From NCBI GenBank assembly GCA_965279525.1, contig CBDIIB010000005.1, positions 352,001 to 416,000 of the forward strand: a DNA stretch of 64,000 nt, given 5' to 3'. Made by a program: the position numbers and the translations under genes. Shown in pieces: positions 1 through 64,000 of this stretch. The notes beneath the pieces are model-generated. The model saw only the letters and a list, made by a program, of their open reading frames with translations. It ran no database searches and had not been told where the DNA came from. Within the stretch, counting starts at the first letter, position 1, and each line of letters starts with the position of its first letter. Origin of the DNA: Tagaea sp. (lineage in GTDB: Bacteria > Pseudomonadota > Alphaproteobacteria > CACIAM-22H2).

Positions 1-25
1 AGATGCGTATCTCGATCAGGGTGGA

Positions 26-706
26 TTGCTTACTCGCAGAGGACCATCGATCATCCGCGACGTACGGCCGGTCACTTCTGCTCTTCCAACCAGTATTCTG
101 AAGCCTCACGATGGTGATCAGTTCTTTCAGTCTTATACATTGCGGCCGACTACGCTGCCCCGCACTAGTGGCCGGCTAACAGTAGGGTTCTCGGCCGATC
201 AATTCTCAGATGATGCAGTAGGCGAAGTATGGGAGGGGACGAATCCTGCATCTATCGGGCGGTTGCGCGAACGGCAACTTGCATCCGCATTATTGGGGGA
301 GGATTTCCCCGCACCATTCCCCAGCGAACTTGCCTATGTGCAGGCAAAAAAAGAGGGTAAAGCGCTTACTTCGTATCTAGTAATGGAGGATGGACGCACA
401 ATCATTACGGGAAAATTCGAATCAGTTGAGAACACTACTGAAAATGTAGCTGCTATAAATCCGTCCGCCAATCCGGTGGGATATTTGCAGGACCTGCGCT
501 CACGGGCACTGTCATTCGTTGACTTAAATTGCCCTCTAAGCGGCAAGGTCACATTCTGCGAGCGTCGAATGCTCGGCCCCGATATGACTGAATGGATGGT
601 TTCCTGGGCGGCAGATATGAACGGAGCGCCGGTGGCGCTGGAGCTACTGCACGAGCGGCGGTTTTCGGGCCTCGGTAGCACGGTCAATGTTGTCTTTGGC
701 GAGTAG
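26..706 (+). CDS. Hypothetical protein (true start may lie upstream of the window)
   Basis: 226-aa ORF whose stop overlaps the start of the next gene. No recognisable motif. Confidence 0.6.
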   Translation: MLTRRGPSIIRDVRPVTSALPTSILKPHDGDQFFQSYTLRPTTLPRTSGRLTVGFSADQFSDDAVGEVWEGTNPASIGRLRERQLASALLGEDFPAPFPSELAYVQAKKEGKALTSYLVMEDGRTIITGKFESVENTTENVAAINPSANPVGYLQDLRSRALSFVDLNCPLSGKVTFCERRMLGPDMTEWMVSWAADMNGAPVALELLHERRFSGLGSTVNVVFGE

Positions 707-2636
707 CCGCCGAAGCGCCGCCTTCGCGGCGGTTGCGTCCGCCGCAGCGCATGCCTTTCCATTGGCCGCGCCATGGAGTCTGGTACTCCTTTTAGTGCCA
801 TTTAGTGTTGGCCTGTTTGTTTTACGTAAGAGATCGAATCGCATCATTTGGCTGGTTCTTTGCACAAGCATTGCTGGCGCTGTTCTTGCCGGTATAGCTC
901 CGGCACCAATTGCCATTGCATCTCTCTCCTTCACAGTATTGATATTTGTTGGCGCAGCTAGCGTCGGAGCTGCGCTGCTACTACTCAACATGTCTGTGAT
1001 TGGTAGTGCTGAGATGATGCTCGCACAGACGCTTGATATGATCGGACTAGAAGCAGCTGCGCCAGCAATGTTGACAACGGCAGTCTTGGTGATCGCTCGA
1101 CCCTCCGCTATTTCCGCTGGGGTTTGTTTAGCGGCAGTCTCCGCAATAGCTGCTCTTGTTGCTGACAAAATCGCCTCTCACCCGTATGCATTAATGATCG
1201 CCGCAGCAGTTCCGGCCACCATCTTTTCTGTTGTCGTATGTTTTGTTTCCGAGTCTTCACCAAGAGCCCGCTCTCTCGTGTTTATTGCCATTGCTTTCGG
1301 CTTGCTACTGCCTTGGGCAGCTACTCCCCCGAGATCGTGGGGCGAGATATTTGTTCTATTGCCAGATGCATCGGACACATACGAGGCACAGTTCTTTAAG
1401 AACTATACCGACGCCCTCAGATTTGCAGGCATACGAGCGGAGAGGGTTACTCGACTAAACGACATACCATCAAGATCATTGGTACTCATGCCGTGGACAT
1501 CCGCAGATTTTAAATCTGCGGATGACAACGAGATGCTCAAAAGCATAGGGCAGCTAGCTCAAGGTCATCAATGGACCGTTATCGTAGGCGGGGAGCATAC
1601 CAACTTGGGCGGTGCGGCGGACCGGATAGAAGCCATGAGCGGAAAGCCTTTTCTGCGCCGAGACCTCACAGTGCCGCCGTACAATACTGATGACTCTGGT
1701 CCTTTACACGTCTCTGATCTTCGTGAGTGGCCGCATGGAAGTATTTTGAATCGCGGCGCAAGCGTCGAAATAATGTCGCTTCTCGATAAAGTGCTGTTAG
1801 CCGGAGACGGATGGTGGGCAGAGCCCGACTTGGGCGAATGGCTGTGGGTCGGTGACTATATTTGGCGTTCAGGAGAGCGCGCCGGCCGAATGGCCTTGGC
1901 AATCGCTTCAGATTCAGGCGGTGCCCGCTGGATCATTGTTGGCGACAATAGCTTTTTCCTAAGTAACCAAATTTACGCTGATCCACGTACTTTGCTTCGA
2001 TTGATTGAACTCGCCTCGCTTTGGCCTGCTCTTGTTAAAGACATTGCGATTGGATTTCTCGCTATAGCAGGTTGCTTGCTTATGCTTGCTCACGTCACGT
2101 TAGCCGAAGCTAGCATCACGATGTCTTCCGTCTTTTTTGTAGTTTCTGGCATCTATATATTTCTATTTCCAACACCAGAGAGCAGTAGGTGGAGGGATAC
2201 ATACGTTGACCAAATTGGATTTGATGAAAGAAATTTCAACCTGGCATTCACGGAGAGCCCGCTACTTACAAACAGTAGGCGCCTGATGCGATTGAAGGGT
2301 TCATTCACCGGTGAATTTGAAGTTCCTCACGGAAACGCAATTATCTTTTTGCACGTTGATGGAACGATGACGGCTGGCAAAGCACGACTTACTAACTGCC
2401 GCCGGCTAGGTGCGCTTGCGCTTGAAGAAGGGCCGTACCTGATGGACGCCCAAGCCTGCCGCGTTACAGGTGCGGATAGAATTTTGATTGGTACTCCAGA
2501 AGCTGCTGTCGCATTTTCGATTCAATACGGATTGTCTGAAGCAATTTTTATTCTGGACACCGTCTTTCTAGGGCAAAAGGCGCCATCGAGTAATGCGGAT
2601 TGGTTGATTCGGGAGATGGCGATTGAGAAACGATAA
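687..2636 (+). CDS. Multi-pass membrane protein with a soluble alpha/beta domain (DUF4350/class I glutamine amidotransferase-like, tentative)
   Basis: 649-aa ORF with several N-terminal hydrophobic segments, a soluble region containing TVIVGGEHTN and WIIVGDNSFF, two more TM segments and a C-terminal soluble domain. Confidence 0.65.
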   Translation: MLSLASSRRSAAFAAVASAAAHAFPLAAPWSLVLLLVPFSVGLFVLRKRSNRIIWLVLCTSIAGAVLAGIAPAPIAIASLSFTVLIFVGAASVGAALLLLNMSVIGSAEMMLAQTLDMIGLEAAAPAMLTTAVLVIARPSAISAGVCLAAVSAIAALVADKIASHPYALMIAAAVPATIFSVVVCFVSESSPRARSLVFIAIAFGLLLPWAATPPRSWGEIFVLLPDASDTYEAQFFKNYTDALRFAGIRAERVTRLNDIPSRSLVLMPWTSADFKSADDNEMLKSIGQLAQGHQWTVIVGGEHTNLGGAADRIEAMSGKPFLRRDLTVPPYNTDDSGPLHVSDLREWPHGSILNRGASVEIMSLLDKVLLAGDGWWAEPDLGEWLWVGDYIWRSGERAGRMALAIASDSGGARWIIVGDNSFFLSNQIYADPRTLLRLIELASLWPALVKDIAIGFLAIAGCLLMLAHVTLAEASITMSSVFFVVSGIYIFLFPTPESSRWRDTYVDQIGFDERNFNLAFTESPLLTNSRRLMRLKGSFTGEFEVPHGNAIIFLHVDGTMTAGKARLTNCRRLGALALEEGPYLMDAQACRVTGADRILIGTPEAAVAFSIQYGLSEAIFILDTVFLGQKAPSSNADWLIREMAIEKR

Positions 2637-2646
2637 ATCGCCTACG

Positions 2647-3063
2647 ATGATTGGACTACTGCCAGGTGGCGTGCCTCAACGGGAACCGTACCCTTCGGAA
2701 GACGTGTTTTTTAAAAGAAATATGCACATCTCAGGATTGGCAGCCGAAGATAATTCGGTTGTTCTAAACCCGTACAGCAATCTCTCTCCGACAGAGCGTC
2801 GCTGCGTTGCACTTAACGAAGCCGCCAGAGTTGTTATGCGGCGAGACCCTGAGTTGCAGCCCATATTCGATCTCACACCCGAACAGCTTGCTTCCTTCCA
2901 GAGCTACGGTCCCTTAGATAGCGTCAGAGCTACCGTAGCAGCGCGAATTCTTTCAGGTGATCCTAGTGCGTTGAGACCGACCGTCGACCAAACTAAGTTT
3001 GTGAAGAAACTCGCCACCGCGATGGGCCTCAAGAAGCGTAAGGCGGCCCCTTCCCCTGGCTAG
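2647..3063 (+). CDS. Hypothetical phage-like protein
   Basis: ATG at 2647, in frame with ORF 2623..3063. The segment REPYPSE..FFK...GLAAED..V.LNPYS.LS..E...VA.NEAAR resembles small uncharacterised phage proteins (recalled, not searched). Confidence 0.65.
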   Translation: MIGLLPGGVPQREPYPSEDVFFKRNMHISGLAAEDNSVVLNPYSNLSPTERRCVALNEAARVVMRRDPELQPIFDLTPEQLASFQSYGPLDSVRATVAARILSGDPSALRPTVDQTKFVKKLATAMGLKKRKAAPSPG

Positions 3064-3131
3064 TAACACGGGGGGGTTCAAAATGAACTTTCTTTGGTTC
3101 TATTTGGCGCGGGGGTCCTATAGACCCACAC

Positions 3132-3385
3132 TGTCCGTCGTCAGAATAATCGGGACGTTTTGAGGCGGCTGTTAACGGAGGCTTCGGCGCATCTGCGTTG
3201 GCAGTATTGGCGGTCGCTTGCCGATGCCAGCAAGCGGCGGTGCTCGATGGTTCTGCGCTTGATCGTCTCCCTCCTTTCCAGAATGGCCTGCCCACGTTCG
3301 GTATAGACGTTGGCCCGCGCGAGGATACTGAGGCGCTCGTGGTATCGGCAGTAGTTGTAGTGATCGACGAAGCTGCCGATGCTCG
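3132..3385 (-). pseudogene. IS3-family transposase 3' remnant with right terminal inverted repeat
   Basis: Minus-strand peptide FVDHYNYCRYHERLSILARANVYTERGQAILERRETIKRRT matches an IS3-type rve C-terminus. Terminal sequence TGTCCGTCGTCAGAATAAT starts at 3132. Confidence 0.75.
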
Positions 3386-3397
3386 CGTAGTGAAGAG

Positions 3398-3631
3398 TCA
3401 CTTCGCAGCAGTTGCCCTGAAACGCCCCCCAGTCAGAGCGGCGCGTAACTCTTTCTGGAACCGCCCCTGTATCTGAATCGTACCCTTCTTGGGCCACCAG
3501 TTGAGTATTTGCCCAAGGTCAGTCGTGAACGTCGCCCGCCCATCCTGGCCGCCCAAAGCCCAAGTACCGACGATACCGAGCCGAGTGATCTCATTGCGTA
3601 GCTCACTGATGGTTCCTACGAATGGCTCCAT
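3398..3631 (-). CDS. Small hypothetical protein
   Basis: 77-aa ORF with AGAAGGA upstream. The GQILNWWPKKGTIQIQG motif resembles the N-terminal domain of TIR-like predicted nucleotide-binding proteins. Confidence 0.6.
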   Translation of the reverse strand: MEPFVGTISELRNEITRLGIVGTWALGGQDGRATFTTDLGQILNWWPKKGTIQIQGRFQKELRAALTGGRFRATAAK

Positions 3632-4086
3632 TCGATGTGATCCTTCTCTGTTGACGGTCGGCTAGGCCCCGTTGCCATGCCATTCGAGTCAGGAGAGTCG
3701 CCACACACTGGCAACCACCCTCTTGGTACCTACCTAGCCAGATTGGAACGGCCGACTCAGTGACTCTCTAATGGCGATTGAGGCCCTATGGACTTGGGCT
3801 TTCTAGGACCCCCGTGGGGGATATGCCTTGCCTCGTGTGCCTGCCTTATTGGCAGATCAGAAGGGGCATCTCCTGTTAAGGCCTTGATACTGAGTCATTG
3901 TCCGTAACAGTGACCATCGAATCCAGTAACTGATCTTAGTTATAGTTATTACTATTATTCTTCTCGCAAAAAGGGCCGTAATTTCCCTCGGATCTAGGCG
4001 GTCTCTCCCTTTCTATCTTCCAAATTCATCCCTACAGCACCCTTACAATGGGGTAGTGCGCTTCCAACCGTGGGCGAAGCCCACAG

Positions 4087-5532
4087 TCACACCAACTCCT
4101 TCCGATAGGCCCCCCGAAGGGGGTAATCATTCTTTCCATCCGAGATCATAAACAGACTGGCATCCATAAGATTGGATCCATCGATCATCTGCTTACCGTC
4201 ACGATCTGTGATCTTCAGGCTAATCAGTACCCCGAATCGTTCCTGGAACACTTGGACCATGACCCTCTGAAGCTCCTCAGAACGCTCCTCCGCAATGATG
4301 AAGCTGTCGTGGACCGGGAGTACGGGGATCCCTTCGTCTGCGAAGTGCAGCATGACCGTCTCTGCGAGCTGGCTCTCCCAGAACTGCATGGTCTTGCCTA
4401 CGCCCGTATGGAACAGGTCGCTCAGCGGAGCGAAGTGCAATTTGACCCTCTCGACGAACTCGCCCCGTGTGACGCCGAGTACTGTCTCGTCATAACCCTC
4501 TTCCAGGTCGAAGCTCTTGAGATGAGGTTGACGAACCCATCCCCTCTTATCGTTGATCAGGGCATTGAAGGTCTTCTTCACCCATATCCGAACGATTGGC
4601 GGGGCATCCGGGAACGCGTCGTACACATCGGCAGGAATTGGCATGCTCCGGGATGCGTAGAGCATGCTCGGGTGTAGGCCGACATAGTCCACTTCGACCG
4701 TCTGATACCCATCGATGGTCAGATATGGTCGGTACTCCTTAGGCATGTTCTGCCATGAGGATTGGAAGAATCGACCACCGCGCTGGAAGCTTGCATCGTT
4801 GAACTTGCGCACAAGAGTTCGCTTGCGTGGATCGAATGGTCGACGGAGCTTCGTGCCTATCATGCGCCGGTTGAGATCGATCAAATCGCCGGGCAAGAGA
4901 TCCATTGCAATCTTGGAGTCTCGGAGTACCGCGTTGATGGTCCCAATATTCGCCCGCTTCGCCTCTGTTTCAGGCGTCGGATCGAACTGGATCGGTTTCT
5001 TCATCGCGTCCCGAAGCTCGATATCCGCGTGCCAGTGGTCAACGTGCTCGATCTCATCTGGGGAGAAATCGGGAATTGCTACGATCCGCTCGATCAGGCT
5101 CGGCGTAGCTCGTATCTTCGTGTTGAAGTACATCGCGGCACTCGGCGCATACAATCCTTTCTTGGCAATCTCGATAAGCCCGGCAGTCCGCAGTCCTTCG
5201 TACGCTTGGATCATCGGGCGATAGGTTATCCCTCGCTGGGCATATCGACTGGTTGCCGCATATTTGCTCCGATTGAGATCGATGCCGACGGTGCACCCGG
5301 GCAGATTTTCATGCGCAAGAATCAGGTTCAGAAGGAGAGCGCGAAGAGCTGCAGTAAGGCGTTCAAGCTCCATCTTGGAGCGCTTGCGACGACCCGAAGC
5401 CGTGTCAATCTCAGTGGCGATCTGTGAGACGAGGACATCGAAGCCCTCGTTCTCAATCACGTAGCTGGGGTCAATCGGAACAGAAAGTATTTGGGACGGG
5501 CTGACTGCATCACTCAAGTTGCGATCCTTCAT
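4087..5532 (-). CDS. Divergent family-A (PolA/T7 superfamily, TV-Pol-like) polymerase lacking exonuclease domains
   Basis: Motifs in PolA order: GGRFF..WQNMP, motif A VEVDYVGLH, motif B RIWVKKTFNALIN, QFWES and motif C LPVHDSFI. Confidence 0.75.
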   Translation of the reverse strand: MKDRNLSDAVSPSQILSVPIDPSYVIENEGFDVLVSQIATEIDTASGRRKRSKMELERLTAALRALLLNLILAHENLPGCTVGIDLNRSKYAATSRYAQRGITYRPMIQAYEGLRTAGLIEIAKKGLYAPSAAMYFNTKIRATPSLIERIVAIPDFSPDEIEHVDHWHADIELRDAMKKPIQFDPTPETEAKRANIGTINAVLRDSKIAMDLLPGDLIDLNRRMIGTKLRRPFDPRKRTLVRKFNDASFQRGGRFFQSSWQNMPKEYRPYLTIDGYQTVEVDYVGLHPSMLYASRSMPIPADVYDAFPDAPPIVRIWVKKTFNALINDKRGWVRQPHLKSFDLEEGYDETVLGVTRGEFVERVKLHFAPLSDLFHTGVGKTMQFWESQLAETVMLHFADEGIPVLPVHDSFIIAEERSEELQRVMVQVFQERFGVLISLKITDRDGKQMIDGSNLMDASLFMISDGKNDYPLRGAYRKELV

Positions 5533-5770
5533 GGCAGCAAAGGACGCAAGGGGCGTCGTCGCCCAACGACGTCCTTAGATTCTGAGATGAGATTGACTTG
5601 AGGCAGTGGCAAGACCGAGTCTTCGCGTGCTGCCTACATATTACTTGGGCATCACGCGGAGACTTTTCAAGTGAGTGACGATGAATTTCTCACATCGCAG
5701 TTTCACCCGCCCCTGTCTTTGGCAGTGAAGCTCGAAGGGACTTGGAAATCCCCGTTGAGGCTAGGCCCTT

Positions 5771-6793
5771 TCAGGGAACTGCATCCGGTGGTGACAGCAG
5801 TACCGGGCCAGATTCGGTAGCAACTTGCTTGGCCGATAGGCATGCGAGCTTCTTCGCAACATCTTCAGGCCGAAGATGCGTGTAGCGAAACAGCATGCGC
5901 GGATCCCGGTGCCCGGAGATCAGGGCGACTTCGGGGATGCTCAACCCGGCTTCGAAGAACCGGCTAACAGCCTCGTGGCGCAGGTCGTGAAAATGTAGAT
6001 CCTCGATCCCAGCTCGACGCACTGCGCGATACCACCTCATTTGGATTGCCCTCGGACTCCACTCGAATATGCGATGCCCCTCTCTGCACGGAAGGCTCTG
6101 AAGGATAGCTACGGCAACAGGAGTAAGCGGGATAGTTCGAGGGTAACCGTTCTTGGCTTCCCTAACGACGAGGAGACTAGAGGCTAGATCAATATCGGTC
6201 GGCTCAAGTCGGACAAGCTCGCCCCTTCGCAGGCCGGTCTCCAGCGCGAACAAGACAAGGCCATGGAACTTGGGATCGAGGGCCGCCAGCAATAGCCGCA
6301 TTTCCCCAGGCGCTATTCGCCGTGTCCGATGCCTGCCTGCCGCAGGCTTGCGAACCTGAATGAGGGCATCCGCCATCGGCATCGACCATTCGCGATGGGC
6401 ATACCGCAGAATTGTCTGCAGCAAACCAAGCTCCCGCCGGACAGTCTCGGTCGAACACGCAGCTAGGCGGCGATCACGATATTGGGCAAGGCAGGAGGCC
6501 GGAATCTGATGCATGGGAAGATGCATCCATTTTTCTCGCAGCATGACCGCGAGTAGCCCCACGCAATTCTCTTCGCGCCGCATCGAGACGGCAACTTCGG
6601 TTCGATAGCGTTCGACTACGTCGATCAAGGGTGGGGCAGTCAGAACCAAGGCCTCCCCGAGGTCGACCCGACGCTCGTGGAGCCGCGCCCATTGCTGGGC
6701 ATCCTGACGTGTTGAAAAGGTCTTGCTGAGCTTGTGTCCTGCGCGACGGACCTGAACCTGGTACATCGAGCCGCGACGACGAATGGTAGCCAT
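5771..6793 (-). CDS. Site-specific tyrosine integrase (Rci/HP1-like)
   Basis: N-terminal arm domain MATIRRRG..YQVQVRR. Catalytic motifs ETGLRRGE, K, FHDLRH and SGH...MLFRY. ATG at 6793. Confidence 0.92.
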   Translation of the reverse strand: MATIRRRGSMYQVQVRRAGHKLSKTFSTRQDAQQWARLHERRVDLGEALVLTAPPLIDVVERYRTEVAVSMRREENCVGLLAVMLREKWMHLPMHQIPASCLAQYRDRRLAACSTETVRRELGLLQTILRYAHREWSMPMADALIQVRKPAAGRHRTRRIAPGEMRLLLAALDPKFHGLVLFALETGLRRGELVRLEPTDIDLASSLLVVREAKNGYPRTIPLTPVAVAILQSLPCREGHRIFEWSPRAIQMRWYRAVRRAGIEDLHFHDLRHEAVSRFFEAGLSIPEVALISGHRDPRMLFRYTHLRPEDVAKKLACLSAKQVATESGPVLLSPPDAVP

Positions 6794-6795
6794 GC

Positions 6796-6823
6796 TGTGA
6801 CACCCGTGTGACACGCGTGACCA
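6796..6823. repeat. Short direct repeats TGTGACAC x2 plus GTGACCA; likely integrase arm-binding sites
   Basis: TGTGACAC at 6796 and 6807 and GTGACCA at 6817, lying between the integrase start and the island junction. Confidence 0.55.
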
Positions 6824-6845
6824 GCAACCGGGCTAACCCTTTGAC

Positions 6846-6927
6846 AAAAAGAAAGGGCCGCGCCCGAAGGCACGGCCCAAGTTTAGGGAGGAAACGCCCA
6901 CGAAACGGCCCGGAGGCCATTTCGAGC
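6846..6927 (-). ncRNA. suhB: suhB/MmgR (alpha-r8)-family small RNA
   Basis: Minus strand reads: hairpin CGAAATGGCC-TCCG-GGCCGTTTCG, conserved core GGGCGTTTCCTCCCTAAACTT, then terminator GGGCCGTGCC-TTCG-GGCGCGGCCC followed by TTTCTTTTT. The 5' end is approximate. Confidence 0.85.
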
Positions 6928-6940
6928 TGCGACAAATCAA

Positions 6941-7103
6941 TGTCGCACTGCACAATTTAATTGTTGCGGCGCAAAAATCAAGGGCAATTATGCGGTGACC
7001 ATCTGAAATCTCATGATTAATTTGTAGTACTTCGATTATCCACCTGATTTATTTGTGCTATTCGAGGCCCTCTCAGACCCCCTCCCTTGCCGCAATGCAG
7101 CAT
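6941..7103. promoter_or_regulatory. Three PhaR/AniA-like boxes between the sRNA and mlaE
   Basis: TGTCGCACTGCACAA (6941), TTGTTGCGGCGCAAAA (6961) and TTGCCGCAATGCAGCAT (~7087-7103) resemble the TGC-rich PhaR/AniA motif known upstream of mmgR. Confidence 0.55.
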
Positions 7104-7203
7104 ACAGAAATACGAATGTAGAGGATCAGCGACGCTCCAAGGGACGGCTTGCCCTTGCTGCGGCCCGGCTTCAAGAATGGGTGGACGCATGGAGTCGGGA
7201 CGG

Positions 7204-8358
7204 ATGGACGGGGACCGCACACAGCGCGGCGATGCCGGCTGGGCGCGCAGCCGCTTGGAAGGGTCCGCCGCCGTCGTGGCGCTCGGCGGGCGCTGGACAC
7301 TTGCGCACGCGCGCACGCTCGAGGAAACGCTCGGCCGCATCGACACGAAAGGTGCGGCGGCGCTGCGCATCGACTTTTCCGATGTCGCGGCGATCGACAC
7401 CGGCGGTGCATGGCTGCTGCACCGGCAAATCCTGCGCTGGCAGGAAGCCGGCGGCGAGATCGAGCTTGTCCGCGCGAACCATGCCCAGACCGCCCTGCTC
7501 GAGCGCATGTCGATCGAGAACGAGGTCCGCATGTCGCTGGCACGCCCCGGCGAAGGGGCGATGCGCGAACTCGTCATCCGGACCGGCGAGGCGACGGTCG
7601 ATATGGCGCGCGAGGCCCATGCGCTGCTGTCGTTCGTCGGCGCCGTCTTCTCGGCGTGGGGCCGCGCCTGGCGCAGGCCCGGCCGCATCCGCCTGACGAG
7701 TACCGTCTTCCACATCGAGCGCATCGGCATCGACGCACTGCCGATCATGGGGCTGCTGGCATACCTGATCGGCGTCGTTCTCGCGTTCCAGGGCGCCGAC
7801 CAGCTTCGCCAGTACGGCGCGGAAGTTTTCACGATCAACCTGCTGGGCGTGTCGATCCTGCGCGAGATCGGCGTGCTGATCACCGCGATCATGGTCGCCG
7901 GGCGCACGGGCAGCGCCTTCGCCGCCGAGATCGGGACGATGAAGGTGAACCAGGAAGTCGACGCCATGCGCACGATCGGCCTCGATCCGATGGAAACGCT
8001 CGTCATGCCGCGCCTGTTCGCGCTGGCGATCGCCCTGCCGCTTCTGGTTTTCTTCGCCAACGCGATGGCGCTTGCCGGCGGTGCCACGATGGTCATCGTC
8101 GGGCTCGACCTGTCGCTGCCGCAGTTCTTCGAACAGCTTGCCGCAGCGGTCACGTTTTCCACGTTCCTCGTCGGCATGATCAAGGCGCCGGTCTTTGCGG
8201 TGCTGATCGGCATGGTCGCATGCTACGAAGGACTGAAGGTTTCAGGATCGGCCGAAAGCGTGGGCATCCACACCACGCGTTCGGTCGTCAAATCGATCTT
8301 CCTGGTCATCCTGTTCGACGCCGCCTTCTCGATCTTTTTCTCGCAGATCGGCCTATGA
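7204..8358 (+). CDS. mlaE: MlaE-family ABC permease with N-terminal STAS domain
   Basis: Motifs ILREIGVLITAIMVAGRTGSAFAAEIGTMKVNQEVDAM and IDTGGA (STAS). Start uncertain (7189 or 7204). Confidence 0.9.
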   Translation: MDGDRTQRGDAGWARSRLEGSAAVVALGGRWTLAHARTLEETLGRIDTKGAAALRIDFSDVAAIDTGGAWLLHRQILRWQEAGGEIELVRANHAQTALLERMSIENEVRMSLARPGEGAMRELVIRTGEATVDMAREAHALLSFVGAVFSAWGRAWRRPGRIRLTSTVFHIERIGIDALPIMGLLAYLIGVVLAFQGADQLRQYGAEVFTINLLGVSILREIGVLITAIMVAGRTGSAFAAEIGTMKVNQEVDAMRTIGLDPMETLVMPRLFALAIALPLLVFFANAMALAGGATMVIVGLDLSLPQFFEQLAAAVTFSTFLVGMIKAPVFAVLIGMVACYEGLKVSGSAESVGIHTTRSVVKSIFLVILFDAAFSIFFSQIGL

Positions 8359-9155
8359 GCGAACCCGTCATCCGCGTCCGCAATCTCGTCACCCGCTTCG
8401 GCGCGCAGACGATCCATGACGGCGTCAATCTGGAAGTCCGGCGCGGCGAGATCCTCGCGATCGTCGGCGGCTCGGGAACCGGCAAGTCCGTCCTGCTGCG
8501 CACGATCCTGGGACTGAAGGCACCGGACGGCGGCACGGTCGAGGTGCTCGGCAAGAACCTCTCCGCACTCGACGACGACGCGCGGCGGCCGGTGCTCAAG
8601 CGCATGGGTGTCCTGTTCCAGGATGGCGCGCTGTTCAGCGCGCGCACCGTGGCCCAGAACATCCGGCTCCCCTTCTCGGAGCATACCGACCTCGACCACC
8701 GGCTGGTCACCCAGCTCATCCGCGTCAAGCTCGCGATGGTCGGGCTGCCGCAGGAGGCCGGCGCCAAGATCCCGGCCGAGCTGTCGGGCGGCATGCGCAA
8801 GCGCGCGGGACTGGCGCGCGCCATCGCCCTCGACCCCGACGTCCTGTTCCTCGACGAACCGACCGCCGGTCTCGACCCGATCGGGGCGGCGAAGTTCGAC
8901 GAGCTGATCCGCGACCTGCAGCGCTCGCTTTCGCTCAGCGTCGTGATGATCACGCACGACGTCGACACGCTCTGCGCGATCGCCGACCGCATCGCGGTCC
9001 TGCTCGACAAGAAGATGGTCGTCGGAACGCTGGACGAAATCCGCGCCTACCCCCATCCTTGGGTCCACGAGTACTTTTCCGGCCCGCGCGGACGCGCGGC
9101 GCAGACCGGGCGCTACGAGCCGGACGAAAAGACTTCGGACAGGAAGGACGCCTAG
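8355..9155 (+). CDS. mlaF: MlaF-family ABC ATPase
   Basis: Walker A GGSGTGKS, signature LSGGMRKR and FLDEPTAGLDP. ATGA overlap with mlaE. Confidence 0.9.
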   Translation: MSEPVIRVRNLVTRFGAQTIHDGVNLEVRRGEILAIVGGSGTGKSVLLRTILGLKAPDGGTVEVLGKNLSALDDDARRPVLKRMGVLFQDGALFSARTVAQNIRLPFSEHTDLDHRLVTQLIRVKLAMVGLPQEAGAKIPAELSGGMRKRAGLARAIALDPDVLFLDEPTAGLDPIGAAKFDELIRDLQRSLSLSVVMITHDVDTLCAIADRIAVLLDKKMVVGTLDEIRAYPHPWVHEYFSGPRGRAAQTGRYEPDEKTSDRKDA

Positions 9156-9157
9156 AG

Positions 9158-10141
9158 TTGGAAACGCGCGCCAATCATTTTCTCGTCGGCTGCTTCGTCC
9201 TGGCGCTGCTTGCGGGAGTCTTCGCCGCCGGCACCTGGTTCGCCCGGGCCAATCTCGGCGACGAGAGCACCTACTACTACACCTACTTCCGCGGCGCCGT
9301 GACCGGGCTGTCCCTGGGCTCGACCGTGCGCTACCGCGGCGTGCCGGTCGGCACGGTGTCGGACATCGCGATCGACGACCAGAACCTCGAACTCATCCAG
9401 GTCACGTTGGCGCTGCGCCCCGACACGCCCGTCCGGACCGACACGGTCGCGGGCCTGCAGCCGCAGGGCATCACGGGGCTTTCGTTCATCCAGCTCTCGG
9501 GCGGAACGCAGGCGGCCGAGCCGCTTCGCCCCCGTCCCGGCCGCCGGCGCGCGGTGATCCCGTCCATACCCTCGCCGCTCGACAAGATCATGAGCGATGC
9601 GCCCCTCGTCGTGGCGCGCGTGGCCGAACTCGCCGAGCGCATCACGGCCATGCTCAACGAGGAGAACGCCAAGAACATCGACCGGTTGATCGACAATTCG
9701 GCGGATGCGGCGGCAAGCCTCGCGCGCGCGATGCTCGGCATCGAGACCTTCGCCGGCAACATCGACCAGACGCTCAAGAACGTCGATCGCACGCTCGCCA
9801 ACGTCGACGGGCTGGCCGTCGACGCGCGGGCACTGATCGGCGAGGCGAACAGGCTTACTCGTTCGGCCGGAACGCTGACGCCGCAGGCCAATGCCATGAT
9901 CGAGGAAGTCCGGCGGACCGCCGGCAGCTTCGGCAGGGTCGCGGACGAGCTCGAGAAGATCGCTTCGGTGACCCGGCCCGGCGTCCAGGATTTCGGGCAG
10001 GCCGGGCTCTACGAAGTGCAGCAGTTCATGCTCGAAGGCCGTGCGCTCATGACGACGATAAACCGTGTCGTGACGAATTTCGAACGCGACCCGGCGCGCT
10101 TCCTGTTCGGCGACCAGCAGAAGGGACTAGAGGCGAAATGA
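9158..10141 (+). CDS. mlaD: MlaD/MCE-family protein
   Basis: TTG start, N-terminal TM segment, MCE motif GLSLGSTVRYRGVPVGTV and a helical C-terminus. Confidence 0.88.
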   Translation: METRANHFLVGCFVLALLAGVFAAGTWFARANLGDESTYYYTYFRGAVTGLSLGSTVRYRGVPVGTVSDIAIDDQNLELIQVTLALRPDTPVRTDTVAGLQPQGITGLSFIQLSGGTQAAEPLRPRPGRRRAVIPSIPSPLDKIMSDAPLVVARVAELAERITAMLNEENAKNIDRLIDNSADAAASLARAMLGIETFAGNIDQTLKNVDRTLANVDGLAVDARALIGEANRLTRSAGTLTPQANAMIEEVRRTAGSFGRVADELEKIASVTRPGVQDFGQAGLYEVQQFMLEGRALMTTINRVVTNFERDPARFLFGDQQKGLEAK

Positions 10142-10770
10142 CCGGCACGGCAAGCAGACTGGCACGGCGCGGTTTTCTCGGGCTCGGGGCGGGGGCTCTC
10201 GGCGCGTGCGCGCTGCCCGGCACCGGCGAGCCGCCGCGGCTTTTCACGCTGACGCCGAAATCGACGTTCGCCGCCGATCTGCCGCGCGTCGACTGGCAGC
10301 TCGCGATCGAGGCACCCGTGGCGCCGGGCGGCATCGACACGACGCGCATCGCCGTGCAGCGCACGCCGCTGACGCTCGACTATTTCGCCCGCGCCGCCTG
10401 GACCGATACGGCACCGCGCATGGTCCAGACGCTGCTGCTTGAAAGCTTCGAGAACACCGGCAAGCTCGTCGCGGTCGGGCGGGAATCATCGAGCCTGCGG
10501 CCGGACTACCTGCTGAAGGTCGATCTGCGCGAATTCCAGGCGGAGTTCCGCGGGGCGGCCGCACCGGTCGCGCGCGTGCGCCTGTCGGTCAGGCTCGTGC
10601 GCCTGCCCGAACGCACGGTCGTCGCGAGTTTCGCGCACGAGGGGATCGAGCCGGCCGCCGGACCGGAGATCGAGAAGGTCGTCGTGGCGTTCGACAACGC
10701 GCTCGGCTCGGTGTTGCGGCGTGTCGCGGAATGGACGCTGCGCACCGGGACGTCGCGCCCGCGGGGCTAG
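10138..10770 (+). CDS. ABC-type auxiliary lipoprotein (PqiC-like)
   Basis: Tat motif RRGFL, lipobox LGAC and YFARAAWTD motif; last gene of the MCE operon. Confidence 0.85.
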   Translation: MTGTASRLARRGFLGLGAGALGACALPGTGEPPRLFTLTPKSTFAADLPRVDWQLAIEAPVAPGGIDTTRIAVQRTPLTLDYFARAAWTDTAPRMVQTLLLESFENTGKLVAVGRESSSLRPDYLLKVDLREFQAEFRGAAAPVARVRLSVRLVRLPERTVVASFAHEGIEPAAGPEIEKVVVAFDNALGSVLRRVAEWTLRTGTSRPRG

Positions 10771-10777
10771 GCCCCGT

Positions 10778-11155
10778 TCAGGCCCGCATCCGGTTTTCGA
10801 TCGCGTCGCCGTCTTTGGGCCATTTGGCCCAGTCCGCCGGGCCCAGCCCGTATTTGTTTACATGCGCACGCGCGGCACCGGCGCCGACAAGCGTCACGAC
10901 CACCGCTTCGTGGCCGCGGGCGCACGCGTACATCAGCGCCGTGTTGCCGAACGCGTCGGGCGCGTCGACGGCCGCCCCGCGCGCCAGCAGCAGGTCGACC
11001 GCCTGTGCCTGGCCGCGCGCGGCCGCGCGCATCAAAGCCGTCAGCCCGCCGGCACCCGGTGCATCGGGACCGCCGCCGGTCGGATCGTCGAGGAGCCGGC
11101 CGATCGCCGCCAGGTCGCCGGCCTCGGCCGCGCGGATGAGCGCGTTCTTTTCCAT
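10778..11155 (-). CDS. Ankyrin-repeat protein
   Basis: Repeats GLTALMRAAARG and GNTALMYACARG. ATG at 11155. Confidence 0.85.
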   Translation of the reverse strand: MEKNALIRAAEAGDLAAIGRLLDDPTGGGPDAPGAGGLTALMRAAARGQAQAVDLLLARGAAVDAPDAFGNTALMYACARGHEAVVVTLVGAGAARAHVNKYGLGPADWAKWPKDGDAIENRMRA

Positions 11156-11258
11156 TCGAGGGCTAGGGAGCCCGATGCGGGCGGCTGCGTCAAGCACCGC
11201 TTGCGCAAGGTGCTGCCATCGGCGAACGTGCCGCATCCCAGCCACGCCGGAGACAGAC

Positions 11259-11528
11259 ATGCAGAGCGTTGCCGAGCGCATGCGCGCCAAGATCGAAGCC
11301 GCCTTCGCACCCGACGACTTCAAGATCACCGACGATTCGCACAAGCACGCCGGCCACGCCGGTGCCCGTCCCGGCGGCGAATCGCATTTCACGGTGTCGA
11401 TCGTCTCGGCCGCATTCGCCGGCAAGAGCCGCGTCGACCGCCAGCGGCTCGTGCACGCGGCGTTGGCCGACGAACTAGCAGGCCCGGTCCACGCCCTCGC
11501 TCTCGTCCTGCGTGCACCGGGCGAGTAA
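11259..11528 (+). CDS. bolA: BolA-family protein
   Basis: DDSHKHAGHAG...ESHF...S.AF.GKSRV.RQRLV...VHAL. Confidence 0.92.
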   Translation: MQSVAERMRAKIEAAFAPDDFKITDDSHKHAGHAGARPGGESHFTVSIVSAAFAGKSRVDRQRLVHAALADELAGPVHALALVLRAPGE

Positions 11529-11625
11529 CGCTGAAGCCTGCCGGCGCGGATTCTGCTCGACGGCCATACTACTTTAATGATATTTTTCTTTTTAGTTATT
11601 AAACCCTGAATATTCGGCGGCCGCG

Positions 11626-11880
11626 ATGGAACCCAAGCATCCCCGCAATATCCGGATCGAAGGCCAGCGCACGAGCATGCGTCTGGAAAGCAAGTTCTGG
11701 CTCGCACTCGCCGAGATCGCCGAGCGCTCGGGCATCAGCGTCCCGGCCCTTTGCGAGCGCATCCTGCGCGACGCGCATCGCGGCAACCGGACGTCGGCGA
11801 TCCGGGTCTTCGTGCTGAACTGGTTCCGTCTCGCGCGCACGCCCCACCACCCCCGGCGGCGGCGGCCGCTGCGGCACTAG
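11626..11880 (+). CDS. Ribbon-helix-helix domain protein
   Basis: RNIRIEGQRTSMRLE..FW.AL.EIA...NRTSAIRVFV. Confidence 0.85.
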   Translation: MEPKHPRNIRIEGQRTSMRLESKFWLALAEIAERSGISVPALCERILRDAHRGNRTSAIRVFVLNWFRLARTPHHPRRRRPLRH

Positions 11881-12428
11881 GTCGGTCCGGTATAGTGCCG
11901 GGGATAGTGTTCGCGCACGACCGGGCCGTCGCTGGCAAGCGCGTGGCAGGTGTCGAGGTGGTTCGGCTTCCTTTCCGACTTCGGCCTGTCGGCCGCGCGC
12001 ATCGGGAAGATCGTCTGGATGGCGGCGGTCGCCATGGCACCCAGCGCCAGTTCGACCAGGTGCGTGCAGCCCTGCACGCCGCCGAGCTTCTCCTTGACCT
12101 GGCCGTACCAGCCCTTGCCGATGCGCATGCCGACCAGCTTGCGGAATTCCGGCACGATCGCCGGACAGATCTCGAACGGGCTGTTGTCGGTCGCGGCCGC
12201 GACGTCGTGGACGAGAAGATCGTCGTCGAGCGTCAGGCGCAGCCACATCTCGTGGATGGGAACGCCGGGATGCACGGTCCCGCGCCACGCGTTCTCGAAC
12301 GGATAGGCCTTCGTGTCGACGAGATAGCCTTCGATGTCCCACAGCCCGTCGTCGCGCCGGAAGCCGTTGCACTCGATGCGTCTGGTATGGATCGGCTTGC
12401 GCGGGGCGGCGGGCGGGGGCAGCGGCAT
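11877..12428 (-). CDS. DUF2889-family protein
   Basis: IHTRRI...FRRDDGLWDIEG, GGVQGCTHL.EL and LDTCHAL motifs. Confidence 0.85.
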   Translation of the reverse strand: MPLPPPAAPRKPIHTRRIECNGFRRDDGLWDIEGYLVDTKAYPFENAWRGTVHPGVPIHEMWLRLTLDDDLLVHDVAAATDNSPFEICPAIVPEFRKLVGMRIGKGWYGQVKEKLGGVQGCTHLVELALGAMATAAIQTIFPMRAADRPKSERKPNHLDTCHALASDGPVVREHYPRHYTGPT

Positions 12429-12495
12429 GGGAAGCGGTCTCCGGGCGGGGTTGCCGCCCGATGATCGCGCGTCCGCGGACCGAACGCAAAAGCCT

Positions 12496-12948
12496 TCAGG
12501 TCAGCCCGTAGCCGGCCGAACCCGAAATGAACGCGTCGCGTTCCTTGAGCCCTTCCTCGAGCTCGCCAAGGGCGGTCGAGTAGAGATCGCGCACCGAAAC
12601 CATGCCGATCAGCCGGCCCGCGTCCATCACCGGCAGGTGGCGGTAGCCGCGCTTGCGCATCATGTCGAGTGCGGCGAACGCCGTCTCGTCCGGGCCGATC
12701 GTGTCGGGATCGCGCGTCATCACTTCGGCAAGGCGGAGCGTGTCGGGGTCGCGCTTCATGGCGACGACCTTCGAGAGCAGGTCGCGCTCGGTGAAGATCC
12801 CGACCAGCCGCGCCCCGTCGATCACCATCACGGCGCCGATGCGCCGCTGGGCCATCGCCAGGGCTGCTTCGCGGACGGTCATGTTTGCACTGGCCGTGGC
12901 CAGGTTCTGGGTCCCGGAAATTACGTCGGGCACGATCTTGCGGATCAT
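12496..12948 (-). CDS. CBS-domain protein
   Basis: Paired CBS motifs LVGIFTERD and RHLPV..GMVSVRD. ATG at 12948 with GGGAGA upstream. Confidence 0.88.
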   Translation of the reverse strand: MIRKIVPDVISGTQNLATASANMTVREAALAMAQRRIGAVMVIDGARLVGIFTERDLLSKVVAMKRDPDTLRLAEVMTRDPDTIGPDETAFAALDMMRKRGYRHLPVMDAGRLIGMVSVRDLYSTALGELEEGLKERDAFISGSAGYGLT

Positions 12949-13069
12949 CTGTTTCTCCCTTCGTCGGACTGTCGCCACGTCGAGGGACGGTCTTGCGCCG
13001 CCTTTGGACATGATGATAGCGCCCGGAAGGGCGGCATTGGCAAGTCCAGAGTCAGGGGCAAGCCCCGAG

Positions 13070-14440
13070 TCAGGCGACCGATTCGGGTGCCGATTCAGCG
13101 GCCTTGGCTGCAGACGGCACCTTTTGCGTCGCCGCATCCGCGATGACGCTGATGCGCAGCGTCGCGACCTGATTTCTCTTGCGGCGCAATATCTCGAAGC
13201 GCAGCCCGTGGAACAGGAAAACCTGGCCCACCTCGGGGATCCGGCGCGACTCGTAGAGGACCAGTCCCGCGATCGTCGCGGCGTCGGCGTCGGGCAGGCG
13301 CCAGTCGAACTGGCGGTTGATGTCGCGGATCGTCACGCTGCCGTCCACGACGAAGCTGCCGTCGGTCTGCGGGCGCACGCCGGGCACGCGGAACTCGTGC
13401 TTCTCGTCGATGTCCCCGACGATCTCCTCGAGGATGTCCTCCAGCGTCACGACGCCCATCAGCCCGCCATACTCGTCCACGACAAGCGCGAAATGCTCGC
13501 GCCGGCGGCGGAACGCCTCGAGCTGGTCGAGCAGGCTGGTCGAGTCCGGGATGAACCAGGGTCGCGTGGCGATCTGGGTGATGTCGATCGTGGACGGATC
13601 GCCGCCGTTGGCACGAAGCGCGGAAAGCAGCGCCTTGGCATGCAGCACGCCCACCACGTTGTCCGGCGTTCCGCGCCAGAGCGGGATGCGCGTATGCGGG
13701 CTCGACAACGCCTGCTCGAGGATCGCTTCGGGCTTCTGGTCGGCGTCGATCGCCACGACGAGCCGGCGATGGACCATGATGTCCGACACGCTGACGTCGG
13801 CAAGGTCCAGCACCGAGCGCAGCATCTGGCGCTCCTTGCGCACCGTGGCGTCGCGGTGGGCGGCCCCGTGCAGTTCGATGGCGCCGCGAAGCTCCTCGGC
13901 GGCCGCTTCGGCTTCCTCGTCGGCTTCCCGCACGCGCACGCCCAGCAGCCAAAGCATGCCGCGGGCGGCGCCGCCGGTCGCATTGGCAAGCGGCGACAGG
14001 ACGGCGACCATGCCGCGCGCGAAGGGGGCAAGGATCAGCGCCACGCGGTCGGCATGCGCGAAGGCCCAGAGCTTGGGCATCACCTCGCCGAAGACGACGA
14101 CCAGAACGGTCATGATGACGGTCGCGTAGAGCACGCCGGCGTCGCCGAAGAGCGCGATGAGGGCGCTCGTCGTCAGGGCCGATCCCAGGATGTTGACGAG
14201 GTTGTTGCCGAGCAGCACGGCGCTGATGAACTTGTCGCGCTGGACGCGCAGGCGGTTGACGAGGCCGGCCCGCTTCGACCCGCGGCGCTCCATCTCGGCC
14301 AGCCGCGGACGCGAAGCCGACGTGATCGACGTCTCGACGGCCGAAAGCAGGGCCGCGATCACAAGCAGCGTCAGAACGGCCGCGATCGTGAACCAGCCGG
14401 GAAGATCGGGAAACTCGAAGCTCATGCCGTCCATGCTCAT
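13070..14440 (-). CDS. HlyC/CorC (CNNM) family transporter
   Basis: DUF21 motifs (LLGNNLVN, FGEVMPK), a CBS pair (VVDEYG..TLEDILEEIVG) and a CorC C-terminus. ATGA overlap with aroB. Confidence 0.9.
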   Translation of the reverse strand: MSMDGMSFEFPDLPGWFTIAAVLTLLVIAALLSAVETSITSASRPRLAEMERRGSKRAGLVNRLRVQRDKFISAVLLGNNLVNILGSALTTSALIALFGDAGVLYATVIMTVLVVVFGEVMPKLWAFAHADRVALILAPFARGMVAVLSPLANATGGAARGMLWLLGVRVREADEEAEAAAEELRGAIELHGAAHRDATVRKERQMLRSVLDLADVSVSDIMVHRRLVVAIDADQKPEAILEQALSSPHTRIPLWRGTPDNVVGVLHAKALLSALRANGGDPSTIDITQIATRPWFIPDSTSLLDQLEAFRRRREHFALVVDEYGGLMGVVTLEDILEEIVGDIDEKHEFRVPGVRPQTDGSFVVDGSVTIRDINRQFDWRLPDADAATIAGLVLYESRRIPEVGQVFLFHGLRFEILRRKRNQVATLRISVIADAATQKVPSAAKAAESAPESVA

Positions 14441-15549
14441 GCCGCGGCCTCTTCGGCCAACATATCGCGCACGCGCGCGATGTCGACGCCGGTCGCGACG
14501 AACGACCTGCCGATGCCGCGCGCGAGGATGAACGTGACCTTGCCGTCGCGCACCTTCTTGTCGTGTCCCATATGGACGACGAGATCGTCGGCGCGCCAGG
14601 CGCGCTGTCGGGCGAGGCCGACCGGCAGGCCGGTCGCGTCCAGATGCCGGCGCACGCGCACCGCATCGTCCGACGGGCAGAAGCCGAGGCGGACGGACAG
14701 GTCGAAGGCCATGCGCATGCCGATCGCCACGGCCTCGCCGTGCAGCAGTTCGGCACCAAAGCCGGTCTCGGCTTCGAGCGCGTGACCGAACGTGTGGCCC
14801 AGATTGAGGAGGGCGCGCACGCCGTTCTCGCGCTCGTCGGCGGCGACGATGCGCGCCTTGGCGCGGCACGACACGGCCACCGCATGCGCGCGAAGCGCCA
14901 CGTCGCCCGCAAGCATCTCAGCCGAATTTTTCTCGCACCAGTCGAAGAAACCCGGCTCGTCGATCAGGCCGTACTTCACCACTTCGGCGTAGCCGGCGAG
15001 GAGTTCGCGCTGGGGCAGCGTGTCGAGCGTACCAAGGTCGCACAGCACGAGGCGTGGCTGGTGGAAGGCGCCGATCAGGTTCTTGCCATGGCGCGTGTTG
15101 ACGCCGGTCTTGCCGCCGACCGAACTGTCGACCTGGGAGAGCAGCGTCGTCGGGCACTGGACGAAATCCACGCCGCGCAGGAGCAGCGAGGCGGCGACAC
15201 CCGTCATGTCGCCGACCACGCCGCCGCCAAGGGCCAGCAGCAGGTCGCCGCGCTCGGGCCGGCGTTCGAGGATGCGGTCGAGCAGCACGCCCAGATGCGC
15301 GAAATCCTTCGACGTCTCGCCGGGGGCCTGGAGGAACGTCTCGCTCGCGATCCCCGCCTTGGCGAGGCCCGCTTCGAGGCGCGGCAGGTGGGCCGCCGCC
15401 ACACGCGTGTCGCTGACGACGAAGACGCGCCGGACGGCGCGTACCGCACGGATCGACTCGCCCGCGGTCTCGAGCAGGCCGTTGCCGATCAGGATGTCGT
15501 AGCCGCGCTCGCCAAGTTCGACGCGCACGCGTTCGGTCGAACCGCTCAT
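14437..15549 (-). CDS. aroB: 3-dehydroquinate synthase
   Basis: [34 protein letters not shown] and HGEAVA. Confidence 0.95.
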
Positions 15550-16139
15550 GTCCGGTCCGCCGTTTCGAAATGCCGGGTCAGTGCATCGACGACGCGCGAC
15601 GTCGTCTCGTCGGGCGGCGATTCGAGCGACTGCACGTGGATGTCGGCTTGCGCATAGACCGGATAGCGCGTCTCCATCAGGCCCGCGAGGATCTCGCGCG
15701 GGTCGCCGCTGTGCAGCAGCGGCCGGTTCGTGCGCCGCGCGGTCCGCCGGACCAGCGTGTCGAGATCGGCCCGGAGCCAAATCGAAAGGCCGGCCGCCTT
15801 GACCGCCGCACGCGTGTCCGCGTCCATGAAGGCGCCGCCGCCCGTCGCCAGCACGCAGCGTGGGCCCGCGAGCAGGCGCGCGATCACGCGCCGTTCGCCG
15901 TCGCGGAAGGCCGGTTCGCCGAAGCGCGCGAAGATTTCCGGGATGGTGCAGCCGGCAGCCTGTTCGATTTCCTTGTCTGTGTCGACGAAGGGCAGATCCA
16001 GGCGTGCGGCCAGTCGCTTGCCGATCGCGGTCTTGCCTGCCCCCATCAGCCCGACCATGACGATCGAGCGGTCGACCGGCGGCAGTCCGGAGCGCACCGC
16101 CGGGGAAGCCGGCAGTTCGTTTTGGGTCGCATCGATCAT
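15546..16139 (-). CDS. aroK: Shikimate kinase
   Basis: [18 protein letters not shown] and RPLL. Confidence 0.95.
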
Positions 16140-16314
16140 GGCGGCTAGACCGGGGACGCGAATCGCCGTTCCGGTGTTTCAAACCGGGTCTGGGCTTCGC
16201 CTTTCCTCTTGCACGGGCGCGTCATAAACCGGAGTGTAGCAAAGCACGGCCCGACTCGCACGGCTCGCCGTTCGAATCCCGTGTTATGATTTTAAAACAA
16301 GGACTTGTACGGAT

Positions 16315-16455
16315 ATGCGTCGCCCGCTTGCGCTGGCTCTGATCGGCCTTCTGGTCATTCTCGCCGGCTTCGTGGCCTTCCTCGCCACCTGGGAAATCCC
16401 CGCGCCGACCGCGCGCATCGAAAAGACCATCCCCAATGACCGCCTTCCCCGCTAG
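16315..16455 (+). CDS. Small single-TM protein (46 aa; absent from the ORF track)
   Basis: ATG 16315 to TAG 16455: MRRPLALALIGLLVILAGFVAFLATWEIPAPTARIEKTIPNDRLPR. Host-like codon usage; overlaps the start of the next gene. Confidence 0.7.
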   Translation: MRRPLALALIGLLVILAGFVAFLATWEIPAPTARIEKTIPNDRLPR

Positions 16456-18214
16456 GCCCCGCCCCCTCGTGCTTGCCCTGCTGGCCGGCCTCGCCGCCGG
16501 CCCGGCCTTCGGCCAGGGCACGCCGATGCCCCTGCTGGTGCCGCCGGGCCGCGAAGCGCCGCGACCGGCCGCTCCGCCGGAGCCGGCCGCAGGCCCGGCC
16601 CTGCGCGGTCCCGCCGGCATCGAGATCGAGAACGCGCGGCCGATGGACACCGAAGGCGTGGGCCTCATCGATGCGGCCAATGGCGGTCTTGCCGCCGAAG
16701 CCTGGGCGACCAGCAACCGCGCCCTGGCCGAGCGGCTGGTCCGCGACCTGCCGGCCCCCATCGCCTCGACGCCGGCGCGGGCACTCGCGACGCGCGCCCT
16801 CGTCTCGGCAAGCGGTGCGCCGGCCGGCGACAGCAAGACGAATTTCGCCGCCCTTCGCGCCCTCAAGCTGCGCCAGATCGGCGACATCGCTGCGGCGGCG
16901 GATCTCGCCGGGCGCATCCCGCAGCGCACCGGCGACGAGAACCTGCTGCGCATCCTGATCGACGAAGCCTGGCTTGCCGGGGCCGACGAGCGCGCCTGCG
17001 GCCATGTGCGCGAAGCGCTCGCCGTCTCGCGCCACGCGGATTTCCAGAAGGCGCTGATGTTCTGCCAGGCGCTTGCCGGCGATTCCAACCGCGCCCAGCT
17101 CGGCCTTGCCATGCTGCGCGACCAGGGCGTGCCGGAAGACGCCGCCTTCGTCACGCTGCTGCTTGCCGCCGGCGGCGACGGCAAGGGCATCAAGGTCGAT
17201 ACCTTGCGCAACGCAAGCCCGCTGTCGCTGGCGATGCTGCGTTCGGCGAAGGTCGCGCCGCCGGCCGATACGGCCCAGTCGGCCGATCCTGCGGTGCTCG
17301 CGAGCCTTGCCAAAGGCAGCCTCGGCACGCCGGAGTTCCGCCTTGCGGCCGGCGAGCGCGCCGAAGCCTTCGGCGTGCTTGCCGCCGAGGCACTGGGCGA
17401 ACTCTACGCGGCCATCGAACTCACGCCGGCCCAGATGAACGATGCCGCCGCCTTCGCGCGCCAGGACGGCGGGCCGAAGGGGCGGGCCGCCCTCTATAAG
17501 GCCGCGAAGGCGGCGACGGATCCGGCCCAGCGCCTGGCCGCCCTCCAGCGCCTGTGGCGTCATGGCCGCGAACGCGGCGGCTATGCCACGCTCGCGCGCG
17601 TCAGCCTTGGCCTGCTCGCCGATGTCCCGGCATCGCCCGAGCATGCGGCCGCCGCCGGCGACGTCGCGCGTGCCCTGCTGATGGCGGGGCGCGAGGACGA
17701 CGCACTTGGCTGGATGCGCTTCGCGCGCGCCGCCCAGATCGGCGGCAACGCCGATGCCGAGACGCAGGTCGCCGGCTTCTGGCTGCTGGCCACGCTGGGC
17801 GGATTGCAGTGGGACGGCCCGCGCGATCCCGCCCGCCTCGACGCGTGGCGCCAGGCACAGGAACGCATCGACGCGCGCGCGGCACCCGCACGCGCCGCAC
17901 TCGGCATCACGCTGCTGAGCGGCCTTGGCCACCTGCCGCCGGGTGGTGCCGTGATCGCGCTTGTGCAAGGCCCGTTCGAACGGCTGAGCGTGCCGATGCC
18001 AAGCCCCGTGCTGTGGACCGGCCTGCACGAAGCCGCGATCGGCGGGCGCACCGCCGAGACCGCGTTGCTGGCGGTCCATCTGCTGGGGGCCGAAGGTGCC
18101 GCAGGCGCCAGTCCCTATGCGCTGCTCGCCGTCCTCGACGGGCTGCGCGCCGTCGGCTTCGAGGAGACCGCACGCCGGCTCGCCCTCGAAGCGGCGATCG
18201 CGTCGGGGCTCTAG
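16436..18214 (+). CDS. Exported alpha-helical hypothetical protein
   Basis: 592-aa ORF with a signal peptide (..AGPAFG), a Pro-rich linker and an Ala-rich helical body; directly upstream of xerD. Confidence 0.75.
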   Translation: MTAFPARPRPLVLALLAGLAAGPAFGQGTPMPLLVPPGREAPRPAAPPEPAAGPALRGPAGIEIENARPMDTEGVGLIDAANGGLAAEAWATSNRALAERLVRDLPAPIASTPARALATRALVSASGAPAGDSKTNFAALRALKLRQIGDIAAAADLAGRIPQRTGDENLLRILIDEAWLAGADERACGHVREALAVSRHADFQKALMFCQALAGDSNRAQLGLAMLRDQGVPEDAAFVTLLLAAGGDGKGIKVDTLRNASPLSLAMLRSAKVAPPADTAQSADPAVLASLAKGSLGTPEFRLAAGERAEAFGVLAAEALGELYAAIELTPAQMNDAAAFARQDGGPKGRAALYKAAKAATDPAQRLAALQRLWRHGRERGGYATLARVSLGLLADVPASPEHAAAAGDVARALLMAGREDDALGWMRFARAAQIGGNADAETQVAGFWLLATLGGLQWDGPRDPARLDAWRQAQERIDARAAPARAALGITLLSGLGHLPPGGAVIALVQGPFERLSVPMPSPVLWTGLHEAAIGGRTAETALLAVHLLGAEGAAGASPYALLAVLDGLRAVGFEETARRLALEAAIASGL

Positions 18215-18218
18215 GCGC

Positions 18219-19160
18219 ATGGCGCGCGGCCGGCCGGCAGGTGCGAAAGCCGGCCTGTCGGCGCCCGCGGAAAACTTCATCGAGATGCTGCGCGCGACAC
18301 GCAACGCATCGGCCAATACCGAGCGCGCCTATCGCGGCGACATCGCGGATTACGAAAGCTTCCTCGGGAAACGCGGGGCAAGCGCGCTCGACGTCGATGC
18401 CGCTGCGGCGCGTGCCTACCTGAAGCAGATCGCACAGGCGGGACTTGCGCCGCGCAGTGCGGCCCGCCGGCTTTCGGCCTTGCGCCAGATGCACCGCTTC
18501 CTCGTCTCCGAAGGGCTGCGCGCCGACGATCCGCTCGCCACGCTGGACGCACCGCGCGTGGGCCGGGCGCTCCCGAAGATCCTGTCGGAGGACGAGGTGC
18601 GCGCCCTCCTCGATGCCGCGAAGGCGCTTGACGGGATCGACGGCACGCGCCTCGTGTGCATCCTCGAGATCCTCTATTCGAGCGGGCTGCGCGTCTCCGA
18701 ACTCGCGGGGCTGAAGCTTGCTTCGCTGTCGCGCGACGGGCGCTTCCTGATCGTGCGCGGCAAGGGCGACAAGGAACGCCTGATCCCGCTCGCTGCCCCG
18801 GCCCTTGCCGCCCTCGAAGCGTGGCGGGCCGCCCGCACGCGCGAGTTCCCGCTCGCCGCCAAGTCACGCTTCCTGTTCCCCACGCGCGCCGTCTCCGGCC
18901 ACCTGACGCCGGCGCGCATCGCGCAGCTGCTGAAGGCGCTGGCCCCGAAGGCCGGGATCGATCCGCGCCGGCTGTCGCCCCACGTGCTGCGCCATGCCTT
19001 CGCGAGCCATCTCGTCGACCGCGGGGCGGACCTGCGCGCCGTCCAGCAGATGCTGGGCCACGCCGACATCGCGACCACGCAGATCTACACGCATGTCGGC
19101 GGCGAGCGCCTGAAACGCCTTGTCGCCACGCACCATCCGCTTGCCCGTCGGCGCCACTAG
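18219..19160 (+). CDS. xerD: Tyrosine recombinase XerD
   Basis: LYSSGLRVSEL, VRGKGDKER, SPHVLRHAFASHL and LGHADIATTQIYTHV. Typical aroK...xerD...accA context. Confidence 0.9.
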   Translation: MARGRPAGAKAGLSAPAENFIEMLRATRNASANTERAYRGDIADYESFLGKRGASALDVDAAAARAYLKQIAQAGLAPRSAARRLSALRQMHRFLVSEGLRADDPLATLDAPRVGRALPKILSEDEVRALLDAAKALDGIDGTRLVCILEILYSSGLRVSELAGLKLASLSRDGRFLIVRGKGDKERLIPLAAPALAALEAWRAARTREFPLAAKSRFLFPTRAVSGHLTPARIAQLLKALAPKAGIDPRRLSPHVLRHAFASHLVDRGADLRAVQQMLGHADIATTQIYTHVGGERLKRLVATHHPLARRRH

Positions 19161-19201
19161 AGGCTACGTTCCAGACCTGCTCTTTTTGAGGAAATCCGCT
19201 C

Positions 19202-21220
19202 ATGGCCGCGAAGAAGAAGCCCGTCAAGAAAGCCCCCGCCAAGAAGGCCGTCAAGAAGCCTGACCCCAAGAAAGCAGCGGCCAAGAAGCCGGTCGCCAAG
19301 AAGGTGCTGCCCAAAAAGGTCGTCGCCAAAAAGCCGGCGCCCAAGCCGGTCGCGAAGAAGGTCGCCGCCAAGCCGGCCCCCAAGCTGGCGGCCAAGAAGC
19401 CCGCCCCCAAGATCGTCGCGAAGCCGGCGGCAAAGCCGGTCGCCAAAACCGTCGCCGCGAAGCCGATGCCTGTCGCCAAGCCCGTCGCCAAGCCGGTCGT
19501 GGCCGCCAAGCCCGTGCCGGTGGCAAAGCCGGTCGTGGCCAAGCCGGTGGCCCCGCCGCCGCCGCCCAAGCCCGTCGTCAAGCCGCCCGTGAAGGGGCCC
19601 GGCGGCACGGTGCTGCCCGACGACGGCGTCAAGCTCGACGCGAAGATCACGCCCGACCAGCTGACGATCCTCACGCCCGAAGCGCTCGCCTTCGTCGTCG
19701 AGCTCGAGCGCAAGTTCGGTGCCCGCCGCCATGAACTGCTCGCCGCGCGCGTCGAGCGCCAGAAGCGCCTCGATGCCGGCGAGCGGCCCGACTTCCTGCC
19801 GCAGACGCGCTCGGTGCGCGAGGCGGAATGGACCGTGGCCCCGCTGCCCAAGGACATCCTCGACCGCCGCGTCGAGATCACCGGGCCCGTCGACCGCAAG
19901 ATGGTCATCAACGCGCTCAACTCCGGCGCCAACGTGTTCATGGCCGATTTCGAGGATGCCTCGACGCCGACCTGGGCCAACCTGATCGAGGGCCACGTCA
20001 ACCTGCGCGACGCCAACGCCGGCACGATCGCGTTCACCGATCCCAAGACCGCCAAGGCCTACAAGCTCAACCCCAAGCATGCCGTGCTGTTCGTGCGCCC
20101 GCGCGGCTGGGCGCTGCCCGAGAAGCACCTCACCGTCGACGGCAAGCCGATGTCGGGTTCGCTGTTCGATTTCGGCATGTACTTCTTCCATAACGCCAAG
20201 CAGCTGCTGAAGAAGGGCTCGGGCCCGTATTTCTACCTGCCGAAGATGGAAAGCCATCTCGAAGCGCGCCTGTGGAACGACGTGTTCGTCCACGCGCAGG
20301 AGAAGCTCGGCGTCAAGCGCGGCTCGATCAAGGCAACAGTGTTGATCGAGACGATCCTCGCCGCGTTCGAGATGGACGAGATCCTCAACGAGCTGCGCGA
20401 GCACTCGGCCGGCCTCAATTGCGGGCGCTGGGACTACATCTTCAGTTTCATCAAGAAGTTCGCCGAGCAGCCCAACTACCTGATGCCCGACCGCGGCCAG
20501 GTGACGATGACCTCGCACTTCATGCGCTCGTACAGCCAGCTGCTGATCAAGACGTGCCACCGGCGCAACGTGCACGCGATGGGCGGCATGGCCGCCCAGA
20601 TCCCGATCAAGGACGATCCGGCCGCCAACGAGGCCGCGATGGCCAAGGTGCGCGCCGACAAGGACCGCGAGGCGACCGACGGCCACGACGGCACGTGGGT
20701 GGCGCATCCGGGTCTCGTTCCCATCGCCAAGGCGGTGTTCGACGAGAAGATGAAGGACGCCAACCAGATCGCGCGCAAGCGCCAGGACGTGCATGTCGTG
20801 GCGGCCGACCTCATCCAGGTGCCGGCCGGCACGATGACGGAAGCGGGCCTGCGGCAGAACTGCGCGGTGGGCATCGGCTATCTGGAAGCGTGGCTGCGCG
20901 GCCTTGGCTGCGTGCCGCTCTACAACCTGATGGAAGACGCCGCGACCGCCGAGATCAGCCGCGCGCAGGTCTGGCAGCAGCTGCGCCACTCGGCCACGCT
21001 CGAGGACGGGCGCGCGGTCGACAAGGCGATGATGCGCAAGATCGTCGAGGAGGAACTCGACAAGATCCGCAAGTCGGTCGGCGCCGAACGCTACGGCAAA
21101 GGGCGCTTCAAGGAAGCGGCGAAGATGTTCATCGAGCTGTGCGAGGCCGACCGCTTCCCCGACTTCCTGACGATCCCGGCCTATGACTGGATCATCGCGA
21201 ACGAGTCGAAGATCGGGTGA
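19202..21220 (+). CDS. aceB: Malate synthase A with Lys/Ala/Pro-rich N-terminal extension
   Basis: [38 protein letters not shown] and [12 protein letters not shown]. The first ~130 aa are low-complexity K/A/P/V. Confidence 0.95.
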
Positions 21221-21225
21221 GGTCC

Positions 21226-21268
21226 CGGGAAACAGGTTACCACCGGTTACGGTAACCTGTTTATCCCG
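21226..21268. terminator. Inverted repeat downstream of aceB (terminator-like)
   Basis: Perfect 12-bp stem: AAACAGGTTACC (21230-21241) / GGTAACCTGTTT (21251-21262). Confidence 0.55.
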
Positions 21269-21447
21269 CTGGAATCGCTTGCAGGTAACTTCCGTGCGCG
21301 CGGCAACGTATGACTCCGACGTTCAGCATCGCGTGTGCATGCCATTAATTTCGCGGACGGATCGATGCGACACGCGACGTCGCATCGATCCGTCACGCAA
21401 ATCTTGCAGTCATATTCGATTGTCAAAGAGCACGTCCCGAGGGTGTG

Positions 21448-21476
21448 AATATATTTACACACCCTGCAATTGTCAA
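21448..21476 (-). promoter_or_regulatory. Sigma70-like promoter TTGACA-N17-TATATT
   Basis: Minus strand reads TTGACA attgcagggtgtgtaaa TATATT. An imperfect palindrome at 21441-21464 overlaps it. Confidence 0.6.
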
Positions 21477-21658
21477 GATAAATAGCCTATAATATTTCCG
21501 CCGGGACAAGCCCGGTAAAAGTCCAGCCGGGCAATGCCCAATGCCGCGACTTCCGGAACCATCCCTATGGAAGGATGCCGGATACGGCACGCGCGGAATT
21601 CGACTTGAATTATCCTTAGAGTGTATATAATTCAGCCGGGTAATCTGAGGTGTGTTAA

Positions 21659-22447
21659 ATGCTGAAGACTGTTTGCGTCATCGGTTCGATGCTGATTTCC
21701 GTGCTGGTACCGCAGTGCCTGGCACAGTCGATCCACGAGCAACCAAATGGCACCCGGATCCTCGGAAGCTTCCAACTCGGCTCGGTAACGGTTCCCCTGC
21801 CGCCGGGAGAGTGGGTCCTGAACGGGCGAGGCGTATTCACTGTGAACGCGTCGACCGGTCCTCTTAAGGTCGGCGAAGCCTATCTGTCCGAGTCGAAAGA
21901 CGGCAAGGTGACCCGCATCATCTACGCGCGCGCGAATCTGGGCGGGGAATCGACCGGAGGCGGATGGACTCGCGACAGGAACGTCTGCGACCGGGTCAAC
22001 GTGATCCACGCCGAGTTCGACCGGCACTTCAATCCCAAGGAAGCCAAGTGCTGGATGGTGACCCATTTCTTCGATGGAACGCCGAACAATCCGTCCGACG
22101 CCTTCAGGGAATTCTACGCGTCACTCGCACAAAGCAAGCTCGATACGCCGAAGCTGCGCCTCAGTGCGGTCTATTTCCTGACGGACGCGACGAACTTCGT
22201 CTACGTGAACTACGCGTTCAATCCAGAGATCGTCGGCGTTCCGCTGGGAAGTCTCGAGCGCTGGGATTCGAGCGAATGGAATATCTTGCGAATCAACCTG
22301 TTCCCCGACCGCGTGAAATTCGCCGGAACGATCAAGTCGTTCGGTGAAGCGATGCTTCCCTTCGTCGAAAAAGGCCTGCAAGGCCGCATCAAGGCCGGCG
22401 AGTACGTTCCCGTCACGATCGAAGGCTGGCCGACCGGCGCGCAGTGA
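21659..22447 (+). CDS. Secreted hypothetical protein
   Basis: GAGG RBS, signal peptide (..VPQCLA), 262 aa, and lower GC than its neighbours. Confidence 0.75.
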   Translation: MLKTVCVIGSMLISVLVPQCLAQSIHEQPNGTRILGSFQLGSVTVPLPPGEWVLNGRGVFTVNASTGPLKVGEAYLSESKDGKVTRIIYARANLGGESTGGGWTRDRNVCDRVNVIHAEFDRHFNPKEAKCWMVTHFFDGTPNNPSDAFREFYASLAQSKLDTPKLRLSAVYFLTDATNFVYVNYAFNPEIVGVPLGSLERWDSSEWNILRINLFPDRVKFAGTIKSFGEAMLPFVEKGLQGRIKAGEYVPVTIEGWPTGAQ

Positions 22448-22515
22448 CCGAGGCAGCCTGCCGCCGGCGGCAGACCAATTCCCGTGATCGGCAGGGTACT
22501 TCATGCAACCGAACT

Positions 22516-22548
22516 CGTGGATGCCCGGGACAAGCCCGGGCATCCACG
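22516..22548. repeat. REP-like palindromic element (partial copy at 21501-21515)
   Basis: Perfect hairpin CGTGGATGCCCGGG-ACAAG-CCCGGGCATCCACG. CCGGGACAAGCCCGG also occurs at 21501. Confidence 0.7.
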
Positions 22549-22561
22549 GCTTTTGTGATTT

Positions 22562-23263
22562 CTACCCGCCCGGCTTCAGCGCCGCCGCCCCCATCACGCG
22601 GCCATCCGCGCCCTGCACGAGCACGGCGAAGCCGGGGCCGGTTTCGGCCGGCACACGCCATTCGCCGGCGACCGTGCCGGCGACGCCCAGCGTTTCGACC
22701 GAGCGCACGATGTTGGTGTTGGCAAGTGCCCGCCCGCCATTCTCGCCGGTGGTCACGCGCGTGACGTGGGCGGGCACGAACGAAACGAGCTGCACGCTGG
22801 TGCGTCCCATCCCTTCGACCGGCCCGACCTGCACGACGAGCTCGCCCGCCTCGCGCACGAGCTTCACGTCGACGGTCTGGCGGGCGCGCGCCGCCGCGAT
22901 CGCGCGCGCGACGGCCCGGCGGTCGGAGCCGACCATCTCGGCCGTGCCGTCCACGACGGCCTGTGGCGTATAGACGGTGCGCAGGCCCAGCCTGTGCGCG
23001 TAGGCACGCTGGCGGGCCGTGGCCATCGGCGAGGAGAACGGGTCCTTCCAGCCGAGCCGGTCCCAGTAATCGACATGGAACGACAGCGCCAGCACGTCGT
23101 CGCGCCGGGCAAGCTCGCCCAGCAGCAGGTCGGCCGGCGGGCAGGACGAACAGCCCTGCGAGGTGAAAAGCTCGACCACGACCGGCCGGTCGGCCGCCGA
23201 AGCCGCAGGGATGGCGCCCAGGGCCGCAAAGCCTGCGAATGCCGCGAGGATATAGCTGTTCAT
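22562..23263 (-). CDS. DUF1223 thioredoxin-like secreted protein
   Basis: VVELFTSQGCSSCPPAD, HVDYWD.LGWKD and YTPQ. Confidence 0.9.
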   Translation of the reverse strand: MNSYILAAFAGFAALGAIPAASAADRPVVVELFTSQGCSSCPPADLLLGELARRDDVLALSFHVDYWDRLGWKDPFSSPMATARQRAYAHRLGLRTVYTPQAVVDGTAEMVGSDRRAVARAIAAARARQTVDVKLVREAGELVVQVGPVEGMGRTSVQLVSFVPAHVTRVTTGENGGRALANTNIVRSVETLGVAGTVAGEWRVPAETGPGFAVLVQGADGRVMGAAALKPGG

Positions 23264-23348
23264 GCCTTCCGGTTCGCGCGTCCGGCCCCCGGAGTTACGG
23301 GCGATTCCCTTTGAATCTCCCCGGAAAATGCGGTGAATATCGGCCGGC

Positions 23349-24293
23349 ATGACCGACCCCATCCCCAGCCGCCTCAACCGCACCGAACTGGCCGTTCCGG
23401 CCAGCCGGCCCGAGCTGTTCGCCAAGGCGGCCCGCTCGGCCGCCGACGTCGTGTTCCTCGATCTCGAGGACGCGGTCGCCCCGGGCGACAAGGCCAAGGC
23501 GCGCAAGAACGCGGTCGAGGGGCTCAACGACATCGACTGGGAGGCGGTCGGCAAGACCGTTTCCGTGCGCGTCAACGGCTTCGACAGCGAATGGCTCTAC
23601 CGCGATCTCGTCGATCTGGTGGAGAAGGCCGGCGACCGTCTGCACATGATCATGCTGCCCAAGGTCACGCGGCCCGAGGAGGTCATCGCGGTCGATCTGT
23701 GGATCTCGCAGATCGAGCGCGCGAAGAAACTCACGCGGCGCATCGGGCTCGAACTGCTGGTCGAGTCCGCGCAGGGCATCGCCAATGCCGAGGCGATCGC
23801 TTCGGCAAGCAGCCGGACCGAATCGCTCGTGTTCGGCGTGGGCGATTTCGCCGCATCCACCGGCATGCGCACGACCAATATCGGCGGCCTGTCGCGCCAG
23901 TACATGGTCGAGGGGCGCATGGCCGACATCTGGCACTACGCGCTCGCCCGCCTTGTCGTGGCCGCGCGTGCCGCCGGCAAGCGGCCGATCGACGGACCTT
24001 ATGCCGATTTCAACGATTCGATCGGCATGAAGGAATCGGCCCTGCGTGCGGCGGCCCTGGGCTGCGAGGGCAAGATGGTGATCCACCCCTCGCAGATCGA
24101 CGAAGTCAACGAGGTCTTCACGCCCGACCCGATGGAGATCGAGCGCGCGCGCGCGATTCTGCTGGCCATGGAAGAGGCCGCCGCGAAGGGCCAGGGTGCG
24201 GCCGCCTTCGAGGGCCGGCTCATCGACATCGCCTCGATCCGCCAGGCCGAGGCGCTGGTCGCCAAGGCGGCCCGGATCCGCTCGGGCATGTAG
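23349..24293 (+). CDS. mcl: Malyl-CoA/beta-methylmalyl-CoA lyase (CitE superfamily)
   Basis: RLNRTELAVPAS, DVVFLDLEDAVAP, YRDLVDLVE, DFAASTG.RTT.IGG and GK.VIHPSQI, as in Mcl proteins. Confidence 0.8.
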   Translation: MTDPIPSRLNRTELAVPASRPELFAKAARSAADVVFLDLEDAVAPGDKAKARKNAVEGLNDIDWEAVGKTVSVRVNGFDSEWLYRDLVDLVEKAGDRLHMIMLPKVTRPEEVIAVDLWISQIERAKKLTRRIGLELLVESAQGIANAEAIASASSRTESLVFGVGDFAASTGMRTTNIGGLSRQYMVEGRMADIWHYALARLVVAARAAGKRPIDGPYADFNDSIGMKESALRAAALGCEGKMVIHPSQIDEVNEVFTPDPMEIERARAILLAMEEAAAKGQGAAAFEGRLIDIASIRQAEALVAKAARIRSGM

Positions 24294-24342
24294 CGGGCGA
24301 ATGCTCGTGACCCCCCCTTCCCTTGTGCTATAGACCCCCGCC

Positions 24343-25296
24343 ATGGCGCACTATCTGGAATTCGAAAAGCCGATCGCCGAACTCGAAGGCAAGATCGAGG
24401 AGCTGAAACGCCTCACCGGCGACGGCACCCTCAACATCGCCGACGAGGTCGCGAAGCTTCAGGGCAAGGTCGACCGGCAGATCCGCGCGGTCTACGGCAA
24501 GCTGACCGCATGGCAGAAGGTGCAGGTCGCCCGCCATCCCGAGCGGCCGCACTGCTCGGATTACATCGCCGGACTGATCGAGGAATTCACGCCGCTCGCC
24601 GGCGACCGGCTGTTCGCCGACGACAAGGCGATCATCGGCGGCATCGGCCGCCTGCAGGGCCGCTCGGTCGTCGTGTTGGGCCACGAGAAGGGCTCGGACA
24701 CCGAATCGCGCATCAAGCACAATTTCGGCATGGCGCGGCCCGAGGGCTACCGCAAGGCCCAGCGCCTGTTCGAGCTTGCCGACCGCTTCAAGCTGCCGGT
24801 CGTCGCCCTCGTCGACACCGCCGGCGCCTATCCCGGCATCGACGCCGAGGCGCGCGGCCAGGCCGAGGCCATCGCCAAGACGATCGAGGTTTCCTTGCGC
24901 GTGCGCGTGCCCTTCGTGGCGGCCATCGTGGGCGAAGGCGGCTCGGGCGGCGCCATCGCCATCGCGTCGGCCAACAAGGTGCTGATGCTCGAGCATTCGA
25001 TCTATTCGGTCATCTCGCCGGAAGGCTGCGCCTCGATCCTGTGGCGTGCGGGCGACCAGGCGCAGACGGCGGCCGAAGCGCTGAAGCTGACGGCCCAGGA
25101 TCTCTACAAGCTCGGCATCATCGACGGAATCGTGTCCGAGCCGCTCGGCGGCGGGCATCGCGGCAAGGCCGAGACGATCGCGGCCCTCGGCGAAGCGATC
25201 GGCCGGGCGCTTGGCGAGATGAAGGGTGTCGACGGCGGCGTGCTGCGCGCGCGCCGGCGCGAGAAGTTCCTCGACATGGGCCGCAAGGGCCTGTGA
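24343..25296 (+). CDS. accA: Acetyl-CoA carboxylase carboxyltransferase alpha subunit
   Basis: [28 protein letters not shown] and GEGGSGGA. Confidence 0.96.
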
Positions 25297-26282
25297 GCGG
25301 GCCGGGCGCCCTCTCGGCGCTTGCGGCTTCGATCCGCGCCGGCGACCGGCGCGCACTCGCCCGCGCGATCACGACGGTCGAGTCCACGCTGCCCGAGCAT
25401 CGCGTGCAGGCCGATGCCCTGCTGTCCGAGCTGCGGCCCCATTCGGGCCATGCGGTGCGCGTGGGCATTTCCGGCCCGCCGGGTGCCGGCAAATCCACCT
25501 TCATCGAGGCGTTCGGCCTGCATCTGCTGTCCCTGGGCCGGAAGCCCGCCGTGCTGGCGGTCGATCCGTCCTCGCCGGTTTCGGGCGGCTCGATCCTGGG
25601 CGACAAGACGCGCATGGAACTGCTGGCGCGCGATGAACGCGCGTTCATCCGCCCGTCGCCGTCAGGCGGCACGCTTGGCGGCGTGGCCCGGCGCACGCGC
25701 GAAGCCTCGTTCGTGTGCGAGGCGGCCGGCTTCGACACGGTGCTGATCGAGACGGTCGGCGTGGGCCAGTCGGAAACCGCCGTCGCCGAGATGGTCGATC
25801 TCTTCATGCTGCTGCTGCCGCCGGCGGGCGGCGACGAGCTGCAGGGGATCAAGAAGGGCATCGTGGAGCTGGCCGACCTCGTGGTCATCAACAAGGCCGA
25901 CGGGGACCTGTTGGCCGCCGCCGGGCGCACCGCGTCGGACTACACGGCCGCCCTCCACATGCTGCGCCCGGCCAACGCCGCCTGGCACCCCCCGGTCCTG
26001 AAGATTTCCGCCCTGGAACGGCGCGGGATCGACGGGGTCTGGACGGCCATCGAGGCGCACGGCAAGGCGCTGGGACCGGCCGGGATCGCGGCAAGGCGGG
26101 CCGCCCAGGCCAAGGCGACCCTGTGGCGGGAAATCGGCGATCTGGTGCGCGAAACCCTGACCGGGGAGCCGGCCCTCGCGGCCTTGGTAAAATCCCTGGA
26201 AACCAAGGTTTCCCAAGGGCTTGAAAGCCCCTACGGGGCCGCCGGGCGGGTCGTGGCGGCCCTGCGCGAAGGCGGCGGTTGA
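25293..26282 (+). CDS. meaB: Methylmalonyl-CoA mutase-associated GTPase
   Basis: [36 protein letters not shown] and NKAD. GTGA overlap with accA. Confidence 0.93.
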
Positions 26283-26362
26283 CGGCGCCCCCCGAAGCCC
26301 GTAAAACCGCGCCTCTTCGCTTTCGCCCCCCAAAGGGGGCCATTTCCACGGGGATTCGTAAC

Positions 26363-26656
26363 ATGGCGCGCCGCTGCATGGTTACCGGCAAGGGTCCGAT
26401 GGTCGGGAACAACGTCTCGCACGCGAACAACAAGACGAAGCGCCGCTTCCTGCCCAACCTGCAGGACGCCACGCTGCTGTCCGACGTGCTGGGCCGCTCG
26501 GTGCGCGTGCGCATCTCCACCAACGGTCTCAAGACCGTCGAACATGCCGGCGGCCTCGACGCGTGGCTGTCCAAGACTCCGGGCGCAAAGCTCGACAAGG
26601 AAATGCGCCGTCTCAAGGTTCAGGTCGAGACGGCCCTCGAGAAGCGCGCTGCCTGA
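26363..26656 (+). CDS. rpmB: 50S ribosomal protein L28
   Basis: MARRC.VTGK...[19 protein letters not shown]. Confidence 0.97.
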
Positions 26657-26717
26657 GCGGGCGGCGCGTGACGGTATAAGCAGAAAACGTCACTCCTTGT
26701 TTCCGATACAAGAACTT

Positions 26718-26750
26718 CGGGCCCGCCGGCGACGGCGGGCCCGCTTCATT
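26718..26750. terminator. Hairpin terminator between rpmB and the MCP gene
   Basis: CGGGCCCGCCG-GCGA-CGGCGGGCCCG followed by CTTCATTT. Confidence 0.6.
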
Positions 26751-26779
26751 TGAGCTTCTGCATACGATCGTAAGTCGAC

Positions 26780-28954
26780 CTAGCCCTGGCGCACGGATGC
26801 CAGGAACCGGTCGGCCTCGCTGCGCAGGTTCTCGCCAAGGCGCGCGAACTGGGCCGCCACACCCGACACGTTCGCCGCCGCGTCGCCCGTGCGCCCGGCC
26901 GCGTCGTTGACCCCGCCGATCATCGTCGAGACGCGCGCCGTCCCGTCGGCCGCGACCTCCAGATCGCGCCCGATCCCGCGCGTGGCGGCCGTCTGCTCCT
27001 CCACCGCCGCCGAAACCGCCGCCGCGATCTCGCGCATCTGGCGGATCGTGCGCGCGATGGTGCCGATGGCGCTCGCCGTGTCGCCCGTCGCCACGCGGAT
27101 GCTGTCGATCTGCTGGGCGATCTCGCCGGTCGCACTCGCGGTCTGGGTCGCCAGCGTCTTCACCTCGTTCGCCACGACCGCGAAGCCCTTGCCCGCATCG
27201 CCCGCGCGCGCCGCCTCGATGGTGGCGTTGAGGGCGAGCAGGTTCGTCTGCCCGGCGATCGCGTTGATGAGCTTGACCACGTCGCCCACCTTCTGTGCGG
27301 CTTCCTCCAGCGCCTTCACGCAGGCATCCGTGCGCTCGGCCTGCACGCCGGCCTCGTCGGCGATGCGCGCACTCTCGCCCACGCGCCGCGCGATCTCGTC
27401 GGTCGAGCCGGCAAGCTGCGTGGTCGCCGTGGCGACCGACTGCACGCTGGCCGCCGCCTGCCCGACCGCACCGGCGGCCGACGCGGTCTGGGCGCGGGTG
27501 TCCTCGGCCGTATGCGTCATCGATCCGGCGGCCTGCTCGAGTTCGGCCGACGAAGTTCCGATATCGCGCACGACGGCCCCGATGCTCGCCTCGAAGGCAC
27601 CGGCGAGCCGCTCAAGCGCTTCGCGTTTCTCGGCGTCGGCCGCTTGCTTGGCGGCCGCCTCGCGCCGGGCCGCGTCGCGCGCCAGAAGTGCGGCCGCGCG
27701 GAACGATTCCAGCGCCGCCGTCAGCGTGCCGATCTCGTCCGGCCGGGCGGGCGGAATCGCGGCGGCAAGATCGCCGCCGGCGATGGCGCGCATGCCGGCG
27801 GCAAAGGAGTCGAGGCGGGAAAGCACGCGCCGCCCGACATAGAACCACGCGATCCCGACCGCCAGCAGCAGGCTTGCGGCCGCGATCGCCGCGACAAGCC
27901 GGATGCCGTCGTCGATGGCACGCCCGGCATCCGCTGCCGCCGAACGGCCGGCGGCCTGTGCTTCGGCCGCGAGGGCATCCACCCGGACGACGAGTTCGGC
28001 CGATATGGCACGGCCCTGCTCGAGGGCGGCACGCGCCTGGCGGTCCATGTCGATTTCCTGCTCGCGCAATTCGAACAGGTTGCGGTAACCGTCGCCGAAA
28101 TCGGCGACGGTGAGCGCGGCATCCTTGAGCTCGGTCCCGTCGAGGCCTTCGACCTTCAGCCCCGCGAACACGGCATCGATCGCCGCAAGGAAGCGTTCGC
28201 GCACCGCTTCGAGTGCCGCAGGCGTATCGGCCGCGGTCGCCTCGTTGAGGATGGCGACCGACTGGTTGATGCCCGCCAGCGCCTTCATCGCGTTGTCGTA
28301 GACCACGAGATCGGTGTCCGCGAGGGCTGCGGCGCGCGCGGCAAGCTCGGCCGGACCGGCCTTCGCGAGACCGCCGATGCCGGACTTCAACGCCGCGGCG
28401 CGCGTCGCGACGAACGGGACGGCGAGTTCGACGAACCTGTCTTTCGCGGCGGCAAGCTGGGCTTCGAGCGTCACGCGCTCCGTCTGGCTGGCCACGCGCC
28501 GCTCGGCCGTCTTGTCGATCGCGGCGATCCGCTCGGCGACGGCGCCGGCAAGCTCGCGCAACGCCTGCACGTCCGTCTCGGCACCGCCCTGCCCGATCTC
28601 GACGAACAGTTCCGCGAGCCGCTCCTGGCTGCCGGCAAGCTTCGAGAGGATCTCGCTGCGGGCCTGTTCTTCGACGACGGACGCGAGAACCGGCGCGAAC
28701 GCCGAGATCTCCGCCGCGACCTGCGCCATGCGAAGCGACGCGGCGACGACGGGCATGCGCCGTTCGGTCATCGTCCCGATCGTGCCGCCCACGCCGGAAA
28801 GCAGCAGCGCCGCGACGAGTGCTGCGACGCCGGAGCCGGCGGCGATGGCGCCCATCGCGAGGAAGATCTTGAGGCGGATGCTCGAACGCAGCGGAACGCG
28901 GACTTCGTGCAAAGGGGCGGCAGGGCCTGACGGCGGCTCGGTCTGATCTGTCAT
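26780..28954 (-). CDS. Methyl-accepting chemotaxis protein
   Basis: Two TM segments, a HAMP domain (DEIG) and signalling tip [31 protein letters not shown]. Confidence 0.94.
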
Positions 28955-29014
28955 GACGCGCGAAGTCTAGGCGCGTCGGGTAAACAATCTGTTATCTTAA
29001 ATTGTAGTACGTCG

Positions 29015-30016
29015 TCATGGCGCAACGCGGATCGTAAAGACCGCAAGTAGCGTCCGCTGGAGCAGGCTGTAGTTATCGTCGGACACGAGCCACAACAGAT
29101 CGGATCCGTCGGATGCGCGCGTCGTCGCAATACCTTCGTAGTTGTCGACGGCCAAAGGCGGGCGCAGGCGGGCCAGTTCAGCACCCTCCGTCACTGCACC
29201 TTCGCCCCAGGCGCCGGCGGCCACCCGCACGATGCGCGTGCCGAACCCGCCGAAGAACGAGAACGACCGCTCGAGTACGGCCGTGTCGCCGCCGGCAAGC
29301 GTGCATGCACCGACCGGCACGAAGCCCGGGGCCGCGCGATAGCCGATCTTCGTCCAGCCGCCGTTTGCACCGACGAAGCCGACATGCACGCCGTCCTCGA
29401 CGAGATCCTCGATGAGGAACAAGAAGCGCCCGTCGGCAAGCCGTGTGAGCGTCTCGATCCCGCCATTGCGCGGGGCGGCAGCGAGCGCCGGCGGCAGCGC
29501 CATCGCGCGCGGCCGCCGCGCGAACGGCGGCTCGGACGGCGGATAGACGAGGATGCGGTGCTGGCGCTCGAAGCTGACGGCAAAGCCGCCATCCGCCAGG
29601 CGGATCAGCCCTTCGGCGTCGGCGGCCGGCCCTTCCAGCACCTTGCCGTCCGGTCCGATCAGCCGGCCGAGCTTCGCGTGCGACAGGCCGCGCAGGGTTC
29701 CGTCGAACGCGATGCGCGCATCGAGCGTCCAGCCATTGTCGGAAATCGCGACCAGCCGCGAGGCATCGGACGAGACCCACAGGTCCGACCAGCCGCCGAA
29801 GCGCCGGTCGGAGGAGCCCAGCAGCAGGCCGCCGCGCCATTCGAGCGCACCGGCGGTCGTGCGGTCGGCGGTCGTCTCGTCGAAGGGGATGGGGGCCGCG
29901 TAGAGGGGGAATTCCTCGACGCCCGCGGCACGGGCGGCGGGAGCGAAGGTCCACGCGGCAAGCGCACCGCCCGCAAGGGCAAGTGCGCCGCGCCGCGTGG
30001 ACGCGACTTCGATCAA
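29015..30016 (-). CDS. Esterase-like activity of phytase family protein
   Basis: Tat-like TRRGAL, FGGWSDL, DAEGL, SFERQHR, DNYEGI and LVSDDN. TTGA overlap with the upstream gene. Confidence 0.85.
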   Translation of the reverse strand: MIEVASTRRGALALAGGALAAWTFAPAARAAGVEEFPLYAAPIPFDETTADRTTAGALEWRGGLLLGSSDRRFGGWSDLWVSSDASRLVAISDNGWTLDARIAFDGTLRGLSHAKLGRLIGPDGKVLEGPAADAEGLIRLADGGFAVSFERQHRILVYPPSEPPFARRPRAMALPPALAAAPRNGGIETLTRLADGRFLFLIEDLVEDGVHVGFVGANGGWTKIGYRAAPGFVPVGACTLAGGDTAVLERSFSFFGGFGTRIVRVAAGAWGEGAVTEGAELARLRPPLAVDNYEGIATTRASDGSDLLWLVSDDNYSLLQRTLLAVFTIRVAP

Positions 30017-30918
30017 GCGATGTTGCGCGAGAACCAGACTTCCAGGCGCTTCCAGCCGTCCTTGGCGGGACCGTCGCGATAGGTCGGGCGGTAGTCGGCG
30101 TGGAAGGCGTGCGGCGTGTCGGGATAGAGCACGATTTCGGAGTTCTTGCCGGCCGCACGCAGGGCGTCGCGCATGCGCTCCACGCCATCGTTCGGGATGC
30201 CGGCATCGGCACCGCCGTAGAGGCCGAGAACCGGCGCGTTGATGCGAGCGACGAGCTGGATCGGATGCTGCGGACGCATCGCGTTGTTCTCGCCGACGAG
30301 CGGCCCGTACCACGCCACCCCGGCCTTCACGCCCGGATTGTGCGCCGCATAGAGCCATGTCACGCGGCCGCCGAAGCAGAAGCCCGTGATGCCGAGCTTG
30401 CGGGTGTCGCCCTGGGCAACCCTGCCGCCGGCCCATTTCACCGTCGAATCGATGTCGGACATGATCTGCGCGTCCGACACCTTCGAGATGACCTCGCGGA
30501 TGATCGTCGCGTTGTCCGGCAGCTTCGACGGATCGCCCTGGCGGAAATAATAGCCGGGCGCGATGGCGAGGTAGCCGATCTTCGCGAGGCGGCGGCACAC
30601 GTCCTTGATGTGCTCGTGCACGCCGAAGATTTCCTGCGCCACGATGACGGTCGCGAAATTCTTTCCGTCCCTCGGGCGCGCGTAATAGACCTCCATGCGC
30701 TTGCCGTCGGCGGTCGGGATCATGGCTGTCCCGGCGGTGAGGCCGTTGGTGTCGGTCGTGATGATCGTCTGGGCGGTCACCGGGTGGGCTGCAAGCGCGA
30801 AGCCCGTGGCGATGCCGGCTCCGGCGAGGAAACCGCGACGGCCGACCGGAAGGGCGGCCGGTTCGAGCGACGTCTTCTGGGAATCGAGCAGATCGGGTGT
30901 CCGGATATCGTCGGGCAT
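30013..30918 (-). CDS. Dienelactone hydrolase family protein (Tat-exported)
   Basis: RRGFL, EIFGV, GFCFGG, WYG and HAF.ADYRP.Y. Confidence 0.92.
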   Translation of the reverse strand: MPDDIRTPDLLDSQKTSLEPAALPVGRRGFLAGAGIATGFALAAHPVTAQTIITTDTNGLTAGTAMIPTADGKRMEVYYARPRDGKNFATVIVAQEIFGVHEHIKDVCRRLAKIGYLAIAPGYYFRQGDPSKLPDNATIIREVISKVSDAQIMSDIDSTVKWAGGRVAQGDTRKLGITGFCFGGRVTWLYAAHNPGVKAGVAWYGPLVGENNAMRPQHPIQLVARINAPVLGLYGGADAGIPNDGVERMRDALRAAGKNSEIVLYPDTPHAFHADYRPTYRDGPAKDGWKRLEVWFSRNIA

Positions 30919-30943
30919 GGGCGCTCCTCGGAAGCTTCTGGGG

Positions 30944-32560
30944 TTATCGGTTCACTATACGGCCGTCGGTGGCGATGCGCACCGGGCTGTTGGCGCGGAT
31001 GTAGCTGGCGAGCGCGTCGTCGAGACCCGGACCGAAATCGTAGGGATCGACCGCACGGTCGCGGAACACCACATAGCCGTCGCCGCCCTTGCGCATGAAG
31101 TCGTTCGTCGCGACCGTATATAGGGCGTCCGGATCGACGGGCAAGAAGCTGCCGTCGGGGCGGCGCACTTCGAGCGAGATCACGCGGCTGCCGACCGGGC
31201 GCGACAGCGCCCACGTCAGGCGCGCACCGGCGAGCTGCGGGAAGCGCCCGCCATTCTCGGCGACCTGCGACAGGCCGTTCTCCAGTGCGGCAACCAGATC
31301 GCGGCCGCGCAGCTTCAGCGTGGCGATGTTGTTCTGGAAAGGCAGCGTCGTCAGCACGTTACCCAGCGTGATCGGACCTTCCGCGATGCCGGCGCGCAGG
31401 CCGCCGCCGTTCTGCACGGCGATGGTGGTGCCGGCCGCGCGCGTGGCGACGAGCATCGCCTCGGCGACGAGATTGCCCAGCGCGCACTCGCGCGCCCGGC
31501 AACCATCCAGCGAATAGGTTACGGCACCCGACCCGACCGGCTGGTTGCGGACCTGGATCAGCGGCGCGTCGAGCCGGTCGACCGCCGCCTGGATGACGGC
31601 GTTGGGCACGATCGACTGGACGACCGGGATCGTGTTGCCGGCGGCCGAAACCACATTGCCGGCCGCGTCGAAATCGACGTCGATGCGCCCGATGTGGCGC
31701 GAGAACGAGCCCGCCTGCACGATCGGCACGTCGCGCCCCGTGGGCCCCTTGACGACGACCGGATACGGCGCCTCGGCACCCTGGATGCCGTTGCCCAGCA
31801 GCGTGTGCGAATGACCGCCGACGATCACGTCGATGCCGTCGATCTTCTCGGCAAGCTGGCGGTCGCGCGACAGGCCCATGTGCCCGACGACGACGACGTG
31901 GCTGACGCCCTGCGAACGCAGCTTCGCGATCAGGGCCGGCAGCACCGTCTCGGCCAGCACGAACTTCAGGCGCGAGCCGGGCGACGAGATCTCGGGCGTG
32001 TCTTCGGTCGTGGCGCCGATGATGCCGATCTTCACGCCCGCACGCTCGACGACGATGTGGTCGCGGAACATGCCGCGGATCGTCGGCTCGTCCGACGCGT
32101 CGACATTGGCCGACAGGACCGGGAATTTCGCACCCGACAGATAGCGCGCGAGGTTTGCCGGGCCGTCGTCGAACTCGTGGTTGCCGATCGCCATCGCGTC
32201 GTAGCCGATCAGGTTGGCCATCTCGAGTTCGGCCATTCCCTTGTAGTGGGAATAGAACAGCGAGCCCTGGAACTCGTCGCCGGCGTTGAGCACCAGCACC
32301 TGCCGGCCGGCGGCGAGCGCTTCGCGCTTCTGCGCCTCGAACAGGGATGCGATGCGTGCCACGCCGCCGAAGCAGCGGTTCTGCGTCGCTTCCTGCGCCG
32401 AGCAGTTCGAGCCCTGCGCGTTGACCATCTGCAGGCGCGAATGCACGTCGTTGGAGTGCAGGATCGTCAGCTTCAGCGGTGCGGGGGGTGTCGTCGTGCA
32501 GGCGGCGAGCAGCGCCAGGGAAGCGGCGGCGAACAGGCGGAGGGGGCGGAAACTCTTCAT
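30944..32560 (-). CDS. Bifunctional metallophosphatase/5'-nucleotidase lipoprotein
   Basis: Lipobox LAAC, HSNDVH, AGDEFQGS, GNHEFD, GGHSH and NGGGLR. Confidence 0.92.
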   Translation of the reverse strand: MKSFRPLRLFAAASLALLAACTTTPPAPLKLTILHSNDVHSRLQMVNAQGSNCSAQEATQNRCFGGVARIASLFEAQKREALAAGRQVLVLNAGDEFQGSLFYSHYKGMAELEMANLIGYDAMAIGNHEFDDGPANLARYLSGAKFPVLSANVDASDEPTIRGMFRDHIVVERAGVKIGIIGATTEDTPEISSPGSRLKFVLAETVLPALIAKLRSQGVSHVVVVGHMGLSRDRQLAEKIDGIDVIVGGHSHTLLGNGIQGAEAPYPVVVKGPTGRDVPIVQAGSFSRHIGRIDVDFDAAGNVVSAAGNTIPVVQSIVPNAVIQAAVDRLDAPLIQVRNQPVGSGAVTYSLDGCRARECALGNLVAEAMLVATRAAGTTIAVQNGGGLRAGIAEGPITLGNVLTTLPFQNNIATLKLRGRDLVAALENGLSQVAENGGRFPQLAGARLTWALSRPVGSRVISLEVRRPDGSFLPVDPDALYTVATNDFMRKGGDGYVVFRDRAVDPYDFGPGLDDALASYIRANSPVRIATDGRIVNR

Positions 32561-32591
32561 CGCGGGACTCCGTTATGTGAAACCGTTCAGA

Positions 32592-34454
32592 TCAGGCGCG
32601 CCGGCGGGCACCCTTGGGCGCAGTGTCTTCCTCGAAGAGTTCGGCAAGCTTCTCCATCACCGTGCCGCCGAGCTGCTCGGCATCGACGATGGTGACGGCG
32701 CGCCGGTAATAGCGCGTCACGTCGTGGCCGATGCCGATGGCCAGCAGCTCGACCGGCGAGCGCGTCTCGATGTACTCGATCGACTCGCGCAAGTGGCGCT
32801 CCAGATAGTTGCCGGGATTGACCGACAGCGTCGAATCGTCGACGGGTGCCCCGTCGGAGATGACCATCAGGATCTTGCGCTGCTCGGTGCGCGCGATCAG
32901 GCGCGAATGCGCCCACATCAAGGCCTCGCCGTCGATGTTCTCTTTCAGCAGGCCCTCGCGCAGCATCAGGCCCAGCGACTTGCGCGCCCGGCGCCAGGGC
33001 GCATCGGCACCCTTGTAGACGATGTGGCGCAGGTCGTTGAGACGGCCGGGGTTGGCGGGCTTGCCGGCGGCAAGCCAGCGCTCGCGGCTCTGCCCGCCCT
33101 TCCAGGCGCGCGTCGTGAAACCGAGGATCTCGACCTTGACCGCGCAGCGCTCGAGCGTGCGCGCGAGGATGTCGGCCGACATCGCGGCGACCGTGATCGG
33201 CCGGCCGCGCATCGAGCCCGAATTGTCGATCAGCAGCGAAACGACCGTATCGCGGAACTTGGTGTCGAGCTCGCGCTTGTAGGAAAGCGGGAAGGCCGGG
33301 TTGGCGACGACACGCGCGAGGCGCGCGGCATCGAGGGTGCCTTCTTCGAGATCGAACTCCCACGCGCGGTTCTGGCGCGCCAGCAGGCGGCGCTGCAGCC
33401 GGTTGGCAAGGCGCGCGATGACGCCCGTGAGATGGCTGAGCTGCTGGTCGAGATGGGCGCGCAGGCGCGTGAGCTCGTCGGCATCGCAAAGCGCGTCGGC
33501 ATCGACGGTCTCGTCGAATTCGGACGTGTAGGCGCGGTACATCGGCGCGTCGGCCGAGTTGCGCATGTCGTTTGGCGGGCGCCAGCGCTTGCCCGGACGT
33601 TCCGGGCCGTCCTCGCCCATGCCGTCGGAATCCTCGCCCTCGCGTTCCTCGCCCTCGCCTTCGCCGCCGTCTTCACCGGCGGCGTCGCGCGTCTCGGAAC
33701 CCATCATCGCTTCGGAGTCCGACTGGTCGCCCGAATCCTCGGCCTCGCCCGACTTCTGGCCTTCCTCGTCGTTCTCGCCGTCGCTGTCCTGGTCCTCGGA
33801 CTCGGTGGCCTGGCCTTCTTCCTCGCCAAGCTCCAGATCCGCGATCAGCTTGCGCGCGACTTCGGCGAAGGCGGCCTGGTCGTCGAGCGAACGGGAAAGC
33901 TGCGTCAAATCCTGGCCCGCCTTGCCCTCGATCCACGGGCGCCACAGATCGACCATGCGGCGGGCCGATTCCGGCGGCATCTGGCCGGTGAAGGTCTCGC
34001 GCGCGAGCAGCGCCACCGCCTCGACGATGGGGGCCGCCTCGCGGTCGGCGATGCGCGAATAGCCCGCCTGCCGGCAGCGTTCTTCGAGGGCGGCGGAAAG
34101 ATTGCCCGCCACGCCCGACATCAGGTTGGAGCCGAGCGCTTCGCAGCGCGCCTGCTCGACCGCGTCGTAGATCGCCCGGCCCATCGTGCCGGTGGGTGAG
34201 CGCTTCGCGTGCACGCCCGCGTCGTGGTGCCGGATCTTGAGCGCGATCGAATCCGCCTCGCCGCGCACGATGGCCACTTCGCCCGCCGGCAGGTCGCGCG
34301 AAGGCACGGGCAGGCGCGCCTCGTTGCCGCGCAGGCCGGGTTGTTCGGGCACGAAGGCGACCGAAAGCTCGACCTCGCGCGCGACCGCGCGCATCGCCGC
34401 GGCCGTGACCTGGCGGAACTGCTCGACCGGACCGTCGTTGTTGCGCGGCGGCAT
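32592..34454 (-). CDS. cobT: CobT (vWA-domain subunit)
   Basis: [32 protein letters not shown] and ISDGAPVDD. Confidence 0.94.
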
Positions 34455-34461
34455 GGGCCGG

Positions 34462-35466
34462 TCAGCCCGCCTTGCGCACGCTCAGGTTGGCACCGCCCTG
34501 CAACTCGGTGCCGAAGCAGCGCTGGTAGTATTCGGCGACCGTCGTGCGCTCGACCTCGTCGCACTTGTTGAGGAATGTGAGGCGGAACGCGAAGCCGACA
34601 TCGCCGAATATCTTGGCGTTCTCGGCCCAGGTCAGCACGGTGCGCGGGCTCATCACCGTCGAGATGTCGCCCGCCATGAAGCCGGCGCGCGTGAGATCGG
34701 CCAACGCGACCATCGCCGAGACGATCTCGCGCCCTTCCTTGGTGTCGTAGCCCGACGCCTTGGCCAGCACGATCTTCGTCTCCTGCTCGTGCGGCAGGTA
34801 GTTGAGCGTCGTGACGACGTTCCAGCGGTCCATCTGGCCCTGGTTGATCTGCTGCGTGCCGTGATAGAGGCCCGTCGTGTCGCCGAGGCCGACCGTATTG
34901 GCTGTCGCAAAGAGCCGGAAAGCCGGGTGCGGATGCAGCACGCGGTTCTGGTCGAGCAGCGTGAGCTTGCCGTCGACTTCCAGCACGCGCTGGATGACGA
35001 ACATCACGTCGGCGCGGCCGGCGTCGTATTCGTCGAACACGAGCGCGCAGGGATGCTGGAGCGCCCAGGGCAGCAGCCCCTCGCGGAACTCGGTCACCTG
35101 CTTGCCGTCGCGCACGACGATGGCGTCGCGCCCGACGAGGTCGATGCGGCTGATGTGGCTGTCGAGATTGATGCGGATGCACGGCCAGTTGAGGCGGGCG
35201 GCGACCTGCTCGATATGCGTCGACTTGCCCGTGCCGTGGTAACCCTGGACCATCACGCGCCGGTTGAAGGCGAAGCCTGCGATGATGGCGAGCGTCGTCT
35301 CCTTGTCGAAGCGGTAATTCTCGTCGACGTTGGGGACGTGCTCGGTCGGGGCGACCGAGAAGGCGGGAACCTCGAGATCGGAATCGATGCCGAAGGTCTG
35401 GCGGACCTTCACCTTGATGTCGGGAACGCGCGCGTAATCGGCGGACGCAGTCGTCACTGTGGCCAT
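34462..35466 (-). CDS. cobS: CobS (AAA+ ATPase subunit)
   Basis: [29 protein letters not shown] and ATANT.GLGD. Confidence 0.95.
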
Positions 35467-35530
35467 GGTCTGGGAAACTCCGCGATCGGAACGTCGAAAG
35501 GACCGGCGCAGAAACCCGCCGGTCGGGACC

Positions 35531-36154
35531 CTAGGGTCCGGCCGTCGGCTTGGCTTGCTGCGCCTTCAGGAACGTATAAGCCTGATTGATGGATTTTAGA
35601 CGTTCTTCCGCCGCCTTGTCGCCCCCGTTCGCGTCCGGATGATGGCGTTTGACGAGGGACTTGTATCGAGACTTTATCTCGTCGGGACTGGCGGTCCAGT
35701 CGAGCTCCAGCACGGCAAGTGCTTCTTCGACCTGCGTTGCCGGGCGGCGGCGGGGTGGCGGGGCTTCCGTTTTGGCGGACGCGTCGAACCCCGGGATGTC
35801 GGATTGCGCAAACCAGCGGCGCATTGCCTCTTCGATGGCCTCGGCCCCGCCCCGGTTGCGGCCGCGCCTTCCCACGCCCATCGGCCAGGTCGGGCGCCGT
35901 CCGATCACGTCGGCGCGCTTTTCCTGCTCGAGCGCGTCGGCGCCCATGCCCTTGTAGAAATCCCACGACGCGTTGTAGGCGCGCACGTGCGGCAGGCAGA
36001 ACCAATAGAAATCGTTGAGCTTTTTCCGATCGCGCGGAGCGCGGAACTCGCCTGTCGCGGCACAGCCGGGATGGTCGCACCGCTTGGGAGCGGCATGGGG
36101 GTCGACCTGGGGGCGGTCATAGGGACGGGCGCGGACGCGAGCCATGGCATCCAA
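35531..36154 (-). CDS. J-domain protein (cobS-associated)
   Basis: C..PGC...G..RAP...WFCL.HVR.YN motif and a C-terminal J domain with HPD. Start 36145 or 36154. Confidence 0.9.
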
Positions 36155-36354
36155 GTATGGGCGAGGTTCGGGCCCGCGACAACATCCGGCACCGATTCTG
36201 GCAGCCTTTTGAGCCGTCTATCTGTTTACAGAAGTTTTCTAAAATTGTAGATTTATTGTGGACAAGTCGTGCAGTGGCGGGAATCCGTGCAAACCATTAG
36301 GATTGTGGCCCAATCGCGGCAATGGCCGCCTTGCGGGGTTCAGAGGAAGAGGCG

Positions 36355-36741
36355 ATGGCGAGCGAGTACCGTCTGATCTTCTTCGACCAGAACGAGCTGT
36401 GCCGCGCGCTGATCGAATATAACCGCCAGCGCCGCACACCGTTCCCGCCGGGCAATCTCAAGAAGGTCGTCATCGACCGCGACCGGCTCAACGTGACGAT
36501 CCAGATCGACAAGGATTCGGGCGATCTCGACAAGGTGACGTTCGACGCCGCGTCGGTCGCCGCCGCCCTGATCGTCTATTGCCGCGACCGCAAGATCCCG
36601 CTGCCGGCGAAGTCGGCAAAGGAAATGCGCCTCGTCGCCGACCGCCTGTGCTTCCTGATCCGCATCAAGGGCACGCCCGCCGAAGCGTCGATCGCCGTCG
36701 AATACACCGGCAAGATGGTCGCGACGGAAGCAGCGGATTAG
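36355..36741 (+). CDS. Hypothetical protein
   Basis: GAGG RBS and host-like codon usage; contains AAALI.YC...KIPLP. Confidence 0.75.
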   Translation: MASEYRLIFFDQNELCRALIEYNRQRRTPFPPGNLKKVVIDRDRLNVTIQIDKDSGDLDKVTFDAASVAAALIVYCRDRKIPLPAKSAKEMRLVADRLCFLIRIKGTPAEASIAVEYTGKMVATEAAD

Positions 36742-36743
36742 TT

Positions 36744-37610
36744 CTACTGGAAGACGGCTTCCGCCGTCATCGCCTGCGCGCCGTCGGCGCGGCGGACCCA
36801 CAGCACGGCACCCGCGCGCGTCCAGACTTCCGTCGCGTCGCGCACCCACAGCGTCGCCGGATTTTCCGCAGGCTTGCCGCACAGCACGAAGGGTGCGGTG
36901 TCGACGACCGGCGCCTGAGCGCGGAAGGCGAAACGCTTCAAAGGCCGACCGGCCCGCTCGACGGCAAGATCCATCAGCATCGTCGCGAGCATCGGCCCGT
37001 GCACGACGAGGCCTTCGTAGCCTTCGACGTCGCGCGCGTAGGTGCGGTCGTAGTGGATGCGGTGGCCGTTGAACGTCAGCGCCGAATAGCGGAACAGCAG
37101 CGTGGGATCCGGCGTCACGTGGCGCGACCAGTCTTCTCCACCCGGCGCCTGCGGCGGCTTCGGAGCCGGGTGCGACGGATCAGGGTCGGCGCGATAGACG
37201 ATGTCGTGCTCTTCTTCGAGCCGCAGCGCGCCGTCGGCCGAGATCGCGTGGTGCACCGTGACGAACACGAGGGCGCCGGTCTTGCCGTGCTTCTCCTCGA
37301 CCTTCGCGATGCGTGAGGCGCGCGTGGCGATGGCACCCACTGGCAGCGGCGAATGGTAGACGAGCCGCCCGCCCGCCCACATGCGGCGCGGCAGCGCCAC
37401 CGGCGGCAGGAAGCCGCCGCGCTTCGGGTGCCCGTCGCGCCCCAGATCGCGCGCCTTGGCGACCGCGTTGAAAAACGCCCAGTGCCAGCCGGGCGGAACG
37501 TGATCGCCCGGCGGATCGCGGTCGAACGTCGCGGCAAGGGCCGCGATACGTCCCGGCTCGATCGTCTCGCTCGCCGTCTCGGTGCGCCCGATCCAGTCGG
37601 CGAGGTTCAT
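36744..37610 (-). CDS. Itaconyl-CoA/mesaconyl-C4-CoA hydratase-like double hot-dog (MaoC/FAS1) protein
   Basis: WIGR, DGHPKRGGFLPPV.LPRRMWAGG, LFRYSALTFNGHRIHYD and GLVVHGP. ATGA overlap. Confidence 0.85.
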   Translation of the reverse strand: MNLADWIGRTETASETIEPGRIAALAATFDRDPPGDHVPPGWHWAFFNAVAKARDLGRDGHPKRGGFLPPVALPRRMWAGGRLVYHSPLPVGAIATRASRIAKVEEKHGKTGALVFVTVHHAISADGALRLEEEHDIVYRADPDPSHPAPKPPQAPGGEDWSRHVTPDPTLLFRYSALTFNGHRIHYDRTYARDVEGYEGLVVHGPMLATMLMDLAVERAGRPLKRFAFRAQAPVVDTAPFVLCGKPAENPATLWVRDATEVWTRAGAVLWVRRADGAQAMTAEAVFQ

Positions 37611-38722
37611 GCGAATTCCTTGCGGATCGCGGCCGAATGCTGGCCGACCGTCGGCACGGGTCCGAGCGAGGGTGCGCGTTCGCCATCGATGACCGGCGGG
37701 GGTGCGGGAATCGCGACCTTGCCGCCCGGTGTGTCGATCTCGACGCGACGCAGCTGCGGATGCCTGGAAAAGCGCGCAACGTCGTTGAGCTCGCCGAACG
37801 CGATGTTGCCCTTCTTGAGTCGGGCCACCAGTTCCGCGCGCGGGTGCTTGCCGAAGAACGCGGCGATATAGGCGTCGAGAGCGGCGCGGTTCTTCACGCG
37901 CAGGACGTTGGTGGCGAACTCGGGCTTGCCCGGTTCGCCCAGCACATGCGTGCAGAAGCCCGCCCATTCGCGGTCGTTCTGCACCGAGATGACGATCGGG
38001 ATGCCGTCGGCACTGGCGAACGCGCTGTAGGGGGCGACCGACGGATGGGCGAGGCCCACGCGCGCCGGCGCCTTGCCGGCATAGTCGAAATGCAGCAGCG
38101 GGACGGCCATCCAATCGGCCATGCCGTCGAACAGCGAGACCTTGATCGAACGGCCCTCACCGGTGCGTCCGCGCGCGATCAGCGCTTCGAGGATCGCCTG
38201 GTGCGCGTACATGCCCGCCGCGATGTCGCACACCGACACGCCCACGCGCCCCGGCGCATCCGGCCCGCCGGTGATCGAGGCGAGGCCCGTCTCGGCCTGC
38301 ACCAGCATGTCGTAACTCTTCATCGCCGCGTAGGGACCTTCGTCGCCATAGCCCGAGATGTCGACGACGATGAGGCGCGGATATTTCGCGCGCAGATCTT
38401 CTGTGCCGAAGCCCGCACGCGCGGCCGCCCCCGGCATCAGGTTCTGCACGAACACGTCGGCCTTCGCGAGGATACGGTGCATCAGGGTCGCGTCCGCCGG
38501 CTCCTTGATGTCGGCGACGAGCGACTGCTTGCCGCGGTTGAGCCAGACGAAATAGCTCGCCTGCCCCTTGGCCACATCGTCGTAGCCGCGCGCGAAATCG
38601 CCCTCGGGCCGCTCGATCTTGACGACGCGCGCACCGGCATCGGCCAGCCGCGACGTGCAATAGGGGGCCGCGACCGCCTGTTCGAGGGAGAGGACGAGGA
38701 TGCCGTCGAGTGCGCCCGTCAT
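37607..38722 (-). CDS. Family III (CaiB/BaiF) CoA-transferase, itaconate CoA-transferase-like
   Basis: LEQAVAAP, LADAGARVVKIER..GDFARGYD and LNRGK.S. Confidence 0.9.
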   Translation of the reverse strand: MTGALDGILVLSLEQAVAAPYCTSRLADAGARVVKIERPEGDFARGYDDVAKGQASYFVWLNRGKQSLVADIKEPADATLMHRILAKADVFVQNLMPGAAARAGFGTEDLRAKYPRLIVVDISGYGDEGPYAAMKSYDMLVQAETGLASITGGPDAPGRVGVSVCDIAAGMYAHQAILEALIARGRTGEGRSIKVSLFDGMADWMAVPLLHFDYAGKAPARVGLAHPSVAPYSAFASADGIPIVISVQNDREWAGFCTHVLGEPGKPEFATNVLRVKNRAALDAYIAAFFGKHPRAELVARLKKGNIAFGELNDVARFSRHPQLRRVEIDTPGGKVAIPAPPPVIDGERAPSLGPVPTVGQHSAAIRKEFA

Positions 38723-38723
38723 G

Positions 38724-39866
38724 TCAGTACGACCTCGGAAGATCCAGAACGTGCTCGGCAAGATAGGCGAGGATCAGGTTCGTCGAGATCGGGGCGACCT
38801 GATAGAGCCTGGTCTCGCGGAACTTGCGCTCGACGTCGTATTCCTCGGCGAAGCCGAAGCCGCCATGCGTCTGCAGGCACGCCTCGGCGGCCTTCCACGA
38901 CGCGTCGGCCGCCAGCATCTTGGCCATGTTGGCCTGCGGCCCGCACGCCTCGCCCGCCTCGTAGAGATCGAGCGCTTCGCGCACCATCAAGGCTGCCGCC
39001 TGCCCTTCGGCATAGGCGCGCGCGATCGGGAACTGGATGCCCTGGTTCTGGCCGATGGGCCGGCCGAACACGACGCGCTCGCGCGCGTAGTTGCTGGCCT
39101 TCTCGACGAACCAGTTGAGGTCGCCCACGCATTCGGCCGCGATCAGGATGCGCTCGGCATTCATGCCGTCGAGGATGTAGCGGAAGCCCCGCCCCTCCTC
39201 GCCGATGCGGTTTTCCGCCGGCACTTCCAGATCGTCGAAGAACACTTCGGTCGTCGCGTGGTTCATCATCGCGCGCAGCGGCTTGATCGTCAGGCCCTTG
39301 GCCTCGCGCATGTCGACGACGAACACCGAGAGGCCGTCGGTCTTCTTCGCGGTCTTGTCCTTGGGCGTCGTGCGCGCGAGCAGCAGCATCAGGTCGGAAT
39401 GTTCGGCGCGGCTCGTCCACACCTTCTGGCCGTTGATCACATATTTGTCGCCGCGACGTTCGGCGGTCGTGCGGATCGCGGTCGTGTCGGTACCGGCACT
39501 TGGCTCGGTCACGCCGAAGGCCTGCAGGCGCAGATCGCCCGCCGCGATGCCGGGCAGGAAACGCTGTTTCTGTTCGGGGCTGCCGTGGCGCAGGATCGTG
39601 CCCATCGTGTACATCTGCGCGTGGCACGCCCCGCCATTGCAGCCCGACGCGTGGATCTCCTCGAGGATCGCGGCGGCCGCCGAAAGCCCCAGCCCCGACC
39701 CGCCATATTCCTCGGGGATCAGCACGGCAAGCATGCCCGCCTTCGTCAGTTCGTCGACGAACGCCTTGGGATAGGCGCGTTCGCGGTCCAGTGCGCGCCA
39801 GTATTCGCCCGGATATTTCGCGCAGAGCGCCTTGACCGATTCGCGGATCTCCGGGTGGCTCGCCAT
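38724..39866 (-). CDS. Acyl-CoA dehydrogenase (type found in itaconate/methylsuccinate clusters)
   Basis: IPEEYGGSG, CHAQMY, FGVTEP, NGQKVWTSRA, GMNAER and THGGFGFAEEY. Confidence 0.9.
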   Translation of the reverse strand: MASHPEIRESVKALCAKYPGEYWRALDRERAYPKAFVDELTKAGMLAVLIPEEYGGSGLGLSAAAAILEEIHASGCNGGACHAQMYTMGTILRHGSPEQKQRFLPGIAAGDLRLQAFGVTEPSAGTDTTAIRTTAERRGDKYVINGQKVWTSRAEHSDLMLLLARTTPKDKTAKKTDGLSVFVVDMREAKGLTIKPLRAMMNHATTEVFFDDLEVPAENRIGEEGRGFRYILDGMNAERILIAAECVGDLNWFVEKASNYARERVVFGRPIGQNQGIQFPIARAYAEGQAAALMVREALDLYEAGEACGPQANMAKMLAADASWKAAEACLQTHGGFGFAEEYDVERKFRETRLYQVAPISTNLILAYLAEHVLDLPRSY

Positions 39867-39870
39867 GGCG

Positions 39871-40872
39871 CTAGCCCGCCCGTTTGCGCAGGTCGGCAAG
39901 CAGGTCGGCCGGCACCTTGATGCCGCCGGCGGCGGACGCGGCCCGCAGCTTCAGCCGCCGCTCGCCGGGCAGGCGCGTGCCGGATTGCGCGAGGATGGCG
40001 CCCAGCAGCACCTCCAGCCGCGTGGCGAACGCAGGGCCGGCGAAACGCTGGGGATCGATCAGCAGGAAGAACTGGCCCACGCGCGGCGGCCCGCCCTTGG
40101 CGTCGAAGAACGAGCTGGCTTCGTAGCCGAAATTCGATGCGGTGAGTGCGGCCGCGAGGATCTCGACCATCAGCACCAGCGCCGCCCCCTTGGCGTCGCC
40201 CAGCGGGAGCATCGTGCCGGCCATCGCCTTCTTGGGATCGGTCGTCGGATTGCCGTCGGGATCGAGCGCCCAGCCTTCGGGGATCGTCTCGCCTTTCTGG
40301 GCGGCCACCATGATCTTGCCGCGCGCGACCTTCGACAGCGACAGGTCGACGACGAGTGGCGCCTTGCCCGCGCGCGGAGCCGCGAACGCGATGGGGTTGG
40401 TGCCGAACAGTGCCTTCGACCCGCCCCACGGGGCGATGGCCGACGGCGAGTTGCCGAACAGGAGGGCGACCAGCCCTGCCTTCGCCGCCGCCTCGACGTG
40501 ATAGCCGGCCGCCCCGAAATGATGCGAGTTGCCGATCCCGACGCCCACGACACCGGCCGTCTTCGCCATGTCGATGCCCTTCGCGATGCCGGCGGCGATG
40601 GCCGGATAGGCGAACCCGTCCTTCGCGTCGACGAACAGCGCGCCGGGCGCGTTGACGCGCAGCTCGGGCACGGCCGTACCCGCGACCTTGCCGGCCTTGG
40701 CCTGGTCGGCATAGGCGGCGACACGGCTCAGACCGTGGCTGGCGAGCCCGTCGGCTTCCGCCGCGACGAGCGCGTCGGCGACGGCGCCCGCGTTGGCGGG
40801 TACCGTACCGGCGGCGACAAGTGCCTTCAGCACCAGCGCATGCGCGTCGGCCAGCGAAATGGTCTCGCTCAT
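39871..40872 (-). CDS. comC: Ldh_2-family oxidoreductase, (2R)-3-sulfolactate dehydrogenase-like
   Basis: EADGLASHG, NSHHFG, FGTNPIAF and G.AKG.AL. Directly downstream of slcC and in the same cluster as suyAB. Confidence 0.75.
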   Translation of the reverse strand: MSETISLADAHALVLKALVAAGTVPANAGAVADALVAAEADGLASHGLSRVAAYADQAKAGKVAGTAVPELRVNAPGALFVDAKDGFAYPAIAAGIAKGIDMAKTAGVVGVGIGNSHHFGAAGYHVEAAAKAGLVALLFGNSPSAIAPWGGSKALFGTNPIAFAAPRAGKAPLVVDLSLSKVARGKIMVAAQKGETIPEGWALDPDGNPTTDPKKAMAGTMLPLGDAKGAALVLMVEILAAALTASNFGYEASSFFDAKGGPPRVGQFFLLIDPQRFAGPAFATRLEVLLGAILAQSGTRLPGERRLKLRAASAAGGIKVPADLLADLRKRAG

Positions 40873-41819
40873 TTCGACCCCTTGATGCCGAGATTCGCCA
40901 ACGCACTGCGCACGTTGGCGACCGTCACGCTGGAAACGCGCACGTTGCCCTCGGCGGTCACGCCGGCGATGTGCGGCGTCAGCCACAGGCGCGGAGCACC
41001 TTCGAGCACCGAGCCCGCCTTCAGCGGCTCCTTGTCGAAGACGTCGATCGCGGCGCCGCCGAGCGTGCCGGCCTTCAGGGCGGCGGCCAGAGCGGCCTCG
41101 TCGATGATGCCGCCGCGCGACGTGTTGATCAGGATGGCGGACTTCTTCATCTTCGCGAGGCGCGCCGCGTCGATCAGGTTGCGCGTCTGCGGCGTCAAGG
41201 GCACATGCAGCGAGATCACGTCGGACGTGGCGCAAAGCTCCTCGACCGTGGCGATGCGTGTCACGCCGTACTGCTTCCACGCCGGATCGTCCGGCTTCAG
41301 CATCGGGTCGTAGGCCGCAAGATCCATTTCCAGCGCCTTCGCGCGCGTCGCGACCGCGCGCGCGATCCCGCCGAAGCCCACGAAGCCGAGGCGCTTGCCC
41401 ATCGCCTCGCCCAGCATCAGGTCGTTGCGCGGCCACTTGCCGGCGAGCACGTCGGCATTGGCCTTCCAAACGTCGCGAAGGCACACGAGCGTTGCCGCGA
41501 TCACGTATTCGGCGACCGAAACGGTGTTGGCCCCCGTCGCCGGGAAGACCTGGATGCCGCGCTTCGCGCATTCGTCCATGTCGATATTGTCGAGCCCGAC
41601 GCCCAGCCGGCCGATCACCTTCAGGTTCTTCATCGCGGCAAGCACGGGGCCGCGGACCTGCGTGAGGTTGCGCACGATGATCGCCGGGCTTTCCGCGGCA
41701 AGCTTCGCGAGTTCCTCGGGCTTCGACACGAGGGTGCGGTCGTAATGGACCTTGTAATCCTTCGCCAGATCGTCGACCGCCCACTGGTCGACGAATTCGC
41801 TCACGACGATGTCGTACAT
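40869..41819 (-). CDS. slcC: (S)-sulfolactate dehydrogenase-like D-2-hydroxyacid dehydrogenase
   Basis: N-terminus IVVSEF.D..AV..L...V.YD.TLV and IVRN.TQV...GRLGVGLDNID as in SlcC. Also G.GGIA, SLHVPLT and TPHIAG. Confidence 0.78.
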   Translation of the reverse strand: MYDIVVSEFVDQWAVDDLAKDYKVHYDRTLVSKPEELAKLAAESPAIIVRNLTQVRGPVLAAMKNLKVIGRLGVGLDNIDMDECAKRGIQVFPATGANTVSVAEYVIAATLVCLRDVWKANADVLAGKWPRNDLMLGEAMGKRLGFVGFGGIARAVATRAKALEMDLAAYDPMLKPDDPAWKQYGVTRIATVEELCATSDVISLHVPLTPQTRNLIDAARLAKMKKSAILINTSRGGIIDEAALAAALKAGTLGGAAIDVFDKEPLKAGSVLEGAPRLWLTPHIAGVTAEGNVRVSSVTVANVRSALANLGIKGSK

Positions 41820-41820
41820 T

Positions 41821-43434
41821 CTACATCTGCTCCATGTATTCGGCCGGATCGACGATTGCGTCGATGACCGTGAATTTGCGCGACGAAACGGCCGCCGCAA
41901 AGGCTTTTTCGAAGTCGGCCAGCGTTTCGACGCGCACGCCGACGGCCCCGCACGCCTGCCCGATCTGGTCGAAGCGCGGTCCCTTGAAGTCGACGGCACG
42001 CGGTGCCATCTGCATCTTGGCTTGCTTGAGCTTGATCAGCGACAGCGCCCCGTCATTGAGCACGACGACGACGATCGGCAGGCCCAGTTCGGCCGCCAGC
42101 GGCAGCTCGCCCGCCGTCATCAGCATGCAGCCGTCGCCGACCAGCGCCACGACGGGCGCATCCGGACAGGCAAGCTGCGCGCCGATGGCCGCCGGCACCG
42201 CATAGCCCATGCAGCACAGGCCGTTGGATTGCAGCAGCTGGCCGGACGACCGGCACTTGACCGAATGGTTGGCAAGGATGCGATGCGCGCCGACATCGAC
42301 CGTCAGTTTCCAGTCGGGTGCCACGCGGTCCGACACGGCCTTGAACAGGCCGGCGGGCGAAATGCCCTTGGCCGGAGCGCGCGGCCGCACGATGTGCGCG
42401 ACCGCATCGCGGCAGGCCTTGAGTGTCGCCGCGGGCCATGCACCCGCCCCTGGCTCGCCCGACGACGAAAGCTGGCCGAGCATCGCCGGCAGGTCGCCGT
42501 AGCATTCGGTGCCCAGCGGGAAAATGCGGTGGTTGAGCGGCCCCCAGTCGAGCGTGAGCACCGCGCGATCCTGCGGCCACGCATCAAGCCACGCATCGCG
42601 CAGCTCGATCGGATCGAAGCCGACGCACACGATCCGGTCCGCTTCGCGCACGATCTTCATGTTTTCGCCGTCCACGACCGGCGACAGGCCGACCGCGCCC
42701 AGGCACAGCGGATGGGCTTCGTCGATCACGCCCTTGGCCTTGTAGGTGGCGAAGAACGGCAGGCGCCAGGATTCGGCGAAACGGCGCAGCATGTCGGGCA
42801 CGCCTTCATGCACCGCCCCGCGCCCGACCAGCAGCAGCGGGCGCTTGGCGCGCGCGATCGCGAGGCGAGCCGCAACCGCCGCATCGCCGGCAAGTGCGGT
42901 GCGCGCGACCGCGACCGGGCGGGCATCGAAATTCTCGGTCGATTCCGCACGGCCCAGATCGGCCGGGATATTCAGCATCACCGGGCCGGCCGGATAGGCC
43001 ATCGCGATGTCGAGCGCGCGCGCCATCTGCTGGGCGGGGCGTGCCGCGTTGAGCGTGGCGGCATATTTGGTGACGGGTGTGGCCAGCGCCACATGGTCGA
43101 AGACCTGGTGGTTGTAGATCTGCGCGTTGGATGTGGCCATCTCGCCGGTCAGCACCGCAAGCGGCGAGCGCTCCATCAGTGCACCCGCGATGCCCGCCGT
43201 CGCGTTGGCGATGCCGGGGCCGAGTGCGGGGATCAGCACCTGCGGCCTGCCGGTGATCTGGCAAACCGCATCGGCCATGAACGCGGCAGCGGGTTCGGAT
43301 TTCGCCAGCACGAAGCGGATGCCGGCTTCCTCGCACGCGCGCACGGTTTCCAGCACGTCGTTGCCGGGGATGCCGAACGCGAACGTGGCCCCCCAGTTGC
43401 GCAAGGTGGCGGCAAGCTTGTCGGCGACTTTCAA
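41821..43434 (-). CDS. Thiamine-diphosphate enzyme (acetolactate-synthase-like fold), substrate unknown
   Basis: FGIPG, E..AAFMA, GPG..N and GDG.....(N)NDG motifs. TTG start with AGGAG RBS. Confidence 0.88.
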   Translation of the reverse strand: MKVADKLAATLRNWGATFAFGIPGNDVLETVRACEEAGIRFVLAKSEPAAAFMADAVCQITGRPQVLIPALGPGIANATAGIAGALMERSPLAVLTGEMATSNAQIYNHQVFDHVALATPVTKYAATLNAARPAQQMARALDIAMAYPAGPVMLNIPADLGRAESTENFDARPVAVARTALAGDAAVAARLAIARAKRPLLLVGRGAVHEGVPDMLRRFAESWRLPFFATYKAKGVIDEAHPLCLGAVGLSPVVDGENMKIVREADRIVCVGFDPIELRDAWLDAWPQDRAVLTLDWGPLNHRIFPLGTECYGDLPAMLGQLSSSGEPGAGAWPAATLKACRDAVAHIVRPRAPAKGISPAGLFKAVSDRVAPDWKLTVDVGAHRILANHSVKCRSSGQLLQSNGLCCMGYAVPAAIGAQLACPDAPVVALVGDGCMLMTAGELPLAAELGLPIVVVVLNDGALSLIKLKQAKMQMAPRAVDFKGPRFDQIGQACGAVGVRVETLADFEKAFAAAVSSRKFTVIDAIVDPAEYMEQM

Positions 43435-43444
43435 GGCAAGGCTC

Positions 43445-45166
43445 CTATTCGGCGGCCCGGTCGAGAAGGCTCTCGCCCGGCCGCACGCGGGTGAAGGCGA
43501 CGGGTTCCATCGCCACGTCGAGCGTGTCGGCGCGTGTCCGCACCAGCGTATAGCGCGACGTCGGCAGGTCACCGGCTTCCGGGTGGTCGGCGCGGAAATG
43601 GGCGCCGCGGCTGTCGGTGCGCGCGACGGCCGCCGCCCGGATCGATTTCGACACGGCGACGAGGTTCTTGAGGTTCAGCCAGTCATGCCAGGTGAGATTG
43701 AAGGCGCGCGTCGTCTCGGCCACGCCGGCCTCGTCGAGAGCGGCATCGAGATCGTCGAGCACGCCGCCGGCACGCGCGAGGCTGGCTGCATCGCGCACGA
43801 TGCCGACATCTTCCCACATCGTGTCGGCAAGCTTCTCGCGGATCGGCTCGAGGTCGCGCGGCTTGCGCGCGAACGGGGCAAGTGCGCGCGCGGTCGCGGC
43901 CGCGATGGCCGTTTCGTCGGGTGCACGCAGTTCGCCGCGCGCGGCCACCCAGCGCGCCATGCTGTCGCCGGCCAGCCCGCCGAACACGGTCGAGTTCGCC
44001 ACGCCGTTGCCGCCCAGCCGGTTGGCGCCATGCACGCCGCCGGTATCCTCGCCGGCCGCGAACAACCCGGTAAGATCCGTCGTGCAGTCGCCGCGGAACG
44101 GCACGCCGCCCATCATGTAGTGGGCCGTCGGCACCACTTCGACGCGCCCGCCGGCAAGATCGAAGCCGCAATCGGCGCAGCGTTCGACCATGCCTTTGAA
44201 GCTCTTGCGCACCATGTCAGGTCCCAGATGGTGCATCTGCAGATAGACGCCGCCAAGTGCGGTGCCGCGGCCCTTGCGCACGATGTCGAACACCGCGCGG
44301 CTGACGACGTCGCGCGTCGCGCGTTCGCCCTGCGCGTCGTACTCCGCCATGAAACGCGTGCCGTCCTTGTCGAGCAGCCAGCCGCCCGCCCCGCGCAGGC
44401 CCTCTTCCAGCACCGTGCCGGTCATGCGCGTGTCAGGTCCGGCGAGCAGGCCGGTGGGGTGGAACTGAACCATCTCCATGTCGCGCAAGGGCAGGCCGGC
44501 GCGCAGCGCCATCGCCATGCCGTCGCACGCCTTGTCGCCCGACGGCGTGTGGTAGCGGTACATGGTCGGTCCGCCGCCGGTTGCCAGCAAGACGGCCTTG
44601 GCGCGCACGAACACGAATTCGCCGTCGCGCATGTCGATCATCAGCACGCCGGCGAGCGCCGAGCCGTCGGCCGTGCGCACGAGCTCGATCGCGCGATGCT
44701 CTTCCAGCCGGTCGATGCCGCGCGCCCAGACCTGCTCGGCAAGGCGGTTGACGATCTCGATGCCGGTGAGGTCGCCCTTGTGGACGGTGCGGTCGAAGGT
44801 CTGCCCGGCGAACGCCTTCTGGTGGACCGTGCCGTCCGGGTTGCGGTCGAAGAAGCAGCCCAGCTCGTTCTCCAGCTCGCGGATGCGCACCTGCGCGACC
44901 GTGACGAGCGTCCAGGCGAGATCCTGGTCGTTGAGCCACTTGCCGCCCTCGATCGTGTCCATGAAATGGCGTTCGGCGCTGTCGCCTTGGGCGAGCGCCA
45001 CGTTGTAGCCGCCCTGCACCATGCGCGTGCAGCCGCACTTGCCGAGCAGGCCCTTGACCGCGATGGTGATCTTGAGCGCCGGGTCCGCCTTGTGCGCATG
45101 CAGCGCCGCGAACAGGCCCGCCCCGCCTGCACCCAATATCAGAATGTCGGTATCGACCCGCCTCAT
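43445..45166 (-). CDS. SdhA/FrdA/NadB-family flavoprotein paralogue
   Basis: GAGGAG, QGG, LATGG, QFHPT, RDVVSR, HYMMGG and HGANRLGGN. ATGA overlap. Confidence 0.9.
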   Translation of the reverse strand: MRRVDTDILILGAGGAGLFAALHAHKADPALKITIAVKGLLGKCGCTRMVQGGYNVALAQGDSAERHFMDTIEGGKWLNDQDLAWTLVTVAQVRIRELENELGCFFDRNPDGTVHQKAFAGQTFDRTVHKGDLTGIEIVNRLAEQVWARGIDRLEEHRAIELVRTADGSALAGVLMIDMRDGEFVFVRAKAVLLATGGGPTMYRYHTPSGDKACDGMAMALRAGLPLRDMEMVQFHPTGLLAGPDTRMTGTVLEEGLRGAGGWLLDKDGTRFMAEYDAQGERATRDVVSRAVFDIVRKGRGTALGGVYLQMHHLGPDMVRKSFKGMVERCADCGFDLAGGRVEVVPTAHYMMGGVPFRGDCTTDLTGLFAAGEDTGGVHGANRLGGNGVANSTVFGGLAGDSMARWVAARGELRAPDETAIAAATARALAPFARKPRDLEPIREKLADTMWEDVGIVRDAASLARAGGVLDDLDAALDEAGVAETTRAFNLTWHDWLNLKNLVAVSKSIRAAAVARTDSRGAHFRADHPEAGDLPTSRYTLVRTRADTLDVAMEPVAFTRVRPGESLLDRAAE

Positions 45167-45774
45167 GCCTTCACGCCGACGGCGGCGAGGGCTGCCGCAC
45201 GCCGGTCCTGCGCCGTGGCGCGGACCTTGTCGTAGATCGAGCCGCCATGGCTGTCCATCGCCACCAGCAGAGGCCCGAAGCCCTTCACCTGGAAATGCCA
45301 CAGGCTTTCGGGATTGAGATCGTCGAGATCGACGTCGACGATGCGCTCGATCCATGTCGTCTCGAGGGCTGCCGTGCCGCCGATGATCGCCAGATACGCC
45401 CCGCCCAGCTCCGTGAACGCCGCTTGCGAGGCCTCGCGCAGGCCGCCCTTGCCGATAATCAGGCGCACGCCGTACTGCGCCATCAGCGGCTTCGAGAAGC
45501 GCTCCATGCGGTCGGACGTCGTCGTGCCCACGCAGACCGGCTGGTAGCCGACCGGGCACTCGTTCGACAGCGGCACCTTGCGCACGTTGGGGGCCGTGTG
45601 GATCACGGCATGGCCCTTCATGTCGAAGCGCGTCGTGCGGCCGCGGTCGAACATGTGGATCTGGGTGGCGTCGCGGATGCCGAACAGCGAGCCGGTCAGC
45701 GTGACGGTATCGCCGGTCCGCAGGCTTCGCACCTGCGCCTCGTCCACCGGCATGCGGAATTCGTGGTGGGCCAT
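45163..45774 (-). CDS. Class I fumarate hydratase/tartrate dehydratase beta subunit paralogue
   Basis: GD.V.L.G....RDA, GTTTS.RM, IGKGG and FGPL.V.MD.HG. Confidence 0.9.
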   Translation of the reverse strand: MAHHEFRMPVDEAQVRSLRTGDTVTLTGSLFGIRDATQIHMFDRGRTTRFDMKGHAVIHTAPNVRKVPLSNECPVGYQPVCVGTTTSDRMERFSKPLMAQYGVRLIIGKGGLREASQAAFTELGGAYLAIIGGTAALETTWIERIVDVDLDDLNPESLWHFQVKGFGPLLVAMDSHGGSIYDKVRATAQDRRAAALAAVGVKA

Positions 45775-45778
45775 GGCG

Positions 45779-46666
45779 TCAGAACCCGATCTCGACGCCG
45801 GTCGGCGTGAAGGTGGCGCTCGCGCGCCTTGCCGAGTGGCACTGGATGTTGACGGCCACCGGATTCATCGTGATGTGCGTGGCCGCCGTCTCGACATGCA
45901 CCGCGAAGGCCGTGCCATCGCCACCAAGCCCCTGCGGGCCGATACCCAGCGAGTTGACCGCCCCCGACAGCAGCCTTTCGAGCTTGGCACCTTCTTCATC
46001 GTCGCACACGCTGCCGAGTGCGCGCGTCGCCGCGACCTTGGCGAGATGCATGCACAGGTCGGAGGTGCCACCGATCCCCACGCCCACGATGGTCGGCGGG
46101 CAGACCTTGCCGCCGGCTTCCATCACGCGATCGATGACGAAGGTCTTGATGCCGTCGATCCCGTCGGCCGGGATCAGCATCTTCAGGAACGAGCCGTTCT
46201 CCGACCCCGATCCCTTCGGGATCATCTCGATGCGCAAGGTGCGCGGGGCGTCGATGAAATCGATGTTGATGACCGGCACGCGGATGCCCGATGAGGTGTG
46301 CTCGTTCTTGCGCGTGATCGGATGCACGACCGACGAGCGCAGCGGGTATTCCTTCGTCGCGCGCGCCGTGCCGCGCCGGATCGCTTCCTTCAGCGCGATG
46401 CCGTCCACGTCCACGTCGCGGCCGATCTCGATGTTGAAGATCGGGATGCCGGTGTCCTGGCACAAGAGGTTGTCGGTCTTTTCGGCCACCGCGATGTTCT
46501 CGATCATCGTGGCGAGGATCGTGCGGGCCGTGCCGTCGGTCTCGGCGGCGTCCAGCCGCGTGAAGCCGCGCTTGATGTCGTCGGGCAGCAGCTTCAGCGC
46601 ACGTATATAGAGGAGCTTCGCCGCCTCCTCGACCGCCGCGATGTCGATATGGAGCTTTGCGCTCAC
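45779..46666 (-). CDS. Class I fumarate hydratase/tartrate dehydratase alpha subunit paralogue (Fe-S)
   Basis: CQDTG, PKGSGSEN, CPP.IVGVGIGG, GIGPQGLGG and QCHSARR. GTGA overlap. Confidence 0.9.
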   Translation of the reverse strand: MSAKLHIDIAAVEEAAKLLYIRALKLLPDDIKRGFTRLDAAETDGTARTILATMIENIAVAEKTDNLLCQDTGIPIFNIEIGRDVDVDGIALKEAIRRGTARATKEYPLRSSVVHPITRKNEHTSSGIRVPVINIDFIDAPRTLRIEMIPKGSGSENGSFLKMLIPADGIDGIKTFVIDRVMEAGGKVCPPTIVGVGIGGTSDLCMHLAKVAATRALGSVCDDEEGAKLERLLSGAVNSLGIGPQGLGGDGTAFAVHVETAATHITMNPVAVNIQCHSARRASATFTPTGVEIGF

Positions 46667-47781
46667 GACGCCTCCGCGTATCGCTTCAGGAGATCGGGGT
46701 CGGGATCGTAGCCGAGGCCGGGCCGGTCGGGCAGGTGCAGGCGCCCGGCGCGGATGTGCGGGAAATCGTCGAACACCGAATCGCGCAGCGGATTGTCCTG
46801 TGCGTCGACCTCCAGCCGCCCGTCGCCGCCGACTGCCGCCAGCAGGTGCGCGCTTGCCAGCAGGCCCACACCGCCGCCCAGATAATGCGGGCAGAACATG
46901 AAGCCGGCCTCGCGCACGGCACGCCCCAGCGGCACGCAAGCCGAGAAGCCGCCCCACTTGGCGATGTCGGGCTGCAACACGCCGAACGCGTTGGACGCGA
47001 TGGCTTCGCGGAACTGCGCGGCCCCACGCATGTTCTCGCCGCCCGCGATGGGAGCGGCACTGAGGCCCGCGACAAGCTGCCATTCGCCTTCGGGGGCATC
47101 GACCGCCAGCGGCTCCTCGATCCAGCCGAGATTGAAGGGTGCGAACTCGCGCACGCGGCGTGCGGCGGTCTCGGCGTCCCACGCCTGGTTGGCGTCGACC
47201 ACGATGAACGCCTTGGGCCCGAGGGCGGCACGAAGGCCCGCGATGTTCTTCAAGTCCGCCTCGGGTGCGAAGCCGACCTTGAGCTTGAAGCCGTCGTAGC
47301 TCTGCGCGAGGCGCACCAGCGCCTGCTCGACCGCACCGTCCGGACCGAGGCCGGAGGCATAGACCGCGACGTCGCTGCGCGCCCCGCCCAGATGCTTCCA
47401 CAGCGGCAGGCCGGCGCGGCGCGCGCTCAGGTCCCACAGCGCCTGGTCGATGCCGGCCAGCACCTGCGCGAAGGTGCCGGGCTCGCCGCACTGGAGCGAC
47501 AGGATGCGCGTCTTGCCTTCGAGGATATCGAAGGCCGCGCGCGGGTCCTCGAACGTCGCACCTTTGAGCAGCGGCGCGAAGATATCGTCGAACAGCCGGC
47601 GGCGGGCGGCACCGGCCCCGGGCGGGAAGTTGCACCAGATCTCGCCCCAACCGACGGCGCCGTCGGAATCCTCTAGACGAACGAGCAGCATCGTGCGCGC
47701 GCGCATGGCGCCGAACGCGGTGCGGATCGGCGTTGCGAGCGGATAGAGATGTAGCAGTGCCTGTGCGCGCGCGATTTTCAT
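46663..47781 (-). CDS. Mandelate racemase/muconate lactonising enzyme family protein
   Basis: GWGE, KLKVG, VDANQ, WIEEP, GGEN, QPD and CPH. ATG at 47781. Confidence 0.9.
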   Translation of the reverse strand: MKIARAQALLHLYPLATPIRTAFGAMRARTMLLVRLEDSDGAVGWGEIWCNFPPGAGAARRRLFDDIFAPLLKGATFEDPRAAFDILEGKTRILSLQCGEPGTFAQVLAGIDQALWDLSARRAGLPLWKHLGGARSDVAVYASGLGPDGAVEQALVRLAQSYDGFKLKVGFAPEADLKNIAGLRAALGPKAFIVVDANQAWDAETAARRVREFAPFNLGWIEEPLAVDAPEGEWQLVAGLSAAPIAGGENMRGAAQFREAIASNAFGVLQPDIAKWGGFSACVPLGRAVREAGFMFCPHYLGGGVGLLASAHLLAAVGGDGRLEVDAQDNPLRDSVFDDFPHIRAGRLHLPDRPGLGYDPDPDLLKRYAEAS

Positions 47782-47783
47782 GG

Positions 47784-48668
47784 CTAGCGCTGCATGCCCC
47801 AGCGGCGGACCGTGCGCGCCTCGACGGCGCGGAAGATCACGCCCTCGACGAACAGGCCGATGACGATGACGGTCAGCAATCCGGCAAACACGTTTGCGGT
47901 CTCCAGCAGGTTGCGGTTCTCGAAGATGTACCAGCCCAGCCCGCCCGAACGTGCCGAGACGCCGAACACCAGCTCGGCCGCGATCAGCGTTCGCCAGGCG
48001 AACGCCCAGCCGATCTTGAGGCCGGCCAGGATCGACGGGAACGCCGCCGGGATCAGGATCTTCATCACGAAGCGCACGCCGCGCAGCCCGTAGTTGGTGC
48101 CCGCCATGCGCAGCGTCTCGGAGACCGACTTGAAACCGGTATGCGTGTTGAGCGCCACCGCCCACAGGACCGAATGCACGATGACGAACACCAGCGACGG
48201 GATGCCGAGGCCGAACCACAGCAGGGCGAGCGGCAGCAACGCGATCGCCGGCAGCGGATTGAACATCGCGGTCAGCGTGGAAAGCAGGTCGTTGCCGAAG
48301 CGCGTGGAAACGGCAAGCGTCGTGAACACGGCCGCCAGTGCGAGCCCCGAGCCGTAGCCCACGAACAGCACCTGCAGTGTCGTGGCCATGCGCCCGAGCA
48401 GCGGGCCGGTTACGAACGCGTCGTAGAAGGCCTGCGCCACCTCGTGGAAGGGCGGGAACATCAGCGGATTGCCGAGCCAGCGCCCGTAGAGCTCCCAGGC
48501 ACCCGCCAGCGCCAGGACGATGACGAGACGCCGGATCCAGGTCTGGTTCCAGATGCGCTCGAAGGCGGAAAGCGGCCGCTCGACCTCGCCGAACTGGGCA
48601 GCCCCCACTTCGCGGACCTCGAATTCGGCGCGGACCGGCGGCGTGATGCGTGCGGCGGCGTCAACCAT
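47784..48668 (-). CDS. ABC permease (TauC/SsuC/NitT family)
   Basis: PLPAIALLPL..LWFG and AWRTLIAAEL. Confidence 0.92.
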   Translation of the reverse strand: MVDAAARITPPVRAEFEVREVGAAQFGEVERPLSAFERIWNQTWIRRLVIVLALAGAWELYGRWLGNPLMFPPFHEVAQAFYDAFVTGPLLGRMATTLQVLFVGYGSGLALAAVFTTLAVSTRFGNDLLSTLTAMFNPLPAIALLPLALLWFGLGIPSLVFVIVHSVLWAVALNTHTGFKSVSETLRMAGTNYGLRGVRFVMKILIPAAFPSILAGLKIGWAFAWRTLIAAELVFGVSARSGGLGWYIFENRNLLETANVFAGLLTVIVIGLFVEGVIFRAVEARTVRRWGMQR

Positions 48669-49470
48669 GGGCGTCCGCCTTCTCCTGCTCGATGCGTTCG
48701 GCGAACAGCATGTCGTGGATGCGCCGCTGCAGGGCCTGGAACTCGACCCCGCCCTGTGCCGTGTGGTCGAACTGGTGGCAGTTGAGCTCGGCCTTCACGC
48801 GGCCGGGATGCGGCGACAGCACGAGGATGCGGCTGCCCACAACGATGGCTTCCTCGATCGAGTGCGTGACGAACAGCACGGTGAAGCGCACGTCGTCCCA
48901 CAGCTCGAGGAGTTCTTCCTGCATCTTGCGCCGCGTCAGCGCATCGAGGGCCGCGTAGGGTTCGTCCATCAGCAGGATGTCGGGTTCCATCGCCATCGCG
49001 CGCGCGATGGCCACGCGCTGCTTCATGCCGCCCGACAGCATGTGCGGGTAGACGTCGATGAACTTGGTCAGGTTCACCTTCTCGATGAAGTGGCGCGCAC
49101 GCGCCGCCGCCTCGGTCTTGTTCCACTTGCCCGCGCACAGCATCGGGAACATGACGTTCTCGAGCACGGTCTTCCACGGCAGCAGCTGGTCGAATTCCTG
49201 GAAGACCATCATGCGGTCAGGACCCGGCCGGTCGATCGTGCGCCCGTTGAGCGCCATGGTGCCTTCGACCGGCGTCATGAAGCCGGCCACGCCCTTCAGC
49301 AGCGTCGACTTCCCGCAGCCCGATGGCCCCAGCAGCACGAACCGGTCGCCGCGCTGCACCTCGAAACTGACGCGGTACGTCGCGGTGACCAGATGTTCGG
49401 CCGTCTTGTACTGGAGCGTCACCCCGTCGACCTTCAGGATCGGCGGGGTGACGCCGGAGGCGTCTGCCAT
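48661..49470 (-). CDS. ABC ATPase (TauB/SsuB family)
   Basis: GPSGCGKST, LLPW.TV.ENV, LSGGMKQR and FVTHSIEEA. Confidence 0.93.
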   Translation of the reverse strand: MADASGVTPPILKVDGVTLQYKTAEHLVTATYRVSFEVQRGDRFVLLGPSGCGKSTLLKGVAGFMTPVEGTMALNGRTIDRPGPDRMMVFQEFDQLLPWKTVLENVMFPMLCAGKWNKTEAAARARHFIEKVNLTKFIDVYPHMLSGGMKQRVAIARAMAMEPDILLMDEPYAALDALTRRKMQEELLELWDDVRFTVLFVTHSIEEAIVVGSRILVLSPHPGRVKAELNCHQFDHTAQGGVEFQALQRRIHDMLFAERIEQEKADAHG

Positions 49471-49486
49471 CGTCAAGCCGCTCCGC

Positions 49487-50506
49487 CTAGGATCCCTGCA
49501 CGCCGTGCAGGCCGGGGAAGAACATCTCCTTCCAGTCGGCCGGCTTTTCCTTGACCGTGCCGGTGCGCTGCATGAACTCGGCGTACTTCATCGTGTTCTT
49601 CGGCACGACGGTGAACTCGTGCTGCGGATCGTTGAGGAGCGACATCACGAATTCCTTCGGCGGCGCTCCCTTCTCGACGCGCATGTAGATGTCGGCCGCG
49701 CGGTTCTTGTCGTTCGTGATGATGGCCTGCGCCTCGACGAGCGCATCCTGGAACGCCTTGTAGACGCGCGGGTTCTGCGTGCGGACCTTGTCGGTCGTCC
49801 AGACGAAGTTGAACGAGCACGGGCCGCCCAGCACCTCGTAGTTCGACAGCACGCGCTTCACCTTGGCGTCCTGGAGCTGCAGGTTCTGGAAGGGCGGCGA
49901 GCCGAAATGCGCCGTGATCTCGCTCTTGCCCGACATCATCGCGTTCATCGCGTCGGGGTGCGACATCGAGACGGTGATGTTGTCGAGCCTGTCGTGCTTG
50001 CCGGCACCGAAGGCCTTCTCGCAGGCCATCTGGAGCGTGATGGCCTGGATGGAGACGCGCACGGCCGGCAGGCCGATGCGGTCCTTGTCGGTGAAGTCGG
50101 CGATGGTCTTGACGGCGGGATTGACGGTGTTGAGGTAGAGCGGAAGCGAATTGAGCGAGGCCACGCCCTTGACGTTGAGCGAGCCCTTGGTGCGCGCCCA
50201 CAGCACGATCATCGGCCCCACGCCGCCACCGGCGAATTCGAGATTGCCCGAGATCAGCGCGTCGTTGATGGGGGCACCGCCCGCGAACTGGAGCCAGTTC
50301 GTCTTGACGTTGGGAAGGCCCGCGGCAGCCGCGTGCTTCTCGATCAGCTTCAGGTCTTCCATGATCATCAGCGGCAGGTAGGAGATGCCGAACTGCTTGG
50401 CGATGCGCACTTCGCCGATCTCCTGCGCGTGCGCGATCCCGGGGGCGGCGAGCACGGCGGCGGCGCCGGCGACGAAGGCGCGGCGGGTCGGACGGATATC
50501 GGACAT
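49487..50506 (-). CDS. ABC substrate-binding protein (TauA/SsuA/NitT family), Tat signal
   Basis: TRRAF signal, QFGISYLP, LPAV.VSIQA and HF.SPPFQ. Confidence 0.88.
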   Translation of the reverse strand: MSDIRPTRRAFVAGAAAVLAAPGIAHAQEIGEVRIAKQFGISYLPLMIMEDLKLIEKHAAAAGLPNVKTNWLQFAGGAPINDALISGNLEFAGGGVGPMIVLWARTKGSLNVKGVASLNSLPLYLNTVNPAVKTIADFTDKDRIGLPAVRVSIQAITLQMACEKAFGAGKHDRLDNITVSMSHPDAMNAMMSGKSEITAHFGSPPFQNLQLQDAKVKRVLSNYEVLGGPCSFNFVWTTDKVRTQNPRVYKAFQDALVEAQAIITNDKNRAADIYMRVEKGAPPKEFVMSLLNDPQHEFTVVPKNTMKYAEFMQRTGTVKEKPADWKEMFFPGLHGVQGS

Positions 50507-50585
50507 TCGGGTTTCCTCCCATTCTGTTGCGGCGGCGAAGTTCGCGGACGGTTCTGCCCTTGTCGAACAAGATTTTCTAACACGG

Positions 50586-51314
50586 TCAGGCAACGAGAAC
50601 GACTCCCGAAGCCAGCAGCAATCCCAAGACGATACGCCGGAACGTCGCGTCGTCGACGCGCGCATAGAGCCGGAGGCCGATCCACACGCCCAGCGCCACG
50701 GCCGGCAGGCACCACAGGAAATCCGAAACCGCCTGCGGGCCGATCCCGCCGTCGAAATAAAGATAGACGAGCGCCACGGCCTGCATGACGAAGATGTAAG
50801 GCTGGTAGACGCCGCGCTGCTCGTTTTTCGACCAGCCGCGCAGGCCGGTCCACGGCGTGGGGATCGCCCCCGACAGGCCGCCGAGCCCGCCCAGCACCCC
50901 GCCGACGAAGCCGACCGCCCCGTCGAGCGGTGCCCCGCCGAAACGGATCGGCCGCGGCACCCCGCGCGCCAGCATGTAGATGGCATAGACGACGAGGAAG
51001 ACGCCGATCGCGCGCTTCAGCGGCTCGGGCGACACGCTCTGCAGCAGCAGCACGCCGAGCGGGATGCCGATCACGCCACCGATCAGGAACGGGGCGAGCC
51101 GACGCCAGTCGATCGCGTCGCGCACGCCGAGAATCGAGAAGGTCTGCGCCAGCAGGCTCGCCGCCAGCACCAGGGGGGTGGCATCAACCGGCAGGCGCAG
51201 ATGCAGATAGACCGCCGACGCGATCAGCGCGAAGGCGAACCCCGCCAGCCCCGACGCGATGGCCGCCACGAAAGACGCGAGCATCAGCCAGACTTCGCTC
51301 GGCACTTCGTTCAT
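50586..51314 (-). CDS. TauE/SafE-family sulfite exporter
   Basis: Hydrophobic protein with SG.AGFAFAL and GG.LGG..GL.G motifs. ATGA overlap with the sdhC-like gene. Confidence 0.85.
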   Translation of the reverse strand: MNEVPSEVWLMLASFVAAIASGLAGFAFALIASAVYLHLRLPVDATPLVLAASLLAQTFSILGVRDAIDWRRLAPFLIGGVIGIPLGVLLLQSVSPEPLKRAIGVFLVVYAIYMLARGVPRPIRFGGAPLDGAVGFVGGVLGGLGGLSGAIPTPWTGLRGWSKNEQRGVYQPYIFVMQAVALVYLYFDGGIGPQAVSDFLWCLPAVALGVWIGLRLYARVDDATFRRIVLGLLLASGVVLVA

Positions 51315-51673
51315 GCCGCCATCACGTTGAACGCGAACAGCAACCCCGCCGCGATCGCGAAACCGGCACTGGCGGCGACGGCCGTCTTCTGCCGGTCGCT
51401 CCACGGCAGGAACTCGACCGCCAGCAGACGCACGCCGCCGGCCATGTGCGCGGCGAGCAGCACGACGAGACCGGTCTCGGCGAACTTGACCAATGCGTTG
51501 TCGGTCCAGCGCAGCATGCCGTCCAGTGCGGCCTCGCCGCCGATGGCCGTACCCAGCGCCCAGAAATGCAGCGGCACGAAAAGCGTCAGCGCCAGCCCGG
51601 ACAACCGGTGCACGGCAAACGCCCACCACGCGGGGTGCTTGCGGTGCCGAAAAGAGGGGGGCGGCCGGTTCAT
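51311..51673 (-). CDS. Succinate dehydrogenase cytochrome b subunit-like membrane anchor
   Basis: HRLSG, H..GGVR and three TM segments. Confidence 0.85.
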   Translation of the reverse strand: MNRPPPSFRHRKHPAWWAFAVHRLSGLALTLFVPLHFWALGTAIGGEAALDGMLRWTDNALVKFAETGLVVLLAAHMAGGVRLLAVEFLPWSDRQKTAVAASAGFAIAAGLLFAFNVMAA

Positions 51674-52014
51674 GCGAACAGGCCGGCGACCGCGCGCCAG
51701 CCGAACCAGACGAGGAATGCCGCGAACGTGGCGGTCGCCAGATCAAGCGCCGGGCCGCGCCAGCCGAACGTCTCGCGCAGGATGGCGCGCAGGCCGACGG
51801 GGGCATGGACCGCGACCGCGAGAACGAACAGGCCGTAGAACAACGCCAGGCCGAACGAACCGCGCGTGCGCGACAGGATCTCGGCGGCCGTCAGCCCGCC
51901 GCGCACCGCATAGAGGATCGTGGCCAGATGCACGAGCACGCACACGGCGAGCACGGCGGCACTGGCGCGTTGCGCCCCCCACAGCAGCGTTTCGGCGCGC
52001 GCGCGAAATCTCAT
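51670..52014 (-). CDS. Succinate dehydrogenase hydrophobic anchor-like subunit
   Basis: QRASA..L, HL, H..VGLR and three TM segments. ATGA overlaps. Confidence 0.83.
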   Translation of the reverse strand: MRFRARAETLLWGAQRASAAVLAVCVLVHLATILYAVRGGLTAAEILSRTRGSFGLALFYGLFVLAVAVHAPVGLRAILRETFGWRGPALDLATATFAAFLVWFGWRAVAGLFA

Positions 52015-52724
52015 GCCCCGCCCTTCCATGCCGCGCGCAGCGTGGCGCGCTTCAGCCCCGCGATCGACGCGGTGGGGTTGAGCGATTTGGGGCAGTGCTC
52101 GCGGCACGACTGGTGCGAATGGCAGGCATGGCAGCCCGCGTCGCCGGCGACCGCGTCGAGACGCTCGGCGTTGCCGGCATCGCGCACGTCGTTGACCAGC
52201 GTCCACGCGCGGTTGAGGGCGGCGGGCCCGAGATACTCGGCGTTCCACGCCACGAGATCGCAGGCCGAATAGCACACCGCACAGCCGATGCACTCGATGC
52301 CCGCGTCGGCGGCTTTTCGTTCGGCACTTGCCGGCTCGACCACCGCGAAATCCGCACCGGCGTCGGCCGAGGGCACGAACCTTCCGCCGGCCTTCGCCCA
52401 TTTGTCGAAGAACGGCGCCATGTCGGCGGCGAGATCCTTGATGCGCGGCAGGTTGCGCAGCGGCTCGACCGTCAGCGGGCCGCCTTCCAGACGCGACACG
52501 TGCGTGCGGCAGGTCCAGCGAGGCTTGCCGTTTACCGTCATCGCGCACGAGCCGCACATGCCCACGCGGCACGCGAATCGGTACGAGAGCGTCGGGTCGA
52601 GCTTGCGCTGGATATATGTGACCACGTCGAGCACGGTCTGGCTCGCGCGGCGCGGAACGGAAAAGGTCTCGAACCTTCCGTCCGCGCCGCCGCGCCAGAT
52701 CCGCGCGTCGATCGTGTCGGCCAC
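52011..52724 (-). CDS. SdhB/FrdB-like iron-sulfur subunit
   Basis: CRVGMCGSC...C, CIGCAVCYSAC and CHSHQSC..HCP. Confidence 0.92.
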   Translation of the reverse strand: MADTIDARIWRGGADGRFETFSVPRRASQTVLDVVTYIQRKLDPTLSYRFACRVGMCGSCAMTVNGKPRWTCRTHVSRLEGGPLTVEPLRNLPRIKDLAADMAPFFDKWAKAGGRFVPSADAGADFAVVEPASAERKAADAGIECIGCAVCYSACDLVAWNAEYLGPAALNRAWTLVNDVRDAGNAERLDAVAGDAGCHACHSHQSCREHCPKSLNPTASIAGLKRATLRAAWKGGA

Positions 52725-52731
52725 GAAGGGC

Positions 52732-53940
52732 CTAGGCGCTCTGGTAGAGCTTCGTCATCACGAATTCGCGATGCCCGAGGGCCTCGGCGCAGGTGTAGCG
52801 GCCGTTGCACACGCGGATCATCACGTCGATCAGACGGTCGCCCGCCTCATCGAGATCCATCTCGCGGCGCAGGATGCCGGAGACGTCGAGATCGATATGC
52901 TCGGGCATCTCGCGCGCGGTCTTCGGGTTCGCCGTGAGCTTGATGACCGGCTCGATCGGGTTGCCGATGACGTTGCCCTGCCCCGTCGGGAACAGGTGCA
53001 CGACGAAACCGGCGGCCGCCTGCAGGGTCACGCATTCGGCCGCGGCCGACGACGTGTCCATGAAGTAGAGACCTGCCCCCTTCTTGGGCATCTCGGCGGG
53101 GGCGAGCACGTCCACGTACTTCGTCTTGTGGCCGATCTTCTGGAAATTGCCGAAGGCCTTTTCCTCGATCGTCGTCAGGCCGCCCGCGATGTTGCCCTTG
53201 GTCGGCTGGGATTCCGACAGGTCGCTCGTCTTGAAGCGGTTGATCATGTCCTGGTAGGCGTTGAAGATCGTCATGAACTTGTCGGCGGTCTTCTTGTCGA
53301 CCGCGCGCTTGACCATCTCCTTCTCGGCCCCGGTCAGCTCCGAGGTCTCGCCAAAGCACGTGGTGGCACCCAGCGGATCGACCTTGTCGATGAGGTTGCC
53401 GACCGTCGGGCACGAGGCGAGGCCCGACGTGGTGTCGGACTCGCCGCACTTGGTCGAGACCCACAGCTCCTCGATCGTGCACTGCTCGCGCTGCTTCTCG
53501 GTCGCCCACATGACGAACTGCTGCGCCACGCGGCTGGCGGCCTCGATCGTGCGCAGGTCGCCGTTGCCTTCGATGGCGAAGCCCTGCACGGGCTTGCCGG
53601 TCTTGGCGATGCCTTCGACCACGCGGCCCGTCCAGCCCGGCTCGATGCCGATGACGACGACGGCCGCGACGTTGGCGTTGCAGCCGGTGCCGATCAGCGT
53701 GCGGAAGTGGAGTGCGAGATCCTCGCCGAACTGCAGGCGCCCGTAGGCGTGCGGCAGCGCCATCGTGCCCTTGATGTTGTTGGCGACGGCTTCGGCCGCC
53801 GCGTTCGACAGGTCGTCGAGCGGCAGGATGATGACGTGGTTGCGGATGCCGACACGCCCGTTTTCGCGGCGATAGCCCATGAAGGGCAGCTTGCCGGTGT
53901 TCTTCGAGCGCTTCTTGATGATCGCGGGGGCCTTGGCCAT
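52732..53940 (-). CDS. suyB: (2R)-sulfolactate sulfo-lyase beta subunit (UxaA family)
   Basis: [44 protein letters not shown] and FPTGQG. Split UxaA architecture. Confidence 0.82.
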
Positions 53941-53953
53941 GTCGATCTCTCCC

Positions 53954-54238
53954 TTACCAGCGCTTGGTTTTCATGTTGTGGATATGGACGTGGTCGCCCT
54001 TCTTGGTATCCGCGACGACCTTGCCGATGTCGTGCCCGTACTTGATCACGGTGTCGCCCTTCTTGAGGTCGACCATCGCGATCTTGTGGCCGAGCGGAAT
54101 GGCCTTGAGCGCCTTCACGCGCACGGTCCCGTCGCCTTCCATGAGCCAGCCTTCGAGGGCGGCACCCGGCTTGACGGTTTCGACGACGATGACACCGACG
54201 GTGTCCTTCTTGTCGTGGACGATGAATTGGGTCGCCAT
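53954..54238 (-). CDS. suyA: (2R)-sulfolactate sulfo-lyase alpha subunit (SAF domain)
   Basis: [21 protein letters not shown] and HVH.HN.KTKRW. Confidence 0.82.
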
Positions 54239-54312
54239 TTCCCCCTCGCGGTTTTTATGGGTTGTCGGATGGTCGCGAACGCTACGCCCGGCTTGCGCGA
54301 CCCGTCAACCGG

Positions 54313-54326
54313 GTCTTATATAAGAC
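54313..54326. promoter_or_regulatory. GntR/HutC-type operator palindrome
   Basis: Perfect 14-bp palindrome GTCTTATATAAGAC between the divergent suyA and gntR genes. Confidence 0.78.
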
Positions 54327-54334
54327 TCGAGATC

Positions 54335-55048
54335 ATGGAAACGCGCCCGCTCTACCGCCAGATCAAGGAAGCGCTGATGCGCCGTCTCGTCGACGGGCGC
54401 TGGCGTGCGGGCGAGCTGATCCCGTCCGAGCATGCGCTCGCATCCGAGCTTGGCGTGAGCCAGGGCACGGTGCGCCGGTCGCTCGACGAGCTGGCCCGCG
54501 CCAACCTCGTCGTGCGCCGGCAGGGCAAGGGCACGTTCGTGGCCGAGCACACGCGCGAGCGCGCCCTGTTCCACTTCTTCCATCTGGTCGGCGACGACGG
54601 CAAGCGGGCTTTGCCCGGCAGCCGCGTGCTGGCCGTCAAGGCGGGGCCGGCCTCGCGCGAGGAAGCGCGCCGGCTCGAACTTGCCGCCGGCGCGAAAGTG
54701 GTGCGGCTCCATCGCCTGCGCATGCTCGACGGGCGTGCCGCGATCGTCGAGCGCATCGTGCTGCCGGCCACCCTTTATGACGGGATCGAACGGCTCGACC
54801 GCGCGGGCCTGCCCAACGAGCTCTACAAGCTCTACCAGGACCGCTACGGCGTGTCGGTCGCGCGCGCGGCCGAAAAACTGAAGGCCGCCCCGGCGGGGCC
54901 GGAAGATGCCGCACATCTGGGCCTGCGCAGCGGGGCGGCCGTGCTGGAGATCGACCGGATCGCCTACGCGCTCGACGGCAGGCCCTGCGAATGGCGGGTA
55001 TCCCGCTGCGATACGGCCGCCCACCACTACGTTTCCGAAGTGGTCTAG
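54335..55048 (+). CDS. GntR-family regulator, HutC subfamily (UTRA domain)
   Basis: PLY.QIK, IPSE..LA...GVSQGTVR, RRQGKGTFV and a C-terminal UTRA domain. Confidence 0.93.
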   Translation: METRPLYRQIKEALMRRLVDGRWRAGELIPSEHALASELGVSQGTVRRSLDELARANLVVRRQGKGTFVAEHTRERALFHFFHLVGDDGKRALPGSRVLAVKAGPASREEARRLELAAGAKVVRLHRLRMLDGRAAIVERIVLPATLYDGIERLDRAGLPNELYKLYQDRYGVSVARAAEKLKAAPAGPEDAAHLGLRSGAAVLEIDRIAYALDGRPCEWRVSRCDTAAHHYVSEVV

Positions 55049-55058
55049 AATCCCGGCC

Positions 55059-56192
55059 ATGGCGAGTCCCGAGGAAATCCGCAACGGCCTGCGCGAACTG
55101 GATTTCGCGCTCCACGCCGCGTGGAAGCTCGGCCAGCACATGGTCGCGGGCTGGATGCACGAGGCCAACGTGGTGGCGATCTGCGCCGCCCCGGTGTGGC
55201 GCGTGCTGGCCGAAGCGCCCAACGTGCCGCGCATCCTGTCGGGCGGCCGGCACATGGGGGCATCGACCTTCGGAGAGGTGTGCAAGGCGCTGCAGGCGCG
55301 GCCCATCCGCGTCGACCTGCCCTTCACGGTGGGCGAGAACAAGGGCGAGATCGACCCGCAGGTGATCGACCAGGTCGTGCGCCGCTACGGCGTGTCGCGC
55401 TCGGAACACCGCGCCGTCATGCTGTTCGACATCGTCGGTTTCTCGAAGGTCGATCCGCTGGCGCAGATGGCCCAACTTGCCTCGCTCGAATTCTCGATCA
55501 ACAACGCGGCCAAGAAGCTTTCGGAAGCCGGGCTCGACGTGGAACTGGCGCGCTCGACGGTCGGCGACGGGTTCTATGTGTGGAACCGCGCGCGCGGCTT
55601 CGAGGCGGACCTTCGCACCTATGCCGCGATGGTGCTGATCCTGGCCGACAACGCGGTCGCGCGCACGCGCGGCGAGGCGCGCTTCGTGCCGGTGATGCGC
55701 ACGTGCTTCTCGATCGGCAGCCACTACGCCTACCACCAGATCGAAGGCACGCGGCCACGCGGCTTCGAATATCTCGTGGGCGAGGTGACGATCCAGCTCG
55801 CGCGCCTGATCGGCAAGGCCCTCGCCAACCAGGTCTGCATCGGCAGCTTCGTGCGGCCGACCGAGCCGCCGGTCGTGCGCAACCTCGACACGATCCTGTT
55901 CCTGGCGCGCGCCGAAAAGCTGCTCGAGAAGCTGCAGGGCCTGTCGATCGGCGGCTACGCGATTTCCCGCGTGCGCAGCCAGGTCACCGGCGGCAAAGTC
56001 GGCGAGGCGACGCTGCCGGTGGTCATGCACCGCATCGTCGACAAGCACGGCTACAACCACGACCTGTTCAACGCGCGCGTGCTGGTCCAGCGCGACGAGA
56101 CCGACCCGATCGTCGTGGGATTGAAGCCCGAGGATCTGGGCGAGTTCGAGGCGGCGGCATTGCCTTACAGGCTGCCCGATCCGGCGGCCTGA
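55059..56192 (+). CDS. Divergent class III nucleotidyl-cyclase-like protein
   Basis: AVMLFDIVGFS and STVGDGFYV metal-binding motifs. ATG at 55059. Confidence 0.65.
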   Translation: MASPEEIRNGLRELDFALHAAWKLGQHMVAGWMHEANVVAICAAPVWRVLAEAPNVPRILSGGRHMGASTFGEVCKALQARPIRVDLPFTVGENKGEIDPQVIDQVVRRYGVSRSEHRAVMLFDIVGFSKVDPLAQMAQLASLEFSINNAAKKLSEAGLDVELARSTVGDGFYVWNRARGFEADLRTYAAMVLILADNAVARTRGEARFVPVMRTCFSIGSHYAYHQIEGTRPRGFEYLVGEVTIQLARLIGKALANQVCIGSFVRPTEPPVVRNLDTILFLARAEKLLEKLQGLSIGGYAISRVRSQVTGGKVGEATLPVVMHRIVDKHGYNHDLFNARVLVQRDETDPIVVGLKPEDLGEFEAAALPYRLPDPAA

Positions 56193-57634
56193 CCGGGGGG
56201 TGCTTGCGAGTCGGCGAAGGCGATGCGGACTTTCAGGCCGCACCCCGAATCGCCGTCGGAAAGCGTCAATGTCGCGCCGTGCGACCGGCAAATGTCCGCG
56301 ACGATCGCCAGTCCCAGTCCCGAGCCGTGGCGGTCACCCTCACCGCGCGTGGGTATCCGGTAAAATGGTTCGAGGACCCGCTCGCGTTCGGCTGGCGGAA
56401 TTCCCGATCCGCTGTCCACGATCTCGATCGCGGCAGCCGGATCATGCAGGATCCGCACGACGACGGACCCGCCCGCCGGCGTGTACCGGATCGCGTTGTC
56501 GACCAGATTGACGATGGCCTCGTGCACGAGGACGGCATTGCCCTGCACGCTCCGCTCGCGGGCCGCCTGGACGTCGAGGGTCATCGCAATCCGCTTCTTC
56601 ACGGCGGCCGGCGCGAGTTCGAGGCAGACCTGCCGCGCGATGTCCTCGAGCCGGATCGCGGAAAGCTCGCCGATCGCGCCGACCTGTTCGACACGGGCCA
56701 GGCTGAGAAGCTGGTTGGACAGCCGGACCGCCTGGTCGGTCGTGGCGCCCAGGGCGCGCAGGATGTCCCGCACCGATGCCGGGTCGTCGGCGCGCAGTGC
56801 CAGCTCCGAATTGGTCTTCAGCAGCGTCAGTGGCGTGCGCAGCTGATGCGACGCATCGGCGATGAATCGCCGCTGCCGGTCGATCAGCCGCCGCGAGACG
56901 GCCATATAGTGGTTGATCGCGTCGATGAGCGGACGCACCTCCTTGTGGACGATGTTCGGATCGATCTGCGCCAGCTCCGTCGGCTCCCTGCGTTCGACCT
57001 CTTGGCGCAGCCGGACCAGCGGACCGAGTGCAAGCCGCAAGGCGAACAGCGCGAGCAGCGCCTGGACGACGACGAGGAGCGTCAAGCGCCAGAGCGAGTC
57101 CGTCAGGATGTCGCGCGTCAGCAGATTGCGGGCGTCGAGTGTCTCGCCGACCTGGATGAGCGCCATGCCGCGCACGGTGCCGTCATAGATCGGCTGATGG
57201 AGTGCCGCGACCCGCAGCGCGTGCCCGTCGTAGGTCTCGTCGTAGAAATGCACGAGTGCGGGATACGCGTCCGATCTCGGCGTTCCGGCCGGCACCGGCG
57301 GCAGGTCGCCGTAACCGGAAATGAACTCGCCCGCGATCCCCGTGATCTTGTAGTAGAGGCGCCCCGGCGAATCGGACTCGAATATGTCGAGCGCCACGTA
57401 CGGCACGTCGACGACGACGCGCCCGTCGAGCATCTGGACCCGTTCGGAGATCGCCCGAGCCGTCGCAAGCAGCGTCCTGTCGTAGGCGAAGTTGACCGCG
57501 GCGTGGACGTTTCCGTAGATCACGATCGAATTCACGACGATCAGTCCGGCCAGCGGCACAAGCAGCCATCGCATCAGCTGTCCGCGCAGGCTGCCGAGCG
57601 GACGGCGTGGCCCCGTCGCCTTGACGTCAGGCAT
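56165..57634 (-). CDS. tctE: Sensor histidine kinase TctE
   Basis: AYDRTLL, VP..ALD.FE, DASHQLRTPL, NLVDNA and G.GLGL. Confidence 0.88.
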   Translation of the reverse strand: MPDVKATGPRRPLGSLRGQLMRWLLVPLAGLIVVNSIVIYGNVHAAVNFAYDRTLLATARAISERVQMLDGRVVVDVPYVALDIFESDSPGRLYYKITGIAGEFISGYGDLPPVPAGTPRSDAYPALVHFYDETYDGHALRVAALHQPIYDGTVRGMALIQVGETLDARNLLTRDILTDSLWRLTLLVVVQALLALFALRLALGPLVRLRQEVERREPTELAQIDPNIVHKEVRPLIDAINHYMAVSRRLIDRQRRFIADASHQLRTPLTLLKTNSELALRADDPASVRDILRALGATTDQAVRLSNQLLSLARVEQVGAIGELSAIRLEDIARQVCLELAPAAVKKRIAMTLDVQAARERSVQGNAVLVHEAIVNLVDNAIRYTPAGGSVVVRILHDPAAAIEIVDSGSGIPPAERERVLEPFYRIPTRGEGDRHGSGLGLAIVADICRSHGATLTLSDGDSGCGLKVRIAFADSQAPPGQAAGSGSL

Positions 57635-58298
57635 CCGCGATCTCCAGCAGGTAGCCGATGCCCCGCAGGGTGACGATCTTGACGCCGCTGCCTTCAAGCT
57701 TCCGGCGGATGCGGTGGACATAGATCTCGATCGCATCCGGACTGGCGTCCGCATCCGATACGAAAATGCTTTCGAACAGGCGGTCCTTGCTGACCGCCTT
57801 GCCGGGGCGCGCGATCAGGAGCTCGAGCACCGCGCGTTCGCGCGGTGTAAAGACGAGCGGAACGCCCGCGCACGAGAAGGTGCGCTCGACGCTGTCGAAG
57901 ACCAGGTTTCCGCACGCGATCAGGGCGGTGCCGTGGCCGTGGCTGCGCCTCAGAAGGGCCTTGGCCCGGGCTTCAAGCTCGGTGAGTTCGAAGGGCTTGG
58001 CGAGATAGTCGTCGGCGCCGAGATTCAGCCCCTGCACCCGGTCCGTGACCGACCCCCGCGCCGTAAGCACGAGGACGGGCGTGTCGCCGCCACGCGCGCG
58101 CAGCCGCTTCAGCACTTCCAGCCCGTCGAGGTCCGGCAGGGTCAGATCGAGTATCGCGAGCGCGTAGCTCTGGTCCCGGAGAAGCGCGTCGGCGTCGAGG
58201 CCATTGTCGGCGCACTCCACGGTAAAGCCGGCGTCGCGAAGCGCTCTCGCGAGCGAACGGGCCAGATCGCCATGGTCTTCCACGAGCAGAATTCGCAT
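57627..58298 (-). CDS. tctD: Response regulator TctD (OmpR family)
   Basis: MRILLVED, LDL.LP, GADDYL.KPF and IEIYVHR.R.KL. Confidence 0.88.
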   Translation of the reverse strand: MRILLVEDHGDLARSLARALRDAGFTVECADNGLDADALLRDQSYALAILDLTLPDLDGLEVLKRLRARGGDTPVLVLTARGSVTDRVQGLNLGADDYLAKPFELTELEARAKALLRRSHGHGTALIACGNLVFDSVERTFSCAGVPLVFTPRERAVLELLIARPGKAVSKDRLFESIFVSDADASPDAIEIYVHRIRRKLEGSGVKIVTLRGIGYLLEIADA

Positions 58299-58390
58299 CG
58301 ATCTTACCCGCGCGCCAGGACGGACACGGTGATAGAGTTATCGCGGCGCCGACCAAGCCTCAAGATTCGTTTCAAAAATGGAGCATCCGG

Positions 58391-59353
58391 GTGGTTAGCC
58401 GACTGATCTGGGCCTTCGTTTGTGCCGTCGTGGCGGCGATCGCCCTTCCGGCGATCGCCCGCGCGGCGGGGCCCGAATGCATAGCGCCTGCCCGGCAGGG
58501 TGGCGGATTCGACCTGACCTGCCGGCTTGCGCAAGCGGGACTTGGCGAAGACGTCGGCTTGCGCGTCACCTACATGCCCGGCGGCGTAGGTGCTGTCGCG
58601 TACAACATGGTCGTCGCGCAGCGAACCGCCGAGCGCGACACGATCGTCGCATTTTCCGGCGGCTCTCTCCTCAATCTCGCCCAAGGCAAGTTCGGCAAGT
58701 TCTCCGGCCGCGAAGTCAGATGGATAGCGGCGATCGGTGCCGACTACGGGATGGTCGCGGTCCGCGCCGACGCGCCCTACCGGAGCCTTCAGGACCTGAT
58801 CGGTGCCGTCAAGAAGTCGCCGAGGAAACGCGTGTTCGGCGGCGGCGGCACAGTCGGCAGCCAGGACTGGATGAAGGCGGCCGCACTCCTGCGCATGGCG
58901 AATGTCGACCACAGGGCGTTTCCCTACGTCTCGTTCGAAGGCGGCGGCGAGGCATCGACGGCACTGCTGAGCGGACACGTGCAGGTATACACAGGCGACG
59001 TCTCGGAAGTCGGCCAGCTCTGGCGCGAGGGCCGGATCCGCATCCTCGCGGTCCTTTCCGACACGCGTCTTGCCGGCGAAATGGCGTCGATACCGACGGC
59101 CCGTGAGCAGGGCTATCCGCTTGCGTGGCCGACCGTGCGGGGGTTCTACATGGGGCCCAATGTCGATCCGGGGGACTACGAGCGTTGGGTCGGACGGTTC
59201 AGGGAAATGCTCGCAAGCGAGAAATTCCGCGACGCCCGGCTTGCCAGCGCTCTCCTCCCGTTCGACAGGACCAGCGACGATCTTGCTCAGTATGTCGAAC
59301 GCTCGATCGCCGAGTACCGCGAGCTCGCGCGGACATTCGGACTGGCTAACTGA
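58391..59353 (+). CDS. tctC: Tripartite tricarboxylate transporter binding protein (TctC/Bug), stand-alone paralogue
   Basis: ECIAPA..GGGFDLTC, YMPGGVGAVAY, GSQDWMK and FEGGGE. Confidence 0.88.
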   Translation: MVSRLIWAFVCAVVAAIALPAIARAAGPECIAPARQGGGFDLTCRLAQAGLGEDVGLRVTYMPGGVGAVAYNMVVAQRTAERDTIVAFSGGSLLNLAQGKFGKFSGREVRWIAAIGADYGMVAVRADAPYRSLQDLIGAVKKSPRKRVFGGGGTVGSQDWMKAAALLRMANVDHRAFPYVSFEGGGEASTALLSGHVQVYTGDVSEVGQLWREGRIRILAVLSDTRLAGEMASIPTAREQGYPLAWPTVRGFYMGPNVDPGDYERWVGRFREMLASEKFRDARLASALLPFDRTSDDLAQYVERSIAEYRELARTFGLAN

Positions 59354-59381
59354 CCGGCGCACGAAGGGGCCAACGACGTCC

Positions 59382-60887
59382 CTAACCCACGCGATCGCGT
59401 CGCTCGCTGCGCGCACGCCACCGGTTCACTAGCGCCGGTGCGAACACGATCACCACCGCGCAGCACCAGAGGACCTGGGAAATGCTGCTCTCGACGAGGA
59501 TCGAAAGTTCGCCGCCGCTGATCGCCAGCGCGTTGCGCAGGTTCTTCTCCGCGACGTCGCCGAGAACGAAGCCGAGGACGATGGGAGCCAGGTCGAACTC
59601 CAGCTTCCGGGCGAGATACCCGAACACGCCGACCCCGAGCATCAGGACGATCGAGAATACGCTCGAATAGGCGCTGTAGACGCCGAGGAACGACAGCACG
59701 AGGATGCCCGGCAGCAGGACCCAGTTGGGGACGGTCAGCATGCGCACGAACAGGCCGATCATCGGCAGGTTCATCAGCAGCAGGATCACGTTGCCGATAT
59801 ACATCGACGCGATGAGTCCGCCCGCCAGTTCGGGTCTGTCGGTGAAGAGCTGCGGCCCGGGCATGATGTTATAGAGCATCAGGGCGCCCAGCATCACCGC
59901 GGTGGTCCCGCTGCCGGGTACGCCCAGCGTGAGCATCGGGACGAACGCGCCGCCGGCGGCCGCGTTGTTCGCGGCCTCGGGGGCGGCAAGCCCGCGTACG
60001 TCGCCCTTGCCGAACGTGCCACGGTCGAGCAGCCGCTTTTCGGTCGTGTAGGAGATCGCGCTGGCGACCGACGCGCCGGTCCCGGGCAACACGCCGACGA
60101 CGAAGCCGATCCCGGTCGAGCGCAGGGTCGGCCAGATGCAGGCGCGCAGGTCTGCCCAGCTTGGAAAGCCCTTCCCGACCTTGACCGGCTTCAGGCGGCC
60201 GTGGAATTCCTTCTCGAGCATCAGCAGGACCTCGCTGATCGAGAACAGGCCGATCACCAGGATGATGAACTCGATCCCGTCGTAGAGTTCCGGCTCGTCG
60301 AACGTGAAGCGGTAGGCACCGGAGGTCGGATCGAGCCCGATCGTGGCGAGCATGAGGCCGATCGTGCAGCCGATCATCGTCTTGACCGGCTCGGCACCGA
60401 CCATCGAGCTCAACGTCGCGAACGCGAACACCATCAGCACGAAGTACTCGGCCGGTCCGAAGCCGATCGCGAGTTTTCCGAGCAGCGGCGCGAAGAGCGT
60501 CAACCCGACGACCGCGAGCATTCCGCCGACGAACGAACTGATGGCGCTTATCGCCAGCGCCTCCGCGGCACGCCCCTGCCGCGCCATCGGATAGCCGTCG
60601 AGTGCCGTCATCACGGCACCGGCATCGCCGGGTACGTTCAGCAGGATCGATGATATCCGACCGCCGTATTCGGCGCCGTAATAGATGCCGGCGAGAAGAA
60701 TCATCGTGCTCTCGGCCGGCACGCCGAGGGTGTAGAGAAGCGGCAGCAGCAGCGCGATTCCGTTGATCGGCCCGATCGCGGGCAGAGCGCCGACGATCGT
60801 GCCGAGGAAGCAGCCGGCAAGCCCGTAGAGCAGATTCTGCCACTGGAGGGCGACGCCGAATCCGGTCCAGAGATAGTCGAGCGACAT
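59382..60887 (-). CDS. tctA: Tripartite tricarboxylate transporter large membrane subunit
   Basis: [27 protein letters not shown] and LTLGVPG. Confidence 0.93.
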
Positions 60888-60890
60888 CGT

Positions 60891-61361
60891 TCAGCTCCCG
60901 AATCCGAATCCGAGCGGCAGCGGAACGCCGAACACGCCGGTGAAAAGGCCATACCAGATCGCCGCATTCGCGACGCCGACGGCAATGGCCTGCCGATAGG
61001 TCGCGCGAAAGAGCAGCGCCACGCCGCCGCACAGAAGGAATGTGGCGACCGGAAAGCCCGCGATCGTGTAGAGGGCCGCCGTCCCGAAGCTCAAGCCCAG
61101 CAGCACCCCGAGCTTCCCCGCAAGGGCGCCCTTCGGCCATGGCTCGGCAAGGCCCGGCCGATACGCGTACCAGATCGACAGGGCCGCCAGCACGAAACCC
61201 AGAAAGAGCGGGAAGGCGCGCGGCCCCCAGGGATCGGACGAGAAGCCGTATTCGATGTTGGCGGCGAAAAGGCAATAGACGAGCGCGAAAGCCAGCAGCG
61301 CAAGTCCGGGAATCCGCCGCGCGCCACCGACCGGGCCGGTCTGGCCGTGATTGTTTTCCAA
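60891..61361 (-). CDS. tctB: Tripartite tricarboxylate transporter small membrane subunit
   Basis: DP.GPRAFP, four TM segments and V.LP.G. Confidence 0.88.
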   Translation of the reverse strand: MENNHGQTGPVGGARRIPGLALLAFALVYCLFAANIEYGFSSDPWGPRAFPLFLGFVLAALSIWYAYRPGLAEPWPKGALAGKLGVLLGLSFGTAALYTIAGFPVATFLLCGGVALLFRATYRQAIAVGVANAAIWYGLFTGVFGVPLPLGFGFGS

Positions 61362-61439
61362 GGCAGTCTTCCTTCCCGCTGCGCCGTCGCCGGCCGGGGC
61401 CCCGTTCGCGGGCCCGGCCGGCCGGTCCGCACAGGCCCG

Positions 61440-62405
61440 TTAGAGCCCGGCTTCCTTTGCCAGAAGCTTGAAGCGCGCGACTTCCTCCTTGACGCGGGCA
61501 TCGAACGCCGGACCGATCACGGTGTAGGGGAAGAGCCCGCGTGCGGCACGCTCGCGTTCGAACTCGGGAGTCGCGCTCAGCTTCGTCAGCAACTCGGTCC
61601 ACCACCGGTAATCCGCGTCGCTGACCTTGGGCCCGACATAATAGCCGCGCCACACGGTCCAGATCGCGTCGTAGCCCTGCTCGCGCGCTGTCGGAACAGC
61701 CGCAAGATCGCCGGGCAGACGCTGTTCGGACATCACGGCAAGAATCCGCACCTTGCCGGCCTTGTGGTGCTGGCCCATCTCGCCCGCGTCGCCCGACGCG
61801 ATCTTGATGTGACCGCCCTGCAGCGCCGTCATGACGGCACCGCCGCCTTCGAGCGCCGCATATCGCATCGTGCGGGGTGCCACGCCGACGGCTCTCGCGA
61901 GAACAGCCGCCTTCATCCAGTCCTGGCTGCCGACGGCACCGCCGCCGCCGACCGGCAGGCTGCCCGGATTCTGCTTGAAGGCCTGCATGAGTTCGCCGAG
62001 CGACTTGTAGGGGCTGTCGGCTGCGACCGCGATCACGCCGAAATCCGCGCCGAGGCCGGCGACCCAGCGCACGGCGTTCTCGTCGTGGCGTCCGAACTTG
62101 CCCTGCGCGAGCAGCAGCGCCGAACCGGTCGACGCGGCGATGACAAGGCCCGGATCGCCCGGGCGCGTGCCGATGACGTGGTTGTACGCGACCGCCCCGA
62201 CGCCGCCTTCCATGAAGGTGACGGCCATCGGCTTGTCGATCAGCTTGGCGGCAAGCAGCGAGTTTCCGACGAGCCGGCAGGTGAGGTCGAAGCCCCCGCC
62301 CGGCTGCGCGCCGGCGAGGCATTCGGTCTTGTCGGGTGCGGCTGCGACCGGCAGCGGACCCGCGAACATCAGAATGGCGGCGGCAGCGGCGTATATGGAA
62401 CGCAT
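61440..62405 (-). CDS. tctC: Tripartite tricarboxylate transporter binding protein
   Basis: ECLAGA.PGGGFDLTC, GGVGAVAY, GSQDWMK and WRGYY. Confidence 0.92.
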   Translation of the reverse strand: MRSIYAAAAAILMFAGPLPVAAAPDKTECLAGAQPGGGFDLTCRLVGNSLLAAKLIDKPMAVTFMEGGVGAVAYNHVIGTRPGDPGLVIAASTGSALLLAQGKFGRHDENAVRWVAGLGADFGVIAVAADSPYKSLGELMQAFKQNPGSLPVGGGGAVGSQDWMKAAVLARAVGVAPRTMRYAALEGGGAVMTALQGGHIKIASGDAGEMGQHHKAGKVRILAVMSEQRLPGDLAAVPTAREQGYDAIWTVWRGYYVGPKVSDADYRWWTELLTKLSATPEFERERAARGLFPYTVIGPAFDARVKEEVARFKLLAKEAGL

Positions 62406-62505
62406 GGCGTCATCCCCTCAAAATCGTTTCCGGCAGATTTTTATCTGCCCGGGGGACAAGCTACCGGAGTCGCCTTTCAACCAGCTTTCAGCCGCATGGC
62501 CGTGT

Positions 62506-63798
62506 CTACTTGATCCCTAGGCGCACCTTCAGGCGCGGATCGACGACGGCATCGGCAAGGTCGATTCCGGCGAACTGTTCCTCGTCGACCGTCACGTCGC
62601 GGATGTCGATGCCCGATACGCCCGCACCTGCGAACTTGGCACCACGCAGGTCGGCCGCGCGCAGCACCGCCTTGTCGAGCTTGGCCGCGAACGACCGGCC
62701 GGCGGCGAGCGGCAGCGGCGAGAAGTCGCAGTCGCGCAGGTCGGCGCGCGTGAGCTTGGCACCCGCGAGACTGACGCCGCGCATGTCGGAACCGGCCAGC
62801 TTGCAGTCGCGCAGGTCGGCCCCGGCAAGACGTGCACCCTGGAGCTGGCAGCCGCGCATGTCGAGGCCGACGAAGATCGCGCCCTCCGCGCGCAGGCCCA
62901 CCAGAAGCTGGCCGCTGAGCTTGGGCAGCTTGCGGCAGTCGTAGCCGGAAAGATCGGCGACCTTGCCTTCGGCCCCGCCGGTCTGCGCCCACGCGGCATG
63001 CAGGCGCAGCAGTTCCTCAGGCGCCACACCCTGTTCGGACAGCGCCTTGCCGGCGAGCTTGTCGTCGACGACATCGACCAGCGTGGCGCCGTCGAGCACG
63101 GCGTTGGAAAGCTTGGTGCCGGTCATCACGGCGCCGTCGAGCGAAGCGCCCGTGCAGTTGGCGCCGGTGAGATCCGCACCCGCGAGATTGGCGCCGACGA
63201 GCTGGGCCTTCTGCAGGTTGGCGCGCGCGAGCTTGCAGTCGCGCATGATCGCGTCGGTGAAATCGGCTTGCCCCGCGAGCATGCCGTCCATCGCGGCTTC
63301 GGAAAGGTTCGCCGCCGCCAGCTTGGCGCCCTGCAGCTCGGTTGCCCCCACCTCGCCCAGCTTCAGCGCATGCAGGTTGCCGGCCCTGTCCTTCTGCGTG
63401 ATCGAGCCTTCGCGAAGATCAGCCTGGATGAGGTTGGCGCGCGTCAGGTTCGCCCCGCGCAGGCACGCCCCGCGCAGGTCCGCGCGCATCAGGCTTGCCC
63501 CTTCGAGATCGGCCTCGCGGAAATCGCAGGCGAAGAGCGTGGCGCGGTCGAGCACGCAGTCCGACATCATCGCGCCGCGGAACGAGGCCCCGGTGCAGTC
63601 GGCCTCGGTCAAGTTGGCGCCGGCCATCGCCATGCCGCCGAGATCGGCGAAAGCCAGCATCGCGCGCACGCCGCCGGGCTTGCCCGTGCGGAAGCGCTCG
63701 TGAAGCGCGATCACGTTGGCAAGTTCGGAATGCGACAGCTTCTTGCGCTGGACTTTGGCACTATGGGCCGACAGCATTGCGCCCCCGTTCGCGACCAC
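62506..63798 (-). CDS. Pentapeptide-repeat protein
   Basis: Long A(D/N)LxG repeat runs in two blocks, each preceded by an LH.......G..G..A cap. Start 63777 or 63798. Confidence 0.9.
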   Translation of the reverse strand: MVANGGAMLSAHSAKVQRKKLSHSELANVIALHERFRTGKPGGVRAMLAFADLGGMAMAGANLTEADCTGASFRGAMMSDCVLDRATLFACDFREADLEGASLMRADLRGACLRGANLTRANLIQADLREGSITQKDRAGNLHALKLGEVGATELQGAKLAAANLSEAAMDGMLAGQADFTDAIMRDCKLARANLQKAQLVGANLAGADLTGANCTGASLDGAVMTGTKLSNAVLDGATLVDVVDDKLAGKALSEQGVAPEELLRLHAAWAQTGGAEGKVADLSGYDCRKLPKLSGQLLVGLRAEGAIFVGLDMRGCQLQGARLAGADLRDCKLAGSDMRGVSLAGAKLTRADLRDCDFSPLPLAAGRSFAAKLDKAVLRAADLRGAKFAGAGVSGIDIRDVTVDEEQFAGIDLADAVVDPRLKVRLGIK

Positions 63799-63901
63799 CT
63801 CGTACGATTGCCTCAGTCCGGCATCGAAATCAAGGTGTTAGAGATGTCAGGGCCATGGCACGACGCTGTCCGAGGCCATATTTCATGCACCCGGAGACCC
63901 C

Positions 63902-64000
63902 ATGAACACCCGTCGCGACCTGCTGCTGGCCGGCATCGGCCTCATCGTCCTCCCCGGCCCTGTCGCGGCACAGGGCCTGCTCGACCAGGGGCGCAACCTG
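63902..64000 (+). CDS. Tat-exported protein, 5' fragment (runs off the window)
   Basis: GGAG RBS followed by MNTRRDLLLAGIGLIVLPGPVAAQGLLDQGRNL. Confidence 0.65.
   Translation, partial: MNTRRDLLLAGIGLIVLPGPVAAQGLLDQGRNL

Follow-up and report, generated by a model that had tools for sequence, protein, structure and literature searches.

A 10.4-kb integrative island at the mmgR sRNA gene of a Tagaea genome, with a tyrosine integrase and a predicted TV-Pol at its edge

What kind of mobile element carries, side by side at one of its edges, a tyrosine integrase and a polymerase-like protein, and what might such a polymerase do for the element, are the questions raised by a locus at the start of a 64,000-nucleotide stretch of a Tagaea sp. 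contig (CBDIIB010000005.1, positions 352,001 to 416,000; hereafter the window, whose numbering is used throughout). An earlier note, made from the sequence alone, had proposed that integrase and a family-A-like polymerase form the core of an integrative element. This proposal stands: the polymerase has a predicted family-A fold together with the features of TV-Pols, and recombinases are the sole recurrent neighbours of its relatives. The explanation that is considered probable for the whole is that of an integrative island with a recombinase and a TV-Pol as its core, whose excised circle would be copied and primed by the TV-Pol.

An island at an sRNA gene

The region lies at the right edge of a site-specific integrative island of 10.4 kb and forms its core end, with the integrase and TV-Pol genes on the minus strand. 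The island is marked by a step in GC content (approximately 0.55 inside, vs approximately 0.68 in the host), and its two ends are set by a perfect direct repeat of 105 bp, detected with an exact-repeat script, whose copies lie 10,375 bp apart. The right copy, attR, occupies positions 6843..6947, and attL, the left one, is situated to the left of the window (G000:C5:348468-348572, or L002:16468-16572). The empty site, in which the left flank, one repeat copy and the right flank are contiguous, is found in six genomes of the same genus (6 of the 11 same-genus loci examined), while the polymerase is present in 1 of 21 genomes of the genus and is encoded by a single-copy gene in its own. Four public runs, all from one study and kept as contigs only, give contigs that end 30 nt inside each repeat, in the manner of assembly graphs, with no junction among those listed; this pattern is compatible with excision and with its absence alike.

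The repeat contains the entire gene of mmgR, an alpha-proteobacterial sRNA (Rfam RF00519; 6840..6924, minus strand), and a second entire copy is present at attL. In both repeat copies the cmscan match is full-length (model positions 1-77 of 77) and, at 52.1 and 52.5 bits, exceeds the gathering score, which is 41. The copy at attR has a terminator-like hairpin (6878-6855) with a T run. The tyrosine integrase put the element into this gene, and since the element brings its own copy of the target, an entire mmgR gene is left at each island end. The mmgR island also shows that the TV-Pol family is able to target an sRNA gene rather than a tRNA gene; among the literature matches listed in a limited search for such an attachment site, no paper names 'mmgR'. 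A decayed mini-island is also carried at mmgR by genome G012.

The integrase gene (5771..6814, minus strand) encodes 347 aa from a GTG at 6814, or 340 aa from an ATG at 6793, and thus starts 26-47 nt beyond the T run of mmgR, with which it shares its strand. Its product is a tyrosine recombinase by its PF00589 catalytic domain (residues 171-316; 80.1 bits against a cut-off of 27.1, E 2.1e-22), and it matches the phrog_1 integrase family at E 4.1e-49. Its closest relatives in the genus, at 36-53% identity, occur in 3 of 20 other genomes, and none has been placed at mmgR. A spacer of 238 nt (5533..5770), which bears no similarity to other loci, separates it from the polymerase gene; the arrangement agrees with the note's reading of two co-oriented genes at an island edge, both being on the minus strand, and attR now sets that edge exactly. 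Among the ORFs of at least 25 aa in this spacer and in the gene-free stretch beyond the polymerase gene, none looked like a plausible excisionase on inspection.

On the other side of the island, plus-strand cargo occupies positions 1..3063 and runs on leftwards beyond the window to attL. ORFs and family searches give a redoxin, a Cys-rich 120-aa protein, and proteins of 892, 649 and 146 aa, none with a PADLOC match; by eye, the 892-aa and 649-aa proteins are membrane-like, and the former has weak DUF4350/ABC_transp_aux matches below the Pfam cut-off. Helicase, primase, Rep, relaxase and capsid families have no match in any ORF of the whole island, three cargo ORFs being devoid of any match at all, which extends to the full element what the note had remarked of its edge. 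An ordinary prophage or ICE with its own replicase was the result that the note itself had set against its proposal; the island is neither prophage nor ICE, and no other replicase was found in it. None of the computational outcomes named in this way by the note was observed.

A minimal family-A polymerase with an extra N-terminal domain

The gene adjacent to the integrase (4087..5532, minus strand) encodes a 481-aa protein that contains the motifs 'VEVDYVGLH' and 'PVHDSF'. It has no Pfam match at E<=0.1 and none in NCBIfam; searches of PDB-chain sequences with the polymerase, alone and as a profile, returned nothing significant. PF00476 (DNA_pol_A), on which the host Pol I scores 518 bits, does not match this protein, yet the fold is common to both. 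The model of the entire protein (pLDDT 85.9) matches 117 PDB chains at E<=1e-3 in Foldseek, and the 50 matches listed are all family-A DNA polymerases of Bst, Taq, Klenow-type or apicoplast origin. In VIA-align, the best match is apPol (Z 12.9 over 248 residues, 3.9 A), with Pol I, Pol nu and Pol theta at Z 11-12, mitochondrial RNA polymerase at 11.4 and T7 RNA polymerase at 9.5. The last two scores, being near those of the DNA polymerases, bring in a reading that we regard as unlikely, in which the protein is a T7-like single-subunit RNA polymerase, whose task would be to transcribe genes of the element or to supply an RNA primer or transcript; it is opposed by the Foldseek matches listed and by the four best VIA-align matches, all of which are DNA polymerases.

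Conserved columns and structural matches delimit a minimal family-A core at residues ~162-450 (4183..5049, minus strand), the alignments to Pol I, Pol nu and mitochondrial RNA polymerase beginning at residues 162-171 and ending at ~450. Within it, the features that define TV-Pols in passages of Iyer, Abhiman and Aravind 2008 (PMC2579912), where Sputnik V13, CcPol and a Loktanella protein are named members, can be recognized one after the other, and the assignment is made on these described features. The thumb, two antiparallel helices that precede the palm, corresponds to helices 187-205 and 214-225 of the model, and the beta-hairpin to strands 241-244 and 252-256, where Gly253 and Arg254 are invariant in 55 sequences and are set by a weak hhalign match on 'TGRLS' of the host Pol I. 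The two metal-binding aspartates of the palm are Asp282 in motif A and Asp409 in the His408-Asp409 pair of motif C, both invariant, and the Asp and RxxxK of the fingers are Asp302 and Arg315-x3-Lys319. Lys319 is invariant in the 55 sequences, as are Glu280, Tyr304 and Ser410, while Asp302, Arg315 and His408 are at least 90% conserved. A nuclease domain is absent, in that the 481 residues hold no Pfam domain, residues 1-160 are winged-helix-like in the model, and no nuclease is conserved among the neighbours. Finally, the resolvase, lambda-type integrase or transposase neighbours of TV-Pols that bear an N-terminal domain have their counterpart in the recombinases at related loci (see below).

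On its modeled structure and motifs, the 481-aa protein is therefore assigned as a TV-Pol, that is, a family-A polymerase that retains thumb, palm and fingers only, lacks an exonuclease domain and carries an additional domain at its N-terminus. It shares with bacterial DNA polymerase I (PF00476) the thumb-palm-fingers fold and the catalytic Asp pair, and differs from it by the lack of exonuclease domains and by a core of ~290 residues, vs 381 profile positions. The N-terminal domain (residues 1-160; 5053..5532, minus strand) is modeled with a pLDDT of 91.7 as two long helices and a probable winged helix. It has no Foldseek match at E<=0.001, winged-helix matches appearing at E 0.024 or weaker; its best VIA-align match, also a winged helix, has a Z of 7.1, in a range that the tool rates as common, and a profile search against the PDB gave chance-level ExbD matches only. 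The domain is probably DNA-binding and winged-helix-like, as judged from its model.

A weak hhalign match between the family profile and the host Pol I domain (probability 1.2%, E 0.045), in which the Arg hairpin and motif A are aligned, places the near-invariant His287 opposite the Glu of the Pol I 'DYSQIE' motif. In Pol I this Glu is the steric gate that discriminates between sugars, and with His287 at its position the product of the polymerase may be DNA or RNA. The same His287, and a motif C that reads HDSF as it also does in T7 RNA polymerase, are compatible with the RNA polymerase reading introduced above, which has against it that no conserved downstream gene set exists for such an enzyme. 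Passages of PMC7581432 bear on both sides of the matter, since the extra, DNA-binding-like N-terminal domain recalls the promoter-binding domains of phage RNA polymerases, whereas CcPol, the tested family member, makes DNA.

Recombinase and polymerase at related loci

A tyrosine integrase is found near the polymerase in 47 of 76 related loci, a serine resolvase in 13, and either of the two in 48, and these are the only neighbour clusters that occur in more than seven of the 76. Where at least 5 kb of flank is available on both sides, a recombinase of either type lies within 7 kb in 29 of 34 loci; the linkage between homologues and integrases, which the note had proposed to score, is thus present. 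Attachment sites, which it had also proposed to seek, are represented by the 105-bp repeat of the mmgR island and, at 22 related loci (counted by eye), by exact repeats of 17-81 bp that touch a tRNA gene beside the integrase and bracket integrase and polymerase over spans of 5.6-13.5 kb. The type of integrase does not track the polymerase tree, which is a quick tree with long branches. A large family of islands, 5.6-13.5 kb in size, has this pair of recombinase and TV-Pol as its conserved core. When a profile built from 55 members is used as query, 12,839 clusters (50% identity) are recovered at E<=1e-3, and 6,413 with the threshold set at E<=1e-30. The family is large yet unnamed, and because neither Pfam nor NCBIfam has a model for it, its genes are annotated 'hypothetical'.

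The class is not little described, as the note had it, TV-Pol mobile elements having been in print since 2008. In passages of PMC2579912, TV-Pols with an N-terminal domain beside lambda-type integrases, resolvases or transposases are presented as novel mobile elements, worded as 'replicative transposons'; the kind of element is predicted computationally, and priming plus synthesis by the TV-Pol is proposed from context. Those elements resemble the present ones in the four domain features, the absence of an exonuclease, the extra N-terminal domain, the integrase or resolvase neighbours, the proposed role, and hosts that overlap (Rhodobacterales, Rhizobiales). They differ in their sites, since long repeats are described for Brucella, as opposed to the mmgR sRNA site here, which is not a tRNA gene; nor do those passages give tRNA-gene attachment sites, element sizes or a cargo survey, unlike the present analysis. 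The host genera of the homologues also overlap those of the TV-Pols listed there, an observation that is suggestive only.

The cargo at these elements varies and consists mostly of restriction or defence genes, Dnd-associated and AAA_21 genes among them; in marine and soil alphaproteobacteria the elements are thus a route by which defence genes are moved. Such company evokes the question of whether the polymerase itself could be anti-phage cargo of the abortive-infection type, outside the mobility core, and a PDC-S35 fragment in the mmgR island as well as polymerase relatives within large phage genomes could be cited in favor of it. We consider this very unlikely, as no PADLOC model matches the polymerase, and it stays beside the recombinase while the cargo changes from locus to locus.

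A recombinase as the only conserved linkage (three kinds in passages of PMC2579912, two kinds here), and the fact that neither an origin nor a helicase was found, are also what would be expected if the polymerase served recombination or repair, by gap filling or by copying in a replicative transposition step. The mode of insertion makes this improbable. When tyrosine integrases insert DNA at tRNA or sRNA genes, with short exact repeats, the reaction is a conservative one for which no DNA synthesis is required, and the element is present in a single copy in its genome.

A size of 5.6-13.5 kb, a tRNA-gene integrase and a replication gene of its own are traits shared with phage satellites and with tycheposons (as described in passages of 10.1101/2020.12.28.424599), and the polymerase could on such grounds be imagined to amplify the element only upon infection by a helper phage, in whose capsids the copies would be packaged. 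Little probability is given to this arrangement: no capsid, terminase, packaging or helper-interference match is found in the mmgR island or in the ten small elements inspected, and several of the viral contigs that could be invoked for it measure 80-93 kb, hence are whole phages rather than satellites. In all, the contig is classed as viral for 38 loci, those of 80-93 kb being whole phages that carry the gene. Tycheposons share with the family a tyrosine recombinase, tRNA-gene insertion, variable cargo and, often, replication genes of their own, and differ in being elements of Prochlorococcus with primase/helicase modules; TV-Pol is not named in the passages on them (10.1101/2020.12.28.424599).

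Two further systems can be set beside an integrative island with a recombinase and a TV-Pol as its core. CcPol of SCCmec, counted as a TV-Pol in PMC2579912 and the only one to have been tested, is able, in complex with its partner MP, to prime DNA synthesis de novo; its operon also encodes a helicase, and it is associated with large serine recombinases (passages of PMC7581432 and PMC10061031). CcPol-MP and the PolA-SSB primases of Bacillota share with the present family a family-A domain that lacks exonucleases, a site-specific integrative element and defence-type cargo; CcPol has both a small partner and a helicase, whereas the family of the mmgR island has no conserved counterpart of either. 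The small OB-fold partner and operon helicase by which PolA-SSB primases are recognized recur nowhere in the neighbourhoods, as no helicase cluster and no small neighbour is recurrent in the 76 loci, and nothing recognisable as a helicase or Rep is seen in the smallest elements. Pipolins, in passages of PMC11551731 and PMC10061031, are likewise integrative, flanked by repeats, equipped with defence cargo and provided with a single element-encoded polymerase proposed to prime the element's DNA. Their polymerase is a primer-independent piPolB of family B, while the sole polymerase-like gene of the mmgR island has a family-A fold and no PolB match exists in any island ORF; the likeness is therefore one of analogy of design, not of membership.

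Proposed replication of the element and decay of its cargo side

In the mechanism proposed here, the element would be excised and its circular form copied, with the N-terminal domain placing the TV-Pol on element DNA, where it would lay the first primer and extend it. Because the element has no helicase, proteins of the host replication machinery would next take over from the TV-Pol, and the raised copy number of the circle could improve the chance of retention or transfer. Priming by the 481-aa protein alone is an extrapolation, given that CcPol needs MP for priming and works together with a helicase. More tentatively, and with some doubt on our part, one fused protein might find, prime and copy element DNA with neither an SSB partner nor a helicase of its own, which would make these islands a counterpart of pipolins built on family A and, among replicons of such a design that prime themselves, the smallest. 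CcPol, the sole assayed TV-Pol, is distant and partner-dependent, and a partner-less branch bears on whether a family-A polymerase self-primes, a question that in turn bears on the origin of primases from polymerases. For the window itself, the analysis yields a correct annotation, places the island ends exactly and identifies mmgR as an attachment site.

The DNA that follows the polymerase gene was of interest to the earlier note as ~450 bp of non-coding sequence with hairpins and an AT-rich tract, succeeded by a small ORF. The gene-free stretch (3632..4086) measures 455 nt, with no ORF of at least 40 aa and no Rfam match, and the AT-rich tract (~3900-3989) is indeed present, its GC of 0.33-0.35 contrasting with ~0.55 in the island and ~0.68 in the host. 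The hairpins are no more than expected by chance and the origin-like features are not supported: the fold is at shuffle level (z -0.38, equalled by 36 of 100 shuffles) and there are no iteron-like repeats, so that this stretch was rejected as an origin or structured RNA. Comparison with at least 79 related loci and with the rest of the genome gave no similarity and no conserved non-coding DNA. Over the 12.4-kb locus there are two DnaA-box-like sites, where 1.5 would be expected, and neither falls within 3632-4086.

The small ORF (77 aa; 3398..3631, minus strand) lies where the note had placed it, and turns out to be a truncated cargo gene instead of a working part of the element. It corresponds to the first ~60 residues of a ~245-residue defence-candidate protein of the PDC-S35 type (PADLOC PDLC05003, E 2.9e-8; its residues 1-61 align with positions 1-60 of a profile of 245), after which the gene is broken off. 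This match, together with the lack of a homologue near any other polymerase locus, rules it out as an MP- or SSB-like partner of the polymerase. The PDC-S35 gene is truncated by an IS remnant that abuts it (3141..3397, minus strand; detected by tblastn) and that represents the C-terminal end of a DDE (rve) transposase, with 54% identity to residues 270-319 of the product of L024:7275-8252, itself an rve/rve_3 plus HTH protein, and an 84% DNA match to C5:1168681-1168930. The remnant and the truncated gene indicate that the element is decaying on one side and may no longer move; the damage is confined to the cargo side, and has left integrase, polymerase and the two repeat copies intact.

An insertion at the mmgR gene

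The 347-residue integrase gene (6814..5771, minus strand; PF00589, E 2.1e-22; phrog_1, E 4.1e-49) lies at the right edge of an island whose GC content, 0.49-0.59 in the first 7 kb of the window, contrasts with values of 0.64-0.73 in almost all of the remainder, and which in the genome extends from about position 348,500 to 359,000 of contig C5, the window being 352001-416000 of that contig. Inward of it, on the same strand, follow a spacer of 238 nt, the 481-residue polymerase gene (5532..4087), a gene-free stretch of 455 nt with no ORF of at least 40 residues, and a 77-residue ORF (3631..3398), so that ORF calling bears out the gene arrangement described in the earlier note. The ends of the island are marked by a perfect 105-bp direct repeat, located by script, with one copy at window 6843-6947 and the other at C5:348468-348572, 3.4-3.5 kb to the left of the window, the copy starts being 10,375 bp apart. 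Each copy holds a complete gene for the small RNA mmgR (Rfam RF00519), recognized over the full model length at 52.1 and 52.5 bits, above the gathering score of 41, and provided with a terminator hairpin and T run; the attachment site spans window 6840-6947 and, in L002, the locus holding the left end, 16465-16572. The use of an sRNA gene as attachment site, with no tRNA gene involved, is an uncommon trait of the Tagaea element. The right-end mmgR copy retains the host upstream DNA on its promoter side, and the integrase gene starts 26-47 nt past its terminator on the same strand; transcription could thus conceivably continue from mmgR into the integrase gene.

Empty sites were sought at eleven loci of the genus with a match to the left flank or the repeat. 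Six of them (G019, G011, G013, G017, G007 and G014) are empty sites, the two flanks being joined through one repeat copy; in four others the repeat and right flank adjoin a left side that differs, and one lies at a contig end. The polymerase gene was found in one of the 21 genus genomes examined, among which 16 reach a completeness of 90% or more, and only once in its own genome, which together with the empty sites indicates that the island is a recent site-specific insertion. Four public runs, all from one study, hold the element, and their contigs break at the 105-bp repeat, no junction being listed among them. A decayed relative occupies the same mmgR site in another genome of the genus (L101, G012:C136, 3535-4930). 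Two copies of the mmgR repeat enclose this mini-island of approximately 1.3 kb, in which 209 bp from the 5' part of the integrase gene survive at 89% identity, together with 234 bp that resemble the inner left end of the Tagaea island at 76%; the integrase is no longer intact, and a 242-residue ORF has no match in Pfam.

A polymerase with the features of TV-Pols

No Pfam or NCBIfam family matches the 481-residue protein, which phrog_4756, of unknown function, covers nearly over its full length (E 5.2e-38). A word-indexed search identified 111 relatives, the best at 42% identity, none with a Pfam domain and nearly all named hypothetical, while two UniRef names start with "DNA-directed DNA polymerase". 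Sequence searches against PDB chains yielded nothing significant. An AlphaFold model built from the 55-member alignment (mean pLDDT 85.9, pTM 0.86) reveals the fold of a family-A polymerase: Foldseek detected 117 PDB chains at E<=1e-3, the best 50 of which are all family-A DNA polymerases, with Bst at the top (2e-6). VIA-align, run against 48,161 representative chains, gave Z scores of 12.9 for the apicoplast polymerase (248 residues, 3.9 A), 12.2 for Aquifex Pol I, 11.9 for Pol nu, 11.4 for Pol theta and 11.1 for Klenow, most alignments covering residues from about 162 to 450. The same list includes yeast mitochondrial RNA polymerase (11.4) and T7 RNA polymerase (9.5), and a less probable rival reading would give the protein an RNA polymerase role.

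The reading as a DNA polymerase of the TV-Pol group draws on four defining features set out by Iyer, Abhiman and Aravind (2008, PMC2579912), namely a two-helix thumb, a beta-hairpin in which an arginine is invariant, a two-aspartate palm, and fingers with an aspartate and RxxxK. All four are found in the alignment columns and model of the 481-residue protein. The catalytic residues are conserved, and G253, R254, R268, E280, D282, Y304, K319, D409 and S410 are invariant columns, while D302, R315, H287 and H408, among others, are conserved at 90% or more. The host Pol I domain, located by PF00476 (518 bits), aligns weakly with the family profile (E 0.045) in the expected register, GGRF falling on TGRLS and VDYVGLH on FDYSQIE. 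In this weak match the nearly invariant His287 (window 4672-4674) aligns in motif A with the Glu of the host 'DYSQIE', the steric gate by which Pol I discriminates between sugars, so that the family may prefer either kind of nucleotide.

Residues 1-160 form a separate domain (pLDDT 91.7 when modelled alone), whose best matches are all winged-helix proteins, and weak (S19e, Z 7.1; MotA, MarR, PadR and CodY, Z 5-6; Foldseek E 0.024 or weaker); the modelled similarity offers a lead to a possible winged-helix fold rather than an assignment. Relatives of the polymerase (phage records H1-H20, BFVD matches, L102-L139), with 22-26% identity and TM scores of 0.6-0.7 over the whole length, are encoded in large phage genomes (115-145 kb) of Aeromonas, Vibrio, Pseudoalteromonas and Rheinheimera, nearly all annotated as hypothetical.

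A recurrent recombinase-polymerase core

One genome per species was scanned for related polymerases. Of 263 candidate stretches, 243 were confirmed, and the 80 best of these gave the 79 loci retained. In the 76 that hold a polymerase ORF, non-overlapping ORFs within 7 kb (923 in all) were clustered. Homologues of the polymerase proved to be linked to integrases, as the earlier note had proposed to check: besides the polymerase itself, a tyrosine recombinase recurs in 47 loci and a serine resolvase (PF00239, 211 aa) in 13, the next-largest cluster being an HTH protein in seven. PF00589 was recognized in 53 of 60 candidate integrase ORFs, and three gave no match; the other four carry only DUF6538, which forms the N-terminal domain in integrases of this type. 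Where at least 5 kb of sequence is available on each side (34 loci), an integrase is found in 28, a resolvase in 10 and one or the other in 29; of the remaining five, one has an integrase 7.5 kb away. Recombinases occur in 19 of the 42 short-flank loci. Candidate att sites, sought by the same note, are present as well: 22 loci (counted by eye) display an exact direct repeat of 17-81 bp that, next to the integrase, touches a tRNA gene (Cys, Met, Arg, Ala, Val, Gly, Ser or Pro); integrase and polymerase lie between the repeats, in spans of 5.6-13.5 kb.

Most integrases in the loci are of the DUF6538 type (520-600 aa), and the 347-residue type of the window is found in five others (L005, L052, L064, L066 and L076), with long repeats (50-81 bp) where these were found; gene order in L066, from Roseibium, is identical to that of the window. 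In a quick tree with long branches, the sister group of the window polymerase (aLRT 96) is a Paracoccaceae/Roseobacteraceae clade whose elements have the other integrase type. The short type is scattered on this tree (5 changes for 6 rows, versus a shuffled mean of 5.9), which tentatively suggests that recombinase modules have been exchanged between elements.

The core of integrase and family-A polymerase claimed in the earlier note is thus upheld by fold, residues and neighbourhoods. Its novelty is not, since the Tagaea element belongs to a kind of TV-Pol element described in 2008: a subset of TV-Pols with an extra, uncharacterised N-terminal domain was reported as "frequently found" beside a gamma-delta resolvase, lambda-type integrase or transposase, in neighbourhoods named as novel mobile elements whose DNA the polymerase was proposed to prime and synthesise (PMC2579912). 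Species in that alignment include Loktanella, Roseovarius, Sulfitobacter, Brucella, Methylobacterium and Rhodopseudomonas, and the host range overlaps that of the relatives of the Tagaea polymerase. CcPol of SCCmec, a TV-Pol that lacks the N-terminal domain, can extend primers unaided, and its de novo priming requires the small protein MP; according to the same report CcPol was the only TV-Pol to have been tested (Bebel et al. 2020, PMC7581432). A follow-up of 2023 extended the work to PolA-SSB pairs in Bacillota (PMC10061031), and among the listed papers that name TV-Pols, judged by titles and abstract openings, no study of the alphaproteobacterial, integrase-linked branch was found. This is a large family (12,839 clusters at E<=1e-3) for which no curated model exists; the question that it poses as a whole is whether the alphaproteobacterial branch can prime without a partner.

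Replication, cargo and the non-coding stretch

No helicase, primase or Rep cluster recurs across the 76 loci, in agreement with the lack of such genes remarked on in the earlier note; helicase-like matches in the neighbourhoods are restriction subunits. In the scheme that we favor, the excised circle would be replicated by the polymerase, which, guided by its N-terminal domain, would prime and begin synthesis, to be completed by host proteins. Alternatively, but less probably, the element may be a satellite, or the polymerase, given its recombinase neighbours, could have a role in recombination-linked repair. A role in defence is a further rival, to be set beside the other genes of ten repeat-bounded elements, which encode restriction-modification systems, DndB, an AAA_21/OLD-like ATPase, DpnI-, Mrr- and AspBHI-type nucleases, or unknowns.

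As for the 455-nt stretch, its AT-rich tract is real and the hairpins noted earlier are not sustained, predicted folding being at chance level; it has no repeated motifs, no Rfam match, no DnaA-box excess, and no relative in the other loci or its own genome. The 77-residue ORF matches the first 60 of 245 positions of PADLOC PDC-S35 (E 2.9e-8), and ends exactly where a transposase remnant begins (3141-3397; 54% identity to the final 50 residues of an rve-type transposase). It was rejected as a partner of the polymerase, the partial match and abutting remnant identifying it as what is left of a cargo gene that an IS element destroyed. Elements with rve transposases also recur in or beside related islands (L024, L014 and others, three loci in one cluster), which fits the IS damage in the Tagaea island. 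The remaining cargo, on the plus strand (L002:17054-20000 and window 1-3063), encodes a redoxin (PF08534), a Cys-rich 120-residue protein with a C-terminal run of Gly-Cys-Ser-type triplets, an 892-residue protein whose weak similarity to DUF4350/ABC_transp_aux falls below the Pfam cut-off, and proteins of 649 and 146 residues without match; by eye, the 892- and 649-residue proteins appear membrane-like. A second dip in GC content lies at window 21001-22000 (0.574, versus about 0.68 around it).

Follow-up and report, generated by a model that had tools for sequence, protein, structure and literature searches.

The window analysed here, a stretch of 64,000 nucleotides of contig CBDIIB010000005.1 of Tagaea sp. 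(positions 352,001 to 416,000), carries a TV-Pol-type polymerase gene at 4087..5532 on the minus strand, assigned from the ORF, its homologues and an AlphaFold (AF2) model. The ORF listing and translation give a 481-aa protein with an ATG start (P0001); the plus strand across the same interval is riddled with stop codons. Directly upstream, on the same strand and separated by about 238-239 bp, lies the gene of a 347-aa tyrosine integrase (5771..6814, minus strand; PF00589, E = 2.1e-22), next to a 105-nt sequence at 6843..6947 that holds, on the minus strand, a copy of the sRNA gene mmgR/suhB (RF00519). An exact twin of this 105-nt direct repeat, also holding an mmgR copy, lies 3.4 kb to the left of the window (G000:C5:348468-348572), 10,375 bp from the first; the two are denoted attR (in the window) and attL, and their mmgR copies score 52.1 and 52.5 bits against RF00519 (gathering score 41). 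The cargo between them, identified from ORFs and Pfam, includes the end of an 892-aa DUF4350/ABC_transp_aux protein, a 649-aa membrane protein and a 146-aa protein (1..3063, plus strand) and continues to the left of the window, where a Redoxin and a 120-aa repeat protein are encoded. A 118-aa ORF at 3141..3497 (minus strand) represents a fragment of an rve-type transposase, as judged by BLASTP clustering with the 326-aa rve/HTH transposase of locus L021; the fragment has no match in Pfam.

The GC content of this segment is 0.49-0.56, compared to about 0.68 outside, the same site is empty in congeners, and the polymerase is present in only 1 of the 21 genomes of the genus. These observations, together with the exactness of the repeats, show that the island is genuine and was acquired recently. 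It is an integrative island of about 10.4 kb, inserted site-specifically into mmgR, in which the polymerase is the only replication-type gene. In this Tagaea genome, the polymerase gene marks a recently acquired island, by which the regulatory sRNA gene mmgR has been duplicated. A tRNA gene was considered as the integration target and rejected: there is none in the window, and the nearest, tRNA-Val, lies 2.7 kb from attL. Neither iterons nor origin-like repeats were detected in the 590 bp downstream of the polymerase gene or in the 238 bp that separate it from the integrase, and a promoter and terminator scan yielded nothing above shuffled sequences besides the terminator of mmgR itself. Among the contigs of four sequencing runs, the island appears as one unitig of 10,330 nt, and no joint of an excised circle or of an emptied site was found. 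Unitig depths of the island relative to its flanks vary between the runs and cannot be read as copy number.

The full-length AF2 model of P0001 (pLDDT 86.7, pTM 0.86) contains a minimal family-A core at residues ~165-445 (4198..5040, minus strand), delineated with Foldseek and VIA-align and predicted to comprise a two-helix thumb, an Arg beta-hairpin, a palm and helical fingers. In the model, the thumb helices (187-205 and 214-225) lie just ahead of the hairpin, the strands of which span residues 241-244 and 252-256, and the helices of the fingers (286-398) are inserted between palm strands; the alignments to family-A folds begin at residues 162-175. When the model was compared to the PDB with Foldseek, all 48 listed rows were family-A DNA polymerases (best E = 5.4e-6). 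The first 18 rows obtained with VIA-align were either family-A DNA polymerases or the RNA polymerases of T7, mitochondria or N4, with Z from 13.0 to 7.2 and about 240-260 residues aligned; single rows include apPol (Z = 13.0, rmsd 4.0, 245 residues aligned), yeast mtRNAP (12.5), T7 RNAP (10.8) and N4 RNAPII (7.7). Searches of sequences and profiles are far less telling. P0001 has no match to PF00476 (DNA_pol_A) at E up to 1, the same model scoring the ordinary Pol I encoded elsewhere in the host genome at 518 bits. Nothing usable was obtained by comparing the protein with the sequences of solved structures (best E = 1.8) or the family profile with solved structures (best E = 0.34), and hhalign to T7 RNAP alone gave a probability of 0.3. 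Profile-profile alignments of the family with 30 Pol I polymerase domains were weak (E = 0.05 and 0.09) yet collinear, pairing GGR with TGR, DYVGLH with the host DYSQIE and VHDS with VHDE; because these E values are so modest, the kinship with family A rests on structure. No exonuclease domain was matched in Pfam or NCBIfam, or in the fold comparison. An earlier sequence-only reading of this DNA, which gave no strand for the gene, had proposed a family-A polymerase without exonuclease, and the model supports this proposal: the predicted structure has a PolA-type palm, and its best matches are Pol I-type DNA polymerases along with the T7 and mitochondrial RNA polymerases.

Conservation of the active site was assessed in an alignment of 258 homologues, about 22-48% identical to the query. 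The GGR hairpin (residues 252-254; 4771..4779, minus strand), which aligns with TGR of the host Pol I, is nearly invariant (G253 in 258/258, R254 in 257/258); in family-A enzymes, the Arg of this beta-hairpin contacts the template. Motif A, E280-V-D282-Y-V-G-L-H287 (4672..4695, minus strand), retains the catalytic D282 in all 258 sequences, and motif C, VHDSF (residues 407-411; 4300..4314, minus strand), retains D409 in 255/258 (the other three being gaps), flanked by H408 (254/258) and S410 (253/258); the claim that both catalytic Asp residues are intact is thus borne out. E280, an additional Glu two residues ahead of the motif A Asp, is present in 258/258 homologues, such that the acidic E-x-D...D triad consists of the motif A and motif C Asp plus the added Glu at -2. 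In Pol I, the Glu of motif A is the steric gate that excludes rNTPs. The pairing of DYVGLH (residues 282-287 of the translation) with DYSQIE, as the sequence-only reading had it, was recovered in the collinear hhalign alignments and places H287 on the gate Glu. At this position, His is found in 242/258 homologues, and Glu is absent among the six commonest residues, which account for 255/258. The fingers contain a conserved Asp, D302 (237/258).

For motif B, the O-helix at residues 315-327 (RIWVKKTFNALIN in the translation; 4552..4590, minus strand), the picture is less simple. R315 (247/258), K319 (256/258), N323 (184/258) and N327 (238/258) are conserved; the register relative to F762 and Y766 of Pol I is ambiguous by one residue. 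Counted without gaps from RxxxK, the K+8 position is N327, the same spacing as in T7 RNAP (R627/K631/Y639), and across the homologues this position is occupied by Asn in 238/258 and by Tyr in 1/258. Both hhalign runs place one gap after K319, which aligns I326 with the Tyr and N327 with the next Gly. The motif B Tyr is absent from the polymerase in either register; hence the part of the earlier claim that held is the loss of this Tyr, and its replacement by Asn as opposed to Ile depends on the register. Judging from the alignment, the altered active site is a trait of the whole family and not a local mutation.

Ahead of the core, residues ~25-160 (5053..5460, minus strand) form a putative DNA-targeting head that, from fold and structure search, appears to be winged-helix-like. 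Modelled alone, the head reaches a pLDDT of 91.2, and its best match in VIA-align is ribosomal protein eS19 (Z = 7.2, rmsd 3.5, 106 residues aligned). The match list consists mostly of winged helices (MarR, PadR, HxlR, Rpa2 (Rpa2-WH), ORC, TFE), with 58 chains at Z of at least 5 and scores within the range that the tool describes as a 'common arrangement'; the family profile weakly matches the AspA wHTH (E = 0.34). No chain reaches Z of at least 8, so that the assignment of a winged-helix-like, putatively DNA-binding domain is suggestive and not decisive. The tentative suggestion of a winged helix at the N-terminus agrees with the predicted fold to this extent, the best Z of 7.2 leaving it short of decisive.

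Our searches gave 111 homologues and 6194 representative clusters at 50% identity; the confirmed stretches in genomes of species number 243, and the phage records 183. Despite its very large size, the family has no model in either Pfam or NCBIfam. The sequence-only reading regarded the protein as possibly novel, which does not hold, given the number of clusters and the description of the TV-Pol family by Iyer, Abhiman and Aravind (2008, Biol Direct 3:39; PMC2579912). Literature searches found no published biochemistry on this branch. Carriers of homologues include large lytic phages, in which the genes lie in runs of small unnamed genes outside replication modules. Relatives occur in only three plasmid records; the idea of a small plasmid was rejected, as terminal overlaps were seen in 0 of 24 whole short contigs in addition to this low count. 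A search for longer proteins yielded one, the 931-aa P0259, in which a relative is fused to a reverse transcriptase domain (weak evidence according to the tool), and no helicase fusions.

All four defining elements of TV-Pols are present in P0001 and conserved in the 258 members. The likeness comprises the two-helix thumb, the Arg hairpin, an RRM-like palm with two metal-binding Asp, and fingers that follow the first palm strand and contain the conserved Asp and RxxxK; TV-Pols are never fused or linked to nuclease domains, and none was matched in P0001. With the TV-PolN subset, P0001 and its homologues share a length of 400-600 residues, an extra N-terminal globular domain, occurrence in alphaproteobacteria (Rhodobacterales and Rhizobiales in the case of TV-PolN), an adjacent lambda-type integrase, gamma-delta resolvase or RNaseH-fold transposase, and location in islands with R-M operons. 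However, the N-terminal domain of TV-PolN was predicted to be all-helical (PMC2579912), whereas the head of P0001 is modelled as an alpha+beta, winged-helix-like fold, and the main text of that paper does not discuss the gate His, the additional Glu at -2 or the HDS of motif C. The family profile has no match at E up to 1 in phage Ma-LMM01, a listed TV-Pol carrier. Among the matches listed in BFVD are eukaryotic-virus proteins of 776-1054 aa with 240-321 aligned columns, which are suggestive only; one BFVD match bears the name replication origin-binding protein domain-containing protein. By architecture and neighbourhood, P0001 is a member of TV-Pol, of the branch with an N-terminal domain; at the level of sequence, the links are weak.

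To characterize the neighbourhood, ORFs that encode 70 aa or more and lie no further than 6 kb from the polymerase gene were clustered for 80 loci with BLASTP, a survey that shorter or more diverged partners would escape. An integrase homologous to that of the island was found at 46/80 loci, a resolvase at 13/80 and an rve transposase at 4/80, and at least one of these at 49/80; among the loci for which 3 kb or more is available on each side, 33/42 have an integrase or a resolvase. A recombinase lies within 1.3 kb at 30/80 loci. R-M cargo is present at 14/80 loci, and no non-recombinase cluster occurs at more than 6/80. Across the 80 loci, no helicase or SSB-like partner is conserved beside the polymerase gene, the helicase-like clusters being Res subunits of R-M systems only, and no nuclease cluster stands out apart from R-M cargo.

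Taken together, the most likely role of P0001, and one that we consider probable, is that of a self-targeting primase-polymerase for replication of the element. Priming and copying of their own element by TV-Pols was predicted in 2008 (PMC2579912), so that the earlier suggestion of a primase-polymerase or RNA-making enzyme with its own DNA-binding domain repeats this prediction; it fits an integrase-linked island and is partly supported. Under the proposed scheme, the integrase would excise the island, the winged-helix head would bind element DNA, and the core would begin DNA synthesis without a primer and extend it briefly, after which the 3' end would be passed to the host replisome or the small circle would be copied. 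The DNA-binding role that is separate in CcPol-MP would be built into the P0001 chain. With no conserved helicase or SSB-like neighbour, the unwinding of a 10-kb circle is left unexplained by this scheme. The substitution of His for the gate Glu may relax sugar selection; His, however, is bulky, unlike the Gly of T7 RNAP. Because the Glu is replaced by His throughout the clade, the family amounts to a natural experiment on how family-A polymerases select the sugar.

An alternative, which we consider unlikely, is that the enzymes of the clade make RNA from NTPs and act as RNA primases or as small, promoter-specific transcriptases of the element or phage. In that case, the gate His and the O-helix Asn or Ile would take the place of the Glu, Phe and Tyr with which Pol I selects dNTPs. 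The family-wide loss of the gate Glu in favour of His (242/258, with no Glu among the residues listed) points in this direction, as do the HDSF of motif C, found at 811-814 of T7 RNAP where Pol I has HDE, and the single-subunit RNA polymerases that rival DNA polymerases in the fold search (mtRNAP, 12.5; T7, 10.8; N4 RNAPII, 7.7). The phage homologues, moreover, lie amid small unnamed genes and not in replication modules, and the putatively DNA-binding head is reminiscent of the N-domain with which T7 RNAP binds promoters (PMC10061031). Conversely, His is bulky, T7 RNAP having Gly at D+5, and could block the 2'-OH just as Glu does; the K+8 Tyr (Y639) is missing; and 481 aa would be too small for a specificity loop or a large promoter domain. 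Furthermore, the only assayed TV-Pol found in the literature, the distant CcPol-MP, prefers dNTPs (Bebel et al. 2020, PMC7581432). Were the whole clade ribonucleotide-using, which we regard as a long shot of the same order, it would be the smallest known RNA polymerase or primase of the family-A fold, in which a fused winged helix directs a core of about 280 residues to the template. It would then also be a living model of the ancestor, similar to a primase or RNAP, from which Pol I and T7 RNAP arose in the proposal of Iyer et al. (PMC2579912).

Less likely still is a DNA polymerase that only extends primers and fills gaps in, or repairs, intermediates of integration, excision or replicative transposition. 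CcPol without MP only extends primers (PMC7581432), no MP-like partner is conserved here, and the linkage to the recombinase is tight (within 1.3 kb at 30/80 loci); but integration by tyrosine recombinases leaves no gaps, the host already has its Pol I, and the conserved putative DNA-binding head would suggest site-specific targeting over general repair. A role in defence or conflict, for example in an anti-phage or anti-plasmid module that travels as island cargo and has the polymerase as its effector, seems improbable. R-M systems are frequent on these islands (14/80 loci), the relative P0259 is fused to a reverse transcriptase domain, and homologues occur in large lytic phages (183 records); however, islands of every kind typically carry R-M genes, no PADLOC model matches the polymerase or its neighbours, and the constant partner is a recombinase and not a sensor or effector gene. 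Finally, the failure of the Pfam DNA_pol_A model to recognise P0001 might be taken to indicate an inactive relic that serves only as a DNA-binding regulator, which is very hard to reconcile with the strong conservation of every catalytic position in the 258 sequences and is the least credible of these readings.

The preferred reading, a self-targeting primase-polymerase, finds its closest experimental counterpart in CcPol-MP of the staphylococcal SCCmec, the CcPol of which was placed in TV-Pol by Iyer et al. (PMC2579912). CcPol together with MP is a primer-independent dNTP primase and CcPol alone only extends primers, priming requiring MP (PMC7581432). In this system, as in P0001, a core of the A family is encoded by an integrative element that also has a site-specific recombinase (PMC7581432; Rice 2023, PMC10061031). 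In CcPol, the Glu of Pol I is retained (E174), as is the counterpart of F762 (PMC7581432), whereas P0001 has His at the gate. The DNA-binding subunit of CcPol-MP is a separate OB-fold protein, whereas in P0001 the DNA-binding module is predicted to be fused; and elements of the CcPol-MP type have the OB-fold partner and a helicase in the operon, neither of which is conserved at the 80 loci of the P0001 type.

P0001 shares the fold of Pol I (Klenow, Taq and Bst; PF00476), and its motifs follow one another as they do there (TGR hairpin, motif A with D-Y-S, O-helix with RxxxK, motif C with VHD), but it lacks the 5'-3' and 3'-5' exonucleases and has a core of about 280 rather than about 400 residues; it differs further in the change of the Glu gate to His and of motif C from HDE (HDEL in the host) to HDS, in having no motif B Tyr and in going unmatched by PF00476. 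With T7-like RNA polymerases, it shares fold scores equal to those of DNA polymerases (Z from 12.5 to 7.7), the HDSF of motif C (VHDSF 407-411 compared to IHDSF 810-814 in T7 RNAP) and, in front of the core, an N-terminal domain that binds nucleic acid, putatively so in the case of P0001. However, it is half their size or less, lacks the K+8 Tyr and has His at D+5, the position of Gly in T7 RNAP. A parallel of another kind is piPolB, the primer-independent hallmark polymerase of pipolins, small integrative elements with tyrosine recombinases and flanking direct repeats. The fold of piPolB is that of family B, with no sequence relation to P0001, and the likeness is one of working and not of kinship. 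Within family A, the P0001 family is a candidate equivalent of these self-priming piPolB elements.

The gene is a single long minus-strand ORF (window 4087..5532) that starts with ATG and encodes 481 aa; the plus strand over the same interval is closed by stops. All motifs quoted in the sequence-only reading were found in the translation, namely motif A, DYVGLH (residues 282–287), motif B, RIWVKKTFNALIN (residues 315–327), and motif C, VHDSF (residues 407–411). The protein had no credible match in Pfam and none in NCBIfam, and matched PHROG 4756 (function unknown; E = 5.2e-38). The AlphaFold2 model, built from a 40-sequence alignment (pLDDT 86.7, pTM 0.86), points to a family-A polymerase: 48 of 48 matches listed by Foldseek against the PDB were family-A DNA polymerases (best E 5.4e-6, probability 1.00), including Bst, Taq, apicoplast Pol, M. 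smegmatis Pol1 and phage G20c, and the first 18 rows of a Foldseek-independent structure search were family-A DNA polymerases and single-subunit RNA polymerases. Scores in the latter search were Z 13.0 for apPol (rmsd 4.0, 245 residues aligned), 12.5 for yeast mitochondrial RNAP (rmsd 3.9, 237 residues) and Pol nu, 11.4 for Klenow, 11.2 for T7 DNAP, 10.8 for T7 RNAP and 7.7 for N4 RNAPII, so that the proposed comparison with Klenow and T7 RNAP yields a family-A fold.

The polymerase alignments span residues ~165–450, and residues ~25–157 of the model matched winged-helix proteins, not polymerases, which, with the domain database results, agrees with the claim that the N-terminus carries no exonuclease. 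When this head was folded alone (pLDDT 91.2), eS19 was again matched (Z 7.2, rmsd 3.5, 106 aligned), followed by MarR, PadR, HxlR and GntR regulators and the winged helices of Rpa2, ORC, TFE and TubR; no chain scored Z 8 or higher. The consistent kind of match, at modest scores, is suggestive of a winged-helix-like head, as had been proposed from sequence, albeit without a strong individual match.

Conservation was analyzed in 258 sequences, i.e. the query and every match listed by the word-indexed and exhaustive searches, none dropped. The catalytic Asp residues, stated earlier to be intact, are indeed so (D282, 258/258; D409, 255/258), and G253 (258/258), R254 (257/258), E280 (258/258), D302 (237/258), R315 (247/258), K319 (256/258), N323 (184/258), N327 (238/258), H408 (254/258) and S410 (253/258) were also recorded. 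Alignment of the family (hhalign) with the polymerase domains of 30 Pol I proteins encoded in genomes of the phylum was weak but collinear (E = 0.05 and 0.09), pairing GGRF with TGRL, WQNMP with LQNIP, DYVGLH with DYSQIE, the O-helix R/K with R/K, and VHDS with VHDE. His therefore sits at the position of the Pol I steric-gate Glu, which bears out the altered gate; H287 is present in 242/258 sequences, the other residues listed being Asn (6), Gln (3), Ser (2), Leu (1) and Tyr (1), with no Glu among them. The register of motif B is uncertain by one residue: the Tyr is absent either way, and the claimed Asn replaces it only in the ungapped register (N327), I326 taking its place with the hhalign gap. 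In motif C, the Pol I Glu is replaced by Ser, as in T7 RNAP (IHDSFGT at 810–816 of its record). E280, two residues before the motif A Asp, shares its strand in the model (E276–283) and may, we suggest, provide the third carboxylate, which in Pol I comes from motif C.

The polymerase gene is part of an island. A stretch with a GC content of 0.49–0.56, versus ~0.68 around, extends from ~3.5 kb left of the window up to window ~6900. The direct repeats that bound it, identical over 105 nt and spaced 10,375 bp apart, lie at 348468–348572 of the window's own contig (968–1072 of L082, a stretch of the contig spanning the island) and at window 6843–6947 (L082 11343–11447). Both repeats hold a full-length match to Rfam RF00519 (52.5 and 52.1 bits, gathering score 41). 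The attachment site is the sRNA gene mmgR/suhB, integration having left two full-length copies; the copy beside the integrase keeps its native upstream flank, while island DNA now lies upstream of the other. In congeners mmgR is present once, between adjoining flanks: G041 and G037, two genomes of the genus, show the left flank, a single att copy and the right flank as one unbroken stretch, and in at least six more the right flank directly follows the att copy. By family profile search, the polymerase occurs in 1/21 genomes of the genus, the window's own, where it is single-copy and an ordinary Pol I is encoded elsewhere.

Immediately next to the right repeat is the gene of a tyrosine integrase of 347 aa (PF00589, E = 2.1e-22); the polymerase gene follows 238 bp further on, on the same strand. 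Between the polymerase gene and a 118-aa ORF (window 3141–3497, −) lie some 590 non-coding bp that include a short AT-rich segment (window ~3925–3965). The ORF looks like a transposase remnant, as BLASTP clusters it with the C-terminal portion of rve-type transposases. The plus-strand cargo operon (L082 1554–7563; window −2946..3063) encodes a redoxin, a 120-aa protein with five 12-nt tandem repeats (L082 2408–2467), an 892-aa DUF4350/ABC_transp_aux protein, a 649-aa polytopic membrane protein and a 146-aa protein; it has no obvious tie to mobility or defence, and no PADLOC model matched these proteins or the 118-aa ORF. In sequencing runs X1–X4, viewed over L082 1–12000, the island assembles as its own 10,330-nt unitig, with island versus left-flank unitig depths, which are not copy numbers, of 6.5/13.4, 5.8/2.6 and 14.6/18.6; the differences between runs are only a pointer to variable presence or an extra-chromosomal form.

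Neighbourhoods were compared in 80 loci (79 fetched and the window's own) by BLASTP clustering of the ORFs (≥70 aa) found no more than 6 kb from the polymerase. A tyrosine integrase (~330–400 or 525–610 aa) was present in 46/80, a gamma-delta-type resolvase in 13/80, an rve transposase in 4/80 and any of these in 49/80; where the locus offered ≥3 kb on each side of the polymerase, 33/42 had an integrase or resolvase. A recombinase was within 1.3 kb in 30/80 loci, and type I and type III R-M genes occurred in 14/80. No other cluster appeared in more than 6 of the 80 loci, and therefore there is no conserved helicase or SSB-like partner.

The word-indexed protein search gave 111 relatives (E ≤ 0.001, among 7999 scored candidates; closest, 42% identity), nearly all without a name, two being a 'DNA-directed DNA polymerase family A palm domain-containing protein' (UniRef). 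Exhaustive search of 1.84 billion representatives gave 6194 (E ≤ 0.001), 3574 (≤ 1e-10) and 343 (≤ 1e-30). In species genomes, 243/263 pattern-matched stretches encode a relative, the hosts being mostly Rhodobacterales, Rhizobiales and SAR116, with a few Burkholderiales, Flavobacteriales, Opitutia and gammaproteobacteria. Only 3 plasmid records carry one, against 183 phage records (identity < 30%; phages of Rheinheimera, Vibrio, Aeromonas, Pseudoalteromonas and Shewanella, genomes ~80–145 kb). Phage relatives share the whole architecture (11 BFVD rows, E = 1.7e-24 to 3.3e-16, 425–487 aligned columns, proteins of 400–450 aa). In three large lytic phages (Aeromonas phage vB_AceP_PAc, Vibrio phage 166E36-1 and Rheinheimera phage Barba19A), the homologue (~420–440 aa, annotated hypothetical) lies amid runs of small unnamed genes, with NAD-salvage genes nearby in two and a Dda-like helicase 1.5 kb away in one. 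No recombinase is annotated within 5 kb on either side in these three, so the homologues carried by phages may work for the phage itself. A single longer relative was found, a metagenomic 931-aa protein from one cluster; in it a core (28% identity over 75% of the TV-Pol core) is combined with a reverse-transcriptase domain (RVT_1, E = 3.8e-10), possibly a gene-call fusion. Three BFVD rows (22, 23, 48) are 776–1054-aa proteins of giant or algal viruses (Catovirus; Pyramimonas orientalis virus, 'Replication origin-binding protein domain-containing protein'; one unnamed) aligned to the core over 240–321 columns, which look like polymerase–helicase fusions similar to Sputnik V13.

Iyer, Abhiman and Aravind (2008; PMC2579912) defined TV-Pols by four elements, namely a thumb of two helices, a hairpin bearing an Arg, an RRM palm with two Asp residues, and fingers that carry an Asp and RxxxK, and predicted primase-polymerase activity for them; in their account, a subset that has an additional globular domain at the N-terminus sits amid R-M operons next to lambda-type integrases, gamma-delta resolvases or transposases, in bacteria including many Rhodobacterales and Rhizobiales. 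All four elements and this context are present here (model, 258 sequences, 80 loci), and membership of the 481-aa protein in TV-Pol is well supported and in our view highly probable; a family profile search of phage Ma-LMM01 gave no sequence tie to that named founding TV-Pol. Full-text searches for TV-Pols gave the 2008 paper, CcPol-MP papers, comparative genomics, virophage and polinton-like-virus papers and some unrelated chance matches, with no assay of this branch reported in the titles and abstract openings.

We lean towards a self-targeting primase-polymerase: the TV-Pol-type enzyme would start replication of the excised island, its fused winged helix being the counterpart of MP in the SCCmec primase CcPol-MP. 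The main gaps in this reading are the lack of a conserved helicase, of iterons (none found around the polymerase gene) and of an observed circular form (none of the island in the contigs of four sequencing runs, and none among 24 whole short contigs). That the enzyme uses NTPs instead is unlikely, and keeps some probability because the Glu gate is lost clade-wide and motif C is T7-like.

Bebel et al. (2020; PMC7581432) showed that CcPol of SCCmec, by their statement the only TV-Pol characterised until then, needs to be bound to the small protein MP in order to prime, which it does with dNTPs. The residues cited there for ribonucleotide discrimination are E710 and F762; both the Pol I Glu and Phe are retained in CcPol, whereas the clade described here mostly has His at the Glu position.

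Follow-up and report, generated by a model that had tools for sequence, protein, structure and literature searches.

Pfam and NCBIfam scans of the window, the whole 64,000-nucleotide stretch of Tagaea sp. DNA analysed here, showed an 18-gene operon on the minus strand whose 3' end extends to position 37607. The genes named in an earlier note on this DNA were all found on that strand and at the coordinates it had given; it had, however, placed the end of the operon at 39871, omitting from its gene list an acyl-CoA dehydrogenase (ACAD) gene and a family III CoA-transferase gene, which follow after gaps of 4 and 1 nt, respectively. Its description of mostly overlapping stop and start codons was overstated, as overlaps (4–8 nt) occur at only 7 of the 17 junctions, the remainder being nine gaps of 1–16 nt and one gap of 79 nt. 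The sdh genes are interspersed with suyAB and tauE, and 7 nt separate suyAB from sdhB'. Beyond the last gene, a consensus scan gave a terminator-like hairpin followed by a T-run (37476–37495, minus strand), and at the other end lies a divergent gene on the plus strand (54350–55048, start approximate) for a GntR/UTRA regulator of the HutC/PhnF type, with Pfam GntR and UTRA domains and HutC/PhnF-like NCBIfam matches under their cut-offs; homologues of this regulator accompany 22 of the 32 loci analysed. Of the 80 related loci, many of which are truncated at contig ends, 62–70 contain the core sdhB'-anchor-anchor-fumA'-fumB'-sdhA', and given this recurrence the gene arrangement is not due to chance.

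A paralogue of respiratory complex II is encoded by genes in two parts of the operon. The iron-sulfur subunit SdhB' (52011–52724; Fer2_3 and Fer4 domains) has three canonical Cys motifs, at residues 52–60, 145–155 and 201–211, and does not reach the NCBIfam equivalog cut-offs. It is followed by an SdhD-like membrane anchor (51670–52014; Sdh_cyt 33.4 bits, weak TIGR02968 match) and an SdhC-like anchor of the cytochrome b556 type (51311–51673; TIGR02970 55.4 bits against a cut-off of 52.3), both of which pass the Pfam Sdh_cyt cut-off. The flavoprotein SdhA' (43445–45166) carries FAD_binding_2 and Succ_DH_flav_C domains and misses all NCBIfam cut-offs. Residue mapping showed that SdhA' keeps His236, Arg285, His349 and Arg383, which we take from the E. 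coli literature to be the dicarboxylate-binding residues, along with Gln51, presumably an SdhA-type rather than FrdA-type residue. Two substitutions are invariant in 101 of 101 homologues, namely Cys46 for the FAD-linking His (GCT for SHT) and Glu254 for the active-site loop Thr, the latter accompanied by a 6-residue insertion. E. coli fumarate reductase variants without the FAD-linking His still reduce fumarate but no longer oxidise succinate. The absence of this His argues against easy oxidation by SdhA'; oxidation of 3-sulfopropionate (3-SP) would therefore need a cysteinyl-flavin link or other tuning. As substrates, 3-SP and sulfosuccinate were not distinguished by these residue comparisons.

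The earlier note had proposed confirming that a canonical sdhCDAB exists elsewhere in the genome, and such a cluster is indeed present as sdhC-sdhD-sdhA-sdhB at C5:1492762–1496152, with 34% identity and the SHT and ITEG motifs in their usual form; the genome also encodes a single-chain class I FumA, at C5:1042. Because the genome has these separate copies, the SDH and fumarase genes of the operon are extra paralogues, as had been supposed. Proteins of the module carry generic PGAP and JGI names, such as FAD-binding protein, L-aspartate oxidase and fumarate hydratase.

The hydratase is a two-subunit class I Fe-S enzyme, which we call type 1. Its alpha subunit, FumA' (45779–46666; Pfam Fumerase), scores 309.5 bits against the fumarate hydratase model NF004885 (cut-off 276), matches PDB 7xky_A with E=1e-69 and contains the motifs CQDTG and KGSGSEN. 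The beta subunit, FumB' (45163–45774; Pfam Fumerase_C), lies under all equivalog cut-offs and, aligned to 7xky_B, retains the RD, TTTS and GKGG motifs. Related loci also contain a second hydratase type, 34–39% identical to that of the window, with altered motifs and a score under the fumarate hydratase cut-off. SuyB occurs in 7 of 24 genomes carrying this second type, which is adjoined by other partner genes, and this weak tie to SuyAB raises the alternative fate of direct desulfonation. In the Pseudomonas MPC6 operon, which has the second type, a CoA-acylating malonate/methylmalonate-semialdehyde dehydrogenase (MmsA) is encoded immediately 3' of fumB, pointing to a different product, at least for the second hydratase type. 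Elsewhere the hydratase is exchanged altogether: in Natribaculum, an ArgH-like lyase takes the place of the fumarase beside SdhA'B', together with SuyAB and TauE, and at another locus (L075) an AcnX homologue adjoins SdhA'B', with no FumAB match in the stretch examined. These swaps fit a logic of dehydrogenation followed by hydration.

The first two genes encode a SAF-domain small subunit resembling SuyA of sulfolactate sulfo-lyase (53954–54238), whose galactarate dehydratase match covers the N-terminal 78 positions only, and a SuyB-like large subunit of (2R)-sulfolactate sulfo-lyase (52732–53940; Pfam GD_AH_second and GD_AH_C). A two-subunit split is described as unique to SuyAB within the UxaA/GarD superfamily in the portion of PMC6336799 available. 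The window SuyB is 69.2% identical to SuyB of the C. pinatubonensis hpsN-hpsO-MFS-hpsP-suyA-suyB cluster, and JGI labels close homologues suyB. Being split into two subunits, with SuyB 69% identical to that of the hps-suy cluster, the UxaA-family proteins are orthologous to SuyAB, in agreement with the earlier note, and on the same grounds a sugar-acid dehydratase was rejected. A TauE/SafE-family anion exporter (50586–51314; Pfam TauE 117.8 bits) presumably exports sulfite, and further TauE subfamilies occur in related loci. The ABC transporter comprises an SsuA/NMT1-like periplasmic binding protein (49487–50506; weak NMT1_2 match, TIGR01728 SsuA family 59.7 bits, under cut-off), conserved in relatives with 53–63% identity, an ATPase (48661–49470; ABC_tran) and a permease (47784–48668; BPD_transp_1). 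Towards the 3' end lie genes for an SlcC-like D-2-hydroxyacid dehydrogenase (40869–41819; 2-Hacid_dh and 2-Hacid_dh_C) and a ComC-like Ldh_2 dehydrogenase (39871–40872), which scores 209.5 bits against the NCBIfam L-sulfolactate dehydrogenase model (cut-off 500) and 201.8 bits against ureidoglycolate dehydrogenase. The pair of slcC and Ldh_2 genes was found in 24 of 80 loci, and also in P. versutus and M. radiotolerans.

Several genes appear to belong to the lineage rather than to the core. The earlier note had correctly listed a ThDP-dependent, acetolactate-synthase-like enzyme and an MR/MLE (enolase-superfamily) enzyme, without giving either a role in its scheme, and both are missing from the two closest relatives (G172 and G312, of the same family). 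The former (41821–43434; TPP_enzyme N, M and C domains) has PRK08322 as its best NCBIfam match (325.5 bits against 509) and reaches 180–197 bits with Xsc models, whose cut-offs are 620–676; a conserved ThDP enzyme of a different subfamily occurs in 28 of 89 sequences. The MR/MLE enzyme (46663–47781; talarate/galactarate dehydratase-like NCBIfam match of 149.6 bits against 500) is found in 1 of 80 loci and is 41% identical to an MR/MLE protein adjoining the Sulfitobacter THAF37 module. The two genes are recent, lineage-specific insertions. The co-transcribed ACAD gene (38724–39866; Acyl-CoA_dh N, M and 1 domains) and the last gene, for the CoA-transferase (37607–38722; CoA_transf_3 343 bits, NCBIfam cut-offs missed), are conserved in both relatives and thus are family-level neighbours of the operon. 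The ACAD lacks the MCAD-type Glu and has an IVD-type Glu in an 'AERI' motif, the position being read from family motifs.

Across the 80 related loci, the partner counts were 70 for fumB', 66 for fumA', 62 for sdhB', 46 for comC (often without slcC), 38 each for suyA and suyB, which occur together, and 24 for slcC. Among 400 sampled Alphaproteobacteria, 33 carry SdhA', small planktonic genomes among them, and a FumA-like two-subunit hydratase is present in all 33, compared to 2 of the 367 others. Of the 9 genomes carrying the hydratase type of the window, 8 have SuyB (the ninth is a 590-contig assembly), against a background of 18 of 367, and where suyAB is missing within 10 kb of a type-1 locus, a 69–75% identical SuyB is encoded elsewhere in the genome (5 of 5); altogether, SuyB accompanies the type-1 hydratase in 13 of 14 genomes tested, all these counts including related, non-independent genomes. 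The coupling of the SDH'/hydratase module to SuyAB put forward in the earlier note thus holds at both the locus and the genome level. Genes for TauE, ComA, TauD, sulfatase and hpsO/P-like proteins recur around the module, as do TTT, TRAP, DctA or ABC transporters, the DctA-type carriers occurring in Paraburkholderia and Methylobacterium. On a Pseudorhizobium NT-26 plasmid, it is adjoined by a TRAP system and two dehydrogenases, one NAD(P)-binding and of the beta-hydroxyacid type, the other acting on succinate semialdehyde by annotation; this set would match a conversion of 3-hydroxypropanesulfonate via 3-sulfopropanal to 3-SP. The C3 skeleton suggested earlier fits these accessory genes and the DctA carriers. 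Hosts are mainly aerobic Burkholderiales, Methylobacterium and Paracoccus.

The gene content with its paralogy and conservation, the co-occurrence across genomes and the residue patterns were observed directly; from them we infer the substrate, direction, product and product stereochemistry of a pathway. Judged from sequence, the operon probably serves the catabolism of a small, dianionic sulfonate with a C3 skeleton, 3-SP being the most likely candidate. The SsuA-like ABC system would import 3-SP, which the membrane-bound, quinone-linked SdhA'B' with its two anchors would oxidise to 3-sulfoacrylate; the type-1 [4Fe-4S] hydratase would then add water, with the hydroxyl beside the carboxylate, to give (2R)-3-sulfolactate, which corresponds spatially to L-malate. 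SuyAB would cleave this to pyruvate and sulfite, and TauE would export the sulfite, the operon being under the putative control of the GntR-type regulator. The SlcC-like and ComC-like dehydrogenases may convert the (S) and (R) forms of sulfolactate into each other via sulfopyruvate, which would make imported sulfolactate of either hand usable. For this reading as a whole, already advanced in the earlier note as a sulfonate version of TCA-cycle steps, the paralogy, SuyAB identity and SuyAB linkage hold up, and the missing FAD-linking His weighs against it. So do the invariant loop Glu with its insertion, and the frequent comC and the ThDP enzyme of the other subfamily, the last two being superfluous to a simple linear route.

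The same logic could serve another sulfonated succinate analogue, an unlikely option: sulfosuccinate, for example, would yield sulfofumarate and 3-sulfomalate, followed by ComC-type oxidation and CO2 loss to sulfopyruvate, then reduction to (R)-sulfolactate and SuyAB cleavage. The intact pair of carboxylate-binding His/Arg sets would suit a true dicarboxylate with a sulfonate side group, and the status of comC as the most frequent partner, often without slcC, would suit a route using ComC twice. However, there is no conserved decarboxylase, and C3 skeletons are indicated elsewhere by the NT-26 succinate-semialdehyde dehydrogenase type with TRAP and by the Pseudomonas MmsA. Sulfosuccinate is known mainly as a man-made surfactant head group, yet the module occurs in 33 of 400 sampled Alphaproteobacteria, small planktonic genomes included. 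Quite unlikely, in our estimate, is water addition at the sulfonate-bearing carbon of sulfoacrylate, giving an alpha-hydroxysulfonate that would fall apart to malonate semialdehyde and sulfite; SDH', hydratase and TauE would then form a complete desulfonation route, with SuyAB, SlcC and ComC serving imported sulfolactate only. The MPC6 operon favours this: its gene order is sdhB'D'C'A'-fumA-fumB-MmsA-NIPSNAP-YeiH, genes for TauE and sulfite oxidase lie close by, and suyAB is absent from the stretch examined. So do several modules with TauE or YeiH and no suyAB nearby, and separate transporters for the SDH' module and a suyAB-dctA-slcC-comC module in M. radiotolerans and Paraburkholderia. All of these suyAB-less plasmid examples, however, have the divergent second hydratase with its altered motifs and sub-cut-off score, whereas the window's type retains the fumarase motifs, is accompanied by SuyB almost throughout, and has suyAB only 7 nt from sdhB'.

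Running the enzymes in reverse is very unlikely. Sulfolactate would be dehydrated to sulfoacrylate, which a quinol:sulfoacrylate reductase would use as an electron sink, with TauE exporting 3-SP and SuyAB supplying pyruvate. The lack of the FAD-linking His would suit this, E. coli QFR variants keeping reduction and losing oxidation, whereas Gln51 is presumably SdhA-type. In the accessible part of PMC12421959, sulfofucose is a sulfolactate source in P. wurundjeri, where a 'fumarate and tartrate metabolism' cluster, a candidate equivalent, and a TauE homologue are upregulated on it, and the accessible part of PMC11489063 gives a TauE as a probable 3-SP exporter in Enterococcus gilvus. The anchors are nevertheless of the SdhC/D haem-b type, the hosts mostly aerobic, and the module is adjoined by uptake systems and by aldehyde or alcohol dehydrogenases that would form 3-SP. 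Least probable, and hardly credible to us, is a non-sulfonated substrate (for example methylsuccinate/mesaconate or a tartrate-like acid) with the sulfolactate genes as mere neighbours, for which one could cite the generic protein names and some type-2 loci without a nearby sulfonate gene, such as G103 with its enoyl-CoA hydratase, CoA-transferase, alginate-lyase-like gene and TRAP system; against it stand the excess of SuyB in type-1 genomes over background, the recurrent sulfonate genes around the module, and the interleaving of suyAB and tauE with sdh genes in the window.

Catabolism of 3-SP through 3-sulfoacrylate, our preferred reading, can be set beside several known systems. The 3-sulfinopropionate route of Advenella/Variovorax uses the CoA-transferase Act and the desulfinase Acd, and the operon likewise closes with genes for an ACAD-family protein and a CoA-transferase of family III. 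In Sulfitobacter THAF37, a protein that PGAP names a desulfinase is encoded 10 kb from the module. The ACAD of the operon was rejected as a desulfinase of the Act/Acd route, of which it is no member: it scores 204.8 bits against the 3-sulfinopropanoyl-CoA desulfinase model (cut-off 600), shares 27% identity with the Sulfitobacter protein and retains a Glu that is a candidate for catalysis.

Like E. coli SdhCDAB and FrdABCD (PDB 1nek, 1kf6), the paralogue has four subunits, three SdhB' Fe-S motifs, two Sdh_cyt anchors and the catalytic His/Arg set (flavoprotein match E about 1e-75 to 1e-80). Unlike them, it has Cys for the FAD-linking His, Glu for the loop Thr, the insertion, and a split gene order (sdhB'-C'-D' ... 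fumA'B'-sdhA') embedded among sulfonate genes; SdhA' is about 34% identical to the cell's own SdhA, with all equivalog scores under cut-off. The hydratase shares with the two-subunit class I enzyme of PDB 7xky ('Fumarate hydratase') and L-tartrate dehydratase TtdAB an alpha subunit that passes the NCBIfam fumarate hydratase cut-off, the motifs of the Cys ligands and, in the beta subunit, the RD, TT and KGG motifs, but differs in its beta subunit, under every equivalog cut-off, in its constant pairing with SdhA' (33 of 33 genomes) in a genome with another FumA, and in its presumed substrate, sulfoacrylate rather than fumarate.

The sulfolactate module of SuyAB, SlcC/ComC and TauE is described for Chromohalobacter salexigens, Paracoccus pantotrophus and P. 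wurundjeri in the portion of PMC12421959 available. The window shares its split SuyA/SuyB, D-2-hydroxyacid dehydrogenase adjoining Ldh_2, TauE and GntR-type regulator, and differs in the interleaved four-subunit complex II paralogue and two-subunit Fe-S hydratase, neither of which that portion describes for sulfolactate degradation. We found no publication describing these operon genes; 3-SP is a sulfur-containing succinate analogue whose breakdown genes are unpublished. According to the available part of PMC11489063, Cupriavidus necator H16 excretes 3-SP, and 3-SP degradation is otherwise unreported except for a thesis cited there, which proposes that Roseovarius nubinhibens ISM degrades homotaurine via 3-SP, sulfoacrylate and sulfolactate. 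That part of the source names no genes or enzymes for either of the two steps from 3-SP to sulfolactate, and the intermediates of the thesis proposal are identical to those of the route suggested here.

The region has a G+C content of 67%, because of which raw lists of open reading frames are full of false frames; gene calling from third-position GC put genes on wrong strands here and gave way to models built by scanning candidate frames with Pfam and NCBIfam, with start codons inspected. These scans bore out the gene list of the earlier note and revealed a single run of 18 genes on the minus strand, from 54238 to 37607, in the order suyA-like, suyB-like, sdhB', two Sdh_cyt membrane anchors, tauE, an SsuA/NMT1-like binding protein, ABC ATPase, permease, an enolase-superfamily (MR/MLE) enzyme, the alpha and beta subunits of a fumarase-type hydratase (fumA', fumB'), sdhA', a ThDP enzyme, a slcC-like D-2-hydroxyacid dehydrogenase, a comC-like Ldh_2 dehydrogenase, an acyl-CoA dehydrogenase (ACAD) and a family III CoA-transferase. 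The last two, co-transcribed with the rest, had fallen outside the lower boundary drawn in that note. Seven of the 17 junctions are overlaps of 4–8 nt, nine are gaps of 1–16 nt, and a single 79-nt gap separates tauE from the binding protein gene; a terminator-like hairpin lies 110 nt past the CoA-transferase gene, and a GntR/UTRA regulator gene (about 54350–55048) is divergent. Neither flank is related: one holds cobS/cobT, a DnaJ-domain gene and a nucleotidase gene, the other a two-component system and a TTT transporter. Beside the GntR gene, a strongly coding plus-strand frame (54906–56192, at most 428 aa, third-position GC 0.89) had no match in Pfam or NCBIfam. Positions 1–6000 of the window, at 52–55% G+C compared to 66–72% in the remainder, may be foreign DNA.

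Passages of a published study describe SuyAB as the only enzyme of the UxaA/GarD superfamily that is split into two subunits, a small SAF-domain subunit and a large one, and as lacking four cysteines conserved in the other members (PMC6336799). The pair in the window has this heteromeric arrangement, with a suyA-like (94 aa) and a suyB-like (402 aa) product encoded by separate genes 13 nt apart; in an alignment to GarD (6u7l), two of the GarD cysteines are replaced by Arg and Ile in the window's SuyB and two are apparently retained. Close homologues of the large subunit carry the JGI name suyB, and the protein is 69.2% identical, over 95% of its length, to the product of the Cupriavidus pinatubonensis UxaA-family gene that follows hpsN-hpsO-MFS-hpsP. 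At the sequence level the pair is thus assigned to SuyAB, as the earlier note had called it in preference to a sugar-acid dehydratase, and is predicted to split (R)-sulfolactate into pyruvate and sulfite. The other UxaA/SuyAB-like genes of the same genome, two on contig C4 (1327265–1329607 and 1198744–1200189), are just 30–37% identical to the window's; they probably encode sugar-acid dehydratases, and one has MR/MLE and ThDP genes nearby.

The activities that had been named for the remaining sulfolactate genes agree with sections of a published account in which SlcC and ComC form a two-enzyme sulfolactate racemase, SuyAB cleaves (R)-sulfolactate and TauE exports the sulfite (PMC12421959). The slcC-like protein matches Pfam 2-Hacid_dh, and its gene adjoins an Ldh_2 gene here, in P. 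versutus and in M. radiotolerans; we take SlcC to belong to the D-2-hydroxyacid dehydrogenase family. Family (2-Hacid_dh, Ldh_2) and context are what support the slcC-like and comC-like assignments; the comC-like protein reaches 209.5 bits against a cut-off of 500 in the NCBIfam L-sulfolactate dehydrogenase model, near its 201.8 bits in the ureidoglycolate dehydrogenase model. Several identities for accessory enzymes were rejected. The ThDP enzyme is not Xsc (180 bits against the TIGR03457 cut-off of 676), for which the top score across the whole genome was 289.6 against the same cut-off, nor is it a conserved partner, being 26–33% identical to the ThDP family that 28 of 89 sequences carry and sharing its type with only one related locus (L071). 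The ACAD was likewise dismissed as the 3-sulfinopropanoyl-CoA desulfinase Acd, with 204.8 bits against the NF042439 cut-off of 600; its 27% identity to a PGAP-named Acd also speaks against Acd.

The succinate dehydrogenase and fumarase genes of the operon are extra copies. The canonical sdhC, sdhD, sdhA and sdhB, whose presence elsewhere in the genome the earlier note had wished to see confirmed, were found in their usual order at C5:1492762–1496152, and a single-chain class I FumA is encoded at C5:1042. The canonical SdhA, which has the SHT and ITEG motifs, is 34% identical to SdhA', and these two were the only family members found in the genome with SdhA' as query (E ≤ 1e-10), a search that returned no NadB. 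L-aspartate oxidase, the PGAP name on some SdhA' homologues, was rejected for SdhA' itself because of its SdhB'C'D' partners and its score of 337.7 bits, below the NadB cut-off of 452.75. The make-up of a complex II is present, comprising a flavoprotein, an Fe-S subunit with motifs of the usual kind for three clusters, and membrane anchors. SdhA' falls under all NCBIfam equivalog cut-offs (TfrA is the top model, 495 bits against 718), and SdhB' (195 bits against 228) is above cut-off only for the broad TIGR00384 subfamily.

We aligned SdhA' to E. coli FrdA (PDB 1kf6) and 80 relatives, using residue roles that we assume from the E. coli literature. In this alignment the substrate-binding and catalytic set of His236, Arg285, His349 and Arg383 is invariant, and Gln51 is present as in SdhA. 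At the site of the FAD-linking His (SHT; His44 in E. coli FrdA, and also His in the canonical SdhA of the same genome), SdhA' has Cys46 (GCT), and Glu254 (LEEG), after a six-residue insertion, replaces the loop Thr (FrdA Thr244, SdhA Thr254). Both the Cys and the Glu occur in 101 of the 101 SdhA' homologues compared, among them copies on plasmids and one, 49% identical, from a haloarchaeon. Because the Cys is invariant instead of variable, a function for Cys46 is suggested, possibly a cysteinyl-flavin link such as 8-alpha-S-cysteinyl flavin.

When a single genome was scanned for each species, more than 590 relatives emerged, of which the best 80 are 70–76% identical and come mostly from Burkholderiales, with Methylobacterium, Chelatococcus, Xanthobacter and others. 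Reading frames at related loci were chosen by conservation, which merged or lost some small genes, and an all-against-all BLAST of the frames covered 32 loci. Counted over the best 80 loci, many of them cut by contig ends, sdhA' (80/80) is accompanied most often by fumB' (70), fumA' (66), the second anchor (63), sdhB' (62) and the first anchor (55), then by comC (46), suyA and suyB (38 each), the ABC ATPase (27), slcC (24), permease (20), binding protein (18) and the window's tauE subfamily (11), and rarely by the CoA-transferase (3), ACAD (2), the window's type of ThDP enzyme (2) or MR/MLE (1). Two genomes of the window's family keep the whole operon, including the ACAD and CoA-transferase, apart from the MR/MLE and ThDP genes, which are recent insertions because they are absent from both. 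A second TauE subfamily, TctC receptors, LysR and GntR regulators and a ThDP enzyme of another subfamily (28 of 89 sequences) also recur nearby; rarer neighbours include a sulfatase, ComA with DUF3604, AcnX, DctA-type carriers, TauD and hpsO/hpsP-like dehydrogenases. ComA (phosphosulfolactate synthase family), a 750-aa DUF3604 protein and an AcnX-type dehydratase recur inside or beside the module at six loci (L020, L047, L075, L095, L119, L120), and in four Burkholderiales loci (L009, L011, L018, L026) a sulfatase-family gene (Pfam Sulfatase and SGSH_C) lies between the anchors and fumA'. In a haloarchaeon, an ArgH-like lyase sits beside SdhA'B', together with SuyAB and TauE, and L075 has AcnX in that position; such non-orthologous hydratases support a dehydrogenase-hydratase logic.

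The hydratase of the window scores 309.5 bits for its alpha subunit against the fumarate hydratase cut-off of 276, and 124–137 bits for beta against cut-offs of 264–269. Among 400 Alphaproteobacteria sampled beside the window's genome, partly related so that counts are not independent and Fisher values computed from them overstate significance, SdhA' (E ≤ 1e-150) occurs in 33, SuyB (E ≤ 1e-120) in 33 and both in 15, and a two-subunit hydratase homologue is found in 33/33 SdhA' carriers compared to 2/367 others. The window's hydratase is probably not the cell's fumarase, because a separate FumA exists and the gene is confined to SdhA' carriers. Two types of this hydratase accompany SdhA'. Type 1, that of the window, is 76–83% identical to its FumA', retains the fumarase motifs CQDTG, KGSGSEN, GTTTSxRM and GKGG, and occurs in nine genomes, eight with SuyB, the exception being a 590-contig assembly; five of five further type-1 genomes whose loci lack suyAB within 10 kb encode a SuyB elsewhere, 69–75% identical. 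Type 2, at 34–42% identity, has altered active-site motifs (198–213 bits against the cut-off of 276) and occurs in 24 genomes, seven of them with SuyB; SuyB is present in 18 of the 367 genomes without SdhA'. Type 2 is therefore far less linked to SuyAB than type 1. Its gene order is sdhB'-D'-C'-A'-fumA-fumB (loci L089–L093, L095, L096, L101–L113, L043 and L081), and L043 holds both types in tandem.

Annotated plasmid loci without suyAB nearby are type 2 throughout, and sulfonate genes are absent near some chromosomal type-2 loci. On a plasmid of Pseudomonas sp. MPC6 (10494–18550), sdhB'D'C'A'-fumAB runs directly on into genes for a CoA-acylating (methyl)malonate-semialdehyde dehydrogenase, NIPSNAP and an exporter of the YeiH type, with TauE, an OprD porin and a sulfite oxidase with cytochrome c nearby and no suyAB in the stretch examined, suggesting malonate semialdehyde as the product. 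Pseudorhizobium NT-26 has YeiH, NIPSNAP, TauE, a TRAP system, an NAD(P)-binding dehydrogenase and a succinate-semialdehyde dehydrogenase; Sulfitobacter THAF37 has a ThDP enzyme, MR/MLE, TauE and a TTT transporter; and Paracoccus versutus has TauE, slcC/comC, a TTT transporter, GntR and hpsP/O/N-like genes, with 22 kb between SuyB and sdhA'. About 10 kb from the THAF37 module (plasmid locus L090), a PGAP-named 3-sulfinopropanoyl-CoA desulfinase (26490–27662) may point to a connection of 3-sulfinopropionate with 3-sulfopropionate metabolism.

The simplest account of the type-1 module in the window is that dehydrogenation of a succinate analogue and then hydration give sulfolactate, the malate analogue, which SuyAB desulfonates; this is the route of the earlier note, from 3-sulfopropionate through sulfoacrylate and sulfolactate to pyruvate and sulfite. 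By the sequence rules, (2R)-sulfolactate, the substrate of SuyAB, would be the spatial equivalent of L-malate. Context favours 3-sulfopropionate as the substrate because the module adjoins carriers of the kinds typical for small dianions (DctA, TTT, TRAP and ABC), because the NT-26 gene set mirrors the path from gamma-hydroxybutyrate through succinate semialdehyde to succinate, and because a thesis, cited in a passage of PMC11489063, has 3-sulfopropionate converted through sulfoacrylate to sulfolactate in Roseovarius nubinhibens. Sulfosuccinate may be an alternative, and neither the hydratase, compared with PDB 7xky, nor SdhA', compared with 1kf6, revealed a residue feature separating the two substrates. 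The 3-sulfopropionate reading is weakened by the comC and ThDP partners, which are superfluous to a linear route, and the Cys at the histidyl-FAD site speaks against a succinate-type substrate being easily oxidised; a reductive role, with sulfoacrylate as an electron sink, is possible.

Type-2 contexts also weaken that reading, since they suggest a hydration with another outcome, perhaps direct sulfite loss with malonate semialdehyde as product. We put forward, tentatively and as a reading more apt to fail than to hold, that a widespread, unrecognised complex II branch marked by the invariant Cys and loop Glu oxidises 3-sulfopropionate and passes electrons to the quinone pool, with the fate of sulfoacrylate set by the hydratase: type 1 would yield (R)-sulfolactate for SuyAB, and type 2 would add water at the sulfonate carbon, leading to spontaneous sulfite loss and malonate semialdehyde. 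If its type-2 part were true, this would be a new, lyase-free C-S bond cleavage.

Homotaurine is one source of 3-sulfopropionate, which fermenters of the gut and elsewhere also make from sulfoquinovose-derived DHPS. The degradation of 3-sulfopropionate is called unreported or unclear in portions of a 2024 paper (PMC11489063) and a 2026 review (PMC12890257), and our search of the full-text literature, which covers few subscription journals and theses, found no paper assigning these genes; were the module the 3-sulfopropionate route, it would put candidate genes to a step still missing from the organosulfur cycle. In P. wurundjeri grown on sulfofucose, a 'cluster 3' called 'fumarate and tartrate metabolism' and a TauE homologue were upregulated, according to sections of PMC12421959. 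If that cluster is the SDH'/hydratase module, it would be induced by a sulfonate, yet one yielding sulfolactate and not 3-sulfopropionate; no P. wurundjeri accession was among the results of our homologue search and the cluster look-up of 10 NCBI proteins. Homologues are also present in many Burkholderiales, beside the 33 of 400 sampled Alphaproteobacteria. The histidyl-FAD link of complex II is considered necessary for oxidation of succinate-type substrates, and SdhA', without that link, is therefore a natural test of the rule; the enzyme would, if our reading is true, be the first relative of complex II devoted to a sulfonate.
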